From the NCBI GenBank assembly GCA_051294905.1, contig CM119373.1, forward strand, positions 3,908,001-3,972,000: 64,000 bases of DNA, given 5' to 3'. A program made the position numbers and the translations under genes. Positions 1 through 64,000 of the stretch are shown in pieces. How positions within the stretch are numbered: the first letter of the stretch is position 1; each line of letters begins with the position of its first letter. The DNA comes from Botryllus schlosseri (lineage: Eukaryota). The notes under the pieces are model-generated. The model worked only from the letters and a program-made list of their open reading frames with translations. It made no database searches and was not told where the DNA came from.

Positions 1-279
1 TCTGTTCATTGATTTACTAATTCCACTTTTGGTGCGGTTCCAGGACACACAATGCTGACAGCATCATAACCATGTTAGCTTCAAACACACTTCTACTATG
101 TGTAGATAATATATAAATACCCCAACTCTACGCATACCGAGAACGAATATTGTCAATTCCGGTTAGGATTTCTGTGATGTTTACCAGTTGAAACCTTTCA
201 AACTGCGTGGGCCTTGAGATCGAGCTGTCGCGCCAGAAATTAAACATAAAAATTATAATAGGAAGTAGTTACCTTAGAA

Positions 280-570
280 CAGTGGTTCGCAAACTTGTTA
301 ACCCCCCTACCCTTTATGATGGTGAAACGCAAACAGGATGCAAGCAAGCAAACAAACAAACATAACGGATAATTTGATGGCATGGAAGGTTATGACGCTG
401 GAGGAGAGACTTCTAACTATGAAATTCATGCTAAATACAGTACAATGATTATGAATTGGATTACTATCGCGCGGAGCGCGAAAATTTTTCTCAGTTGAGC
501 TCAGCTTTGCGCCCCCTTTAGATGCCTTCACACCCCAAGGAGGGCGTGTACCCCAGTTTGGGAACCATTG
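280..570. mobile_element. hAT-type MITE (CAGTGGTT...AACCA(T/C)TG family)
   Basis: TIR-like ends CAGTGGTTCGCAAAC / GGGAACCATTG; the interior matches copies at 13115-13395, 32215-32497 and 55182-55529. Confidence 0.7.
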
Positions 571-798
571 TCTCAAAATTATAATGGTGAAATATACTAA
601 GAAAAAGTTTAATCAAGTCCGTACATTAATTCGATATTTAGTTTATATTTTATCAATATTTTTAAAAAGTTTCTTTAGACTCTCGCGGGCCGCGGGCCGT
701 AGTTTGCCCACCCCTGAGATAGAGTGACATGACGGGAATGATTGGACGGTTGCGTAAAGTGTATACACGGGTTGATCTTGAACCAATCGATTTCTCAC

Positions 799-3700
799 CG
801 CTGGGTATGTTTCCCCAGTTGATAGTAACGTAGCTGTCTCTGTCCGGGCGACTTTGTTCGTGCCAAAATCCTAGAGAATGCATGATCTCGTGAACTATTA
901 TCCCCGTGTGACCGCATCCATATCCTATTGATACCTGTTAATAATGCGTTATCAAATCGGTAAGCAGATGCGGTTCGTTAATTTACACCGGATATCATGC
1001 TAATTGCATTCATAACAGGAAGCCTAACAAACATTTATATAACCTACCGGATTATATTATATGACATCATTTATTTTGTCCTTGATGTTTTTGTGGTATA
1101 TACATAGACTCATGCTATACATACACACGATATGTGCGTATGCATACCGTGGGTGCATGATGTGCATATGCCGATGGAAAGGAAGGTGCAAATATTCTCT
1201 TGTAAGACTTTCTATTTTTTAAGCCACCCTTTCATACTATCCCAGATATGCTGGGCGCCAAGCGCGGCAGCCGTAGATACCAGTTTTACTGATCTGGTCT
1301 TTGGTCCGATTTGGATTGAACCCACGACCTATACCATTCAAGAAGCCGAAAAAAGATAACAAGGATATAAGAATATAACTATTGTACATTATCGAAAATG
1401 AACTACACTCAACGGTAGTCCGTATAAACTTTTTCGAAGTGGCGTACTAAAACAGTCTTTGCTTACTTGCAATGTACGCTGTTTTATAAAGCAAAAGAGA
1501 GTTTTCTTTTAGATTTGCATCACTTTATCCCCCGTAGCCCCCGTATGGCGGAAGCTGAATACGTTTCGAAGAGTGTTACCGTTCCTAGTGTCAGTAACTA
1601 AATTGTATTGTATTGGACCACAGGCGCCCCATACTGAGATCCATTGCACAATGCTCAGCCATAAAATATTCCATTTAACTTCGGCAACGTATCGAGATAA
1701 AACAATATTATGGAACATGTAATCGATTTTGTATTCGTATCAAGACATGCTGTATAATTACTATCTACAATTACCTTAGTATTGTGAATATCTTATAGTC
1801 CGTGACAAAATTGGTCATTTAGCTTGTGTTGTTGATCAAATTAAATAGCTTGTGATGCAAAAGGCCTACGTTGTTATGTGATTATAAGAACCGTAACATG
1901 ATTATATTATTTAATAATATTATAAGGTATAAATCAATAGAAAGCATGCGAGGCCTCAACCAAATGTACTTTTGGAAACTTCTAATTTAATACTTTTTTA
2001 CTTAACATATTTTACGTCGATGTATCCCGAAAATCGCTACTTCTACTTGTAATAGAGTAAAATATTCCATCTATGTCTCGATTTCTTTTTGAATAGCAAT
2101 ACTGACAACGCTGATTATCCTCTCACTACCCGTGAGAATATGTAGCATCAACCGATATCATTAAAGAGAAATTGCCTGGTTGCTGAAATTGCAATAAATC
2201 TGAGTACGTCACAGTATCGGTTAACTAAATCAATATAATCCTTTTCACCAAGACTCCTTCTTATCCATATTGAGAAAATGCAATCTTGCAAATAACCTGG
2301 TTGCCGGATCTGATCTTCCCCACCGGCGACGAACAGCCGCCGCCGCGCACGAATTTGAGGTAGTAAGGATATCGGCGTGTATTCGGTTTTAGTCGAATGC
2401 ACGATTTCGCAGCTATGTGGGATATTGCCGATTGAAATTGTCTTTGTTCGGCTGCAGCTGGAATGATAATTGAAAAGTATAAGATTTAGACTGCACGTAT
2501 AGAGAGGCGGATTCGTGGATTAAGTATGACTCTATATCCGTGTTTTTGAACCTTTATGCGTTCGTGACCCTTGAGATGTCATGGCCTGTTTCTCGCACCC
2601 CTATTCAGGATCGAAACAACACTTTCCTAGGTCGCCACCAGACGCTGGAGTTAACCCCGCATGGGTTTAAATACGACCTCCGTGGAGTTCAGGGTCAGTA
2701 GATAATTCAGCGACCGGAGTTATCAATATCGAACGTTTTGCCTAACGTGCTTTGTTTTTCGGGGGAAATGTTTATTGCCGCCGATCTCTTTGGCAATGAA
2801 AGGTCATAGGTATTGGTATGACCTGGGGCGAAATTTGTGGCCGGCACAGGAATGCAGGTGTCTGATAGTCCTGCATCAGCAAGTTTCACACCCTTGGACT
2901 AAAGCACCTTTCTCACATAATTGCGAAAAAGTCTAGACGAATTTCTTTAACTTAAGTCTTATTATTCTTTATTAATAGCCTATAACTATTATTTTATCGG
3001 GGGTGAGGGTGCCCAAACTGAAACTAAGAATTCTATAGAATCGAAATCGCGCAAAGTGGAAGAAAATTTTCAAGTTGAAGAAATCGCCCAATAATATTCT
3101 GCTTTTGTGCATTTGTGAAATACTCTTTGTTCTTAAATAGCGTATAACTCCACACTGCATTTCCTACCCCTACTGTGGTGCTTCGTATCCCAAAGGCGTC
3201 CATGGACCCCTGGTTAAGAACCACATTTCTATATCGATAGTACTGAAACGCGAGATAAACGCAGGGTCGTTGTAACCAAGTCACAAGGTCCCGAGTTACA
3301 AGACATTTCCACTTTTTTTTTCTGACTCGGCTCAAGTCAAGTCATTTTCAATTCACCGCCGAATTGGGTCCAAGTCCGAGTTCAAAGGTTCGAGTCTGAG
3401 TTAACAGTTTTGACACTTTAGTACGATTCCAAATCATTGTGTTCGCTGCTTGTTTTCGAAGTCAAGTTCTGTGCAACTCACTATTTTACAACTCTGTATC
3501 GGTGAATCATGACTCGAGTCATTATAACCCTGGATGTACGTGTTAACTTTATTTCATAGTCAGCATTGCAAGCATTGAGACAGGTCGCACTACTTCGAGC
3601 GTACTAGGATTTCGGATGTGCAAGATTACATCACTGCTGAATCATATCATATACTGACAATATGGCTCAAATCCAGTGATTACCAAACTGTGCGCCGCCA

Positions 3701-6700
3701 CTGATTCTTTTTCCAGCCTTGATCAAGCCACAACCATGCCACAAAGTTCAATGAAATAGCTATGGTCGCGAAAATACCAAATTAGCCTTCATATGATATA
3801 GAACTAGGAGCATATTGTTTGTGGTCGAACAAAAGGTACATAGGCCCTATATATGATCTTTCTACATCGTTCATACTTCTGTCGCGTTAAAATGAGTGGT
3901 ACTCGAACATCGACTCCACTTGAAGCCTATTACTATTACAGAATCGAATCATATGTACTCGATTCTGGCAAGCCCTAATTATTATAAGCTTTGTTCACAT
4001 AATCAGGATGAAACAGCACACGATGTCTACTCACAAAATCTAACGGCGGATGTGTCGTAATACACAATGTAGTTGTTGCCTTCCTTGTAGTCCTGGAAAC
4101 GCGCTGCGCTGCGGGCACCTGCGCTGTAGGTACCGTCCGGTTGATCAGCGTTTGTCAATCTCGCTTGGGCGATGTACAAGGTCGGCTCATTAAGCGAAAT
4201 ATCCATTTCAAAAACGCCTGCCAATATTATTTCAATGATAGGTGAATCCGTGTATATTCTATGTATGTGTGTATATGATCGTTTGAAACATTCCCCAAAA
4301 CCACCACGTTGTATTACCCGCAATGGGAATATCCCGATATTGGATTGGTTGGGAGATAGTTTATGGTACAGTTCTCAGCAATAAATGCAGTTAAGAAGAT
4401 GTGGTAAGAAGATAATTGAGATTCTGATAATACTATAGTGTAGTCAATCCCATGTCCGTATGAAGTAGCCTACATTGGTTTTTCAGACAGCATCTTGACT
4501 CTATCACTGTTAGATTAATGAAATTCACATTCTTGCATTCGCACCGGAATATATATCGAATTTTATCGACACAGGACCAGGATTTACGAAGGAAAACATA
4601 GTTTACAACATTCGGTATCACTTTTCATATGATACACACTGCGCCCCACGCTCTCAGCAGCAGAAAGTGATATAAGAGTTTCCGGAGACCACAGCGTTGA
4701 TCGAGACGACTGAGTGTGCGACTCATTAGTGTTTCCTTTGTTAAATTAGTATGAAGAGAACGATCAGCCATTACATCTGATGGAGCCGTGAATTACATTA
4801 GAAGGAAATAATTTTATTCTGTGTCTACGAACACAAATACATAATACCATTTTGTTGCTACTTCCAAAGGTAGCAAGAGCAATTCAGAGTGTAGTGAATG
4901 TATTTACATTCGTGTCATGTGACCGTGAGAAATAGAATATTGCATAAAGACTGCTGTATAATAGCCATACCTCCAGTGGTCATGTTGCATTCGCATATTT
5001 GGCATCCAGCAAGATCTGTTTTGTAAACGGCGCATTTCAGATCTCCACAGTCTGTGCGGGGATTTAGTTTGCAAACGGAGGGAGCGTCACTTGCGATATC
5101 TAAAGAAGAATTAGGTGGTGGATCAAGGTAGCTGAAGAAAATTTCATCTAAAATAGTTTCATGATATCAAGTAGGCAGGCCAATACAGTTAAAGTCTCCC
5201 CAAGCAAGTTATGTGCTTATAAATGCATATTTAAAACTGACTTGGGTCGTCGTAGGCCACTAAACATTCTCGATAGGGTGTTGGCCTGTGGGGTGTAAGA
5301 CCCGAGTATTGACATAGCCAGGGTTTGGAAGCCACTAATGCCCACTGTAAATTGTTACCTCATTCGTTTTTGATACGCGAGAATCCATATTTGATATTGA
5401 TGATCATTTAAAAACACCCTCCCAACCTTTTATTCTGGACACATCTCACATCTATAAGTGAATTCCCAAGTATCGAGAATTGAATACCGATGATGTCGTA
5501 ACTTGCCCGTATAGGACACAGCTTTCGGGCTGTTACGATATCAAGAAGTATAATAATCAAATCATATATACATGAGTAGTGTAACGTCGCTTATGGAGGA
5601 AGGATGAGTGATGAGTATTCATGTTTTGCACCTTCAGTTGTGGCCGCTATTGAAATCGTTCTCCGGATGTCAGCTTCGGAAAAGTATCGCGTATGTCACA
5701 GTGACTCAAACTGTTCGAATGCAAGTGAGAAATTCTGCTATGCTGAATTACTCATTGCTCATGCAATATACGTGGATCACACAACATTGTATTCATAAAC
5801 AACACCTTGGAAAGACAACCAATATCTCAAACAATATTTTGCTACTCACTCGCTCCTGGCATAGTCCGAGATGCTGAAAATGAAATGTTGAGAGTAGTGA
5901 CATTCGAAGTGTTATAATGATAACAAAAGTCATAGAAGTAGTCTTTCTGAAAAGATCAAAGTCAACTTTAAGGAAGCCGATAGAAATCAGAAATCAGAAA
6001 CCAATTACCAGAGTGGTTATAACCGCTTGACAATACAAGTTTTTATACCACAAACGGTATCCCATGAACCAATTCGCAAGACAACTATCCAAAATACTAC
6101 TTCACTCACTTGTATCTTCGCAGGAAAATATGTCGATGCGAAGACAGGCCGCGCCATGCTTTCCCACCGGAATGACTCGAATGGTCTTAGCGAATATAGG
6201 CAGTCCGAATTCCTGTTTTACACGAGCAGTGTCGTCGTCGTTCCCGTGAAAAGTCTGCGATAAAAAAATCTTAGAATACATCCCGTGCCGCAGATCTGGG
6301 CATTCAACGGCCCGCGGGTAAAATCCTTGGAAGTTAAAACATAAAACTTACGTGGTCAAAACTATAGGCTGTATCTGATATGCATTTACTTAAAAGCCAG
6401 CTTATTTATGTACCGTGATTTTGTGCCTACGCATAGGTCGTAAGCGTAATCCAGATTCAAAATAAATCCTGTACACGAAAGCATACCGTAACGCTTAAAG
6501 CAAAAAGTCACTGATTGTATATAGTTTCAAACCTCATTTGTTTCAGTACAAATTAAAATCAGTACATATTAACTATAAGCTAGCAAAACCACCAGGCTGT
6601 TTTACCAAGCCCAAACACATGCCGTTTTTACACTTACCGTGTAGTGTAGGTACAAGTACATTTTTCTAAATACCAACGCGAAAGCATGTTCGCATATCAA

Positions 6701-9700
6701 GCAATGTTGCCACCTCAAACATGCAACTGTCGCATGCTAAAGTATTGTGAGATCAACTGTCGTTTCTCATTATATAGTCGCATGGTCAAGTGTCGGACAG
6801 CAGTTATTATCGTCATGGGTTGTCACCTCCGATCCATCTTCATTTTTCGCAAAATATATTTGTCCTTCTTCGGTTTCGTAATAAATCTTGAGTTGCTCGA
6901 CCCAGTTTCCGTTAAATCCCGATATTTCGAATCCGCCCAGCTTCGTCGGCTGTGGAAATTCGATCTGTCGCCAAAAGAAATCATGATATCAGTAAATTAT
7001 AAAGCGAGCATAATGGTTCAATGACTTGTTACCCCCACACCTTGTTCCCAGTTATTGAATATGTATTCCTAACCGTGAGGCAACCATGATACAGTTGCAT
7101 AATTAACTGTACATTAGGGGTCTTCAAAATGACTTTTTCTCTCAAATCGCACTGGCTACTTGATAAAATTGTTAGGTTACCTAATTTAAGCCTACACGCC
7201 AAATTTGGTTCAATTCCAACCAGTAGCCGCATTGCTACAGGAGAAGAAAGTTTCTATTTATTATATAAAAATAAATACAAAAAATTTGAAAGTTTTCTGT
7301 TCACCCTATGAAAGTGTTGGGTTGTCTATAGGAACGATGTTCACCAAATTTGGTTCAAACCAGTGGAAGCGGAGTTATTGCCGTCGAAAATGTTTGGATT
7401 TGAATAAAATAGTATTTACGGTGGGCACCACTATAATAAATAATTAAAGAATTGGTTACCGTAAATACTATTTTATTCATAATCCAAATTTTTCGACGGT
7501 AATAACTCCGCTTCCACTGGTTGGTATTGAACCAAAGTTGGTGAACATCGTTTCTATAGACAACCCAACACTTTCATAGGGTGAACAGAAAACTTTCAAA
7601 TTTTTTGTATTTATTTTTATATAAAAAATAGAAACGTTCTTCTCCTGTAGCAATGCGGCTACTGGTTGGAATTGAACCAAATTTGGCGTGTAGGCTTAAA
7701 TTAGGTAACCTAACAATTTTATCAAGTAGCCAGTACGATTTGAGAAAAAAAGTCATTCTTGAACACCCCTAGTGTACATATACTTGTAACACTTATCTTT
7801 AGCGAAGATGGCCATAGTTCAGAGTTGTAATGATTCGAGTCACGATTCTTGACTTGACTCGAGTCATTTCTTCTAGTGCGTAAAACGACTCGACTCGACA
7901 CGATTCAATTTTTGTGTTGTCTCGACTTGTATGCTACTCGAGCCATTGTGCATGACTCGAACCAAGTCATATGACTCGAGATTAGGACGGCCAAGACAGA
8001 CATTTCATTGTAACTTCGAAGAATAGTAAGGTCTCCACAGTATTGGTATTTTGTCTATCAGTGAAATTGTTAGGGCAGAGGAAAACTACGATATTATGAA
8101 TGCAAGCCATTCTATATCACTCTAGCAGAGTTGAAATAATTGGTTTGAACCGGACTGAACTCAAAACTGAACAGTGAACAAAATCGACCCTCTGCTCACT
8201 GACTTGGGTTGACAGTAAAATTTTATTTTTTAAAAATCTTCTTCATATAAATTTAAAATGTTCAAACTCCTGTGTGTTCAAATATACCGGTTGGAATCGA
8301 GCTAAATTTGGTGTGCAACGTTCTTTTAGGCAACCAAACAAATTGATCAGTAAATCCCCGGAATCCGGAAAAAAAGTCATTTTTTAACAACCCAAATGCA
8401 CATACAGACCTGTAGATAATTGTTGTTGTAAACAGCACACCATGAAGAATCAGTGTCATCCAAACGCGAAAATGCAGGGCCAGACGAAGGATTGGAAGAG
8501 ACTATCGGTTCCGTGCGAATGTCGTCTCCAACCGAATACCATCCGCATTCTAAGAGAGTAAGTCAGCATTTGAAAATCCAAATCCTGCAGCAGATTTTAA
8601 ATTCTAATCCAAATCCATATCCAGATTTTTTTTCAATTCGTGTCCAAATCCTAGTTCAAATTTGGAAACGAATCAAACTTATTCGAAGTTCTCGGGCTGG
8701 GCGTAGATTGTATCACTTGCACTACTTACTCAGTATAGCTTCAGTATACGATGGAATATTATATTGATATTGAAATAAACCCGAATATTTTCGATTGACA
8801 TTCCCCAGGGGTAATCGTCAGCAACTAGTAGAGAATTCAAAAGAAGATTGTCCACGACTGTTGATGTATACGGCATGAATATTAATCTATAACAGTGGCT
8901 CTCAACCTTACCTAACCTGCAGAACATTTACGCTACTTTGCAACCCATCGTGGAACCCGTGATTTCCGCAAAGTCACAAAAACAAAATCGATCGCAGTAC
9001 ACATCTGATACATTACTTTGAATTACTAGTCCACAAAATAAACTGCGTATCAACAGAGCATTAGAAGAATAAACCATAAAATATAATTTCCATACAAAGT
9101 GAAGACATGATGATGAATATTCATTGAAAACCAGTGTAACTTCTACTGTTCCCTTTCAGATACCGATTCTGAAATGTGAGGCTTTTCGGCTTGAAAAGTG
9201 TCATCGTAATTTCCGGTCGGAACGCAGCAGCGTAATACCAATTGCTTAATTACAAATGAGCTTATATATACTGGAGATGGAATTGGCATTTCAGAAGGAC
9301 ATGCCATCACAACAGTCATAATGCGATTTCTGATCGGGCCTAGTTACCTGCAACAATTGATGGCCAGGACTAGTAAATCATATTCATGAGTTGAGTGTGT
9401 GTCTTAACCTCAAATAACCCCTGACACCAGGCTCGGGGAACTTGTAGTGTTCCATGGAATGCCGGTTAAGAACCATACTGGTCTACAATTATCGTTAGAC
9501 CTTACAATGAAGATTAAGTGCAGTACTGGCTTTTGATTTGACGATATCAAATCGCTTCTCTCTGGCTCCATTAATGTCGGTATTTAATCCGGATGGTGTG
9601 GTCTTATGTATTCGCAGTAATATCATTTACAAAGATTTGGAAATGATATGAAAATATAAATGGTATACGATAAGAATGTGACATTACCGTGGCATCGGTT

Positions 9701-9994
9701 CACTTCATCCAAAGAATATTGCCGATCTGGATTATTGAGGATATCCAAGCAAATATCGGACGAAGAGAAGTCACTCGCAGCCAGGATCAAAGCCAACACT
9801 AAAGACAAATGGTTTGATATGAACAGAATAGTAGCAGTTCCTTTTTAAAGTCTTGCAAGTGTCCTAAAACTCATTCAGATGTCGAGCGATTTAGACCTAT
9901 TTACAGCATCGATTAGGATTAATACATTGGATCAAATTTAGCTGTCGTATTGTTGTCGTAAGTAGGCTTACTTACCATAAATCGGACTATTCAT
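799..9994 (-). CDS. Secreted astacin-family (M12A) zinc metalloprotease with N-terminal F5/8 type C (discoidin) and antistasin-like domains; 3' part lies outside the window
   Basis: Nine GT-AG, phase-consistent exons: 9976-9994 (MNSPIY), 9688-9798 (signal peptide [14 protein letters not shown]...), 8410-8549 ([24 protein letters not shown]), 6827-6964 ([29 protein letters not shown]...), 6110-6254 ([38 protein letters not shown]), 4971-5099 ([29 protein letters not shown]), 4035-4217 ([15 protein letters not shown]), 2297-2457 ([25 protein letters not shown]), 799-934 ([33 protein letters not shown], the astacin HExxHxxGxxHExxRxDRD signature). 387 codons with no stops. Confidence 0.93.
7115..7771. 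mobile_element. Foldback (long inverted repeat) MITE in an astacin-gene intron
   Basis: About 300-bp arms are near-perfect reverse complements, which explains the mirror ORFs 7129/7574 and 7205/7477. Flanks CTGTACAT / GTGTACAT match 7/8 as a TSD. Related fragments occur at ~8220-8400, ~16040-16260, ~37180-37600 and ~63770-64000. Confidence 0.85.
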
Positions 9995-11956
9995 TGTATC
10001 TTATACCCGTTGTTGAAATATCAGATATACTATCAATGAACTGGAAGAAAAATATAAATTATGGTAGGCTTGAATTTATTGCGTAGTGTAGCGAACAGCA
10101 AAGACCAAACTATTTAAGAGACACACGACGAATTGGGTCTTGCATGCAGCAAAATATTGCAACGATTCAAAGTATTCCGGAATATTTTATTATGATACTC
10201 CAGGAATAAAGTATTCCATCAACTATTCGCAATTGAGAACAACTTACTTTTTCAAACTGCTGATGAACAATATATGGATCGCATGATATATTTACTTCGT
10301 TGGATTGATTTCATCTTTCTTTTTCTGCTTTATAATTTAGGTTGGAACGCAAACATATAATATGACCATATAAATCGAGCACTATAGTCTATGCCTCTAT
10401 AGTTCTTTTCCGCTGTATACCAGATTCAGAGTCAGTGTTTGCAGACTAGCCATAAACGATGAGCTCGGCCTGGGAGTAAATCCACATGAAAGACGGACTA
10501 AATTCTCAACTGTAGTTCTGATAGATGGGAAAATTTTACGGAACAATACAGGTTCAAACTATGTGTTGCAGAACGAACTCATGTTTCCTTCTGGAAATTT
10601 AAATGTTCTGAACACCTTTTTTATAGGCTACTCATGAGGTGAAGATGCATGAAATTTTTATAGTAAGTCATATACTTATGCAAAGCACATTGGAGCATCA
10701 CGTAACTGAATGTATAGGCACGTACCGAGTCATTTGTCGCGAATAGTGCTGTGGTATATTAACTATACTATTCCACTTCCCGTTAGGGCTGCAGTCGGCG
10801 CTATGAAAACGTATTCTCTGGGTATTTTCAATCGGTTACGTAACGGACATGTGTGCATTACATTAAAATTATCCATGTCCTTCGACAAATTTTACTATGA
10901 CCAACTTTGCTATTCTGGACGTACGCACACTAAAGTGTGGTCAATTTCCGCTATATATCCATGACGGTTGTGTTTCTATAAAGTGAAGTCGATGGGAAAT
11001 TGTCATTCGCAGTGCGCTACTGAAGACCTGAGAGTTTACATTTGGGACATCTTGTTTTTGAATGTGACTAGATTGGCGGTTGATATAAAAATGTTTTGTT
11101 CGCCGTGTTCGGATGTAAATGTTCAAATTTCTAAATTGTAGTCATGGTATACAGACGGTGTCAGTATTGAGGTAACAAAATATCGCAACCAAGAGCGACT
11201 AAAACAATTAATCCAGTGCTGCTAGAAGTGAGACGATTCCTCTTTACATTACACCTGATTCAATACTATTTCCGGTGGTCCACTATATCTATCAATAATG
11301 CATTCTCGTATATTCAGATGGGCGCGAATATTGTTAGGGTTGCATTTAAAACAAATGGTTGTTTAAAACACTTCGTTTAAAACATTTTTAAACAGTGTTT
11401 TAAACAAAAGCCGTTTAAAAAAAAGTTTTTTGGGGGGTTGAAGAGCTTCTTCGAGGTACAGAACTTCAATATACAATTGAATAGCATATTCATATTGAAA
11501 TGAACCCGAATATTTTCGGCTGACACTCGTCAGGGGTAATCGTCAGCAACTAGTAAAGAATTGGAAGGAACATTGCATATCAACAATCGTGTCGCAAAAT
11601 ATGACGTAACCAGCATGAAATTTCGAATCAGAGAGTGTTCAATGTAGGCCTACTATTTTTTGGTGGTACACGAACTCCTTTTGTTGACAGAGTTTTGGTC
11701 CGAGCCCTTGACCCTCGATACGCCACTGCATGGACCTCTCAAATACCTGTTTATGCTGCCTCGAGAAAAATTATTCTGGTAGTTGGGAAAACTTACTAAC
11801 AAGGTTGCTGTCATATCGATAAAATTAAGTACAAATTTAAAAATATATAAAAGAGTCATATCTTATACCCAAAAGAGCCATATATGGCTCGCGAGCCATA
11901 GGTTCCCGACCACTGCTCTATACAGTCTACGGTCCTGTATATACTGATACTATACC

Positions 11957-13877
11957 CAGGACCGTAACTGCCGCACCCAAAACTCCCCAATTGATGGGGC
12001 GCGAGCTCGAAGAGGGCCAAAATTTATTTCTGGAATTTACATAAATCATTGAGTATGTTTTCGGAAATTTATGCAACTTTCTCAAAAAAGAATTTCGCGC
12101 TGCGCGCAATTTCATGATGTCATATTTCTTCACTATTGGAAGCCCTTCCCCAAAAAAATAATTCGCATGATTTATAGAAATGGGGACTTCGGCTTCGGCC
12201 ATTACCGCGCCACGACTAACCAAGACATATGAAGTTTTAGACCATGTTACATGCGACTCCGAGAAGTGTGCCAGAAGGATCAGCAGCGAGAAGGCCTTGG
12301 CCGAAAAGGAATGTCCTTGTGCTGACCGAAATCTTCGATATATATTTATGCAATATACATCCATGTTTAAATTGTCAATAGGCGCGCAAATGACTGGCGC
12401 CGAATGTTCCTGTCCTAGCGACCGCAGCCCCACATGACAAATGCCATCCGGCAGGGAACATTATTTACCAATAAAGAAATACCAATTCGAAATCGTGTAG
12501 GTCTTTTAGTTTAGTACGTTTGGGCGACTTCAACATCTTTTGACATAGCAGAAAGGAGGTCAGGAAATAGCATCATGTCACGAAAACATTATACCAACGG
12601 GTACGCCGGAAGATGGTTAATTATTATTCAGTGGTCCTACGTACTTTTTCAACACACCCCACTCAGGTCTACTGGGTGGATCTGATTACGTGAGCAGAGA
12701 GAGGATAAAAATTGATAGCAATAGGCCTATATATGCAATTCCCGACCATATTGACCGATTAAATCATGAATTATAGAAATTGTTCGCGCTTAGCGCGTTT
12801 AGGCGACACAAGCTCACGCACTAGACAGATCCACAATGTAGACCAGGGGTCGCCAACTCAAAACGGGTCGCGGGCCACTTTTCAAATTTCGTAGAGGCCG
12901 CGGGCCGCATGAATTCGATATCGATCTAAAATAGGCAACCACGTTCTAAAACTCTACGTCAGTACGACGCTGAGCTATTTTGAACTGTGAGCTGTGCACG
13001 ATACGTGGAAACGCTTTTCAGCGACTAAGGAGTCGATATTGGGACTAGGGAGATCCGTTACTAGTTGACAGACCATCTCCACGTAAAGTTTGATCTTGTG
13101 GGAAAGCCCTAAGCCAGTGGTTCTCTAACTTTTTTAGACACGCCCCCTTTATGATACTGAAAAATCGCCATATCACAAAATGCAACCAGGAAGCTAGCAA
13201 TCCCAACGGCTAGTTTGATGGCATGGAAGGTTATGACTGATGATGAGAGAGTTCTATAAGATGAATTCCGGACTATACACAGAGCAATAACGATGAATTA
13301 GAGGTAAATCGCGCGAAGCGCGAAAAATTTTTCAGTTGAGCGCAGCTCCGCCTCCCCTTCTGATGCTTTCGCGTTCCCCAGTTTGTAAACCACTGCCCCG
13401 AGCCGTTTTCTAAGCGTCTTGGTCTTGGCGGTGTTTGGGCCATTGCAAGTCAAGGCAATATGCCCATTCATATCAGCTGATTCTCCCTCGACGGAATGCT
13501 GTTGCCATCACCAGAGCCGTTTTGCCTAGTGACGAATAGTGATGATGGGCACAGGAGAATAGCTTATTTTGAAACAACACAAAACAAGTTGAGACTGTAG
13601 TCAATTTTAGCATTTCAAATTGGTTTTCTTAGTTTTTTTCTGAAATCTCAAATCAGGTCGCGGGCCGCAGAATATGACTTGGCGGGCCGCATGCGGCCCG
13701 CGGGCCGCGTGTTGGTGACTCCTGATGTAGACGATAAGTAGCGGAAGAAAGCGTACAGCATGAAGGGGTCTTGGGGAAAAGCCCCCCAGAAGTTCGGTTT
13801 ATCACCCTATGGGGGGCATAAGACCTATGAGGTGGGGTGGAGGGGGCTGACGCTGACGAAGTGCTGTTACGGGCCTG
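11957..13877. mobile_element. hAT-type element with two nested insertions
   Basis: Ends CAGGACCGTAAC / GTTACGGGCCTG, TSD ACTATACC / ACTATACT. Contains 12844-13724, which in turn contains 13115-13395. Confidence 0.7.
12844..13724. mobile_element. hAT (Charlie-like) non-autonomous element
   Basis: Ends CAGGGGTCGCCAAC / GTTGGTGACTCCTG, GCGGGCCGC subterminal motifs, perfect TSD ATGTAGAC. Confidence 0.85.
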
Positions 13878-15629
13878 ACTATACTATGGGTAAAAGGCAT
13901 TAAAGTCAGGTGTAACTGTGACAGCAATAATGTTCATGATCTTTATGTTCTTGGACGCATTCGTTGTCCGTCATTTTCTTACGTAATATGCGTCCATCGT
14001 CGTTTTAAAACACCTCTTGGACACTCGACAGATAGACTAGGCCTACCATCTAACTATTTCTTCGATATTGCCGCGAAGACAACTCCACACCGCTCTTAGA
14101 GAGGTCTTGAGGGCAGGCCGCAGGTGAGCCGCTGTCCGATAGCCTGTGTTAAAGACTGTTCCGAACTAGCAATGTTCAGGCAGCCTTTTCAGTGCTGCGA
14201 CAAAGACACCAACAGTGTCAGCCAGTGTTGGGATGACTCGAGTCAGACTCGAGTCACCTTTTTTTAATGACTTGACTTGACTCGAGTCACTTTGATAAAA
14301 TGACTTGACTTGACTTGACTCGGCGTATCAGAAACATGGATTGACTCGTGACTCGGAGCAAAATTCACGAGTCAATTTCAAGTCATCAAGTAATCGGTGT
14401 CGATTTGAATCACTGAATCTTGCATATGTTCGGATTGTTCGCGAAACGCTGGTGTAGCCGTGAGCGCGACCAGTCATTTAATGATCGTGTGTTCGCTCAC
14501 AAATAAATTGAACGCAAACGAAGTGATCGAAGCTTACAGCTAATGTTGTTGTAAACTAGTATGGTAAAGTAATTAATGTATGTTTTTACCTTAACCAAAC
14601 CTCTTGTTTTATTGAAATTGAATTCAAATATAGTTTATATAGTCCTCAACCATTGGCACAGGCTCGAATTGCATCATATCGATTTGTAAATGGGTAATGT
14701 ATTGCATCCTATCAATTCGTCTCTATTCTCTATTTTGGCTGCATGGCAGTGGCGGCTCGTCCTATAGGGCAACTGGGGCATTGCCCCACCTAAAATTCTG
14801 TTCAATAACAATTCTTTACCATTTATAGACGCACGCCAATCTATATATACCGAAATCACAGCGAAAATGGTATTCTTCTTGTCCTTTCGCTTGTAAATGC
14901 CCATATATAGCGAAGTCTCTGCGAAAATCGAATTCTCTTCTGTGTTTTCGCTTTGCGAATGCCTAGCCGGGGCATGCCCCGGTAGCGCTCATAACAAGCT
15001 TTCACTGTCTATTCTCTCAAAGCCGCGCACAATAAAGAAACGGTGATTTACTCCCTCCTATTCATAAAATTACCGAGCAACCGGGGCACAATAGCTCTGT
15101 GCCCCTAAGGTGTGATGTAACAATCGTATCTATAGCTGAACTCGGTTACCGTCATATGCGTTTAGTCGACCTTTGCTTAGAATTCTGATGCGGCGTTTTA
15201 ACACTGGCACTGTACTCGTTAACATAAGCCATACAGCTCAATTCAATCTTTAAATGTGCGATTCTTATTCAACTGTAACTGTAGTAAGAGCAATATGGGC
15301 GGATATCACGACGTTTTCAATAGAAATTCGAGTTGTATCAAATGGCAAATGGAGTGAATCAACGATCATGCGCAGTAATGAATTCCAATTAGCATGTCTG
15401 ATTGCATACTTAATAACACTGTCCAATTCCACGGCCCGATCAAAGAACTATCACGAAAGAACGAGTATTTGCTCAGTCGATTCATAGCAACGATGAGATG
15501 GTATTTCACGGCTCGTGCTCGTCATATCGACATGTGCAACGAAATCACGTATTATCCTGCCTCCCATTTCGCGTAAAACGTAGTGATCACTGATCATTAT
15601 TTTCGAACCGTACAATTGGCCAACAAGGT

Positions 15630-15860
15630 TATATGCTGATGATGAAATTGCGGGAATGCCGAATACCCACAATATTCACAGGCATATTTCGCATATCTCG
15701 GCACTCATGTACGAACATTGAACATATGACTGCTCTGCTGGTAAATCCCCAGGAATATGGTTGGTCGGAAAACGTAGCGTCAAAGAAGAAAAGATTCTTA
15801 ATTTCGCGAAGGCCTGCTGTTGAATTATGTGAACTCAGCAGATATGGTTGTTTCATATAA
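15630..15860 (+). pseudogene. Possible Academ-like transposase C-terminal remnant
   Basis: ALLVNPQEYGWSEN..RPAVELCELSRYGC resembles the P..YGW...P...EL..CGC tail of Academ transposases. Recognised from memory, and the sequence is degenerate. Confidence 0.35.
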
Positions 15861-15879
15861 TAGCATCTTATGAAATACG

Positions 15880-16041
15880 TCGGAGCCGGAGCTACCCCTC
15901 AAATAAACTGGCTCCAGCTCTGGCACCGGCTCCGGCTCCGGCTGAATTTTATGTAGAGCTCCGGCTCTGGCTCCAGCTCCGGTAAAAATGCACGACTCCG
16001 GGGCTCCGACTCCGGGCTCCGGCTCCGGCTCCAAAGCCCTG
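15880..16041. repeat. GGCTCC-repeat MITE fragment
   Basis: Tandem GGCTCC/GGAGCC hexamers ending in AAAGCCCTG. This is the source of the spurious PEPEP ORF. Confidence 0.7.
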
Positions 16042-16272
16042 CTTTGAAGACGGCTCAACAATTTCGTGGGGCCGACAGAAAAATTCGAAAATTTTTTTTT
16101 AGATTTTTCCTAATAAATTAAAATTTTTAATTGGATCTGCGGAGTCGGATACTTGTTAGAATTGAATCAAATTTGGTGTGCAGCGTTTTTTAGGGTAACC
16201 TGACAATGTAATCGGTGAAGGTCTTGAATCCGAGGGAAAAAGTTATTCTTGAACAGCCCTGGCACTATATAG

Positions 16273-16698
16273 CAGAGATGAGCGGATTTGAAATTTCTAT
16301 GTCCTAATCCAATCCAAATCCGAACCTTCAAATCCAAGTCCAAATCCTAATCCATAACTTTTTCATATTCAAGTCCATGTCCAATCCTAATCCGATTCCA
16401 ACTGGAAATTCAGAAAAAAACTAATTTATGCAATGGAGGGATTCGAAAATTTTCTTTTACAACCAACGATTCACTTGATTCAGGATAACCTAGTAACCAT
16501 AAGTACATTAATAACTGATTTGAATAAAGTTTGTCGCCATTCGCCACACGACATTTCAATCTCCCAGAAAATAGATAAATCCAATCCAAATCCTAATCCG
16601 TTCTGAAAAAAATGTCTAATCCAAATCCAATCCAAATCCGACAAAATTTCACAAATCCTGTTTTTTCAAAACCTAATCCTAATCCATGCTCATCTCTG
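16273..16698. mobile_element. hAT-type MITE with AATCC repeats
   Basis: TIR CAGAGATGAGC / GCTCATCTCTG; perfect TSD CTATATAG. Confidence 0.88.
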
Positions 16699-16730
16699 CT
16701 ATATAGGCATGTTAAAATATATTATGAATT

Positions 16731-19235
16731 CAGAGGTGGTCAAAGTAGTCAAGAAAGCTACTCAAGTAGAAGCAGAAGTAGCGAAGAAAAAACTACTCAA
16801 GTACGAGTAGAAGTACTTCTTCAATAAGCCGCCTAAAACTACTTGAAGTAGCAGTAGAATTGACCGACTTTAAATCTACTCAAGAAAGTAAGTAATTTTG
16901 AAAACAGTCTTAATTTGTTCGCATGGTCTGTAAAAAGCTGCAAATTGAGCTGTGCAGAAGGTGCAGATAGCTTGATTCGTATATATGCATCCCAGGAGGT
17001 GTCAATTTTCGACAGAATAAGCGTTCTTTCGCATCATGGGATGCAACTTATAGTATTGCTGTGAAAATGCGATACTAACCTTTTGTTTACTATAAGAACC
17101 CGCTTTAGAGAATATCATGGCATGGCGCCTTACCCTATACTATAAGGCCTGTTAATAACAAATATTGTGGATCGCAAAATTTGTATTTAGTGTAGCTATA
17201 ATTTCGGAAAATAGAGGCATTTGCTTTTATGCTTCAACATGTATGTTCTGCAGACAAAAGAACTAAAAGTAATTAGAACTCAAAGTGTGATACTCGCAAT
17301 TGAAAGTAAAATACAAATATCAATTCTAACAAGCGGAAAATATATTCCATGTCTTTTGTCCATGAACAGGCCGTGTTATTTTTGGCATTTCAGGAGCCAG
17401 ATGCCAAAACTGCCAAAAATAAAAATTTGAAAATGACAAAAATAACACGGCCTGCCAATAGTGTATTCCGTTCATGGTGTTGTGTTAACAGGACCGCATT
17501 ACAAGCGAGAAGATCGTGTGTGAAGGGCAGGTTTCTTACTGTATGGGTCCAGCCCACCACTTAGGGGTGAAAGCATGGTGTCCTAAATGGTGTGGGCACA
17601 GCGAGATTGAACGGCAGACTGCTTTTGGTTTACTTCATACTTTCCATTTGTCCAAAGGCAATTTAACGGCCATTTTTGACCGGCTTTCCGAGCGCTAAAT
17701 TTGATAAAACGGGTATCAATGGAAAGCTGCCGTTGTACTGTCTGCTCATGGATCTGGATCCCCCAAATTCAACCACGATTTTTGCATTGTGATCGAATTG
17801 AACATTATGACGCATCAAACAGTCTGGCTATGTCTGAGCTGTAGTCTCGTTTTGCCAGACAGTCTTGTTGTGTTAATGTGCTAATGTGTTAATGTGCTAT
17901 CTTCCCAGGACTCTTCTATGTGAGTTGGTAATATTAAAGCCATCTGACGTGACAAAATTCCTCCTAAAATATATCGGTAGACTGATGGAGATGGGATGGT
18001 CGGGCTACAAAATAGAATATGTTGAGAGACAACACAGGGAACTCCTGCAAAAGTATCGGGAAGAAAATTCTTTCCGCGATGAGATCGATGGCACTAGCGC
18101 AGCGATCTCTTTTCATGATGCTTGGAAGCCGGTTCGGCCCTCTGAAAATTTTGAAGCTACGAAAACCTTTTGTGGAGGACTGGCAACATTCTTTCCCTCA
18201 ACGGTTACTGTTGCAGCCGATAATTCCCAGATTCGTTGGGCGAAAAATGAATTCAGACCTGAGTTTGGAAGCACTGTTACAGTGCAAACAATTTAAGTCT
18301 ATTCAAAAGCTGCAACAATCAGGTGTTGAGCGTGTTTGTTAGGCTTCTCATTCTTTTTCTTATCGGCACCGATTCCGAGTGGATACTGCACATTTTGTGG
18401 TATTCGTTTGATATTATTAACCTATGTAATCGCTAGGCTTTTTCTTCTTGTTATTGTTTGTTGGTACTGATTATAAGTGGTTGCTGCACATTTTTTGGTC
18501 TTTTTTGATAAACTAGCCGAAACAAAGCGTTTTTATGACGAGTTCGAGTCTGAAGCTATCTATTTTGAGGTCGATGCCAAAACTGCCAAAAATAAAAATT
18601 GAAAAATGCCAAAAATAAGCAAGTTTTGGCATATGCCAAAAATAACACGGCCTGTCCATGAAGCTTCAAAGGTGATCTGCTAAACAGGTGTTCAAAAAGC
18701 GTTCAAAACGTTCAAAAAGCCGGGTTTTTCAGATTAACAGGACACTTCTTGGGCTGTTAGATTACGATATGATGGGTAATTGCTAGATTGCGAAACGGTA
18801 GTCTGAAACGTTATGATGGGCCATATTTACTATGATGAAATATTTGATATGGGCGACAGTGCGGTGTGAGCGTAATCAAGCAATCCGGTACCTAAATTAT
18901 ATTCACTGATACTTTCGTGGAAACGTATTTTTCACCCCATAACTACCGTGCGCCATGCGCAACAAAATTTCTGGGCATTACTTGACTTTTAGGAATATTA
19001 AATGTTGGTACTCCGTGAAAACAGCCCCGAAATTCAACAGGCTATCTTTCGAATTGGGGAATTAAACTACTTCCACTTGACAAACTGAAAATAGCGAAAA
19101 TTAAGTAAGTTGATCACAAAATATTATAAAGTAGAAGTAGAGAAAATCAGATTTACTTGAGTAAGGACCAGAAGTAGAGTAAAACTACTTGAGTACTTTC
19201 AAAAAGTAAAAGTACTTCGTTAATGACCACGTCTG
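16731..19235. mobile_element. hAT-type element with AGTA/TACT-rich ends (second copy at ~57251-58477)
   Basis: Ends CAGAGGTGGTCA / TGACCACGTCTG. Colinear with the copy at ~57251-58477 except for the insertion at 17367-18654. Confidence 0.8.
17367..18654 (+). mobile_element. hAT element carrying a frameshifted transposase C-terminal remnant (17886-18342)
   Basis: TIR CAGGCCGTGTTATTTTTGGCA, perfect TSD TCCATGAA. The remnant reads FCGGLATFFPSTVTVAADNSQIRWAKNEFR / DLSLEALLQCKQF. Confidence 0.85.
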
Positions 19236-20588
19236 ATTATGATGCCACGTTACATCAGCCTTCACCATGTCAATATTCCTGATCTGCACTCCGCTAATAA
19301 AATCGGTATATCGCACGCCCGTGTTCGAGGCTACACATTTCCGTGTCAATAATAAATTTTAATATGCTTCTATAGCTTCTCCTCCATACGAAAATACGAA
19401 TATGAATTATCTTTACGTCATATTCGATCGATATCAAATTTTTCAACTTGAGTAACTTCAATGACCAAGCTTACTGCGTTGTTTGCAAGGTGCAAAAACA
19501 TAAGCTTCTCGACATCGTCGACACACATCAAATCACTGATGCCGATATCGTATGCCGTTGAAAGCTGAGACGTGAATCCCGTCGTTTACGGGACATGCTG
19601 AATAACTAAAGGTATCTTGATGAGAAAGATGCTCATAATTATGCAATTTTACTCAACCATTTGTATCTTGTAACCATGCACATAAAGACACTTGTGAATA
19701 CATAGTCAGGGGTAGTCAGTCACTCATGGTTGATCAGAATCGAATCACCGCCGATTCTAATCAGAGTCTAATTTCCAGGAAGAAAAAGAATCGAATCAAT
19801 TCTCTATTTTAATTTGGTATTTATTATCTTAACTTTAATACTGTTGAACACGTGAACGCGCATCTATCCAATTCCTAACAAATGTACTTGTACATGTACA
19901 GTCATCAATATTTCGATGGTTGTGGAATACCATCATTATATTCTCTCGCAGTATTGATATGCTCGGTAGGGCCAATTTTGTAAATTTTACCATCTTCACA
20001 AAATTTGCCACGTTTTTCTTATGTCGGACGCATTCTCGACCACCTATTCCTAGCCAATATATTTTATCTCGAGTATATTAACTTTTCACTGGTGCTTGCG
20101 TGAAGCAAGCTCGGTCTTTCTAAAAGAACGCTAACAACTGACAACAAAGCTGACCTCTAATCTCTGCGTTGATGATACGATCAAATGAGAATTTCTCCAG
20201 AATTCCTACCTAAGTGTTGGAGGTTTATCTAGGCTCCTGCTCGTCATCTCATCCGTGTAAGCGGTGTCCTACAAAAACCTAAGTGTGCGGTACTACAAGT
20301 AGGCTGCTACGGAATAAAAATGAAAAATATCGGCCTGGTTTCAATGACCACAGTAGTCGACGAACACCATGAATACAACAAACAAACCAAATGAATTAGT
20401 ATATGGACTCAATCTACATCTACCGATTGAGGAGGAATATGGCAAAGTGTCATTATCGTCGTGTATATTGCAGTAGATCCGATATATAGCATCAAGTCCA
20501 TTATAAAAGTTTATTGTTGTTCATAAATATTAGACATCAATAGACTGATAGTAATTTCTTTGTAAATTGAAACTGTGGTCGAATAAAT

Positions 20589-22988
20589 CTAATCCACATT
20601 TAATGGTCCCCCCATAACATGTGTCTTCCCATTCAATGCACCGTAGTCTATTGCTTGTAAATGTAGCTTTATCGCTTTTACTAGCGCCGCCGCCTCTTCA
20701 ATTGACATAGCGCCTTGACTATGTGACATAGATGGTTTCTGCATCGGCACAGGATGTGATGGCGTAGCGTGAAGCTCTAGCCCACTCCCATGTAAATGAG
20801 TCATGTGGAGTGAGGTGTCTCGCTGACATCGGCTGGGTAGACCCAAGTTCTCGAACAGTGTCCGTCCCATCAATCGCAGTTGCGGATCGTCTTCAAATAT
20901 TCTCCGAACTTGATCTGAAAATTAACTTAAAATAAATATCACGAGGCATAACATTTGACATACGCATACTTAACATTTCCCTACTTAAAGTTAATTGACA
21001 CTTTAGCGTGGCGTCTTAACCAGGGGTTGTGCCATACGGCAACGAAGCATAGTCTAGGCTAGGGTCTAAATATTCTGCGTCAGGATGCAGGACGCTTCCA
21101 AGTCCATTTCCTTAAAACACTTACTGTTATCATGGATTGCACTCTTCAACTGTTCAAATGCTTCCTCAGAACTTATTGCAACGATAAATTCTCGCTTTAA
21201 TTCGTTGTACGCACTTCTGTCAATTATTGACCACTGCGCGTCACACCCATCTAGCGTCGCCAGCTTTCGGTACAGTACGACGTTTACCTTTCCAGGATCG
21301 GCCGCGGTTGCCAGACGATGTCGTATGCTACTCTGTGAAATGAAAGAGTAGCAACATATTGAAACATGGCGATAACCAGTGTTCGACGTTGGCGAATACA
21401 TTCTAAATTTATACGAATGCGTATTGACATAGCACGTTTATTGTAAGTCGCTAAGTTAAATGTTCCTGCATCAAATAAATTCGCATCGTCACAATTTCTG
21501 TCTCTCGGTATGGTGCAATCGTTCGCACAACCTAGCCATTCTTAGAAATAGAAAGACATACAAAAACTGCTGTTTGCTATACTATAGTAAAACTATTGGA
21601 TATGAGGAGGAGCAATCATTCAAATTAAACCTATCGTAGTTCGCATCGACTGTAAGGTTAGCGTTGCACTCACCTGGAAGGTCTTTTGGTGCGCTCTGGT
21701 ATAATAGGGGAATATCATGGAAATATTGCGATATATTTCGCTATTTCGTAGTGCCGCGCAATTCGCCATTTTGAACGCGAGGAAGATGGCAACATCGTAA
21801 CTTCCAGGATGACGAGACAGAGGATTCACTGCCGCCATCGCAGCTGCAGGACCCAAAATGATGTTAAGAATGTTGTTCTCGTCCAACTCCACGGAAATAC
21901 GACTTTTGTATCTTCTTTTCGTTCCTCCTCTATAACAAAAACGCGAATTATCGATAATGGAACTGACATATGCACAGGATAGTAGACGTAGATACAAAAA
22001 TAAGAGTGATTACAGTCAGATATTGAGTATAATGTAACGATTCGTCGCTACAATATTAGTTTACTAAACATTGTGATGGATAACCCCGACAGTATCAAAG
22101 CTCCATTTGTAAGCTACGCAACTTGTTGAAATGAAAATTGTTAAATGGCACCAATCATATATGTCTTTGTCTGCGGCGTTGTTCAAGTCAATGTTATAAT
22201 GATATAGGTAATCAAATATGTCTTACAAAATTCTCTTTGTGTTATCCTTCACAACGTTCAAAGAATTCCAACTTACTTAGTCCTGGAATTCATACTCTCA
22301 TTCGCCTTTCGTCGAAGATCAGAGAAAGAATACGATTTCCAACCAATCCTGTCGAGGAGGATTCGCAAATTTTCGGGGGATTGGGGGCCAATTTCTGGAT
22401 GCAAAATACGTGTGATGCCGTTGTGTTGCGATTCAAAAACATTGTACGCAACTTCGACGTCTGGCGCGCCACGGGATTTATCATGGTTTTGATTCTGGAG
22501 TAGGAATCGGTTGGGGGCGATGAAATGACGTTCATTCTGCAAATATTGCGGTTGTACTGGGACAGACATTTCTAGTTCACACACGGGATCGCAGTTTCCG
22601 AGAATTTGATCTTGCTCCGGATGGAAGTATCTGGAATATAAAAATAAAGGTCCATGCTCTGAACAACATCATTCAAGACAAAATTCCACGATACAAAGTC
22701 AATCAGCGAGGCACGATAACAAACTAGTTTTACGTAGGGTTCCAGTGGAATCGAAATCACAAAGTTTTGTAATGCTTACCGGAAATTTGTTGCGGTATTT
22801 TGCCAACTAGACAGTGGCGCGGTGTTTTCCACATGTCTCTTTTTGCGTGGTGGTGTCGGCAAAGAGCTTGTGACAATCTCTGAGTAAAGTTCATTGACAA
22901 AATTCACGGCATCTTCATCGCTCCAGCGACATGCGGTCGGGTGTTGTAAGTCGGCGAATTGGTTTCTTTGGTGAAAGCCGCTGCGTTG
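20589..22988 (-). CDS. Divergent forkhead-box (Fox) transcription factor, ~450 aa; first exon uncertain
   Basis: Five phase-consistent GT-AG exons (22780-22988, 22277-22630, 21674-21929, 21125-21332, 20589-20914; 1353 nt, no internal stop). Forkhead domain RHPGSYDVAIFLAFKMANCAALRNSEIYRNISMIFPYYTRAHQKTFQ|SSIRHRLA...QWSIID versus consensus KPPYSY..LI..AI......LTLSEIY..I...FPYY......WQNSIRHNLS...W.LD, with a phase-0 intron at the WQ|NSIRH position. NLS-like PPRKKR. A possible ATG micro-exon lies at 23056-23061 (MS). Confidence 0.85.
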
Positions 22989-23314
22989 CTGTAAAATGAC
23001 GAAATATGTTATGAATATGTACCAGGTAGCCTATATAATTGATGGACCATGTTACTGACATTTTATTTTAAAATTCGGGGTAATTCACTAGATATTTATA
23101 TTGTTAGGAGAATTTGTGGTTATTCCCATGACGCTATCCGTTTAAATATAAAATCTCACGCGATCATTACTTCTACTTGAATTTCCTATTCGAATGCTAT
23201 TATATCGTAAATGACCTTTCTAAATTTTTCAATGCCAGTACCATTTCCTAAATTCGAATACGTATAACTTTCTGTTGTGCGAATTCGGGTGACATTACCT
23301 TACGTATAGTTTGC

Positions 23315-26300
23315 TCACATGCGTATCGGCAATGATATTTGCTCTGTTATGTTTGACCCGATATAGACTTTCGCAATGATAGGCTCAGTTGATATAGATA
23401 TAATTCCACTACTTTGGAGGATAGATATACAATGCGGCAATGCTCTGAAATTTAGTTCTTCAAATAATACTAAGGCGATATAGTGGAGCAAATATCTGAT
23501 GTCTTGGTCAAGACAAATACAGTAAATCTTATAACGACCTACCTCGGAATCCCGCACTACTTGCTCAAGAATATCTGGACATCTTTGGCGTTTCATACTG
23601 CACTGCTGCCTTCGTCAAGTAGTACGTAAAATCAAATGACTCAAATACAAATGTAATGGGTTTTAAATCCACCTTATCGCGGGTCAATTTGATTGGATTC
23701 TTGAAATTTCTCTCTCTTGCATACAATAGTCGATACATTTTGTTGGCTGGTGCAACAACTTGTAATTAGGAGATAAGGGTCCGTCTACTGCGTTACCTGA
23801 TATAACTTGATAGATAATTCCTCTAGATTAATGGCCAATTAGGCGAAGGTATATCAATAGTCTTACTCAGCGACACAAGTTCAATTAAGGTGATTTCATC
23901 ACAACATCCATTGCAATAATACATTTATGATAACTCGAAGACTCTTTGATACTTCTTTTCAATTGTAATCGGAATAATAAAGGGATTCAAATATATTCCA
24001 AAATAAAATATTGGCCTATTAGTCGAATGTATCAATCGTTTGATCCTGCGCATCAAAGTCAAATAAGGAGCTTTGATCACAACATCCATTGCACTAACAC
24101 ATTGGTGATAATTCGAAGACTCTTGGGTGCTTCTGATCAAGAGTTATTGGCACAATAAAGTTCTTCAAACATATTGAAAAAGTTAAATTGGGAATTGAGG
24201 CGGGAATTTTGAAATTACCATTGAAGATGTAAGTTAGAAATCGTGTCTCTGTGCCAATTGGTATGCAAATTAATGCCATGTTCATTTTACAGATACGTAG
24301 GAACGTCACATATTAGCCGATCTGGTCGATCCTACGAAATTATTCGATACTCAGCGCCTATTGGAACCTATTTCATGGCTTCGAAACAACTGTCACGTTT
24401 CGTGATATAGTGTGCGGCTACATAGAAAGTAGATCAAAATTGATGAACAGCATCATTCGATATTCCCGCGGATTTCTCGTCACGACAATACTAAGCACGA
24501 CAATTTTCCAGTATATTAATTCTACCGGAATATTGACACTTGAAAACTAAATCAAAGAAAGGTCTCTGTACTACTACGGTCACAATCCGACAGTGCTTTT
24601 CGACAGCTGCGTAGTATATTCTTTGGTCGACACTTTGACCGTTGAATGCTCCAGTGATGTGCGTTTGGGGGAATCAAGTGAGGCAGGGCCTCATCTGTCG
24701 TCAGGATGAGTAAATGAAAATTGCGGAGATCTCCGATGATGATTGGCATTTCCTATTGTTCATGAATCACTAAATTTTGAACATTTTTACACCCAATATA
24801 AAGCGAATTTGGATATTTTTTTTACATATTGCGTGAAGGAGACGTGGGCATGGAGGAAACAAATACGAAGTAAGCCTCAACTGTGATAGCGCAATTACTC
24901 ATAAAATCGCGGAATTTATATTAACTGGTATTAATGGAATGCTACCGCCTCACTGATTACAGAAATCGGAATATTGATAGTTCTGGAGCATCAATATCCC
25001 TCGAAATCGCTAGGACTGTGGAATTCAGCGGAGAGAAACAACATCCCAGTAAGGCACAGAGTAATTTGCATCGGTGATTGTTGGTTCAACAATGGCAGAT
25101 CAGTGAAAGAATGCTCTGTCGCAGTGCCTTTCAACCTGTGTGACGTTTCGCACTTGTGCGAATGAAAAAAAATTGCAGTGCCAATGACTAAGGTGGTGCG
25201 AATGAAAATCTGGATCAAGTGCGAATGAAAAGCGTGATTAATTGCTAATTTTTTTCTGACGTAGGATAATTCAAATAAACCTAATAGAAAAGCTAAGGTC
25301 TGTGTAACTTTTGTAGTTGCGACGCAATTGTAAAAAATTGCAAAAAATCGTGCGACAGTTTTTAAATATCCAAGGTCACGGTGCTGGGTACTGTAGCATA
25401 TAAGTGAGACACGAAGAAAATATGGCTTTATCATGAGAATTATTCATGATAAGATTTTTCCGACTGTTTTTGTTTTCTGGAAAACATGAACAAAGACCGT
25501 TGGGATGAACTAGTATAGGGGTGTGCAACGAGCGAATTCAAGCCTATGAGACTCAGCCATTTCGAGGTCCACTCCTTCTGCGTCGGGGAACATGAAGACG
25601 TAATGTTTTGGCCAACAAACCACTGATAACATGCGATGCCAAAACATAAGCGGCGACAAAACCTTGGTCTAAGAATGGCCTATGCTGGATGGACAAACCT
25701 TTCGATATGGATATGCTCTGTTGTCGCGTTGTCGGCACGGAATAGTCCCGTTCTTGCAATCTCATTAGACGGTATAGTATAACTGTGACACGTGGAGGAA
25801 TTTAATACGCCTCCATTTGAAATCGCGTGCTTCATACTAATCATACATGTTTTGTAGAGCTGTGTTCGGTAGAATTGTGGTGTGCATAACGTCATACATG
25901 TCCGTAAAATCGTAGCATACAGCTGTAATATTAAAAGTAAATTCATTTTCATTTGTGAGGCTGAGGTCGCGAGATGCCACAAAGATTTTGGCGGTATTCT
26001 AAAAGCTGCTTGAGCGTTATTAAACTGTTATGAATTCTCATGTTAAATTGAGGTAAAGAGCAGAACACACAGTATCGTGAATTTATTTGCTTCTCTCATA
26101 TCCTCTCCATACAGAAGTTGGAGGAACGTATCACAAGGTAGTGAGCTCCAATGTATGCCTACTCTCGTTTTGCACCGTATGTTCCATGACATAAGGCAAA
26201 AGCCTCAACACAAACATGTACGTTTTTCCCCTGTCGACAAACTGGAGCCTCCGGGACCTTTGTGTTAGTTCCCAAAAACGATTTCTGCCAGCAAGCATTT

Positions 26301-26530
26301 TCACTCGCGAAAAATACTCAGTATTTTGGATGGGAGTGCAGAACAGATATTAAGACCTGGCCATCCAAGCACTAGTGGACGTTCTTGTACAAAAACCAAA
26401 AACATTATTTGACCGATAAAGGTTTTAGTGAAATAGTTGGAATCAAAACGAGCGAAAGAATTGCCTTTTTTATGAGACTCGTGATAGCTTAAGCTACATA
26501 GTAGCCAATTTGTTGCACATCTGAACCACA
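23315..26530 (-). pseudogene. Decayed NACHT/LRR (NLR-like) gene
   Basis: Broken reading frames contain, in the expected order: AKIFVASR (sensor-like), KHYVFMFPDAEGVDL, FHSHLIQIF (winged-helix-like F.HL..QEF), IIGDLRNFHLLI, then LRR-like units NMFEELYC.., NIFESLYY.., NLEELSI.., LFEELNF.. with a direct ~178-bp duplication (23901/24079). Many stops and frameshifts; no clear Walker A seen. Confidence 0.35.
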
Positions 26531-29500
26531 AGTATCTTCGTCTTTTTTAGTATAACAATTTTCGATTAGTTTCAGCGAATGAAATTTATTTTACAAAAAA
26601 AGTTTGAATGGAGCTCCAAAAGGTTGAAAAGCACCGCCTATCGAATTCGCAACTGACGGTGTATAGTACACTGCTTCCCAAGCGGTCGGTCGCAGCCAAT
26701 CAGTGGATCGCGAAGCTTCAGGTAAGTCACGAAGAATCTTCCATTCCATTTGTCAAATATGCTAAACCTGCGTTCTCGCGGCATTTCAGAAGAACGGACT
26801 TCGAGACCCAATCTCCCCGCGTACGCCACTGCACGCGAAGTGCTATCACAGAGGTCATGTTTCAATGAAATATACTAATTGCATGCAACCAACTATGGTC
26901 GAGACGGTGTGTCATCGGGAATCGCAGGTATGAGTTGCAGTGTGTCTTGAACTCCAGGGAATCCCTAAAACAGGCTAATTTAGAAAACTACTGGGGTTCC
27001 CTGGAACCCCGTTTAAGAACCACCAATATAGTGACTACAGCAGTTACGCAATTGGGTGAATATATAGATAACGCAGTGGTTCGATTATTGTATCGCTCCC
27101 CACAGCTGCAAACGCCAATAGGTTGCGAGCTCGAGCCCGAGAGAGGTCGACCACAGAATATCTACTCAGGTGCCACGGGTTTATCCTATTATGTGGTGTC
27201 AGACCGCAGGTGTGCCGTGCGGTAAGTTAGCAGATCATGAGAAACGTCGGCATGCTGTAAATGACCATATAGTATAGTCCAAACACCATCAATAGAGGCC
27301 TACCACAATCAATAACAACCATATTATGTAATTTGTCTGTACAATGCTGCACGGAGCTAGGTATGGATAATATTGGACGGCGCGGCGTGCGGGGTTATGG
27401 TTATATACTCTTGTGAACGTTCGATAGCTCATACAAATCATAAGTAGGAATCTTCTCGTCCAATATCAATATCGTTAGATCATGTCGCATAATATTGTAA
27501 TTGGTCCTGTATACGTAATCCATATTCTTCGAATCGCGTAACCGATCCATTCACTTTTGTAGCATCAAAATATGATGTAAACCTATCGAATCTATTTTTC
27601 ATCTCCTTTGCTGTGACCATTTAGTTTATTTGTGTGGCGGATCGTCACAAAATCAGGTGTAAAGGGTAATGGTGCAGGAAGTAGATTTCGTAAAATTACC
27701 GTCACAGATAGAATCGCCAATGTAAGTGCATCGGTTACGTTCGGCAATCAGCAAATCAATCGCCTCGTGATTGAAGTTCAACCTGACAACGGATCAGCAG
27801 TGCCCTGCGTATAAGGGAAGGTGTGAAGTGAGGCTCACGTTCGCGTTCTGTGTGTGAACCTCAGAAATTCAGAGGTTCACGTTCACAAACAAACTTTGGT
27901 AGGTTCTGCACTGTGAACCTTTTTTCATAAATAACAATTTTCAGGTCATTATCGCATATTTGGTCGAAATTATTTGCATTTCAACATCGGACCAGTCTAT
28001 GCATGGTGTCAACCTTAATCAACCTTAAACTAGCATGCACCTTGCTTAACTGAAAAATTTTACTTGCTTTGTTACAAGTTTGGTCGAAATAGTCAGCTTT
28101 CCGTTTGTATATAATTAGTGATTCTCTGCTGTGAGCTTGACCCGCAATCACACAATATCGGGAAGGAAATATGTAGGCAGTCAGCAGATTATGCATATTC
28201 TACCAATCAATGAAATTCATATAAATAATACATTGTTGTCGAATGTAAAAAATCTAGCAGGCGTAGCATTTAATATGTTTGTGCGTGGCGAGATAGCGTA
28301 GTGGTCGGCTAAATTGTTGGGAAAGCATTTGATTGTTTCACTTTGTACATTTGGTGACGTTTAAAATCTCAGCATATATATACTTCGGAATTGTGGCATG
28401 ATGTGGTCCGAGTCGTCACTAGGTATCGTGTACCTGTACTGTACAATGTACAATTGTACATAAATGGTGTTATGCTTTGGTCTGCGGGATAAAGTTTGGT
28501 TTCATGGAATGCTACAAATATGCTTGTTTGGGGCCATGGGAATTATATAGCTACACCGTCACATGTTCACCACCCTATTAAAGCTGAATTCCACTGAGAA
28601 CGTTTCACGTATACTTGGGCGCTGTTAGTGGTGAAATATTCACAGTGTGGAACCCAGGACAATATTATCTTGTACGAGATCGAAATTCATACGACTGGAG
28701 ATGAGATTTGAAAAGATGGGCCTCGTAACAGCGAATCCTTCCTATAAGCTTTTGGTACGACCGACATGCAGCCATGAGAGAAATAGCGCAAGGTACATGG
28801 GCACTGCCCACGTATAAAGATTAACAATAGGTCATTCCAGCAGGCAATCTCGAAAACCTAGATCATTGTAGTTGTATAACAAACTAATTTGAACGGAACG
28901 ACGATAATCTAATTCTAATCTAATTTTGAAAATGTTTCCATGGTAAATTTTTAATTCTAATCAAGTTTTACTGAAAATGCGACTGAATCTTGCTATTTGA
29001 GCCAAGATTGCTCTACCAGCATTTTCCTTTCTCGTGCCTATGACAATGAACTCTGATTTGAATGAACTTAACTTTTTCTTGTATTCCTTTGTAATTCGGA
29101 ATGGAATTCAATTTTAAAGATATTAAAAATTGAGCAATTCTAGTTCTAATATAATAAGTTCATATCATTTCAGTTCTAATCCCAATTTGGAAAGCTGGAG
29201 ATTTTCTGTATGTCCAACTCTGCCGGTATAGCGAACGCGGTATTTATTTGAAACTACTTATAATATCAACTTATCGCCTTTGAATTTAATGGCAAGCTTA
29301 TGACTTACTGATGCGAGGTACCATATGCATTGGCCTGACCCACAACGAGAAAGTAGCGATAAGGATTGAAATTAATTGAGTCTGACTTCTGAATCAGACA
29401 ATGGAGATGAAATTTGAAAGTAATCCGTCGTATTTGTCTTATGCGCCCCTGAATAGTGAGCGCGCTCAGACATCATCGAAATCTGATAAGACTCGCAGAC

Positions 29501-29789
29501 ACACCAGCACAGACGTCCTGTAATGTTGGGACTTTGATAACAATACCGCAATAATCCTCTTCAATATCGTAACCTGTCTACTATAAATCAGCATGGGGCT
29601 TGTTGAGCAATGATTAAAATGCCATCTTCAGATAAACAAAGGGACTGCCGTGTCCCATTGTAATTACCGTTTGATAATGTTAGAGAAATTTATTAAACTA
29701 AACGATTTGAGTGGACTTGTCGCTGAAGAACTCAGACAAATCTGTAGAGTGTGCAGTAACCCATAGTTAGTTTGGTGCTTAGAAGTATG

Positions 29790-30048
29790 AGAGAGAGAGA
29801 TATGATATTCTTTCTCGCCTGCACCATCGAGATGCTTTGGCGACGGAGTTGCGATACGGCCCCATGAGGTCATCTAGTCCACGCCCCCGTTCTTTTTCTC
29901 CTCCATGCTATCCGTGATTGCTGAGCGCCTAGCAGGATAGCTGCGGATACCATTTTTCGAGTCTTTGGTATGACCCGGCCGGGGATCGAACCAACGACCT
30001 ACCGCTCGAGAAGCCGGACGCATAACCATTACACTATCTCGCTCGGGC
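29790..30048 (-). mobile_element. tRNA-derived SINE with a conserved central domain (Meta-type-like)
   Basis: A-box TAGTGTAATGG and B-box GGTTCGATCCC, then GGTCATACCAAAGACTCGAAAAATGGTA..CCTGCTAGGCGCTCAGCA, and a (TC)n tail. A degenerate relative lies at ~1250-1340. Confidence 0.75.
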
Positions 30049-30423
30049 ATACTACGCATAGTGTGGAGCTTTGAACTGAGTTGAATTATTATGAAATACG
30101 CTTTGAATATTGTGCAAATATGCGTTCGTGCGGTTCGTGAAGCTGTGTTACCAAGTTGACTCGCCCTGACGAGAACATGGAGTCGAATCGCGTATAGCCC
30201 GAATAGTTGGACGTCTGATCATTGAAATAATATTATGCGGATACTGATGCAACGGTGATTCAATTGAATTAGATCGAGGTTGAAAATCTGCTCAACTTCC
30301 GATTGGCAACAACCTGAAGCTATGCGAATTATTGTCAACATCGCGCATGTATAGGGTTTTATGATTGAGACTTAAACGAGAATGGTATTTATTATTCAAC
30401 CAGTCGCCACCAGGTTGCAATTC

Positions 30424-31019
30424 CAGGGTTGTAACCAAGTCACAATGCTCCGAGTCACAAGTCAATCTCACTTTTATAGATTTGACTCGAGTCAAGTCGA
30501 GTCATTTTCAATTCGCCACCGAAACAAGTCCGAGTCCAAGTCATCGAGCAGAGGTTCGAGTCCGAGTCATGGTATTATGACTCCAGTCCAAGTCCAAGTC
30601 ATTGTGTTGACTGCTCAGTTTCCAGTTAAAGTCTTGTTAAACATACTGTTATAACTCTGTTTTGTGATATCGAATGGTTCGCATTTATAATATACTGATT
30701 TTTCTCACTTTTAATAGTTTCTGATCGCAATTTCAAGTACCAGTACCAATAGACGAAATCCCAATAGGGTGGTTACTTTACTATTCTTCGAAATTGCAAT
30801 GAAATGTCGGTCTTAGCCGTCTGAGTCTCGAGTCATATGACTTGGTTCGAGTCATGCGCAATGACTCGAGTCCAAGTCGAGTCAATACACATATTGACTC
30901 GAGTCGAGTCGAGTCATTTCCGTATTTTGAGAAAATGACTCGAGTCAAGTCGAGTCATCAGAAAATTGTGACTCGAGTCTGACTCGAGTCGAGTCATGAC
31001 TCGAGTCATTACAACCCTG
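30424..31019. mobile_element. hAT-type MITE (CAGGGTTGTAA family)
   Basis: TIR CAGGGTTGTAA / TTACAACCCTG, TSD TGCAATTC / TGGAATTC, GACTCGAGTC arrays. Relatives at ~3262-3532, ~7820-8000, 36489-38512 and ~56900-58561. Confidence 0.85.
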
Positions 31020-31611
31020 TGGAATTCTCAAATCCTGTTCAATTTCGGACAGCATAGACTGGATTGTCGACATGAGGATGCTGTAAAATCGAGAATATAT
31101 CGTCACATCAGCGAGTCATGCGCCACGCAAAGCCAAACGTTATTGGCATCAACTTTTCGGAGCCGAACTCTCCCTGAACTTCGAGGTATGACGTCAATAT
31201 CTAATAGGCCAAACGTCCTTTATGTGGTCACCATTAGTTTTCGATCACGGTTTAAAAGATGAGCTGAGACTTCAAATCACAGTTATTTGATGACTTCCTA
31301 AGACTATAGCTCAGCAACTAGAATTTTGTATCGCAATTCGAAATCTGCAGGATTTCCCGGGATTAGCGAATTAGTAAAAGGCACACACAAGCTACACAAG
31401 CAACATTTATTCCATCTAATATTGACGCAATAACATGCTCGCGTGAATACGAATCAAACCCAGCGATCAAAAGCCGCTCAGATAATGAGCGTTTAAATTC
31501 GTGTACCGTCTGTTTCGTATAGAAGTTGATTCGATCTCATCTTCATTTTTGGCAGATCTTCCTTTGACATGTCCGATTGAGTCATGTGTACTATTACTAT
31601 TATGTGTATAT

Positions 31612-33032
31612 TAGGGTTGCCATACGTCCGGAATTTCCCGGGCATGTCCGGAATTTCACTGAAAAATTTGCGTCCGGGAGGAATTTCTAAAATATGCCTA
31701 AATGTCCGGAATTTTGAAGGCTTGAAGCAGGCTCAAAAGTTTTTCGTAAATCAACATAAACAATATTATTTTCAAGCAGATTTATGCTATTCAAAATTGT
31801 TCTTCACGCCGCGCGCGAGTTTGCAACGTATAAGGATATTATTATGGGCTTCAGGCACCACCCTCGCAAAAAAATGCAATCAAAATAAATATAAATAACC
31901 ATTATTTACTGAAATAAGTCTGATTGTAATCGCAATTATAAGCTAACGGTATATTCCTAGAGTTGGTTAAGGCTGATTGGATGCTTCAATCACATACAGT
32001 GGCTCCAAATCTTGGGGTCGTCCGCCTTTATCTGGAGATCGCGATGATGTTGAACGTAATCAGCTTCCTATGCCGTGTGCAAGTTTGGGCAAGCTGAATT
32101 TTTTTTAGTAATCTGCTTATCAAGTTTTGAGCTTTGCCACGGAACATTTTCTAGTGGGAAATGAGGTCGCGAGCATAAAAGGTTGGAAATCACCGGATTT
32201 GCAACCTGCTAGTGCAGTGGTTCTCAACCTTTTTTTGACGCGCCCCCCTTTTTAATAGTGAAAAATTTCGCGCCCCCCTTATCTTCATATCACAAAATCC
32301 AACTGGGATGCTAGCAACCCCAACAGATTGTTTGGTGGTATGGTCGCGGTCGGTTATGAATGTTGATGAGAGAATAAAAAATATGAAATTGCGTCTATAT
32401 AGAGAAACACGCCTGCATTGGAGGCAAATCGCGCAAAGCCCCCTTCAGATGTTTCACGCCCCCCAAGGGGGGCGCGCCCCCAGGTTGAGAACCCCTGTGC
32501 TTGTGCATTTTATAGTAGGCTAATATATCGAAGAATCAATATTATTGACAGAATTCATACATAAAATATAACAGCCAAATGCATATAGTAAGTGCCCACC
32601 AAGTTACATCGACTACCCTATGGTGGGCCCAAGATCAGTGCTTTCTGGGCGGAAGGGGGGAGGGGAGAAAAAAATGTTGTTTCGGACCTGATTAAAGCAC
32701 ATAAACAGATAGCCGCACCGACCTAACTGTATAGCAGGGCTGTCAAACACAATCCTGACAGCCCAGACACGGCCCGCCAGATGATTTCATCCGGCCCGTG
32801 GAGTCATCTATTGCTAACCCTAGCAAGTAGCAATCACCAGAGCTCACATTACATATGGCCCAATTCATGACCTATGTTCCACTTCATTCCTGTATAGTGT
32901 ATACAGTCGATGGGCAATGCTTTGCTAGTGTGACGTCATATTTACGGCCAATGTGTTACACCTCATTTTAAAATCCGCTAGGGGGCGCTAAAGAATGTCC
33001 GGAATTTGCTTCACAAAAATATGGCAACCCTA
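31612..33032. mobile_element. hAT-type element (TAGGGTTGCCA) with nested MITEs
   Basis: TIR TAGGGTTGCCATA / TATGGCAACCCTA, perfect TSD GTGTATAT, TCCGGA subterminal repeats. Confidence 0.88.
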
Positions 33033-34600
33033 GTGTATATACCTTAAATGTGTTATCAGTCCCTTTTTGCTGGACCCTGAAACTTTCAAAACGTCTTGAC
33101 ACAAGATGCATTTGGCTTTTTCTGCAGATTTGCAAAACAAAAAGGTTTGCCATACATCTAATTTTTTCATCGCACTGACATCTCCGAAATTCGCCATTAT
33201 CCCGACCTGTATTTCACCACCATGGCACCATATTGTAACGCTCTGACACTGTTACGATCCGTAGACTACGACGGAAGGGATTGTGTAGTTCATTTCTACG
33301 CCCTAGTGGATTTTAATATCGCATAATTCTTAATTTTTTTAGACGATCGAGTTTGTGACACTGTTTTATTGTCGAAATAAGAGATATTGCGCTACGTAAG
33401 CCTTGGTACATGCTGTTTACGAATCCCGGGGTTTCATTGGGATTAATCCCGGGATCGGGATTTCCCGGGGTCCCAACGCTACTCGCAACCCAAGCCTCAC
33501 ACATAACAGAATGCATGTTTATGATTATTATGCTGCAATTTTACGAACATGTAGGATACGATATAGAGAACGCCCAGCCAACAGTTGTGCGCAATTCAGC
33601 TTCAGGCCCATGAAGCATTTCAGGCTCACGCGATTTCAAATTGAGGCGCGTTATTTTCCTCTATGGGTCATAATTGTTTTGAATTTGTACTACTGTCTTC
33701 TGAAATTCCAAGGATGGAACGGTGCCCAACATTTCGGCGACCGGGCATATCAATGTCCAGTCCACGGTTTTGAGCAATGAGCCACGGTCGTTTCTGACTA
33801 AAGTTTTATTGTCGCCGATCTTGTTGGCATCGCACTTTGCCCGGTTCCGGTGCGGAGGGGCTTGGTGTAGAAATAGGCTACCGGCTTCCCACATCCGCTA
33901 ATTGCACATCCCTACATTAAAGCGTCCCATGAATTAAGCCAATAGCTTATGGTTAATACAAGGGTCGACAGATTCCCATGATCAGGCAATAGTGCAGTAT
34001 TTTTAACGTTTTTCCGTGTCTCGCTGATTTGCTCTAGTGCCCAACACATTTCACTCACATAATTGCGTACGAACTATACCCGCAATGATTTCTACGTACC
34101 TAAAAATTCAACAAATATTACATAACATACACACTAAAGATCGCTGGGATGTTGTCGCGAGTCGCGACCCAAAATTATACTCTTCGCGACCCATGTATTG
34201 GTCGCGACCCTACTTTGAGAACCAATATTACGCGATTAGCATGTATGTAGCCTACGTGACCGCGTATGGTTCGAATCGAACGTTCGTAATGCCTTGTATT
34301 ATGTAGGTCATACTCAAATGTGCTCAGTAACGATATACTTCTACTATTTTAGAGTACTCAAGGTTTTTCCTACAGCCTCTTGTATTTTACCTACCTTACG
34401 TCTGCTCAATGCTAAAATCAAACATTCTCTTCCCCTTTAACGTCAATGGCCTTTTCGGCGCCGCATATTAGCCAATACTTCACCTGATATATCCCGATGC
34501 ATTGCCGCATTTTATTTTCGTGGAGGTTTGTCCCTATCGTCTTACCAAGCCAATCTATCCATTTCTCCGTTTTATTGTTTCATTGACAGTGTGTTTTACT

Positions 34601-35719
34601 GAGTGGTGCCACTCCTAGTGTTTTAACACTAGATTTAGTGTTTTTTCGGTCGTCCTAGTGTTCTAGTGTTTTTTGTCGCACAATTTTGCTAATCTAGTGT
34701 TTTTCTGCAATTGTGCGAACAAGAAATATTCTAACATTGGATTACTAAATTAAACGCTAAATTTATCGCTAATAAGGCGATTTGGTGTCCCTGGCGGTGT
34801 TTGTTTTCAAAAATTCTATGTGGTGGTTCAGTAAGAAGCAATTATTACGTAACAGGGTGCTGCGCTATGAATCCGTATTTATGAGCGAATGTCTCGGAAA
34901 AAATGAAGATACGATTTCGCTATAATGCTCTGTCGTTTCTTGTTGAACTCACTCAGCAGATTCGGGAAAGATTTGCATTTGCCGAGGACAGCATACTTTC
35001 GTACATGAGTTGTATTGAATCCGTTAACAGCCTTGTCAACACAAAGAAAAATAGAATCAATCGTTCCTCTAGCTGTGCAACCTCCCTCTATGATATTATT
35101 TGATGAGCTCAATTATGTGTCGGAAGAATGGGCTGCTTTGGCAAATTTGCAAAATGAGCTGCAAGTTATCAGTCAATGCCATCCAACATAATTTTGGCGA
35201 AAATTAAAATATGTGCACAATGGATTCGGTGAATCAAAATTCCCTTTACTGAGGAAGCTCATGCCGAATCTCTTGGCATTGCCACATTCTGCTGCATGCA
35301 TGGAAATGAAGTATGCTGCACAGCACATGGACACCTCCCCATTGTTTGGTTGAAGATGTACGGTAGTGACCAAGATGCCACACAAAAGATACTTATGTTT
35401 GGTCGATGGTGTAGGCCTACAATCAAAAGATAATTTTCATGATGCTGTGCGATTCGAAAGCGACACTATTTGATTTGTTCTTAGTCTGTTGAATTCGATT
35501 CATTACTTTTCGTTGAATAATCATGCAGCATATCATACATATGTATCGAATCCATGTGTGGAACACTTCTTATCTATGGATTTGTACCTTGGTCATCATG
35601 ATTACTTGACCATGGCAAATTTTTCCTGCAATTTACTAATCTAGTGTTTTTTTCGGCAATCTAGTGTTTTTTCACGACACAATCTTGTGTTTTTCCAGAA
35701 ACCTAGAGTGGCATCACTG
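34601..35719. mobile_element. hAT-type element with CTAGTG repeats
   Basis: Ends GAGTGGTGCCACTC / GAGTGGCATCACTG; CTAGTGTTTTT subterminal repeats; TSD not preserved. Confidence 0.6.
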
Positions 35720-35977
35720 TGCTGGTATAGGTCGATTTTGATGGTGTTTCACACCATGAAAAATCTTGAAACTTGGTATAGGCCTATGTCATGTCGTGAT
35801 GGTGGTATTTAACACTGCCCCAAGTTTCAGGGTTTCTACTTAAAGTTTAGGGTAGTAATTCCGTTTCTGATGTTGAGTGTGTGCTGATCCATCATGTATC
35901 GCAAAAAGATTTTACTGAAAAGCCGGTATTGGTATCCATTGATTTTGACGATGTTCAATACTGAGATCGGTTATGAC

Positions 35978-38897
35978 TAGGGCGGTTTTTTTTGACATGT
36001 CAAAATTTGTCAAAATTTTGTCAAAATTGTAGCGTTGGGTCAAAATTTGTCAAAAATTTTCATAAAATTAAAATAAAATTGACGTCTGCATTTTGTTTGT
36101 ATTGTAGATTTAGCACTGTCGGTGAACTTATAATTTGTTATTTTACCGCTTTTAGCCTATTTTATAGGCCTACCGTTGTAAACGGCTAATCGTCTGCTCA
36201 TTGTGAATCATAAACGCTAAAAAAAAACAAATAATAGGTAGAGATGGTGTTATGGTCAACGTACCGCAGTATTCTAACTGAAGAAAGACTTCTTGTGCAT
36301 TGCGTCATTCTTATATTAAGAAGCACACGATGAAAAATTGTGATGTAGACAACATTGTCAGAATGAAGCAACACGGTGTGTCACCAGCACCAGCAGTGTA
36401 CGCACAGCTTGAGTGTTGTCGGCCAACAACTGCTGCTGTTGAACGTCCTTGACAAGCTTCTTAGTAAGGACGTGCACTTGCTATTGCTCAGGGTTGTAAC
36501 CAAGTCACATGGTTCCGAGTCACGAGTCAATCATACTTTTGTAGTTTTGACTCGAGTCGAGTCGAGTCATTTTCAATTCATCACAGACTCGAGTCCGAGT
36601 CCAAGTCACCGTTTAAAGGGTCAAGTCCGAGTCATGGTGTTATGACTCGAGTCGAGTCCAAGTCACAGTATTGAAGTCATGTTCAACTCATGTTTTCAAT
36701 CCTGCCTGGGTGATATCGAATTCCCTGTTTGCGAAACATGCTCATTTTGTCCCTATCAGAGTCTTGGCACGTGTTTATTTAGGCAGATAACGGACAGGCC
36801 CTGGCCTCATTTACCGATGCTAAAGATAACTTTACTAATCTTAGAACTTAAAATCAAATATCTCTCTTGTCAGTCTGATATACATCACCAATACAAGCAT
36901 TCAGTTTTTATTATGAACACATCGACGATAGCTCATGAATAGCTGATAGAGAACCAACAAATTCACGTCAAGATACTAGTTGATAGAGAATCAATAGATG
37001 CATGTTTATGTAGAGGTATTTACAACAGGCCAGCATGCTGTAAAAGCGTGCATGCAACTATGTGCATTGTGCAGTGACAACAGAACAGATACCTTTTGAT
37101 TATACCAAAGGTTTTCCCAATTGCATTACAGACTACATCGCAGTTACAGCATTGGAGAAATAATTGTACAATGGAGCTGTTCAAAAACATTTTTTCAAAT
37201 TTTCCGGCTACTTCTTAAAATTGCTAGATTGCCTAAAAATCAAATTTGGCTCAATTCCAACCAGTAGAAAGCTATGAAAGAAAATTTTAGACTAATTACA
37301 AATAGAGATCTTCGAATTTTACCGGCTATCTCATGATATTGTTACATTGTGTAAAAATATGATTCATAGCGAATTTGACTCAATTCCAACTAGAAAAAGT
37401 GAAGTTATTAGAGTAGAATGTTTTGGATATGAAAAAATAGTCGGCTTACTACTATGTAATTATAATATATGAAAGAATTTCTCACTAAAATACTCCATTT
37501 ATTTTCAAATCCAAAATATTCTCCTCTCACATCATTGATTCCACTTTTTTCAAATTAAGCCAGATTCAGTGTTCCTTTTATGCAACATAACAATTTTATC
37601 ATGTAACCACCCAGTAAAACAAAAAAGAAGATATTTTAGAACAGCCATATTGTACAAACATCACACAACATTAGCCATTCGTTATTACTCACGTGTACGT
37701 ACAATGCACATACCTAAAAAAAACGTCAAATGGACGAGGGGCATTGTGTGTTTTCACATACAGCAGATCAAATCAATGAGTTACACCTCAAAAATACTAA
37801 TGTGGAAAGGAGATCCTCAAATGCGTTAAAGCGGCATGGCCGTAGAATGAATCCATACATCTACTGAATACACGTTCCACTAGTGCACTAGATGCAGGAA
37901 TTGACAAGCATTTTTGAACCACACTGAAGAGCATTGAATACTCTTTCTTTCTAGTCGCCCAAAAATGCAAAGAATCATCGCCTTCAAATCTACACATCAG
38001 CTTATCAGTCTCTTCACCATCTGAGTAATTTCATTCGCTCTAATTGAACTTTGATTCAATTGTTTGCTTGCATAATTGAAAAGTCTTGAGTAGCCTACTT
38101 TAATTGCGCAGGATCTATTACCTCTTCATCATTGGACGATTTTGTACAATGCATTGCTACTATGTATCATTTTCTGTTGTTTTTACGGCGGCATATCTGA
38201 TATCAGACAAGTGCAACGAAAGCAGTGGTGACAAATAGCGATGTCGGCAGAATTCGTCGGATGCGTTGATCTAGCCATTTTGATTCGCCAATTTCTTCAT
38301 CTTCAAGTCATATAAAATAAGCCGAGTCAATGACTTGGGTCGAGTCATGCGTAATGACTCGAGTACAAGTCGAGTCAATCCAAATATTGACTCGAGTCGA
38401 GTCGAGTCATTTTCCCATTTCAAGAAAATGACTCGAGTCAAGTCGAGTCATAAAAAAATCGTGACTCGAGTCTGACTCGAGTCGAGTCATGACTCGAGTC
38501 ATTACAACCCTGCTATTGCTACCCATGAATGTAGGAAAGCATCTCTCGTTGTACTGCGAAATATTTTAATTATTTCTACCATAATACATATTGTAACCAC
38601 TGGAATTCTTCATAGGGCCAGATTTCGTTAAAATATTGTTTTTTTTTCATGTAAAAACATGCCTGTTTCTAAGCCAAAAACGTTTTTTTCAGGCCAAACT
38701 ACTTAGTTAGGACAGTCAGTTCCAACCAGAAATGAAGATAAGTGGTGCAATTTCAACATTATGTGGGTAAACACCTAATTTGCATACGTTAGGTCAAAAT
38801 TTGGTCAAAATTCAGTTTTTTTAGGTCAAAAAAAGTCAAAATTTTGATTTTTTTAGGTCAAAATTTTATGTTTTTTAGTTAAAAAAAAACCGCCCTA
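35978..38897 (+). mobile_element. hAT-type element (TAGGGCGG) with a transposase remnant; second copy ~60220-61110
   Basis: TIR TAGGGCGGTTTTTTT / AAAAAAACCGCCCTA, perfect TSD GTTATGAC. The remnant QPTTAAVERPFSILGKLLSKDRHF is clearest at 60526-60804. Confidence 0.85.
36489..38512 (-). mobile_element. hAT element (CAGGGTTGTAA) with a hATC dimerisation-domain remnant
   Basis: Perfect TSD CTATTGCT. 37797-37997 reads DDSLHFWATRKKEYSMLFSVVQKCLSIPASSALVERVFS. Confidence 0.88.
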
Positions 38898-41519
38898 GTT
38901 ATGACATTTGGCAAGGTAAGTCTTAATGTTAGTATCAAACGCTGTACCGAGTTTTAATTTTGTCACTGAACTGCGTTTGTGGTAATTTCGTTTCCTTATT
39001 CGAGTGAGAGCTGACTCGTCATTTATCGCTAACAGATTATACGCAAAGCCGGTATTGGTCTCTATTGATTTTAACGATGCTCCTTACCTAGATCCGTCAT
39101 GAGCTTTTGCACGGTATGTCTTGATTTTAGTATCGAACGCTGTGCCAAGTCTCTAGGTTGACACTCAATGATTAGGGCAGTAATTTCGTTTTCAAGGTCG
39201 AGTATGGTAGAGATGTGCTCCGATCTGACACTTTAGCCTACAACGCATCGCGGATTTCACGCAAAAGCCGGTGTATCTGCGGTAACGTTAACTGAGATGA
39301 TGATATCATTCTCAGTTTGCATTCAAATATTTACTTTGATATTATATTCTCCAATGTCAATTTCACTATATTTCACCGTGAAATTGTGCCCTTCAAGCCA
39401 TTTGCTTAGAACCCCTTGTCAAGCGCGATAGGCTGATAGCTATTTCGTTTTCGTTGGCGGCTAACAGCTGATCACTTGATCAGCCTATTCCTCAGTAAAT
39501 TTTACGCAAAATTCGGTGTTGGTCTGTTCGCATTAATTTTGACAGTGTACCATACCGAAAAGGGCCACGAGGCCACTTCTCGGTGATGTCATGTAACAGT
39601 GTACTAAGTCTAAGGCTTTCATCCATGTATTTATTCGGTAATAAATTTTCCTAAGGCGATTTCGCAGCAGACCTATAGACAGTAATAAAGCCGTATGTGT
39701 CGTGTTACAGTCTCCAGTTTCAAGGCCAAAATCTCCTATGCTGTACCGAGACCGAATTTCCGAGGCTGCTATTCTTAGTTCTTCAGAATGATGTTTTGGA
39801 TTCAATATGACAGGCCCAATCTATGAGATAACCATTGCGTATCTGTCCGAACTCGTTGACCTTTCCAATTAGGCTTACGCTATCTCTCGAGTTATAGTCA
39901 TTTCCATTTCTGCAGATAATTAGTCAGGTCTAGTGCGAACATGAACCGTGTTGAATCTTTGTTCCGTACGCCGTTTACGCAGTTACTTAGCCAGTTACCA
40001 CACTTCAAGTCGCAGCTCACCGGCGGACCTCTCGTGGCACATACGTTAAAATCACTGTTGCCGGGAAATTCATTTTACCGTACCATCATTAAGTTACCTG
40101 TTTACGTTGGAAAACGCTATTGTGACGTCATGTTGATAAAAAGTCGCTTGCATCCCTTGCCCCACCACCCGATATTGTCACGAGCCGCCACTGCTGCATG
40201 GTAGCTATTCACTGTGGTCTAGCAGTTCTACGTATATGTGAGCGATACAGCGCCTTCTTGCGTGCATATTTAACTCTATATTCGTTCATCGGTTCAAAAT
40301 CAATGACCACTCAATCTGTATTTCAGACAGCTTGCAAAATGCAATGACGCTATCATGCCCCATACTTCGAAAAGGCTACTTGACTTGAATTGTGACTTGA
40401 CTCGTGACTTGACTTGACTTGACTCGACTTGACTCGAGTCACCTCCAAAAATCGAGTGACTTGACTTGACTCGAGTCACCTTAGAAAATCGATTGACTTG
40501 ACTTGACTCGAGTCAAAATGGGCAATGACTCGAAATGACTCGTGACTCGAAGGTAGTGACTTGATCCCAACACTGGTGTCAGCATGGTATAATGATCCGA
40601 TTTTCATGAATGCTCGGGAATTCGTGCACAATGGTGTCGTTAACGATGCAACAGAGCGTGTGAAAAAATTATGACCGACCACGTTGCGTATAGGCCTATA
40701 TACCATAGTTGACGAAAAACAGCAAGCCTGTTCCTTACAAGCTGTGGAAGATTACAGGCAAGGATTTTAAAGTTTAGAAAAACCAGCCCTTTAGTTCACC
40801 TCATTAGTTTTGATTTTTGCCAAATTAATCCATTTCTTTGTCATGTTGTTTCGTTTCGTTATCCATTTCTCGGTTAAGTTGTTACTTTCATTAAATAATT
40901 GGATGTTAATGATGTCGCTGTGCGAGTGGATGGTACATTTACGGTTATATTGTGTGACATGGTTATTCGCGCAAAACGATGAACAGTCTTGGGTGTCAGT
41001 CTTAGCCCCGAGATCTCAGTCTGAGGAATGCTAAGGCCGTGTGCATTATGAAAATGATATCCTGAATCAAAATAATATAAATAGCAAGGTTTTGTGTCAC
41101 TCCAAACCATAACAGCTGCATGCAACCGGGTATTTATTGCATATACTAGGCTCGGAAACATCGCGGCTCTCAAATCACAGGGAATTTCCCATTTTAGGCC
41201 GAAAATGCTCCCACTTCAACATGCCCAGTGCCCACAGATGCAGGGATGAGTTACAGAAAAAAAGCAGCTAGAATACGTTTTTAAGGTATAGGGCACGGGG
41301 AACGGACTGAAAACCACGACTTTTTGAAAGTCGATCGGTTCTGAACAACCCTCAATTGTAGTAGGTTTGCGTTTTCGTTTTCGGCGCAATATACGCTGAG
41401 TAATATTGCATTTATTGCGACTTGTAATTCACTTGTACAGGTTATTTGGATATTGACAAATCGTAGGGACATGTGATCATCACAGTAACAATCTATAGTT
41501 GTATATTATGAGTAGAACT

Positions 41520-41851
41520 CGAGATATGGAATGGACTGCATTACTGAACCGTTGCTTGAATTGCAAAGCCAACAGATGTGGAAGGACAAGTTTAAAAAGG
41601 CTTCTTTGACTTAATTTTGGGAAAATGTGCAGTCGATGGAGCATAGTCTTTCAGATCTTTGCGAGCAAGCTGCAACTGCTCTTTTGCCATTTCTAACCAC
41701 ATACCTGTGTGAATCTGGGTTTTCAACTCTGAAGAGGATCAAAACGAAGTATCGCAATAGACTTCAATCGGAAGATGACACCAGATTGACAACCATAATT
41801 CCGGAATTCGTTAAACTTTCCAAGCAAGTTCAAGGAAAACGCTCTCATTGA
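41520..41851 (+). pseudogene. hAT Charlie/Buster-type transposase C-terminal remnant
   Basis: ALLPFLTTYLCESGFSTLKRIKTKYRNRL...QGKRSH*, with an upstream in-frame stop. Confidence 0.8.
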
Positions 41852-42349
41852 GTGTGCGTTGAGTGAATAACGGTGCTTGCTTTTTACGTTAATACCGTAA
41901 TACTCTCTTGGATAGAAATCAAAAAACCTAATTTTGGTTTATATATAGCTTTAAGTCCTCGGATCTAAAGGCGGGCTTGGGAATAGTCCGTGGGTCAAAA
42001 ATGTTGATAACCACTACACTACATCTTGGAAAATCAGCGGTCATGTGTTCGATTCCGGCTGGCTGTCCCCAAAATCCAGCCATGGGCGAGCATAACCAGC
42101 GCATGTCGCTGGCCCGGGTTGTATCTGGACGGGTATCGGGAGAATAGAGATTCAGAAGTCTTGTCGTATGAACCGAATATGAATTGTGCGGGTTGATAGA
42201 GCATAGTAGCTTGCAACCTAACATATCGATATCGCCTTCCGCCACATGCCACCTACTTTTGTCGCTTTCCTTTTATATTCTCTCCTTTACTTTTTATTCA
42301 GTGTGCATTGTACAATCTGTGGATGCCTCTTCCTCTACTTCGCCTAGGC

Positions 42350-42692
42350 CAGTGGTTCCCAACCTTTTTCGACCCATCGCCCCCTTTTCAAGCTCAGCAC
42401 CGATCATCGCCCCCCAAATTTTGTGTACCAAAAATTGGGCATACAAACCATAATCACCGGTGGGTTGACTAAAAAAGAAAGATCAACTTTTCGGCTCGAA
42501 GCCTAATTTGACACTTTTGTAACTAAATTTCCGTGGGTTGACTAAAAAAAAGGTCAGCTGTTTTGACGCGTCATCGCCCCCTTCGCTATTTTCGCCCCCC
42601 GTCGCCCCCTTTGTCCATTTTCGCCCCCCTATCGCCCCCTTCGTCATTTTCGCCCCCCTAGACCGCCAAATCGCCCACGTTGGGAACCACTG
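42350..42692. mobile_element. hAT-type MITE with TCGCCCCC repeats
   Basis: TIR CAGTGGTTCCCAAC / GTTGGGAACCACTG, perfect TSD GCCTAGGC. Confidence 0.9.
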
Positions 42693-43185
42693 GCCTAGGC
42701 CAAAGCGTGCGTCGCTGATTTCAAAGACTAATCGAAGTCGTTTCGACACCTTCTTTGCTATCTTTTCATTGTATCGCAGTTTCGTGGTGTTTTGAAATGA
42801 GGAAAATATTAATAAACTGATACTGATATTGCATTCCTTCTCTCCGACCAAGATACTCGGCACTTTGGCGTCAAAATCTTCACGACCAAGTCTCCGCTTT
42901 TTTCAAATGTCGGCGAGTCGAATCATTACGGCAGGTGTCGTCATTTCGCCAGATTAATCGATACATTGACCTCACTTTTGCAAAGTTCAAACGTATTTGG
43001 CGTAAAAAGTCAGGAAAATGATGGCGCGAATATCTGAGAGGTATTCCGCCGTGGTAGCCCCACATTCGGGAGAAGCTGAATATCTCTCTCACTCTCATGT
43101 TTAAATGCAGCTAGATCGGGAGATAACTCTATCATAACTTAAAATCTGTTTGCCATTTTCGACTTCTTATACCAGGTGTTCTTAA

Positions 43186-43633
43186 CACTTTGACTGCTAA
43201 CAATCCTAAATATAGGATTTTACTCAATCCCATGAAGTGCCAGAGCGATCCTATATTTAGGATATTTTTGAAATGAGTACAGTAAAGTCCAGAATTGGTT
43301 CTATCCCCGGATTACGGCTGTATCCGAGGCTGCTGAATAGGCTTGTTGTCATAAACCACCATTTTCGTTGCCGGAAGTATTTTTAAAAATCACATCTGCA
43401 TACAAGGTCAACTTTTTTTGGTTTGACCACTAGGTGGCTTTCCATAAAAATGAGCAGCAAAAAAATTGAATTATTTTTATAATTCCTTGATGTTAAATTT
43501 TTGTTTTCATAAGTTGCGCAAGGTTTGCACTTATCAGCACGCCCGATTCCAGCCTAATATCCAACTAGTCGAAAATTCATTGTTCGCTGGCGTTTACTGG
43601 CAATTTCCATAATAGGCCTTGGCAGCTAAAGTG
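43186..43633. mobile_element. TTAA-targeting (piggyBac-like) non-autonomous element
   Basis: TTAA|CACTTTGACTGC ... GGCAGCTAAAGTG|TTAA, with an internal ATCCTAAATATAGGAT palindrome. Confidence 0.7.
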
Positions 43634-45063
43634 TTAAAGTATGAGTCGCGTAGGCCATGGCCAACCGGCTGAAAGTCCCTGGTCTAGGCCAAGGTGGGTT
43701 TATGATTAAAAACTACTCTAAGTCGTTTCGATACCTTACAATCTTTTCAACATGTCGCAATCTCGTGCCAACTCTACGTAATTCGTAGTTTACCCACCTC
43801 TATGTAGCCAAGTTCTTCCCAGCCTTCTTCAGTTCATGACCAACTTTTAAATGCAAGTTTTATTGTGCGGTGGCCCACATGAGATATGAGCAAAGAATGA
43901 AAAGCAAATTAATGAGAAAAGAAACACATTTCTATACAAGTAATTTACAATTAATGAAAAAGTTGAGACCTTACAATTTTTTTCAGATCAAGTCTGGGCT
44001 TGATTATGGAGTCAAGCTCACACGCAACGGGGTATTAAGAGTAGGCCTATCCGTTTCCAGGCATTTCAGAATCAGGATGCTCGAAACTGGTCCAGCGAAT
44101 AGCGAGGTCTGTTAAGATACAAATTCAGCATGTTTCATTCGGAGATAGCGTAGTGGGGACGATAAGCGCATACATTGGGCGGCCCCAGTTCGATTCCCGT
44201 CGGAGGTTTATCTGGGCTTCTCTAACCCAGCCGTCGCCGTTCTTATGGCGACAAAAAACCCCAGAAAAGGGCCCGACGAATGAAAGCACTCACATGGAAT
44301 GGAAAAGAACTAGAAAAGCCCGTGGCTTCAAAAGATCAAAATCGAAAAGAACTTTTACATCGGGCACTCTAGGCCGAGGTGAATGTCAGTCTAAAAAGAC
44401 CACAACTGCGCGCCGTTCGACATCCTCCTATCCTTTCCTTACATCGCATTGTACATTGTGTGTGTCTTGTTCGGATGAAAATGTAACTAAACGATTATTA
44501 CAAATATTAAAGTACGTATTATAGGAATTAGGAAACGACAACGTCTCACCTAAAAGCCTTTGTTATAGTATAAATAAACACCTACTCGAAATGTGAAAAG
44601 TGGACAATGGACATTTAAGCGTTTTTGAGCGTCAGTTTTTAGCGAACAGTTTCTTGAGAAAAGAATACAGATATGGCAAGTCCTAGCAAATGTGTTATTA
44701 TAAATCCCTAAATTTCCAGGACGTGAATCTTTTGGGGGAGTAGCGGTCAAACTGTTGCAACAATTGTTCCAGATGATTACTTATTTGTTTAGAGGTGCCT
44801 AAATCAGGCCTTCAGCTTCGCTGAGCAGTGAAAAGGTATGGAGTCGTTTATTAGGGTTACCACATTTTAGGAATCTGGAAAGAGGATACACATTTTCAAA
44901 ATTTCAGACTTACAGTACCGGAGAAAAGTTGGTAAATTTACTCCGAGTTTGTAGTTGGTTTACTAAAAACGGTCGTCTTTCTGGCTCAACTCCCCAAAGA
45001 CCCGCCCACCGGTACGTAAGTGCTGATTTCATATATCTCAGTCCAATTTTCACATACATTTAA

Positions 45064-47540
45064 AGGTCAACTGCATCTCTATAGACAACTTTGCGGAATC
45101 ATGTTCAGAACTTTATTTTATACCTAAATTACCGACTTTCCGTGTTTCTACTCAATCGGAAATTGCCGTAATTTAGACTGAAAGTCCCAATATTGGCATG
45201 TTTACAGAAAAAGCAGAATGTGCATTGTGACGTCAAGTACATGACATCTCTATTCTCACCACAGCGGATATGTGTGATTGTGTGTTCGCCAAGACGCTGG
45301 GCGAATATTTGAGTTAGTTGTATGGCGAAGGACTCGCTTGTATGGTGTTAAAACTGAATCTGAGTACTTGAATGTAAGTATGAAATGCGGACGTGCTTCA
45401 GGTGGTGATTCGCTCGATCCCACATCAGTGGAACCCCTATCAGCTTCGTATGATGGGTCGGTTGGTAATCTGTAGTGTGATCAGCGTAAAAGCTAAATGA
45501 AATGCAGTATGGTAGCGGCCTATGTATAATTTGGTGGATTACTTCGTTTCAATTAGGAATCTTGCTACAATCAATCACATGTGTTAATATGGAGGTTGCC
45601 AGCTTAAATGCCAACTATCAGGGAGAGTTTGTGCTGACAGAATAAGAGTGAATCACAGCATTACCATGATTTCAATCAGCTTGTTGGGATGATGATGCAT
45701 TGAAGATGTCTTACTATAGATATGAACAGGATTATGGCCACAGAATTATAACATCTAGTTTGATGCATGAGTGAATGAGCCTCATTAAGATGAAACGGCG
45801 AGTCCGTTGCCAAGTAATTTCCTAACACTACACTTTTCAGGAAGCTGAGAAACACTGCACAGGAATTTCGTCCGATTGCTATGGGGATTCTGCAGAAAAC
45901 AACACGGAAAATCCTGCCTGCGCATGTCGTTACTGCCATCCGATCAAAAGTCACATCCAGTAGTTTCAAAGGATTTCAATTTTGAAATGCTTCATTGCGC
46001 ATGAAAATAGTAAATGCAACAAACTAATCCATCAACACTGCTACTGTATCAGGAAGAGAAACATATCGGGTTTTGTGTCCAGCAATATCATCATCCGAGC
46101 TAATTTTGACGATGCCGCTACTCAAATAAAATTGATGAACTCTGCCGTTCCTGGTCGTGTTTTGACGAGTGCATTGACTTCTTCATTGCAGTAATCTAGA
46201 GAAGGCAAAAAAATATCACAAGGTGTTATAACACAGTCAGATTGAAGGCAGTATTCCTTCTCAAGTATCATTAAATAAAGGATTGCAAACTGCATCCTAC
46301 AATGATGCGTATGGCTTGTGAATATGGTGAAATCTTATAATGGTTGTTTTGAACAGTTAACACAGTACTTTACGACAGTTATGGTGATACTGGTACTTTC
46401 TCATCTCCGCTGAGCTGCCAACATCTTGAGAGGGACATAGATTACGATATAGTAATGGATCATCGGTATTATCGTGTTGCTTTTGCTGCTTACATGATAA
46501 GTAGGCTTCCTGACTCATAGGCTACAGCTTCATCAGTCTATGATTTTATCAGGGTTGTAGCCAAGTGGCAAATTTCCGAGTCACAAGTCATCTCACTTCT
46601 ATAGTTTTGGCTCGAGTCGCGTCCTTTTCAATTATCCACGGAGTCCATAAAATAAAAGGAGGTCAGCGATGTAACCATCAGGTCATGCAGTCAGCTGGTT
46701 ACATACTCCCTTTTCAGTAACTAATGCCACTACTTCATTCAATGAGTGAAGTGGCTTAATTTTAGAATACTTCCACTTCAAAAGTTTTTGAAGGCATATA
46801 CGGTACCGTACTTAATTCTACATGTATACTTGAGTGCAAACAATAACTACTTTCGTTACTACCACAGTCAATACTAATAGAAACGGTTAGTTACAGTCTT
46901 ATAGTACTAGCTGACTCAATACATTTTCACTTACCGATTTCGGACAGTACGTAGCTTTAGAGGAGTACAGGTATTCCTCCGTGAAAATAAAGTGTGGACG
47001 GGAGTTGCCTGTCTTCGGTAGTCAACTAGCTTGTGTATCTCGGATACTTCATTGAAGCAAGATGGTTGGAAGTGATCCGCGCATGAATATGATTCTGTGC
47101 GCAATTTTGGTCTTCACGCGGTGTTCCGCACTGTTCAGCTAATCAGCTATAGGCGTCCGGTCGGCTGACGGCATATGGCTTGTGAAAGCGATGTAAGGAC
47201 ACTTTGAGTACCGCATATTGCGTATTGTAGCAGCCATACGCGACATAACGTCTACCTCCATTCCTCATCTTCTTAACAGCTTTCACGATCACACTGAAAT
47301 ACTCAAATCCACAGCAACAGGGATAACCTTATGCAAACCAGGTATCAAGACTTCTGCTGTGTCAGTTACATGACGTCATTTCATGGCTGAATGGTTTCGT
47401 TTCCGTTTTTTGACTTTTCGATTTATAATTTAAATTACTTGAAAACTATAAGGTATTTTCAATTTTCATTATTTTATTCATATTCCTAACCACATAATGT
47501 ACGAAATAAGGCAAAGTCATTTTTGAGATGCAGTTGACCT
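45064..47540 (-). mobile_element. Kolobok-type DNA transposon with a decayed THAP-domain transposase gene
   Basis: 16-bp TIR AGGTCAACTGCATCTC with TTAA on both sides. Minus-strand 46935-47268 reads MRNGGRRYVAYGCYN..VSLHRF.. and (frameshifted) YSCADHFQPSCF..ATPVHTLF, followed by a GTAAGT donor. Confidence 0.8.
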
Positions 47541-48791
47541 TTAACAAAAATTTTCAAAAAAGCGGACATATAGTCGTCCCCCGAGGAAACTATCAAAAAG
47601 AGGAAAAATTCTTTTAAGTTGTTTCGACACTCTCCTATCTTTTTATTGTGTCGCAGTTTTGTGGTGTTTTGAAACGATGAAAATAATAAAACTGACTGAC
47701 TGACCCATAGTCAGCCAACGATTTCTCTTTCTTTCTCTCTCCCTCTCCAGTGATTGTTGATCGCGAAGTTAATGAAGCGTTACAAACCAAGTGATCGTGG
47801 CAAAGTTTGGGGTCAAGTGTAGAATACGGCCACCTCGAGAAAGTGACCCCCATGACCATCACCGATTAATGTTGCACATGAACATCTCATAACTATTAGT
47901 GTTTCACATGACATCAACAAATGCTTCCCATGAACACGTCAAAATATTTTTTTTTGCCTTTGTGGAGAGACGGATATTAGGGTTGGGGACGGGGGGCGGG
48001 GGGGGGGGGGGGGGATATTAGGGCTAGGTTAGGGGTAATATTAGGGTTGGGTTAGGGGATATTAGGGTTAGGTTAGGGGTAATATTAGGGCTAGGTTAGG
48101 GGTAATATTAGGGTTGGGTTAGGGCAGAGGTCTCAAACTCAGATGTGCTCGCGGGCCAATTTCCTACTTTTGATGGCGCCGCGGGCCGCAGCACCAATCA
48201 ATAATAGGGGAATTCAGTGTATTTTCAAGTAGGCTTTATTTGACGGCACCTTGCAGACTGACATTCCACGCGCATCGTGAAAATGTGATATAGGCCTACT
48301 ATTGTTAATTCACGCCTGGCAAGAAAAAAAACACATTATAAAATATTTGAATAATATTGTTGCTGTAGACAGTTAGTTGTAGACACCATGCGAGAGAGCA
48401 AATGCATCAGGACATCGTAAAAGCTGTCGCGTTATAATTTTGCAGCTAGCGGTCATTTGACGCGTAACAATTATAGGTATAATTCGAGAATTTTACAAAG
48501 ATTGAACCATAGCAATTTACAACGTAGCTACGCTGTAAATTGCTATGATTGAACTGATATCAGAGCATTGGATCAGTACTGCCTAATCCGGGTTTCGGGC
48601 ATAGCCCTATTCCTGACAACTAGGCTATATTGATCATGTCATTACCAAAGTAAAATAGAATCAGCGTTAGATTTACCTTCGAATATTGAAACAGATCAAT
48701 AACAACTTGGACGTAATAAATACTGTGCCATAGCAATAGAAATGTGCAATCGTCGACGAATCCATTGGTGTTACTTGTTACGGCTGAGAAG

Positions 48792-50301
48792 CAATGTTCC
48801 CTCTAATTTTTCACGAGTCTGCGCAAACACGCCCACTCACTGCGCAGGCACTTGGACAACAGTGCGCAACCATGCCGCTCATAGGGTGGTAAACCTAACT
48901 TCTGGGGGGCTATGCCCCCCAGACCCCCCTCGGGTTCTACGCTTTTTGCAGCTACTTGCCATATGCATTGAGTGTCCGTTTAGTGGGTGTGAGGCTAGAC
49001 GCGCGAAGCGCGAAAATTTTCTATAATTCATGAATGAATCGGTCTATTGCTATCAATTTTTATGCTCTCTCTGCTCACGTAATCAGACTCACCGGTAGAG
49101 CCGATCGAGTGAGGAGTGTTGGAAAAGGTAGGAACCCTAAATAATAATTGAGCATCTTCGGGCGTACCCGTTGATATAATGACTTCGTCACAGGAGGCTA
49201 TTTCGTGAGCTCCATGCTGTCCAGTGTGCATATTTTACCATCCGAATATTCGTTTGCTATTTTAGCTTCGCGACATATTGTGCAGAGCAGACCTTCCTCA
49301 CTCGAAAAAGAAAAATCTCACCTAATTTTGTAGTTTTGTCTTCCGTTTTCACATACTCCACAACCACTCTATGTCAAACGAATCGCACTTCTTTGTTAAT
49401 TTGGCTTGGTGAGGGGATGAGAAACTAACCATTCGTTTTGTCACCATTAGAAGAGGTCAGTATAAACAGTGCTAAGCAGAATTAGCGAGTATTCACTCAA
49501 AGTTGGCCACACAGGCAAGCAGCTAGCCAAGACACTTGTAGCGACACACATGGACGATTAGACGCGGACGCCTATAACCGCGAGCATTATAGACGGCGAA
49601 TCGTAATTTTGTGCGATCATCTGTGACGTCACAATAACTACGTGTACATGTTGACATAGATCACTACTAGAGACATACACGCACGAGAACGCACTTCGAA
49701 TCAATACATGCGATCGATGTAGGCCTACCCCTACCGCATTAAAACACTGATGTGACGTCTTAATACCGACAATGCACTGATTACTATCAAGACATACAGT
49801 CAGATATAATGATACGAATATTCAATCAAGTCTGACTGAAGCAAGAACAATATCAGCATATGACCTTATCGACAGAAGATTCCCGTTCAAACGAATCTTT
49901 GTTTATCCATGTTATTTCGCCATTCCCGGAAAAGACTGCGCTATTGAAATGATATCGATCAGTATCGCTCACGCGTACGAGACCATACTAGAAGAAAAAT
50001 CTTATTCGTGAGGCACACGTCATTGCAAATTATCATTTCTTCACGGAGCGTAATATTTACCTTTATGGGCCGCACCTGTACCTCGGTTTCAATCTTCAGC
50101 GATAGTACTAATTGCCCCTGGCAATGTTCCCTATAATGTTTTACGAGTCTGCGCGCTTGCGCGGTCCCTTGAAGAGCATTGCGCAACGACAAAAAAAAAG
50201 TCATCACTTCGAATTTTTTGTGCGCAGCTTAGATTTTCTGTGCGCAGAGACTGTTTCAGCACTGCGCATTTGCGCACGTGCGCAGCTTAGAGGGAACATT
50301 G
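48792..50301. mobile_element. hAT-type element (CAATGTTCCCTCTAA); short relative at 52051-52224
   Basis: TIR CAATGTTCCCTCTAA / TTAGAGGGAACATTG, perfect TSD CTGAGAAG, TGCGC subterminal repeats. Confidence 0.88.
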
Positions 50302-50423
50302 CTGAGAAGCGTAGGCTACGACTACTTAATACTTGACACATTTAATTGGCGATCATAACATATATAAAGGTACCAAAGATGACACAGGATGTAACCAACT
50401 ATATACATCAAGGGGGGGGGGGG

Positions 50424-50495
50424 GGAGTGGCGCAGTTGGTTAAACACTGCAGTCACGTCACCAATGGTTGCTGGTTCGAGTCTTGGCTCTGCCAT
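50424..50495 (+). mobile_element. tRNA-like SINE head
   Basis: A-box TGGCGCAGTTGG and B-box GGTTCGAGTC without a proper cloverleaf. Similar heads occur at ~44140 and ~27070. Confidence 0.5.
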
Positions 50496-52919
50496 GTTTC
50501 TATGTGTCGCCGTCTTGAAAAGCCCAGAAGAAGAGGGAGCCAAACTCTGGAAAGATGGCAGCTAAAGACCAGAAGAAACGAAGCAATACCGCAAAAGACA
50601 TTGTGTTAATGCAATTAATCTGCTGGGCGCAAATAAGCATATAGGCGATAAGCGCCAATGTTGTGAATAAACAAACAAACACACAAACATCAAAGGGGCA
50701 GCACAATGTATATGGCGGTTGCCATACCGACCGGCTTAGATATCTAAATAAGTTACGCAACGCAAGCTACGACCTTTTGATATGTTACTATTCCTCATAC
50801 CAGTTTAATAGTTTGCTGCATCCGTTGTTGTACCAAGTCACGGCATTCCGAGTCACAAAGTCCTCTGATTGTAACGTCTGACGCGACGAGTACGAGTACG
50901 AGTAATTCTACAGAAGGTCGCGCCCAAATCACAATTTTCAGTCACGATTCATCAACGGGTCATGTTTTACCATCATAAACAAGTAATGTCACGTAATAGG
51001 TGATCTTCCAATGCGTGGTAACTTTTGGAAGTGATGTAATAGTGAAGTTTGGTGAGTAGTTTCAGGCTTCCAGAGTAGTTTTAGAGCGAATTTATAGTTC
51101 TCAAATTAAAAAAGAAAATTGGTAGTAAAATGTTGTCGAATACTTCGAAATCCAAAATGCCGTCGCGGGCCGCACAAAATGGTCTCGCGGGCCGCATGCG
51201 GCCCGCGGGCCGCGTGTTTGAGACCTCTGGGTTAGGGGATATTAGGGTTAGGTTAGGGGTAATATTAGGGCTAGGTTAGGGGTAATATTAGGGTTGGGGA
51301 ACGGGGAAATTAGGGTTGGGTTAGTGGTGATATTAGGGTTGGGCTAGTGAATATTAGGATCGGCGGAGCTTTGGCCAACCCTAATATCCCTCTCACCCAA
51401 CCTTAATATTACCCCTAACCTAACCCTAATACCCTGCCCCCCTCCGCCAATCCTAATATGACCCCTAACCTAACCCTAATATCCCCCCTCCGCCAACCCT
51501 AATATTGCCCCTAACCTAACCCTAATATCCCCTAACCCAACCCTAATATTACCCCTAACCTACCACCCCCCCTCCGCCAACCCTAATATTACCCCTAACC
51601 TAACCCAACCCTAATATTACCCCTAACCCCACCCTAATATCCCCGTCCCCTAACCTAACATCCCCCCTCCGCCAACCCTAATATCCCTCCTCCGCCAACC
51701 CTAATATCCTTCTACCCCAAACCTAATATTACCCCTATCCCAACCCTAAAATCCCCCAACCCTAATATCCCCCTAACCCAACCCTAATATCCCCGTCCCC
51801 CAACCCTAATATCCCCCTCCCTCCAACCCTAACACCCCCACGCCAACCCTAATATCCCCCTTGCTAACCCTAACATCCCCGTACCGCAATACCCCCCCCC
51901 CCCCCAACCCTAACATCAGTCTCTCCACAGGCAAAAAAGCAGTTTATTTTGACGTGTTCATGGGAAGCATTTGTTGTTTTAATGTGAAACACTGATCGGT
52001 AAAGGTCATGGGGATCACTCCTCGCGGTGGCCGTATTCTACACTTGACCCCAATGTTCCCTGTAAGCTGCTCAAGTGTGCAATTGCGACATGCTGACACC
52101 GTATCTGGGCACAGAAAATTTAAGCTGCGCACAAAACATCAAAGTGATGACCTTTTTTTAGTCGCTACGCACTGTTGTCCAAGTTGAGTGCGTGCAGACT
52201 CTTGAAAAATTGGAGGGAACATTGGTTGCAGCTACTTTGAGTTGGTTGCATCGCATCAATCGCTGTAAACGCAAATACGTCCTAAAATGCAAGTAGCCTA
52301 CTTTCATATTTTTTGTCGCGCATATAAAAATTTGGACAAATAGAAATGAGAACACACCAGTTATTCTCTGCGATTAACCGACTGATTGACAAAACGGCTC
52401 ATTCTCATAATTCATTCAGCTAAGTCCTAAACGGCATCCTAACCAAACCAAAAATGGCATAAACAGTGGTGTGTGATCTAAGTGGTTTTTGGCCGCCATG
52501 TTTTGATCGGCGTCGCAGATATCGCAAATGTATGATTTCAAACTGCCGAACATCCCAATTATAGGTACAATTTATCTATCTATGATGCACTATAAACACT
52601 GTTTCGTTAATTAGCCTGTTATGCGCAGAGAACACCTAGTGTGTTATCGCACTGGTGTCTCATTCACATTAGAACTATGTTATAATATTGTCAGTTCCGA
52701 TGAAATTTATGACCCACAAAGAGCCGAATGGATTCATCTGCTACGTGCAAGGAAGTACGCATCTATATCGAATTCCGCAGTGATATGCGTAGGTAGGCTG
52801 CATTTGTATGATCAAAATTCGTGGATGCGCGATGATGCGAAATGCAAAAACTACTCGACGTACTCGGGTCACATTGAATTATATGTCGCAAAATACTCTG
52901 ACAATCATGGGGAACACAG

Positions 52920-55900
52920 CTCGACTTTGCCGAGACGCTTGTTGGCGTCACAGTCGAAAAGAGACTTTATTCGACTATTGTCTACGGGCGATACAATTGT
53001 TAGAAACAATGTAGATTCGGACATTGAGGGTTATTTTCGGGGGGTACCAGTGGCCGGACCAAATTTTAATTTATATTTTCGAAATCAATGTGACAGTAGC
53101 TTTCGATTGAGACCGGTTAAACAAAACTTTGAGCTCGAGTTGCCAGCGCTAAGATTACCACCTACTGCTTTCGATTTCAGAAACAGCAGCACTGATTTTT
53201 TTCGGAAGAGCAAGCAGATGCGTAAGAGCTGGCAAAATTGGTAAACTTCTTGACCGGAAAGTGAATTAAACTGTTCTACAAAAAGATTGTACCGCAGGTA
53301 TGAGGCTGAATATTTCTAATACTTCTGAGACTTATGGCTAGCAAAACATGATATACAATTGCAGTTTAAAGTTCATCCAACGCAGAAGCAACTTCCCACT
53401 TGGCAGACCGGACTGTCACAATATCACACTGAGACGATCGCAAAAGTGGATTTACATACTTTCGTAGTATTCCCTCGGTATGTCTAGAATTTTTAACCGG
53501 ACTGACTTTGATAATTATAATGATATCAAAAACTCAATCTCAAACCAAGTATCAATGTTTGATTCGTGGATGTGAAGCAATAACTGCAACTGCTGTACCC
53601 AGAATCCCTCAATAGGGTTCTTTAGAGTAATGAGGTATCTTCAGTAAATTGAGACTATATTTTCATGCTTTGCGGGGATAGTTATGTGCACTAGATTCAT
53701 TTTAATATTCTGAAAACAATGTGGTGGTCGAATATCCGCATTTTAGTTTCATGACCAAAAGTATTTAAGAACCCCTGTAGATACGATACCGCCATATTGT
53801 ATATTTTGACTCGCGTCAAGTCAGGTTAATCGATTTTCGAAGGTGACTCGAGTCAAATCACTCGATTTTTGTATGTGACTCGAGTTGAGTCAAAATTCAA
53901 GTCAAGGTGCCTTTTCGTCGTATGAGGCATGATTATGTCATTGCATTTTGCTAGCTGTCTGAAACAGATTGAGCGGTAATTGACTCTGAGCCAATGAACG
54001 AATATAGAGTTAAATATACGCGCAAGAAGACGCTGTATCGCTCACATATACGCAGAACTGTTAAACTGCGTAAGTAATTGCACAGCCTCTGTTTATAGAA
54101 CTTCTAGAACTGGTAACTTTACCAGCCAAAATAGAGAATAGAGAAATAAATTGATAAGATGCAATACATTACCCTTTTACGAACAGATATGATACACCAT
54201 GCGTTAGTACAACGACGAAGCCGTTTCTGCTAGTGCGGAATAGTGTTGTTGCACACAGGCGAATAACTTATTTTGAAAAAAAACAATAATTTGAAACTGA
54301 CATCAATTTCAGCATTCAACCGTCAGCCACGTGTTGCACATCTATCCGTAGATTAGTTATCAATATCTATATCTATAGCTACTGTTCGGTCAACTGGAAA
54401 GGTACACAGCACATTGCATTGAAATAGCAGTGACGTAACGTTAGCAGTCTTCTCACAACTTTTCTGCAATCCTAGTTAAAACTCCAGACTCAAAGCAAGA
54501 GGCTTGGATGCATGATTATGCATTTTTGTTTTACTTCTAATCCAATTCCTGGTTTTCCTGTAAAGGCGGCTGTAGGCCTATTGTGTGAAACAAGCCAAGC
54601 TTGCTGTACGGTACAGACATTTGCTATTCTCATGTCCTTAATAAGAATGGACCATGATTTGGAACTTGATGCGATGTCCGAGTTTTCTCGAATTTAGTCA
54701 TTTTAATCTAATTTGTATACAAACTGTAGCTATAATTCTAATTTAAATCTAATTTGCAGACAACTGCTGTGTAGCTATAATCCTTATTCTACTCTGATTC
54801 GGAAATATATCTAACTGTAATTCCAATCTAATGAGGAAAAGCTAAAATATTTCTAATTGTCCAAGTCTTTTTGTGAAGTCCTTGTCGGGTATGATCGTTG
54901 CACTTGAATAATTCTGTTTGTATATTATGATTTCAGATAGCTGGATTCAGCTCAGTTGGAGGCGACACAATTGGCCAATCTTTCAGATCCATCATGAAAA
55001 AGGTCGCTACTACCCGTGTGTGGAGCAGTTACAGCCGTGTTGGAAAATCTGGGAAGGAGGCTTTTAACAAGCTCGCGTTGTACAAGATCATATATAGTGA
55101 GCAACATTTATGTTTACCTTCGAACCTATCTATATGTGTTCAGTAGCCTACCTTACACCCCATGTAAATGTTGAGCTAGCTCAGTGGTTCTCGAACTTTT
55201 TTGACAAGCCACCTTGACAATAGCTAAAATTTTCGCCACCACCCCTTTATCGTCATATCAAAAATATTAAAACGAGCAGCCAGAATATTAGCGACCCCAA
55301 CACATTGTTTGGCGGCATGCAGGGTATTCTGGCTACACTATGTTACCAGCCTGAACTGTCGCTTCTACAGTAGGACTGCCGTGTCTGCGCAGCGTGTGCA
55401 AATGTTAAGTTATATTGGCATGAGACTGGCATAGGGAAACTCATTTCAAGGCCAAGAAACATCGAATATCTCGATGGGCATCGTGCCTGCCCTGTGATGC
55501 TTTCACACCTCTCAGTTTGAGAACCACTGAGGATTTACACTAAATATTAATACTTTTGTGATTTGTAAATAGTATCAGTAATGTTTGTGATATCGCTTCT
55601 TAAGGAGCTTGTAAAAGGATCCATGGTGGGGCTCTGACCGAAAAAACGTACATTCGTGTTGTCATGGAGGCGCTGCGCCACTTCCCTCATCAGAAAGGCG
55701 GATGTCAATGGAAGGTATGATTTCCATATGCATACTTGACATGGACTTCATTCATTCAAGTACGGCAGGCCCGCCGGCGATAAGTGGCCCGCGAGGCAAT
55801 TCTCGAAATTAGTTATAATATCAACAACAAATAAATTACCCAGGTAATTTATGTCTTTAACATTCAATGTTGTTGTTTCTCTGTAGGGTTCTATGGGGGC

Positions 55901-55955
55901 GAAAAAGGCAGAAAGCAGCGTCTTATCCTCGTCATCAGAAGACGAAGAAGACTAA
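52920..55955 (+). pseudogene. Spliced DUF4806-type (EnSpm/CACTA-associated) gene, disrupted in its first visible exon
   Basis: Exons ~52920-53240, 54937-55096 (IAGFSSVGGDTIGQSFRSIMKKVATTRVWSSYSRVGKSGKEAFNKLALYKIIY), 55605-55714 (RACKRIH..EALRHFPHQKGG) and 55887-55955 (..SSEDEED*). The last three are phase-consistent, but a frameshift and a TAA occur near 53200-53225. An EnSpm-like terminus GTTTGCTGGG ends at 56331. Confidence 0.65.
53807..54196 (-). mobile_element. Uninterrupted partial copy of the 14223/40575 MITE
   Basis: Reverse complement of ~40210-40510, joined within ~60 bp to the reverse complement of ~14670-14741. Confidence 0.8.
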
Positions 55956-58900
55956 TCAGTTGGCTTGATTATTTTTTCATTCGTTACGTTCTTGATTATT
56001 TTTTCATTCGTTACGTTCTGAATTATAAGTTCATCAAAGGCAATGTGTACTGTGATACGTGTATGTGTCCGCAGCCACCCTCAGGTATGCCTAAATATGG
56101 GAATACAGGGATGTTAGTATCTCAGGATGTTTTTCTGACCATCGATTGTACGTTCTAAAGCATTGTAGATACACAGTTTTATCAACGTTTTATTAACGAT
56201 CCCGATTTGCGTGAAGAACGCGTTAAATTGAGTCGACACAAAAACCGACTTTAAACTATCCTGCTAGTCTTCAATATGAACCAAATAAAAATGTTTTTTT
56301 AACCTCAATGGGCTGTTTCGTGTTTGCTGGGTACATACAATACAAATTAGGAATGCTAATAACCCCGGCCCGTAGTAAGAGGTGGTGGGTAACTACGTCA
56401 CCGTATTTTGAGATCCGAAAAAGAGGCCACTTTTCAAAAATTCTGAAAGCTCTAGTGCCGGAAAAGAAAACTCGTGATCTTGAAAAATTTTCGACAAATA
56501 GCACTGTGTTGATTAAAAAAATGAAATAAAGGTCATCACTTTGCCTTAACTCCCAAATTACCCACATTTTCACGATAACATGTGGTGTTTTGAATAAAAT
56601 AAAAAAGGGCATATTTCCCATCTCTACTCCCGAACTACCCGTCGCGCCGTATTTTTCGTTGTTTTCCTTGCCAACTCTGACATTCGCTGCATCAGAGTCG
56701 AGGTTTTGATCGCATTTTGATACTTTTTCTAGAAAAAGAGGACAACTTCCCCCAAAAAAGTGGACATTTAGGCGTCCTCCGTGGATGCTTTCAATTTATT
56801 GTAAGAAAAGCGCAAATCCTCTTAAAAAAAGGACATACAATATGGTAACCCTAGTGAGCAGCTGCAACACACAACTTGCAAAGACAAAAAAAATTGCGAC
56901 TAAACCAAGTCACAAGGTTCCGAGTCACAAGTCAATCTCAATTTTTAAGTTTTGACTCGAGTCAAGTCGAGTCATTTTCAATTCTCCATCGACTCAAGTC
57001 CGAGTCCAAGTCACTGAGTAGAGGGTCAAGTCCGAGTCCAAGTCATTGTTCAATTTGTTGTTCAATCCGGTTCAGCCCACTTTTCAAACTCACTTTCATA
57101 ATATCGTTATTATCCTCGGCCCTAACATTTTCTGGCCCTATTTTCCAAGTATCAGGACTGATAGACCTCATACCAATAATGAGGTGACTTACTATCCTCG
57201 GAATTACAATGAAATGTCTGTCGTGGACGTCCTAGTCTCGAGTCATATAAAGAGGTGGTCAAAGTAGTCAAGAAAGCTACTCAAGTAGAAGTAGCGACGA
57301 AAAAATCTACTCAAGTACGAGTAGAAGTACTTCTTCCATAAGCAACCTGAAACTACTTGAAGTAGAATTTACTGACTTTAAATCTACTCAAGTAAGTAGT
57401 TGTGGAAACGATCGTAATTCGTTCGCATGGATTGTCAAAAGGTGCAAATTGAGCTATGCGAAAGGTACCGAGCTTGATTCAAATTGATGCATACCAGGAA
57501 GTATCCAGTGTTCGACATCATGAGCGTTCGTCCGCATCATGGAATGAAAATGATAGTATTGATATGGAAATGCGATTCTAATCCTCTCGAACAGCACGTT
57601 TTAGAAAATATCATGGTATGGCGCACTCCCCCATATTATAGGGCCCGTAGTTTAGTCGAAGAGCAAGGATACGGTGTAAACACTTTGCGCGATTAGTTAA
57701 CGTTAATGGTGGATCGTAAAAATGCCATATTGTGTAGCTTTATTTTCGGAAATTAAAGGCGTTACTACACTTGCTTTTATATATACTTCAACATGTATGT
57801 TATCCAGAAAAAGAACTGATATTAATTAGAACTCAAAGTATATGATACTGGGAATTGAACGTGAAATATAAATAGGCCTACTACTTCTAAAAGAGGAAAA
57901 TATATTTCACGTCTTTAGTCAGTTTCGAAGGTGGTATGCTAAAACAGCTCTAAAACTGAAAAAAAAGTCAGAGTCCACTTTTCCACATTAGAACACGCCA
58001 TGAACTGTTGGATTACAATATGATAAGTATATGCTATATTGCGAAACATCAGTTTCAATGATGAGTCATATGTACTGTGATGAAATATTTCATATGGGCG
58101 AAGGACGACAATGCGGTGTGAATGGAACCGCGCCAACCCGCTACCGAAATTATATTCACCGATATATTCGTGAAATCATGTTACTCCGTATCCACAGCGC
58201 GAAGCGTGACGAAAATTCTGGGCTTTTCTCAACTTTTATAAAAATTAAATTTGATACTCCGTGAAAACAGCCCCGAAATTCCTCAGGCTATCTTCCTGAT
58301 TGGAGGATTAAACTACTTCTAATTGACAAACTGAAAATAGCGCAAAGAAAGTAGATCACAAAATATTACGAAGTAGAAGTAGCGAAAAACAGATCTACTT
58401 GAGTAAGTACCAGAAGTAGAGGAAAACTATTTGAGTACTTCGAAAAAGTAGAAGTACTTCGTTACTGACCACCTCTGGTCATAAAACACATTTGAAAAAT
58501 TAACTTGAGTCAAGTCGAGTCACCAAAAAATCGTGACTTGAGTCGAGTCATTACAATCCTGCTTCACACCGAATTTCGTGACTCAGACTCGAATATACTG
58601 AAAAGTGCAACTCTGGGTCCAAGGGCCCAAAACACCCCAGTTCGTGACTCTCAGACTCTACATTCCTGAATTGTTGATTCAGCAATTCTCTTCAAAAACC
58701 CGAATTGAATAAATGGCCACTTGGAAACTTTTATATTGGCAGTCGCATCATATTGAAGAAAGTCACAATACACTGAAAGATTGTCCGAAATCGCAATTAG
58801 TCAATGTCAACATTGGTAAGTGACCGCAAGTCCCGCATAATTTGCGATACTGTTGTTGTCATATTTATTATTAATAGCAGCGTGACAGGCCAGTGTTAGC

Positions 58901-59043
58901 TTGCCTGGCTTGTACTTATTAGACACACTGAAGAACATACCACAGATAGAATACATACAACATTAATCAAAAATAAATATTGCCAGTCTGCCCGGTTACG
59001 AACGGGCTGCAGGTATGGTCTATTAATCTTCCCGTCCTCGCTT

Positions 59044-59259
59044 TCACCAAAACAGAACACTGATACCCATCGCGATGCAGCTCAACGCCACATAAGGACT
59101 CAGTCTTTCTCCTATCCTCGCAAACTTCCAAAATATTCCCAAGATTCCTTGCTTGTTGCGGTCCAGCAGGCTTGGGGCCATCGCTCTGACGTACGCACAG
59201 GTGCATATGAGAAGCAGTATGACCGTTAGCATACTTTGAAAATTGAAAATCGCCACCAT
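59044..59259 (-). CDS. TMEM167A: Protein kish-A / TMEM167A, intronless CDS
   Basis: [71 protein letters not shown] closely matches the kish-A consensus. A TTTCAG acceptor lies ~25 nt upstream of the ATG. Confidence 0.95.
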
Positions 59260-61183
59260 CTTAAACGGTGTTATTGGTAATATCTGAAAGAGTACGACAA
59301 TATATTCTAGGTAAACGTGATGTCAGGGGCGCTGTACCAAACCATGTAAAACCAGTGCATACGCTGGTGAAGCTCAACTGATTCACTCTGTAAAAAGGAT
59401 ACAACGAGAACACTTGAACCTGATTTTGCATGTAGACCTACGATACATGGCGGAGTCGTAGCTAAGAAAGAGGTCAACAGTTACCGTATATCAACAAAGG
59501 GCTGAATAGTCCCGATACTCATACATAGCGGGAAAAAAATCAGGGGAACACTGAAAGACACACTCTGACCTGAAGAGTAGCCTACGCTCTACGGTACAGT
59601 GCAATGGTTCCCAACGCATGGCAAAGTCGAGTATTTGGATTTGAGTCGAGTATAATTCAACACGACGACAGCAGTATGTGTATGAACGATGTGGACAGTC
59701 AAAATATGCACCTTTTATCCTGCTAAAAAAGTATACAACGCCGGTTCATACATCATATATCTATCTACATCACATTAAAGATATATTGTTTCACTGCAGT
59801 TTGTAACAACCCTGTGGCATATTAACATCTGTGGCATGAGACGATACCGCATTTTGCTGTCCGAAACAGTCTAGGTATAGCCGTAATGGACCATGACAGT
59901 CGGTTACAGAACAGAATAATTAATCGGTCATAAACGTATTCTTTTTAGTAGCCAGTAGTGGTTCATTGCAGGGAGCAGCACAGACCAAGTAAGCCTACAG
60001 CCGTTTCAAAAATTTCAAAACTAACATTAACAGACAAGTATTGACAGGGTGAAGTTTACTTTTTTGCTAAAATTACTGTCAGTCAAGTGAGTCTTGAAAG
60101 TGACTCGAAGTTGTCTTCAACATAATGTCCTACCACTGGTGCGAACACAAGCGACGGGCACAGTCTACACCAGTGTTTGGGCATCATGGTGACAAATTCA
60201 ACTGTAGCTAGGTACTATGAAATTAGGGCATTAAAAATCCGACATTTCCAAAAGCCTGAATCAATACCTTTTTTGACAAGTCAAAATTGTAGCGTTAGGT
60301 CAAAAAATTGTTTAGAAAGTCAAAAATTTTTTGCAACTTGCATTTCGTTTGTATCGTAGACGTTTGCTCTGTCAATGAACCATAGGTTTGGTAAAGGCTA
60401 TGGATGATCTTATTATCATTTGATATTTTGCAGCTTGTAGCCTACTTTACAGGCCTACCGTTGTAAACGGCCCATTGTCTACTCATTGTGAATCATAAAC
60501 TATCAAATGAAACAAATACGTTGACATGGCGTTATGCTCAACGTACCGCAATATCCTAACTGAAGCAAGACTGCGTGGGCATAGATTCTTATGCATGATG
60601 AATAATTGTGATGTGGACAACATTGTCAGAATGAAGCAACACGGTTTGTCACCAGCAGTGTACGCACAACTTCAGTGTTGCCAGCCAACAACTGCTGCTG
60701 TTGAACGTCCTTTCTCCATTCTTGGCAAGCTACTTAGTAAGGACAGACACTTTCTACCAGAGAATCTAGGAAAGTCACTTTCGTTGCATTACAGAATATA
60801 TTAAATATTTCTACCATAATGTATCTACTGGAATTCTGCATAGGTCCAGATTTCGTTAAAATAAAGATTTTTCACATGAAACTTTGTCAGTTGTTACATC
60901 AAAAATGTTTTTTCAGACCAAACTACTTCAAAAGGACAGACAGTTCCAACCAGAAATGAAGATAAGTAGTACAATTCTAATGTTATGTTGGAAAACACCT
61001 ACGGTAATTTACATACACGAGGTCAAAATTAAGTTTTTCAAGGTAAAAACATCTCAAAATTTTGATTTTTCTAGTCAAAATCTAACGTTTCTTCTTATAA
61101 AAAAAAATCACCTTACTTATCAGTACATGGTGAATCTTGAAGTTTCTCCAGCAAACGATATTTGGTTACATCACATAATACTA

Positions 61184-61639
61184 AGAGGTGGTCAGTTACA
61201 CAGGGCTTCCACATTTACCAAGTGTTAAGTAGCTTTTGACTACGGTACATGTGCTACTCAGGTGCTTATGATTTGGAACTATGTGCAGGTGCACTCCCGC
61301 TTAACACCTTACAAGGCAAACTACTTGCATACTACACACTGTTTTTTTAAGGATAGAGTAGTTTTCGGATATGCTTGCATCACATTAGCCACAAAGATGA
61401 CCCCTGGAAATTACCAAAGCGACCCACGCCGAGCAACTGTTTCAGGCATGCAACTATGGAGCAAATCTACTCTTTGGAAATGCTTACTCAAGTACAATTC
61501 AGATCTTAAATTTCTACTTCTGCTTCATGTAGCTCTGACATGTCTTTGAAATTGCTACTGCTACTTGTGATAGAGTAGAAAATCACGGCGTTAATTCTGA
61601 TTCTACATGAGCAGCACGTTGATTTCTTGATCACCTCTG
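61184..61639. mobile_element. hAT-type MITE remnant abutting the NARS2 stop codon
   Basis: Ends AGAGGTGGTCA / TGATCACCTCTG with a TACT-rich interior, related to the 16731 family. Confidence 0.55.
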
Positions 61640-61654
61640 ATAACAGCCCATCAT

Positions 61655-63076
61655 TCAAAGCATGCAAAACTTGGGAGCTCTCGGAAAAGGCACCGCGTCC
61701 CGAATATTATTAATCCCAAGAACAAATTTAACCAAACGATCGAAACCCAAACCAAACCCGCCGTGCGGTACGCCACCGAACCGCCTAAGGTCACAGTACC
61801 ACTTGTACTGCTCGGTAAGACCCAGACCTTCCAGCTTCCCATGCAACACATCGTACCTATGTTCGCGCACAGTGCCGCCCGCCATTTCGCCGCATTTCGG
61901 AACCAGTAGATCAAAAGATGCGGAAGTTTCACCATCGTCGTTTGACAAGGCATAGAACGGCTTTATCAACGAGGGGAAATTTTGGACAAAAATAGGACTA
62001 TCGTTGTGGTATGTCGTTAAAAACCTCTCATGCTCATCATTTAAATCGTCACCCCATTTCATAGCACCAGTTTTGATTAACTTTAAATTAGAGTTGATTA
62101 TATCCACCGCTTCACTGTATTCAATACAGAGAAACGGTTCCACAGCGCACTTTTTCACAGTATCGTAATGAGACTGTGAACCGTCGCCTTCGTAGAATAC
62201 AGATAAATCATCCGCACATAATTTTAACGTCTGTGAGATTACATGTTTAACACTAGCTTCTAAGATAGATTTTAAGTCCTCCAAACATTTTGTAAACGCC
62301 AACTCGACTTCTAACATGTGAAATTCGCAAAGATGAGTCTTGGGACGGCTCTTTTCGGCGCGGAACGCCGGACTTAATGTGTACACATGACCCAGGCCCA
62401 TTGCGCAAGCTTCTAAATGTAACTGTCCAGAAACCGTCAAATTAGCGGATGATCCAAAAAACTGTTCGTTATCATTTCGGGAATTATCGCTGGATACGCT
62501 ATTCGGCGTGACAGCAAATAGTTCTCCAGCGCCTTCACAGTCGCTGGAAGTGATTGCTGGGGTGTGTACGTGCGTGAAATCCTTGCTTCGAAAGAATTCG
62601 TGTATGAGCATTTCAATCTTGCTTCTAACACGCAGCATCGACGCTACAGTCCTCTGTCGTGGTCGAAGATGCGGGTACTGTCGTACAAATTCGTTTGGAT
62701 AATTCCATTCGCTTGCAAAAGGGTATGAAGACGAATCGCACTCTGTATGGTGGATTAAATTCTCCCCGAGGAACTCAACTTCGGGCGTTTTTCCAATCCT
62801 AGGCACCAATTCTCCTTCTATTCCGATCGAGGCTCCATACGTAAAATTTGTGGAGAACTTTTCAGTCGGCAGAACAACTTGCAAGTTAGTCGCCGACGAG
62901 CCATCGTTGATATCCAAGAACGTGACTTTCTTGTGTTTACGTACAGACCTAATCCAGCCGTACACAAGGGCTTGTCTTTTTTCGCGGTAGTTGAATAAAT
63001 CCTTCACTGACGTTCTTGCGGAAACTATCGAAGAGTGGTGCCGCATAAAACGGCGTATCATCATACATATCGACAT
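61655..63076 (-). CDS. NARS2: Mitochondrial asparagine--tRNA ligase, intronless CDS (473 aa)
   Basis: Arg-rich N-terminal transit-like peptide; OB-fold (GWIRSVRK..FLDINDGSS); HLRPR; TPAITSSDCEGAGELF; LTVSGQLHLEA; motif 2 FRAE..HL.EF.MLEVE; motif 3 PHGGFGLGFDRL; C-terminal PFPR. Confidence 0.97.
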   Translation of the reverse strand: MSICMMIRRFMRHHSSIVSARTSVKDLFNYREKRQALVYGWIRSVRKHKKVTFLDINDGSSATNLQVVLPTEKFSTNFTYGASIGIEGELVPRIGKTPEVEFLGENLIHHTECDSSSYPFASEWNYPNEFVRQYPHLRPRQRTVASMLRVRSKIEMLIHEFFRSKDFTHVHTPAITSSDCEGAGELFAVTPNSVSSDNSRNDNEQFFGSSANLTVSGQLHLEACAMGLGHVYTLSPAFRAEKSRPKTHLCEFHMLEVELAFTKCLEDLKSILEASVKHVISQTLKLCADDLSVFYEGDGSQSHYDTVKKCAVEPFLCIEYSEAVDIINSNLKLIKTGAMKWGDDLNDEHERFLTTYHNDSPIFVQNFPSLIKPFYALSNDDGETSASFDLLVPKCGEMAGGTVREHRYDVLHGKLEGLGLTEQYKWYCDLRRFGGVPHGGFGLGFDRLVKFVLGINNIRDAVPFPRAPKFCML

Positions 63077-63530
63077 GATTAACTAATTATATGTTCATTG
63101 GACATGCTATAGGTACGATAATGATAATGTTCTGCAAAAAAAGACAGCGTGATGGGTCCCGTCTGTCTCCAATGCAGAGTTGCAGGCTATAAGTACAAAA
63201 TTTTCTGCTTTTCTAAATCTAGTTAAAACGATAATTACGTTATTCCTAATCAGATTTGAATTACTGAATCCACACCGAGTTAGACAAAAATACAACATAA
63301 ATCATGTTCAGTTCATTTCATATTACAGTTCACTTTCACAACCATAAGAATGGCAAATGCCTGCACACCAAGCTTCGCTCGTTACAAACTATAAGTTCTC
63401 CTGCAGCATTTTCTAGAAAACCAGTGATTAGATTGTGAGAGGAGGAATCAACTGTATTAAAATATATCAACCTGATTTGTGCCAACAGAAGAAGTTCATT
63501 TACCATCTTAAAATAGTACATTGAGCTTAC

Positions 63531-63580
63531 GCGATCTCTGCACCTCGATTATTCAAAATTTATTGCCAGTGACGTCATAT
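63531..63580 (-). promoter_or_regulatory. Putative NARS2 5'-UTR exon end with a CRE-like site
   Basis: Strong minus-strand donor GTAAGC at 63530 and a palindromic TGACGTCA at 63570-63577. Confidence 0.3.
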
Positions 63581-64000
63581 TTTGTGATACGATTGTTGAT
63601 GTTCTTTTGTATTCTCTATTAGTTGCTGACAATTATCGCTGACAAATTCGGGTTTATATCCATATTATTCAATTGTATATATGTAGAAATTAGATTGAAA
63701 TTAAGAGCACATAAACATTTCCCAAATTAGAATCGAATGAGATTTCTGGCATTTCACTTTAATTGGACATTAGGGCTATTCAAAAATAAACTTTTCCTTC
63801 AGATTTCACTGGCTACTTGATAAAATTGTTAGGTTGGTGAAAAAAAACGCTGCACACCAACTTTGGCTCAATTCCAACAATTAGAAGCAAAATTCTTGCA
63901 GTAGAAAGTTTTGAATTTATCATTAAAAAAAATTGAAAAATGAAATTTCAAAATATTTCTGTCGACGCCATAAAATTGTTAGGCTGTCAGTAGAGATGAC

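Follow-up and report, generated by a model that had tools for sequence, protein, structure and literature searches.

The 25.4-kb span from 14747 to 40193 in the window (the whole 64,000-nucleotide stretch of DNA analysed here) holds an old block within a young MITE within an older MITE, and this nesting proves a recent relocation of about 20 kb of gene-bearing DNA without a copy left behind. The young MITE, which we name E1, is a high-copy, about 1.94-kb non-autonomous element of hAT type. We favour, at roughly even odds, a history in which E1 inserted in the older MITE and was later split by a 20.5-kb segment moved by cut-and-paste via the hAT tip of another element, R3. The anatomy, copy numbers, unique junctions and relative ages of the parts are direct observations; the sequence of events and the involvement of a transposase are our inference. 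An earlier note had proposed the span as a candidate giant hAT element carrying a transcription-factor gene, which if true would be a rare natural case of a DNA transposon mobilising a whole gene; the evidence points instead to E1 as the target of the cargo and not its vehicle, and to a span that is not a giant gene-carrying hAT transposon.

The matching ends described in that note are present. At 14747-14760 and 40180-40193 are 14-bp TIRs (CAGTGGCGGCTCGT and ACGAGCCGCCACTG) flanked on both sides by the 8-bp CTGCATGG, the left end reading ctgcatgg then CAGTGGCGGCTCGT (14739-14760) and the right end ACGAGCCGCCACTG then ctgcatgg (40180-40201). They are nested, in the order given in the note, within a second TIR pair with its own 8-bp flanks GTGTCAGC, reading gtgtcagc then CAGTGTTGGGAT at 14215-14234 and ATCCCAACACTG then gtgtcagc at 40564-40583. 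The 14-mer TIR has two exact, inverted matches in the window plus one match with two mismatches at 20877 (0.09 expected; three or more in 0 of 100 shuffles), and the 12-mer of the outer MITE has two matches (0.30 expected; two or more in 5 of 100 shuffles); the identical 8-bp flanks are further support beyond these chance figures. An intact 910-bp copy of the outer MITE family at another locus (L061, 217-1126) matches 14234-14741 (88.5%) and 40211-40575 (94.9%), so that the DNA between 14741 and 40211 is an insertion into the outer MITE. The hAT-like character of the ends (8-bp TSDs and CAG...CTG TIRs) and the lack of an intact transposase also stand. Target duplications of 8 bp are found with E1 (CTGCATGG and four other copies), R3 and a 2.9-kb element, B (GTTATGAC), and short TIRs starting with CAG or TAG are carried by all three (E1 CAGTGGCGGCTCGT, R3 CAGTGGTGCCACTC, B TAGGGCGGTTTTTTTT).

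A canonical E1 copy maps onto the window collinearly as 1-431, 425-675 and 670-1941, revealing exactly one such element, interrupted by two separately bounded inserts of 20.5 kb (15178-35719) and 2.9 kb (35978-38897) (Table 1). The smaller is element B, which would have entered E1 in a separate event. All 29 other E1 loci examined match the window only to E1 position 421-431, beyond which they run on as a roughly 1.9-kb E1 or into other nested TEs. The right-hand part of E1 lies ~1.35 kb from the start in 22 of the 29, and the seven loci without it are E1 copies with changes of their own (six nested insertions and one internal deletion). Longer fetches recovered both exact TIR cores in four of six copies, with lengths of 1927-2520 bp and perfect 8-bp TSDs (GGATATAC, TCTGCCAT, CTACCTTA and GTGTGTTG). 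As these TIRs are those of a common MITE of 2 kb, the giant-cargo reading falls away: the family is short elsewhere, and the cargo is bounded separately, the very observations that the earlier note had named as counting against it.

Table 1. Features of the nested insertions, in window coordinates.
Feature	Position	Strand	Remarks
Left TSD of outer MITE, GTGTCAGC	14215..14222		identical 8-mer at 40576-40583
Outer MITE, left part	14223..14746	+	TIR CAGTGTTGGGAT; E1 target site CTGCATGG forms its final 8 bp (14739-14746)
E1 piece 1 (E1 1-431)	14747..15177	+	starts with TIR CAGTGGCGGCTCGT; 98-99% to 39 other scored copies (of 1304 candidates)
Relocated block	15178..34600		19,423 bp; older, TE-littered; single-copy as a whole in the genome
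R2 repeat	15178..16043	+	~190 bp of 5' end missing; right end ...GGCTCCAAAGCCCTG
1.3-kb MITE	17361..18660		TIRs of 28 nt; lies within another TE (about 16731-19235)
Fox unit	19907..31351		11.4 kb, paralogous; ends about 73 bp before the right end common to C1 and C13 copies
Divergent forkhead-like gene	20592..23030	-	partial model; five conserved open exon-like segments
Forkhead exon 2 (SSIRHRLA...)	21072..21332	-	preceded by acceptor tttcacag
Forkhead exon 1 (...HPGSYDVAIFLAF...YYTRAHQKTFQ)	21674..21835	-	donor CAG/GTGAGT at end; PF00250 21.6 bits
256-bp repeat insertion	29793..30048		window-specific, inside Fox unit; covered by RNA reads
MITE	30424..31019		window-specific; TIR CAGGGTTGTAAC, TSD TGCAATTC/TGGAATTC; missing from C1 and C13 copies
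hAT-like MITE	31612..33032		TIR TAGGGTTGCCATA, TSD GTGTATAT both sides; 94-96% to other copies
Old repeat with BED zinc-finger remnant (ORF 33033-33251)	33033..33485	-	PF02892 27.1 bits; about 80% to 942 candidates
R3, complete 1.1-kb hAT MITE	34601..35719	+	left TIR GAGTGGTGCC, left flank GTTTTACT; right tip ...GGCATCACTG adjoins E1 at TGCTGGTA
E1 piece 2 (E1 about 428-675)	35720..35977	+	TGCT duplicated relative to end of piece 1
Element B, 2.9-kb non-autonomous hAT-type	35978..38897		TIR TAGGGCGGTTTTTTTT; TSD GTTATGAC at 35970-35977 and 38898-38905
E1 piece 3 (E1 about 670-1941)	38898..40193	+	from mapping of canonical copy; ends in TIR ACGAGCCGCCACTG
Outer MITE, right part	40194..40575	+	first 8 bp are the second E1 TSD copy CTGCATGG; outer TSD GTGTCAGC follows at 40576-40583

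The whole 25.4 kb could in principle be a single non-autonomous hAT element that gained its cargo at an earlier locus and then moved into the outer MITE, which we consider unlikely. The perfect 14-bp TIRs and 8-bp TSD are as such a move would leave them, cut-and-paste would leave no second copy, E1 is young and very numerous and its transposase must therefore recently have been active, and hAT elements of 10-28 kb are mobile in maize according to PMC9910405. However, the block would still have to get into E1 by the same unexplained step, and one extra transposition would have to follow; the cargo is absent from all 29 other E1 copies examined, the E1-cargo junction occurs once in the genome, no Fox paralogue is flanked by E1, and nested insertions in a resident E1 are common (6 of 29). 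E1 may nevertheless have moved again after gaining its insert.

The 20.5-kb insert consists of a 19.4-kb older single-copy block and, at its right edge, a complete 1.1-kb hAT MITE, R3, and its two boundaries differ in kind. On the left, the R2 repeat is cut internally at 15177/15178, where other R2 copies carry on upstream with conserved sequence, and this edge is a random breakpoint inside R2 with no TIR or TE end. On the right, the R3 tip meets E1 exactly, at 35719/35720. The duplication of E1 sequence around the insert is 4 bp only (TGCT). These borders agree with a reservation already made in the earlier note, namely that the cargo might have come by way of another internal element. The E1-R2 and block-R3 junctions are each unique, with one full-length match to the E1-R2 junction among 40 scored of 1756 candidates, and one to the block-R3 junction among 40 scored. 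The only transposase-like trace in 15-36 kb is what remains of a BED finger (33033-33251) within an old, unrelated repeat. The NLR-like pseudogene reported earlier was not recovered, with no NACHT or LRR match in 127 ORFs of at least 54 aa (15-36 kb, E up to 0.01) or in 103 ORFs of 38-53 aa (23-34.6 kb, E up to 0.05).

Since both junctions lie between high-copy repeats, a block misjoined into E1 during assembly has to be considered, and read-level confirmation failed: among contigs from four sequencing runs none was shown to bridge the E1-block junction, the contigs being short and the signal swamped by other E1 copies, from which the loose contig ends at 15177 come. Such an artefact is nonetheless highly improbable: it would take two chimeric joins made independently, the left junction fuses repeats of unrelated families at points without homology, E1 breaks off and resumes contiguously (431/428), and contigs of the probable source sample show no differences to the unique parts of the block.

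The contents of the insert are older than the E1 that hosts them and therefore entered as a block. Compared with the best-scoring copies of its family only, the window copy has a gap-free identity of 98.4% for E1, 93.6% for R2, 91.4% for R3 and 93.5% for the MITE at 17361. The nesting of the block in E1 and of E1 in the outer MITE thus upholds the earlier claim that an intron-containing gene was moved at the DNA level after the MITEs existed. No near-identical donor was found: the closest other Fox unit reaches 89% identity, and the unique parts of the block match nothing elsewhere above about 82%. A search for a donor scar, in which the R2 breakpoint would be joined to GTTTTACT, gave no match to the single exact pattern used, and nowhere else in the window is there a piece of the R2 5' end, or a second hAT end with GTTTTACT after it. 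A local hop, in which the stretch from R3 to the right end of the outer MITE moved over the block, was rejected on the same absences and on the intact outer TSD GTGTCAGC.

The lack of a donor also bears on repair by copying, in which a break at R3/E1 invaded another R3, copied 19.4 kb of its left flank in an SDSA- or BIR-like manner and had its new end sealed to E1 through microhomology. With 222 candidates dispersed over the genome, the R3 repeat might offer ectopic homology, and a 2-4-bp microhomology (GC.T) is possible at the E1-R2 junction. We regard this route as very unlikely, however, as E1 is only about 2% diverged and the template should consequently persist at high identity, whereas the block-R3 junction has no second copy and no Fox unit exceeds 89%.

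In the window the flanks of R3 disagree (GTTTTACT on the left, TGCTGGTA on the right), and the first base of the left TIR is G where 13 of 13 other copies checked have C. Among nine copies from a right-end search, seven have identical 8-bp flanks, L048 differs by one base and L049 gave a right flank only. A tenth lies cleanly inside an E1 at C10:12.83 Mb with TSD GTTTAGTC on both sides, 12 bp from the site used in the window, which shows that R3 is able to enter E1. The consensus of hAT TSDs is nTnnnnAn, to which those of E1 and R3 fit only in part. Five of the ten R3 TSDs begin with GT, against about 1 in 16 at random, and three with GTT, as does the left flank in the window; the argument for a target preference is based on these ten copies. 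Moreover, 11 of 39 other R3 copies resemble the left flank of the window for several bases past the TIR.

These observations are consistent with an ordinary young ~1.94-kb E1 first entering the older MITE (TSD CTGCATGG), and with the 20.5-kb segment, comprising 19.4 kb of older chromosome and R3, later entering E1 at position 428-435. R3 would already have lain in the older DNA, at GTTTTACT, a site of the kind that R3 typically targets; the C of its left tip would have mutated to G, and transposase would have cleaved the right tip, still intact, and linked it to E1. At its other end the segment would derive from a break 19.4 kb away within R2, made either at another hAT element, lost since by excision (a macrotransposon that left a footprint), or as a plain break sealed by end-joining; by either route, 4 bp (TGCT) of the expected 8-bp target duplication would remain. 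The move is read as cut-and-paste because no donor copy remains. Against this favoured history, a hAT end is visible at one insert boundary only, the left having no TIR; the duplication is of 4 and not 8 bp, unlike a textbook macrotransposon; and the one exact pattern searched revealed no donor scar. More specifically, and only tentatively, a one-ended or macro-type event may have let R3 with a dead tip (terminal C to G) drag 19.4 kb, including a complete, selectively constrained forkhead-like gene with its introns, into the young MITE. If true, this would be a natural cut-and-paste event of one-ended or macro-type relocating whole genes in an animal-type genome, and a possible route for the spread of the forkhead-like family over three chromosomes.

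Alternatively, R3 may have entered E1 first (TSD TGCTGGTA), a later double-strand break exactly at its left tip, transposase-made or other, having captured a free 19.4-kb fragment by end-joining with loss of GGTA and the first TIR base. The clean R3 in the C10 copy would fit this sequence of events, as would the entry of other TEs into E1 413-460 in two further copies (L004 and L017), the absence of exactly 5 bp (GGTA+C) between TGCT and AGTGG, and a left block boundary without a TE end. Yet end-joining capture of 19 kb is rare, and the right edge of the block, GTTTTACT with its preceding bases, would have to mimic by chance both the GT-starting target preferred by R3 and the extended flanks of other copies. 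We judge it quite unlikely.

Under the favoured history of an R3-mediated move, the DNA relocated would include one member of a lineage-specific, multi-copy, intron-containing forkhead-like family, apparently functional. The Fox unit that carries it has at least five occurrences on three chromosomes, none flanked by E1; copies elsewhere are at C1:11.82-11.84 Mb, C1:11.95 Mb, C13:23.24-23.25 Mb and C13:23.55 Mb, of which the first and third were followed to both unit ends. E1 gave no match in 61,694 bp taken from around the Fox paralogues, and neither did R3. Possible TIRs of the Fox unit itself (CATCAATAT...) have ends that vary by ~80 bp among copies, and the window copy is without the right end. 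Window 11.9-13.3 kb matched loci beside Fox paralogues and was thus a candidate paralogous flank, but proved to be high-copy repeats (17,402 candidates). Contigs of two other samples span parts of the Fox unit at 95-99% identity.

The intact spliced Fox gene of the earlier note survives as a real, intron-split forkhead-like gene, but a very divergent one, the half-domain of exon 1 scoring 21.6 bits with PF00250, below the Pfam gathering cut-off of 27, and not appearing in the list of PF00250 matches across the genome. In alignments, exon 1 covers helices 1-2 of FOXA and FOXN domains, and its weak PDB matches are to forkhead proteins in 10 of 14 cases (best FOXA1, E=0.0039). The domain is interrupted by a phase-0 intron with canonical splice sites. 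Exon 2 alone has no significant match; its start, SSIRHRL, resembles the recognition-helix motif NSIRHNLS. Protein searches with exon 1 found no relative among 1.84 billion representative proteins, one spurious repeat protein aside, and no match in a word-indexed database. The gene has a dN/dS of about 0.3, and the member in the window is apparently functional. A bulk RNA run, sampled at about 6%, has zero depth over 21004-24987, which is no evidence of silence.

Among known systems, transduplication or Pack-type capture, of which PMC6710886 gives an example in fungal hAT gene amplification, likewise places a host gene between transposon TIRs. The captured piece there is borne by the family in several copies, whereas here no other examined E1 carries the block and the gene is complete with introns. 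The gene shares with forkhead (Fox) factors the alignment of exon 1 and the phase-0 intron, and differs in its low PF00250 score and its lineage-specific, multi-copy nature. Composites from reversed-ends alternative transposition, as described in PMC4270019, also combine TE ends with flanking DNA (14-23 kb) through joins with 0-4 bp of microhomology, but have two TE termini, an 8-bp TSD and a retained donor, in contrast to the one terminus here, the best Fox unit of 89% and the unique block-R3 junction.

Another related system is the Ac/Ds macrotransposon of maize, in which, according to PMC9910405, a gene-bearing segment of tens of kb is moved as DNA by hAT ends and excision leaves footprints; for maize, PMC4270019 and PMC9910405 describe hAT macrotransposons and composite insertions that measure 10-28 kb. 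These have a TE end at both borders, in direct orientation, and an 8-bp TSD, whereas in this animal-type genome the left border is R2 interior with TGCT only, so that a second element would need to have excised since; later excision of such a left element could hide that end. The published products of macro- or alternative transposition that we found come from maize and rice genetics only, and a clean, natural example from a different type of genome would extend the role of the mechanism in gene order and gene-family dispersal. The relocated block, with one border exactly at a hAT tip, is a smaller but real finding from a single locus in one assembly. Its surroundings recall nested Ds-like non-autonomous hAT MITEs, with short CAG/TAG...CTG/CTA TIRs, 8-bp TSDs, high copy number and no transposase, and with the same habit of nesting (E1 sits in the outer MITE and itself contains B, the block contains the MITE at 31612-33032, and on C10 an E1 contains R3); the difference is that one insert here is 20.5 kb long, is mostly old chromosome and has a TE tip on one side only.

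The hAT ends, the nesting and the entry of a gene at the DNA level are all as described in the earlier note, which proposed a 25.4-kb hAT element (14747..40193) with an intact spliced Fox gene as cargo, but the ends belong to a common 2-kb MITE and the cargo has borders of its own. That MITE (E1) is the landing site of two inserts: a 20.5-kb relocation of old chromosome with a Fox-like gene, bounded by a hAT tip, and a 2.9-kb hAT element. The E1 ends are read in the window sequence as ctgcatgg then CAGTGGCGGCTCGT (14739-14760) and ACGAGCCGCCACTG then ctgcatgg (40180-40201), and the outer MITE ends that enclose them as gtgtcagc then CAGTGTTGGGAT (14215-14234) and ATCCCAACACTG then gtgtcagc (40564-40583), so that the nested pairs of TIRs with identical 8-bp flanks are present as claimed. 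Within the window the inner 14-mer has two exact, inverted matches against 0.09 expected, a count reached in none of 100 shuffles, and the outer 12-mer has two against 0.30 expected, with two or more in 5 of 100 shuffles. An unbroken 910-bp relative of the outer MITE at another locus (L061, 217-1126) aligns to window 14234-14741 and 40211-40575; since this intact copy matches both halves, all DNA between them is an insertion into the outer MITE. At least six MITEs in the 64-kb window are built on tandem GACTCGAGTC/GACTTGACTT motifs, with differing TIRs (CAGTGTTGGGAT vs CAGGGTTGTAAC). Immediately left of the outer MITE, 11954-13399 holds two repeats of very high copy number, with 17,402 first-look candidates and, for one of them, 95-99% identity; they also adjoin Fox paralogues and at first mimicked shared synteny, a reading that was rejected.

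The assembly containing the window is eukaryotic (495 Mb, 219 contigs). Among 1304 candidates, of which 40 were scored, the 354 bp that follow the left E1 TIR recur in at least 39 other copies with 98-99% identity. Similarity to the window ends at element position 421-431 in all 29 other fetched E1 loci, and in 22 of these the right-hand 600 bp of the window element (39594-40193) lie about 1.35 kb from the element start. Six copies were fetched at greater length: four have both exact TIR cores (1941, 1936, 1927 and 2520 bp), each flanked by a perfect 8-bp TSD of its own; of the remaining two, one is full length but has a diverged tip and the other is broken at position 1088. From the copy lengths, the TSDs and the fixed divergence point, E1 is a non-autonomous element of about 1.94 kb with hAT-type ends. 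The seven loci that lack a right-hand part close by are also E1 copies, altered by nested insertions or deletions of their own (interruptions at 421, 460, 598 and, in three copies, 1087-1088; one internal deletion). The trio broken at 1087-1088, on C11 (L003), C14 (L016) and C1 (L035, where the element resumes about 1.65 kb on), may be an E1 subfamily with an older nested insert, the two having been amplified together.

Canonical E1 maps to the window as three collinear pieces, thus exactly one E1 is present, interrupted at two points. At the second point E1 is cleanly interrupted by a nested 2,920-bp element (35978-38897), which has 16-nt TIRs, TAGGGCGGTTTTTTTT, and is flanked on either side by the TSD GTTATGAC. 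The insert at the first point is 20,542 bp long (15178-35719) and has unclean borders, with only TGCT of E1 duplicated on its two sides. The region around E1 413-460 has been struck independently at least four times (the window insert, C10, C6 and C11), and looks like an insertion hot spot.

Features of the window and of the E1 insertion region
Feature	E1 position or target	Location
E1 piece 1	1-431	14747-15177
E1 piece 2	about 428-675	35720-35977
E1 piece 3	about 670-1941	38898-40193
Block: truncated R2 repeat		15178-16043
Block: TE carrying 1.3-kb MITE (17361-18660)		about 16731-19235
Block: 11.4-kb Fox unit		19907-31351
Block: hAT-like MITE	TSD GTGTATAT	31612-33032
Block: old repeat with BED-finger remnant		33033-33485
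Tandem-motif MITEs		14235-14322, 30424-31019, 36489-36653, 38330-38512, 40390-40533, about 53.8-54.2 kb
Insertion in E1: window	428-435	15160-15177 and 35720 onward
Insertion in E1: R3	at GTTTAGTC	L076/L081, C10:12.83 Mb
Insertion in E1: different TE	same 8-mer position as C10 R3 (GTGTAGTC)	L004, C6:17.10 Mb
Insertion in E1: another TE	about 460	L017, C11:18.29 Mb

Most of the 20.5-kb insert is a block of ordinary chromosome (15178-34600), with single-copy stretches between its repeats, among them 16044-16730, 19236-19906 and 33486-34600. Copies of its 11.4-kb unit at 85-91% identity are found at C1:11.82-11.84, C1:11.95, C13:23.24-23.25 and C13:23.55 Mb, with more diverged fragments on C13. 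Unit ends vary by about 80 bp between copies, the window's ending about 73 bp before the right end common to the C1 and C13 copies, and insertions 29793-30048 and 30424-31019 are peculiar to the window. The highest RNA-read depth of the examined stretch (about 30 per strand) falls at 29636-30300, which includes the first of these insertions (256 bp), with numerous reads running off at 29789, 29893 and 30046/30047. The pattern suggests a transcribed short repeat family, perhaps SINE-like.

Five exon-like segments of the gene in this unit lie on the minus strand (23030 to 20592); in the window, as in one of the C1 copies, they are conserved and open. Forkhead exon 1 (21835-21674) aligns to positions 3-55 of 88 of the Pfam Forkhead model with 21.6 bits, under the cut-off of 27, and 10 of its 14 weak matches to PDB sequences are forkhead proteins (best FOXA1, E=0.0039). 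It ends CAG/GTGAGT and, after a 341-bp intron, exon 2 (SSIRHRLA...) follows tttcacag; searched alone, exon 2 gave no significant match. Evidence for the putative forkhead identity of the gene is weak but consistent. Between the window and two C1 copies the two forkhead exons have dN/dS of 0.26-0.30 and a synonymous divergence of 0.13, equal to that of the intron, so the gene family has been under constraint. An intact spliced Fox-type gene is a reasonable description, although the domain is very divergent and the gene model partial. The NLR-like pseudogene of the earlier note is not borne out, as searches for NACHT and LRR domains among ORFs from window 15-36 kb gave no signal. Two large protein searches with forkhead exon 1 turned up no relative, and the gene belongs to a lineage-specific family. 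Near-twin gene copies lie 117 kb apart (C1:11834066-11836465 and C1:11950997-11953378), one of the C1 copies containing stops, and a spread of closer and of older copies lies on C13 (20.17-20.21, 23.24-23.55 and 24.11-24.29 Mb). At least two close copies are frameshifted pseudogenes, in forkhead exon 1 at C13:23.55 and in exon 2 at C13:23.24.

At the left border of the insert, E1 ...GACCTTTGCT is joined directly to R2, a high-copy repeat unrelated to it, at an internal point (TAGAATTCTGATG...) that about 190 bp more of R2 precede in six other copies. There is possible GC.T microhomology at this junction. The right border is formed by R3, a complete 1.1-kb hAT-type MITE with TIR CAGTGGTGCCACTC that makes up the final 1,119 bp (34601-35719), its right tip ...GGCATCACTG directly touching E1 at TGCTGGTATAGG. 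R3 copies from the right-end search have identical 8-bp flanks in 7 of 9 cases and flanks with a single-base difference in one more, and the flanks of the window R3 are unequal (GTTTTACT left, TGCTGGTA right). The first base of its left TIR is G, and C in each of 13 other copies checked. The R2 interior contains GTTTTAACACTGGCACTG (15200-15215), similar to subterminal GTGTTTTAACACTAG of R3 (34601-34632), which may reflect kinship of the two families or transposase-binding motifs common to both.

Since the halves of E1 and of the outer MITE are intact on either side of the block, as are both pairs of TSDs, entry of the block into E1 as DNA is required. Identity to their own families (best-scoring copies only) is 98.4% for the window E1, 93.6% for R2, 91.4% for R3 and 93.5% for the 17361 MITE; the TE content of the block is thus older than E1, and the block came in as one piece. 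Copy-based repair from a lost template is a rival to cut-and-paste, as is misassembly to relocation itself. The E1/R2 junction and the block/R3 junction each occur just once among 40 scored candidates, other Fox-unit copies are at best 89% identical, and the single-copy parts of the block match nothing above about 82%; unique junctions and the lack of a near-identical donor argue for cut-and-paste and against copy-based repair. Alternatively, E1 would have brought all 25 kb here, the block having joined it earlier at another locus. This needs one more event than insertion in place, and the 29 other E1 copies, the unique junction and the paralogue surroundings (neither E1 nor R3 in 61,694 bp fetched around Fox-unit paralogues) give it no positive support; as cut-and-paste would leave none in any case, it retains some probability.

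R3 could also have entered E1 first, the block being captured afterwards through a break at the left R3 tip, and a clean R3 with TSD GTTTAGTC does lie inside another E1 (C10:12.83 Mb), 12 bp from the window's insertion site. However, the left flank of the window R3 resembles a genuine R3 target (TSDs start with GT in 5 of 10 copies and GTT in 3 of 10, and the flank is echoed several bases past the TIR in 11 of 39 other copies), which favours residence in the block before the move. Had R3 been resident there, its intact right tip would have been joined to E1, the mutated left tip remaining attached to its own flank. The far end may have been a second hAT element, later excised with a 4-bp loss, or a simple break closed by end-joining.

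MITEs nested in one another are nothing unusual; the relocated block, as read from its sequence, would be a modestly interesting single candidate for natural macro-type or aberrant hAT mobilisation. The nearest documented processes are two from maize, with sizes of 10-28 kb: macrotransposons of the Ac/Ds type, and composite insertions (PMC4270019, PMC9910405). The window insert corresponds fully to neither definition as given there, departing from them in its single TE end, its 4-bp duplication and a donor that is not retained.

Follow-up and report, generated by a model that had tools for sequence, protein, structure and literature searches.

The window, i.e., the 64,000-nt stretch of Botryllus schlosseri contig CM119373.1 analyzed here, carries a candidate protein-coding gene of the forkhead (Fox) type on its minus strand (20589..23061). 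Six exons joined by GT..AG splicing add up to 1392 nt, corresponding to 463 codons with no internal stop, and the five introns, all bounded by GT..AG, are 34, 149, 347, 341 and 210 nt long. The robust part of the gene model comprises exons 2 to 6 (1353 nt, 450 aa) and equals the five in-phase exons of approximately 450 aa described in the first-pass annotation; the ATG resides on a sixth, 39-nt mini-exon. The gene belongs to a family of 23 loci in this genome, including a tandem cluster on contig 15. Nineteen of the 23 loci were modelled, the members on contig 15 without their upstream exons. The window copy and four nearly identical ones, which reside on two further contigs, form a five-copy subgroup, referred to below as the close copies.

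All exons are encoded on the minus strand. Exon 1 (23023..23061), the mini-exon bearing the ATG, is doubtful, as its ATG depends on a putative GT..AG intron of 34 nt (22989-23022); moreover, indels of 5 and 8 nt were found in the mini-exon of the copies L032 and L034. Exon 2 (22780..22988, 209 nt) and exon 3 (22277..22630, 354 nt) encode no known domain, and the end of the latter aligns to the Orphan Fox-1 protein of Styela. Exon 4 (21674..21929, 256 nt) encodes a family-specific N-terminal extension and, behind it, the forkhead domain from helix 1 through helix 2 into the beginning of helix 3, and terminates in T-F-Q in phase 0. The remaining part of helix 3 (S-S-I-R-H-R-L-A), a long beta-hairpin/wing and a subsequent helix are specified by exon 5 (21125..21332, 208 nt), and exon 6 (20589..20914, 326 nt) ends with the stop codon TAG (20589-20591). 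A putative polyadenylation signal, AATAAA (20510..20515, minus strand), is located 74 nt past the stop codon. At the opposite end, a TATAAATA box (23093..23100, minus strand) positioned 39 nt upstream of the ATG may represent the core promoter and is kept in four of the five close copies.

Forkhead identity and recognition helix

Comparison of exon 4 with the Pfam forkhead profile PF00250 yielded 18.9 bits (profile positions 2-48), and the window gene obtained 21.4 bits in a genome-wide scan, both values being below the curated cut-off of 27 bits. This cut-off was passed on exon 4 alone by three more distant family members (30.6-31.4 bits). When 10 canonical forkheads of this genome were compiled into an HMM, helices 1-3 of the spliced protein scored 26.4 bits (P 3e-10), and a comparison of the family with canonical forkheads by means of hhalign resulted in a probability of 97.4% (E 1.4e-11, 58 columns). 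This profile-profile match corroborates the earlier assignment as a forkhead-type gene. Furthermore, the exon-4 family profile retrieved 23 sequences from the PDB, 22 of which are named forkhead-type, with FOXA1 as the best match (5e-8). Exon 5 scanned alone gave no forkhead match in Pfam and only irrelevant matches in the PDB (E > 0.8); the wing is assigned solely by way of the Orphan Fox-1 alignment. Among the candidates rejected, P0001 (3240 aa), which ranked first in the full HMM search, is a bacterial protein with SprB repeats and represents a false positive, and insect multi-forkhead proteins, which provided several of the high HMM matches, share core forkhead positions only and were not regarded as close kin.

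The corresponding domain of the Styela relative models as a forkhead (pLDDT 84.8; TM 0.81-0.89 to FOXK1 and FOXN1 structures). Exon 4 of the window gene folded alone gave a low-confidence model (pLDDT 57.9) featuring the same order of elements. Judged from the model of the Styela relative, the window protein, whose domain occupies residues ~201-355 after splicing, would adopt a winged-helix fold in which a long beta-hairpin forms the wing. A comparison with the ESM Atlas pointed to Forkhead in each of the three nearest clusters (scores 0.82-0.87), which was noted as a lead only.

In comparison with canonical forkheads of the PF00250 type (FOXA1/FOXA3, FOXN1, FOXK1, FOXG1), the core consisting of helix 1, strand 1, helix 2 and helix 3 aligns, and the recognition-motif Arg and His as well as the Trp of the last strand are kept in the window copy, whereas its wing fails to align by sequence and the modelled domain of the family gains an N-terminal beta-hairpin and helix. 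Forkhead proteins are a textbook case of a conserved recognition helix, in which the Asn of helix 3 contacts bases. The N-S-I-R-H motif containing this Asn is absent from the window gene, which reads S-S-I-R-H right after the intron following T-F-Q. Across the exon 4/5 junction, helix 3 appears as FQSSIRHRLA, exactly as claimed before: the base-contacting Asn is replaced by Ser, the preceding Trp by Phe, the next Asn by Arg and Ser by Ala. Ser occupies the base-contacting site in 18 of the 19 modelled family members, the sole Asn occurring in the prematurely terminated copy L035. Across the expanded family, the helix follows the pattern S-S-I-R-(N/H)-R-L, with His changed to Asn in most members.

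The strand/wing region, previously described as lengthened, indeed contains 5 residues more between the helix-3 Asn site and the strand-3 Trp than canonical forkheads of the same genome (manual count), and the same length was observed in the Styela Orphan Fox-1 orthologue, to which exon 5 aligns without gaps. Moreover, a phase-0 intron of the clade II type, separating the W-K/Q codon from the helix-3 motif, is present in the window gene and common to all 19 modelled members. The same intron position was found in locus L026 and in genes of this genome which we take to be FoxO-, FoxP- and FoxJ2/3-like, in agreement with the suggestion that the intron is shared with intron-containing Fox classes.

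Kinship with ascidian Orphan Fox-1

The spliced protein aligned collinearly with the Orphan Fox-1 of Styela clava (LOC120342057, XP_039266658; P0002) across three exon junctions (31% over 203 columns, E 9e-23) and matched that of Phallusia mammillata (CAB3246972.1; P0015) at E 4e-14. Both reference proteins are mutually orthologous (E 3e-39) and have an N-terminal module in common. Orphan Fox-1 may be the older name of one of the Ciona Foxtun genes. In a tree comprising the family and the two Orphan Fox-1 proteins versus 21 other Fox rows of the same genome, the family and Orphan Fox-1 formed one clade (100/100; family alone 100/99), with a warning of the tool that long branches meet. After omission of P0015, the family was still sister to P0002 (100/99). 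The stem branch of the family is long, accounting for about 1.5-1.6 changes per column. Furthermore, the family is not nested among the 21-22 other Fox domains, a class test that refers to Fox rows of the same genome, whose class labels are presumptive. The designation as an orphan gene holds insofar as the gene could not be assigned to any ordinary Fox class of this genome, but has to be given up with respect to its grouping with the named Orphan Fox-1.

Several features are shared by Orphan Fox-1 and the window protein, namely a basic K-R-x-Y stretch ahead of the domain, A-H-Q just before helix 3, the helix-3 core I-R-H-(Q/R)-L, the hairpin from helix 3 to Trp that exceeds the canonical length by 5 residues, and a helix after the wing. 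In contrast, Orphan Fox-1 retains W-Q-N in helix 3, where the window gene has F-Q-S, passes the Pfam cut-off (70.5 bits), below which the window gene stays, and comprises 589-995 aa including the conserved N-terminal module, as compared to 450-463 aa of the window model. No match to this module was obtained in the B. schlosseri genome at E <= 0.001; all 38 genome matches to P0002 fall within its residues 710-820, and exons 2-3 of the window gene compared with the P0002 module gave only E > 1. Moreover, the Orphan Fox-1 type is multiplied to 23 loci in B. schlosseri, on the long stem branch, and this number bears out the lineage-specific Fox subfamily that had been postulated. It is probable that the locus represents a protein-coding gene of the ascidian Orphan Fox-1 forkhead class, within which it belongs to a strongly derived branch specific to this lineage.

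Gene copies, selection and expression

All five close copies keep all five GT..AG pairs, and the indels observed among them in exons 2-6 are multiples of three throughout (93, 3, 6, 15 and 3, 3 nt). This is more than chance would be expected to leave. Exon 2 is in frame in each of the five copies, including L032 with its 93-nt in-frame insertion. From exon 2 to the stop codon, the frame is open in three copies; one premature stop each was found in exon 6 of L033 and L035, the pair residing on contig 1, and one of the five copies has no 5' end. Due to these two copies with premature stops and the 5'-truncated one, the subgroup is partly decaying, and the window copy would be its best preserved member.

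Sequence identity among the close copies amounts to 95-97% in exon 4 and to 85-93% in the flanking introns. In each copy, the indels of a given intron add up to between 1 and 45 positions. Synonymous or intron sites have diverged by 0.09-0.23 per site. In exons 4+5, dN/dS values of 0.20-0.56 were determined among the close copies (Fisher p 4.7e-6 for the window copy vs. L032 and 2.9e-4 vs. L033), and deeper pairs showed dN/dS of 0.20-0.31 in the forkhead exons (p < 3e-4). In the contig-15 cluster, 11 members possess open exons 4+5 of equal length, with a median pairwise dN/dS of 0.26 (52 of 55 pairs with dS>0). Beyond the forkhead exons, dN/dS is 0.29-2.16, with several pairs approaching 1 in exons 2, 3 and 6; for the closest pair (window copy vs. 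L034), constraint is non-significant in every partition. These results show that the forkhead exons are under purifying selection. The selection that had been suspected from the intact frame is thereby substantiated, with frame-preserving indels and conserved splice sites pointing in the same direction.

Concerning expression, 37.2 million records sampled from four bulk RNA runs contained no read on the gene; the sample covers 6-13% of each run and has no known expressed gene as a control. The sole RNA-covered part of the region 19500-24500 is a SINE-like repeat (20195..20376) just 3' of the gene, which is partly overlapped by all 77 reads placed, their loose ends bearing tRNA-like letters. 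If the window gene is expressed at all, this is likely confined to stages or tissues outside the RNA sample.

The absence of reads would also be in line with another reading, according to which all five close copies are silent relics of recent duplication, i.e., young pseudogenes whose frame is open owing to their youth, with only the contig-15 cluster or other family members being functional. The premature stops in two of the five copies, the 5'-cut copy, another one with a 5-nt deletion in the ATG mini-exon, the dN/dS values near 1 in exons 2, 3 and 6 and the non-significant window-L034 pair fit this reading as well. However, despite a divergence of 0.09-0.23 the five copies maintain splice sites and in-frame indels while their introns collect indels, the deeper pairs exhibit clear constraint in the forkhead exons, and the RNA runs were read to a small fraction only. 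Such a fate of the subgroup is accordingly considered unlikely, but deserves to be kept in mind.

Duplicated unit and meaning of the family expansion

The gene is contained in a low-copy duplicated unit of approximately 11.4 kb (19988..31351), further copies of which, with 79-92% identity, are located on contig 1 (two) and contig 13 (one full, two partial). The first-pass annotation had proposed that the gene was spread by a transposon, i.e., that it is cargo of a large element with subterminal repeats which distributed it genome-wide. Five copies of a unit of about 11-16 kb on three contigs and GACTCGAGTCA-type repeats at window positions ~14.2 kb and ~30.9 kb seem to favor this idea, and gene-carrying transposons likewise consist of a multi-kb unit with a host-type gene in several dispersed copies. 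However, the GACTCGAGTCA-type repeats resembling termini belong to a MITE-like insert of about 600 nt (30423..31020; terminal inverted repeats 30483-30509 and 30931-30957) that occurs in the window copy only, as copies A, B and C join site 30423 directly to 31020. The unit ends are ragged, differing by up to about 250 nt between copies, one end continues between A and B, and the breakpoints of the partial copies differ. End-against-end comparison of the unit revealed no match above 11 nt (E >= 0.07), and Helitron-like or inverted-repeat-bounded elements were rejected on this basis. Neither target duplications nor a transposase-like domain were found for the unit; in contrast to gene-carrying transposons, it thus lacks detected termini, target duplications and a transposition gene. 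Searches of the ORFs in 23.1-31.4 kb against Pfam gave no match for any of 89 short and 22 longer ORFs, Rfam gave no match over the window, and the decayed cargo reported beside the gene could not be confirmed as anything recognizable. Moreover, the remaining family resides in a tandem cluster, as predicted by unequal crossing-over. Spread as transposon cargo is therefore very improbable, and the copies would have been distributed via segmental duplication rather than by a mobile element. Finally, a chance forkhead likeness among joined open frames, with no gene being present, is practically inconceivable even though every single-exon Pfam score of the window gene is below the cut-off, since it is refuted by the profile-profile probability, the forkhead-named PDB chains, the Orphan Fox-1 match across three splice junctions and the exon structure common to 23 paralogous loci.

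A literature search, with subscription journals outside its scope, retrieved no printed description of this Fox expansion. Likewise, a word-indexed search among longer proteins with exon 4 or the family alignment as query gave no matching model, which is weak evidence. Since most family genes fall below the Pfam cut-off exon by exon and no matching protein model was found, the number of Fox genes in this genome is probably underestimated. In Ciona, Foxtun1, Foxtun2 and Foxtun4, compared here by description only, are likewise tunicate-restricted Fox genes, and Foxtun4 is expressed in cardiopharyngeal progenitors (PMC12705688). In annelids, orphan Fox genes that evolve fast and are restricted to particular lineages occur along with foxQ2 expansions, and these are similarly divergent, class-resistant, locally duplicated and arranged in genomic clusters; they concern another phylum and other parent classes (foxQ2, foxN2/3), and the accessible part of that report does not mention a change of the recognition-helix Asn (PMC9539403).

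The window protein would bind DNA via helix 3, and its specificity would deviate from the canonical forkhead core site, the motif Arg and His being retained and the Asn lost. It is conceivable, but decidedly speculative, that a new DNA-binding specificity arose in the expanded family and that its members function as taxon-restricted regulators during a narrow stage, for instance in cleavage, in zygotic genome activation or in the germline. If true, this would account for its absence from the RNA runs sampled, and the family would be comparable to other transcription-factor arrays that evolve fast and have been amplified in tandem. About two dozen genes under purifying selection with Asn replaced by Ser break the textbook conservation of the forkhead recognition helix. 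The family represents a natural experiment on the ways in which the DNA specificity of a winged-helix factor is altered or relaxed once its gene has been duplicated. Furthermore, it shows that massive expansion of an ascidian orphan Fox class is possible within a single lineage, a point of relevance to the turnover of tunicate gene-regulatory networks.

Splice structure and forkhead identity

The divergent forkhead gene is composed of six open pieces on the minus strand, which join via canonical GT..AG introns from 23061 to 20589. Exon 1 (23061-23023), a mini-exon of 39 nt carrying the ATG, is followed by exons 2 (22988-22780), 3 (22630-22277), 4 (21929-21674), 5 (21332-21125) and 6 (20914-20589), separated in this order by introns of 34, 149, 347, 341 and 210 nt. 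Together, the exons give 1392 nt of coding sequence (463 codons, no internal stops). The five exons and approximately 450 aa proposed in the first-pass annotation correspond to exons 2-6 (1353 nt), with the ATG located in the extra mini-exon. The latter is less certain than the other exons; among the close copies of the gene, it contains indels of 5 and 8 nt in L032 and L034, and homology of L034 to the window stops near 23029. Reading of the minus strand also revealed a TATAAATA box 39 nt 5' of the ATG, a putative core promoter, and an AATAAA motif, a candidate polyadenylation signal, 74 nt 3' of the stop. The last residues of exon 4 are T-F-Q, with the intron in phase 0; exon 5 opens with S-S-I-R-H-R-L-A, followed by the wing stretch, confirming the altered helix 3.

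In Pfam searches, exon 4 matched positions 2-48 of the Forkhead profile (E 0.0017) with a score of 18.9 bits, which is below the cut-off of 27, and exon 5 had no match. An HMM derived from 10 uninterrupted, canonical forkhead domains of the B. schlosseri genome matched the spliced protein at residues 239-294 (26.4 bits, P 3e-10), spanning helix 1 to helix 3 and crossing the splice junction. Furthermore, hhalign aligned 19 spliced family domains to the canonical alignment over 58 columns limited to helices 1-3 (probability 97.4%, E 1.4e-11). A search of PDB with a profile of exon 4 across the family (23-row alignment A1) returned 23 distinct sequences, 22 of them named forkhead-type, with FOXA1 as the best match (5.2e-8) and one match labelled eIF3b; exon 5 alone retrieved nothing relevant from PDB. 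Since helices 1-3 alone match canonical forkheads and exon 5 alone has no relevant match, support for the wing region comes only indirectly, via the Orphan Fox-1 relatives.

The domain of one such relative, from Styela, was folded with alignment A2 (pLDDT 84.8, pTM 0.69) and runs from a beta-hairpin and a helix through helices 1 to 3 to a long hairpin of two strands, with two more helices at the end. Foldseek recovered 60 PDB matches for this model at E 0.001 or better, and all 32 of the 60 that were listed are forkhead-type, e.g., FOXK1 (TM 0.81) and FOXN1 (TM 0.89, rmsd 1.8). Exon 4 of the window gene folded alone with A1 gave the same element order at low confidence (pLDDT 57.9).

Orphan Fox-1 relatives and helix 3 across the family

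A word-indexed search of longer proteins yielded no match to exon 4 or the family. A full HMM search with A1 against 1.84 billion representatives gave 99 matches, headed by a bacterial repeat protein that was rejected as spurious. The best true match was P0002, Styela clava LOC120342057 (995 aa), which aligns from profile position 1 and in which Pfam recognises Forkhead at 70.5 bits; rank 15 was P0015 of Phallusia mammillata, named 'Orphan Fox-1'. Both proteins are 42% identical over the domain (E 3e-39), share an N-terminal module and are orthologues. Residues 171-364 of the spliced window protein aligned to P0002 with 31% identity over 203 columns (E 9e-23) through three exon junctions, which independently validates the splice model; the match to P0015 reached E 4e-14. 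Helix 3 through the wing aligned to P0002 without gaps. The alignment also shows that the lengthened wing noted previously is a legacy of the Orphan Fox-1 type. The reciprocal search of the B. schlosseri genome with P0002 gave 38 matches, all inside residues 710-820, and no copy of the N-terminal module was found; the highest identity (44-45%) belonged to the window's own subgroup, the lowest E-value to a Fox gene of canonical type located on contig 9.

In a first maximum-likelihood tree (39 rows, 93 columns, P0002 included), the 16 family rows formed a clade (100/99) that was sister to P0002 (100/99). In a second tree (39 rows, 146 columns), to which P0015 was added and from which a one-third-filled FoxP-like row was removed, the family grouped with P0002 and P0015 (100/100), and 21 other Fox domains of the genome fell outside this clade. 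Branching order among these three was poorly supported (86/48), and the family stem measured 1.5-1.6 changes per column, accompanied by a tool warning that long branches meet.

Several other profile matches were recorded. For the short ORFs P0008 and P0060 on ENA contigs, the match to the family profile begins at its first positions, N-terminal extension included, and P0008 stops at W-Q, as if at the family's intron position; based on these sequences, the family is probably present in further organisms. Insect chains from Schistocerca (P0003, P0004, P0009, P0013) and Teleopsis (P0007), annotated as uncharacterised, contain 2 to 6 forkhead domains each, with C2H2 fingers in P0009 and P0013 and sub-threshold BEN matches in P0003 and P0009. 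Either an unusual architecture with several forkheads or the fusion of tandem gene models may account for them.

Within the genome (495.5 Mb, 219 contigs; window at 3,908,001-3,972,000 of contig 3), exon 4 retrieved 23 loci with E-values no higher than 8.5e-13, all of them sharing a conserved stretch ahead of the forkhead core. Five are the window gene and four near-identical copies on contigs 1 and 13 (93-98% amino-acid identity in exon 4), one on contig 1 shows 54% identity, and 17 show 40-49%, 12 of the latter residing on contig 15 at 2.35-4.28 Mb, where six weaker exon-4 fragments also occur. Given this family size and its grouping with ascidian Orphan Fox-1, the gene, previously called an orphan, does not stand alone. 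Of the 22 other loci, 18 allowed exons 4 and 5 to be modelled; all 18 have a phase 0 intron directly after T-F/Y-(K/M/Q), and the exon behind it begins with (S/N)-S-(I/V)-R-(H/N). Among the 19 members including the window gene, the first helix-3 residue is Ser in 18 and Asn in L035 only, the Arg is invariant and is followed by His in five and Asn in 14, and the subsequent Arg-Leu is present in all 19.

As suggested earlier, the intron position is common to intron-containing Fox genes: a break directly after W-K/Q also occurs in L023, L030, L021/L028 and L026 of the same genome, the first three of which we take to be FoxO-like, FoxP-like and FoxJ2/3-like, respectively. This shared position argues against a retrocopy origin of the window gene. 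In genes presumed to be FoxM-like and FoxG-like, the intron breaks elsewhere. Changes at the helix-3 Asn and His positions extend beyond the family studied: two presumably FoxH-like genes read W-R-D-S-V-R-H, and L012 (G000:C17:2841735-2841995; Pfam 105 bits) reads W-K-S-S-I-R-R, with Ser at the Asn and Arg at the His position.

Selection, duplication and transcript data

For comparison of copies, the window gene, L032, L033, L034 and L035 were aligned. All splice dinucleotides are retained in all five, and all indels in exons 2-6 (93, 3, 6, 15 and 3, 3) are multiples of three; in the introns, the indels of a given copy add up to between 1 and 45 positions per intron. The window gene, L032 and L034 are open from exon 2 through to the same stop, and L033 and L035 carry one premature stop each in exon 6. 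Of the five, only the window copy combines an intact ATG mini-exon with intact frames throughout and a complete C-terminus; taken together, the subgroup is in partial decay. DNA identity between copies was 95-97% in exon 4 versus 85-93% in its flanking introns, and dS (0.05-0.23, Nei-Gojobori) was near the intron distances (0.04-0.155). The claim of selection on the open frame held for exons 4 and 5, with dN/dS of 0.20-0.56 (exons 2-6, 0.36-0.71; single exons 2, 3 and 6, 0.29-2.16). The synonymous excess in exons 4 and 5 was significant for the window gene versus L032 (p 4.7e-6) and L033 (p 2.9e-4) and not significant versus L034 (p 0.21). Moreover, 11 contig-15 members with open exons 4 and 5 of equal length showed a median pairwise dN/dS of 0.26 (52 of 55 pairs, dS>0), and the family as a whole is therefore maintained by selection.

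The gene resides in a unit of approximately 11.4 kb (19988-31351), which shows 79-92% DNA similarity to two copies on contig 1 and one on contig 13 (A, B and C); two partial copies comprise the Fox part only and the rest only. Spread by a transposon had been raised as a possibility. The GACTCGAGTCA-type repeats belong to a MITE-like insert (30423-31020, with terminal inverted repeat arms at 30483-30509 and 30931-30957) that is absent from A, B and C, with a second family member at 14234-14741 and a further family place at 38371-38512. The unit ends are ragged, varying by up to about 250 nt between copies, and, past a small insertion, one end continues between A and B. End-against-end matches of the termini did not exceed 11 nt (E 0.07 or more), and Pfam had no match for 89 ORFs of 38-69 aa or for the 22 ORFs with at least 70 aa in 23.1-31.4 kb. 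These results do not support a transposon carrier, and we attribute the copies to segmental and tandem duplication.

Further features were noted in the window. Two tandem copies of a 152-nt sequence (76% identity) lie 5' of the gene at 23852-24181 and also occur in the sister copies. A repeat of approximately 890 bp (12839-13735) has at least 10 copies among the matches listed (93-98% identity, 8 contigs) and looks like a young, recently active element; a dispersed repeat of approximately 1.3 kb (17367-18654) has more than 20 among the matches listed (83-90% identity, many contigs). Outside the unit, a fragmentary ORF encoding a BED zinc finger (33033-33251, minus strand; PF02892, 27.1 bits) may be a piece of a hAT-derived or domesticated gene. 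An uninterrupted 475-aa frame (61655-63082, minus strand), intronless unlike its neighbours, encodes class II aminoacyl-tRNA synthetase (D/K/N type) and anticodon-binding OB domains.

Four bulk RNA runs were sampled against 19500-24500, a stretch without a known expressed control gene (37.2 million records, 6-13% of each run). No read or joint was found on the gene in this sample; at 95% likeness, reads of sister-copy exon 4 would also have been placed. Each of the 77 placed reads overlaps the stretch in part only; all fall at 20168-20501, where a SINE-like repeat (20195-20376) is located, and their loose ends carry tRNA-like letters. Relatives of this repeat are transcribed.

Implications for DNA recognition

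The window gene belongs to the Orphan Fox-1 lineage; its forkhead-type frame is spliced and under selection, and the Asn-to-Ser change in its helix 3 is family-wide. Forkhead helix 3 sits in the major groove, where its Asn, Arg and His contact bases.

Divergent, lineage-restricted 'orphan' Fox genes with local expansions are known, e.g., from annelids (PMC9539403). Studies of Ciona make use of tunicate-specific Fox genes (Foxtun), Foxtun4 being expressed in cardiopharyngeal progenitors (PMC12705688). In the literature searched, no description of the 23-locus B. schlosseri expansion or its helix change was found.

Because Arg and His are retained in the window subgroup, its protein would still bind DNA through helix 3, with shifted or relaxed specificity. 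The contig-15 members, in which His is replaced by Asn, may differ again in specificity.
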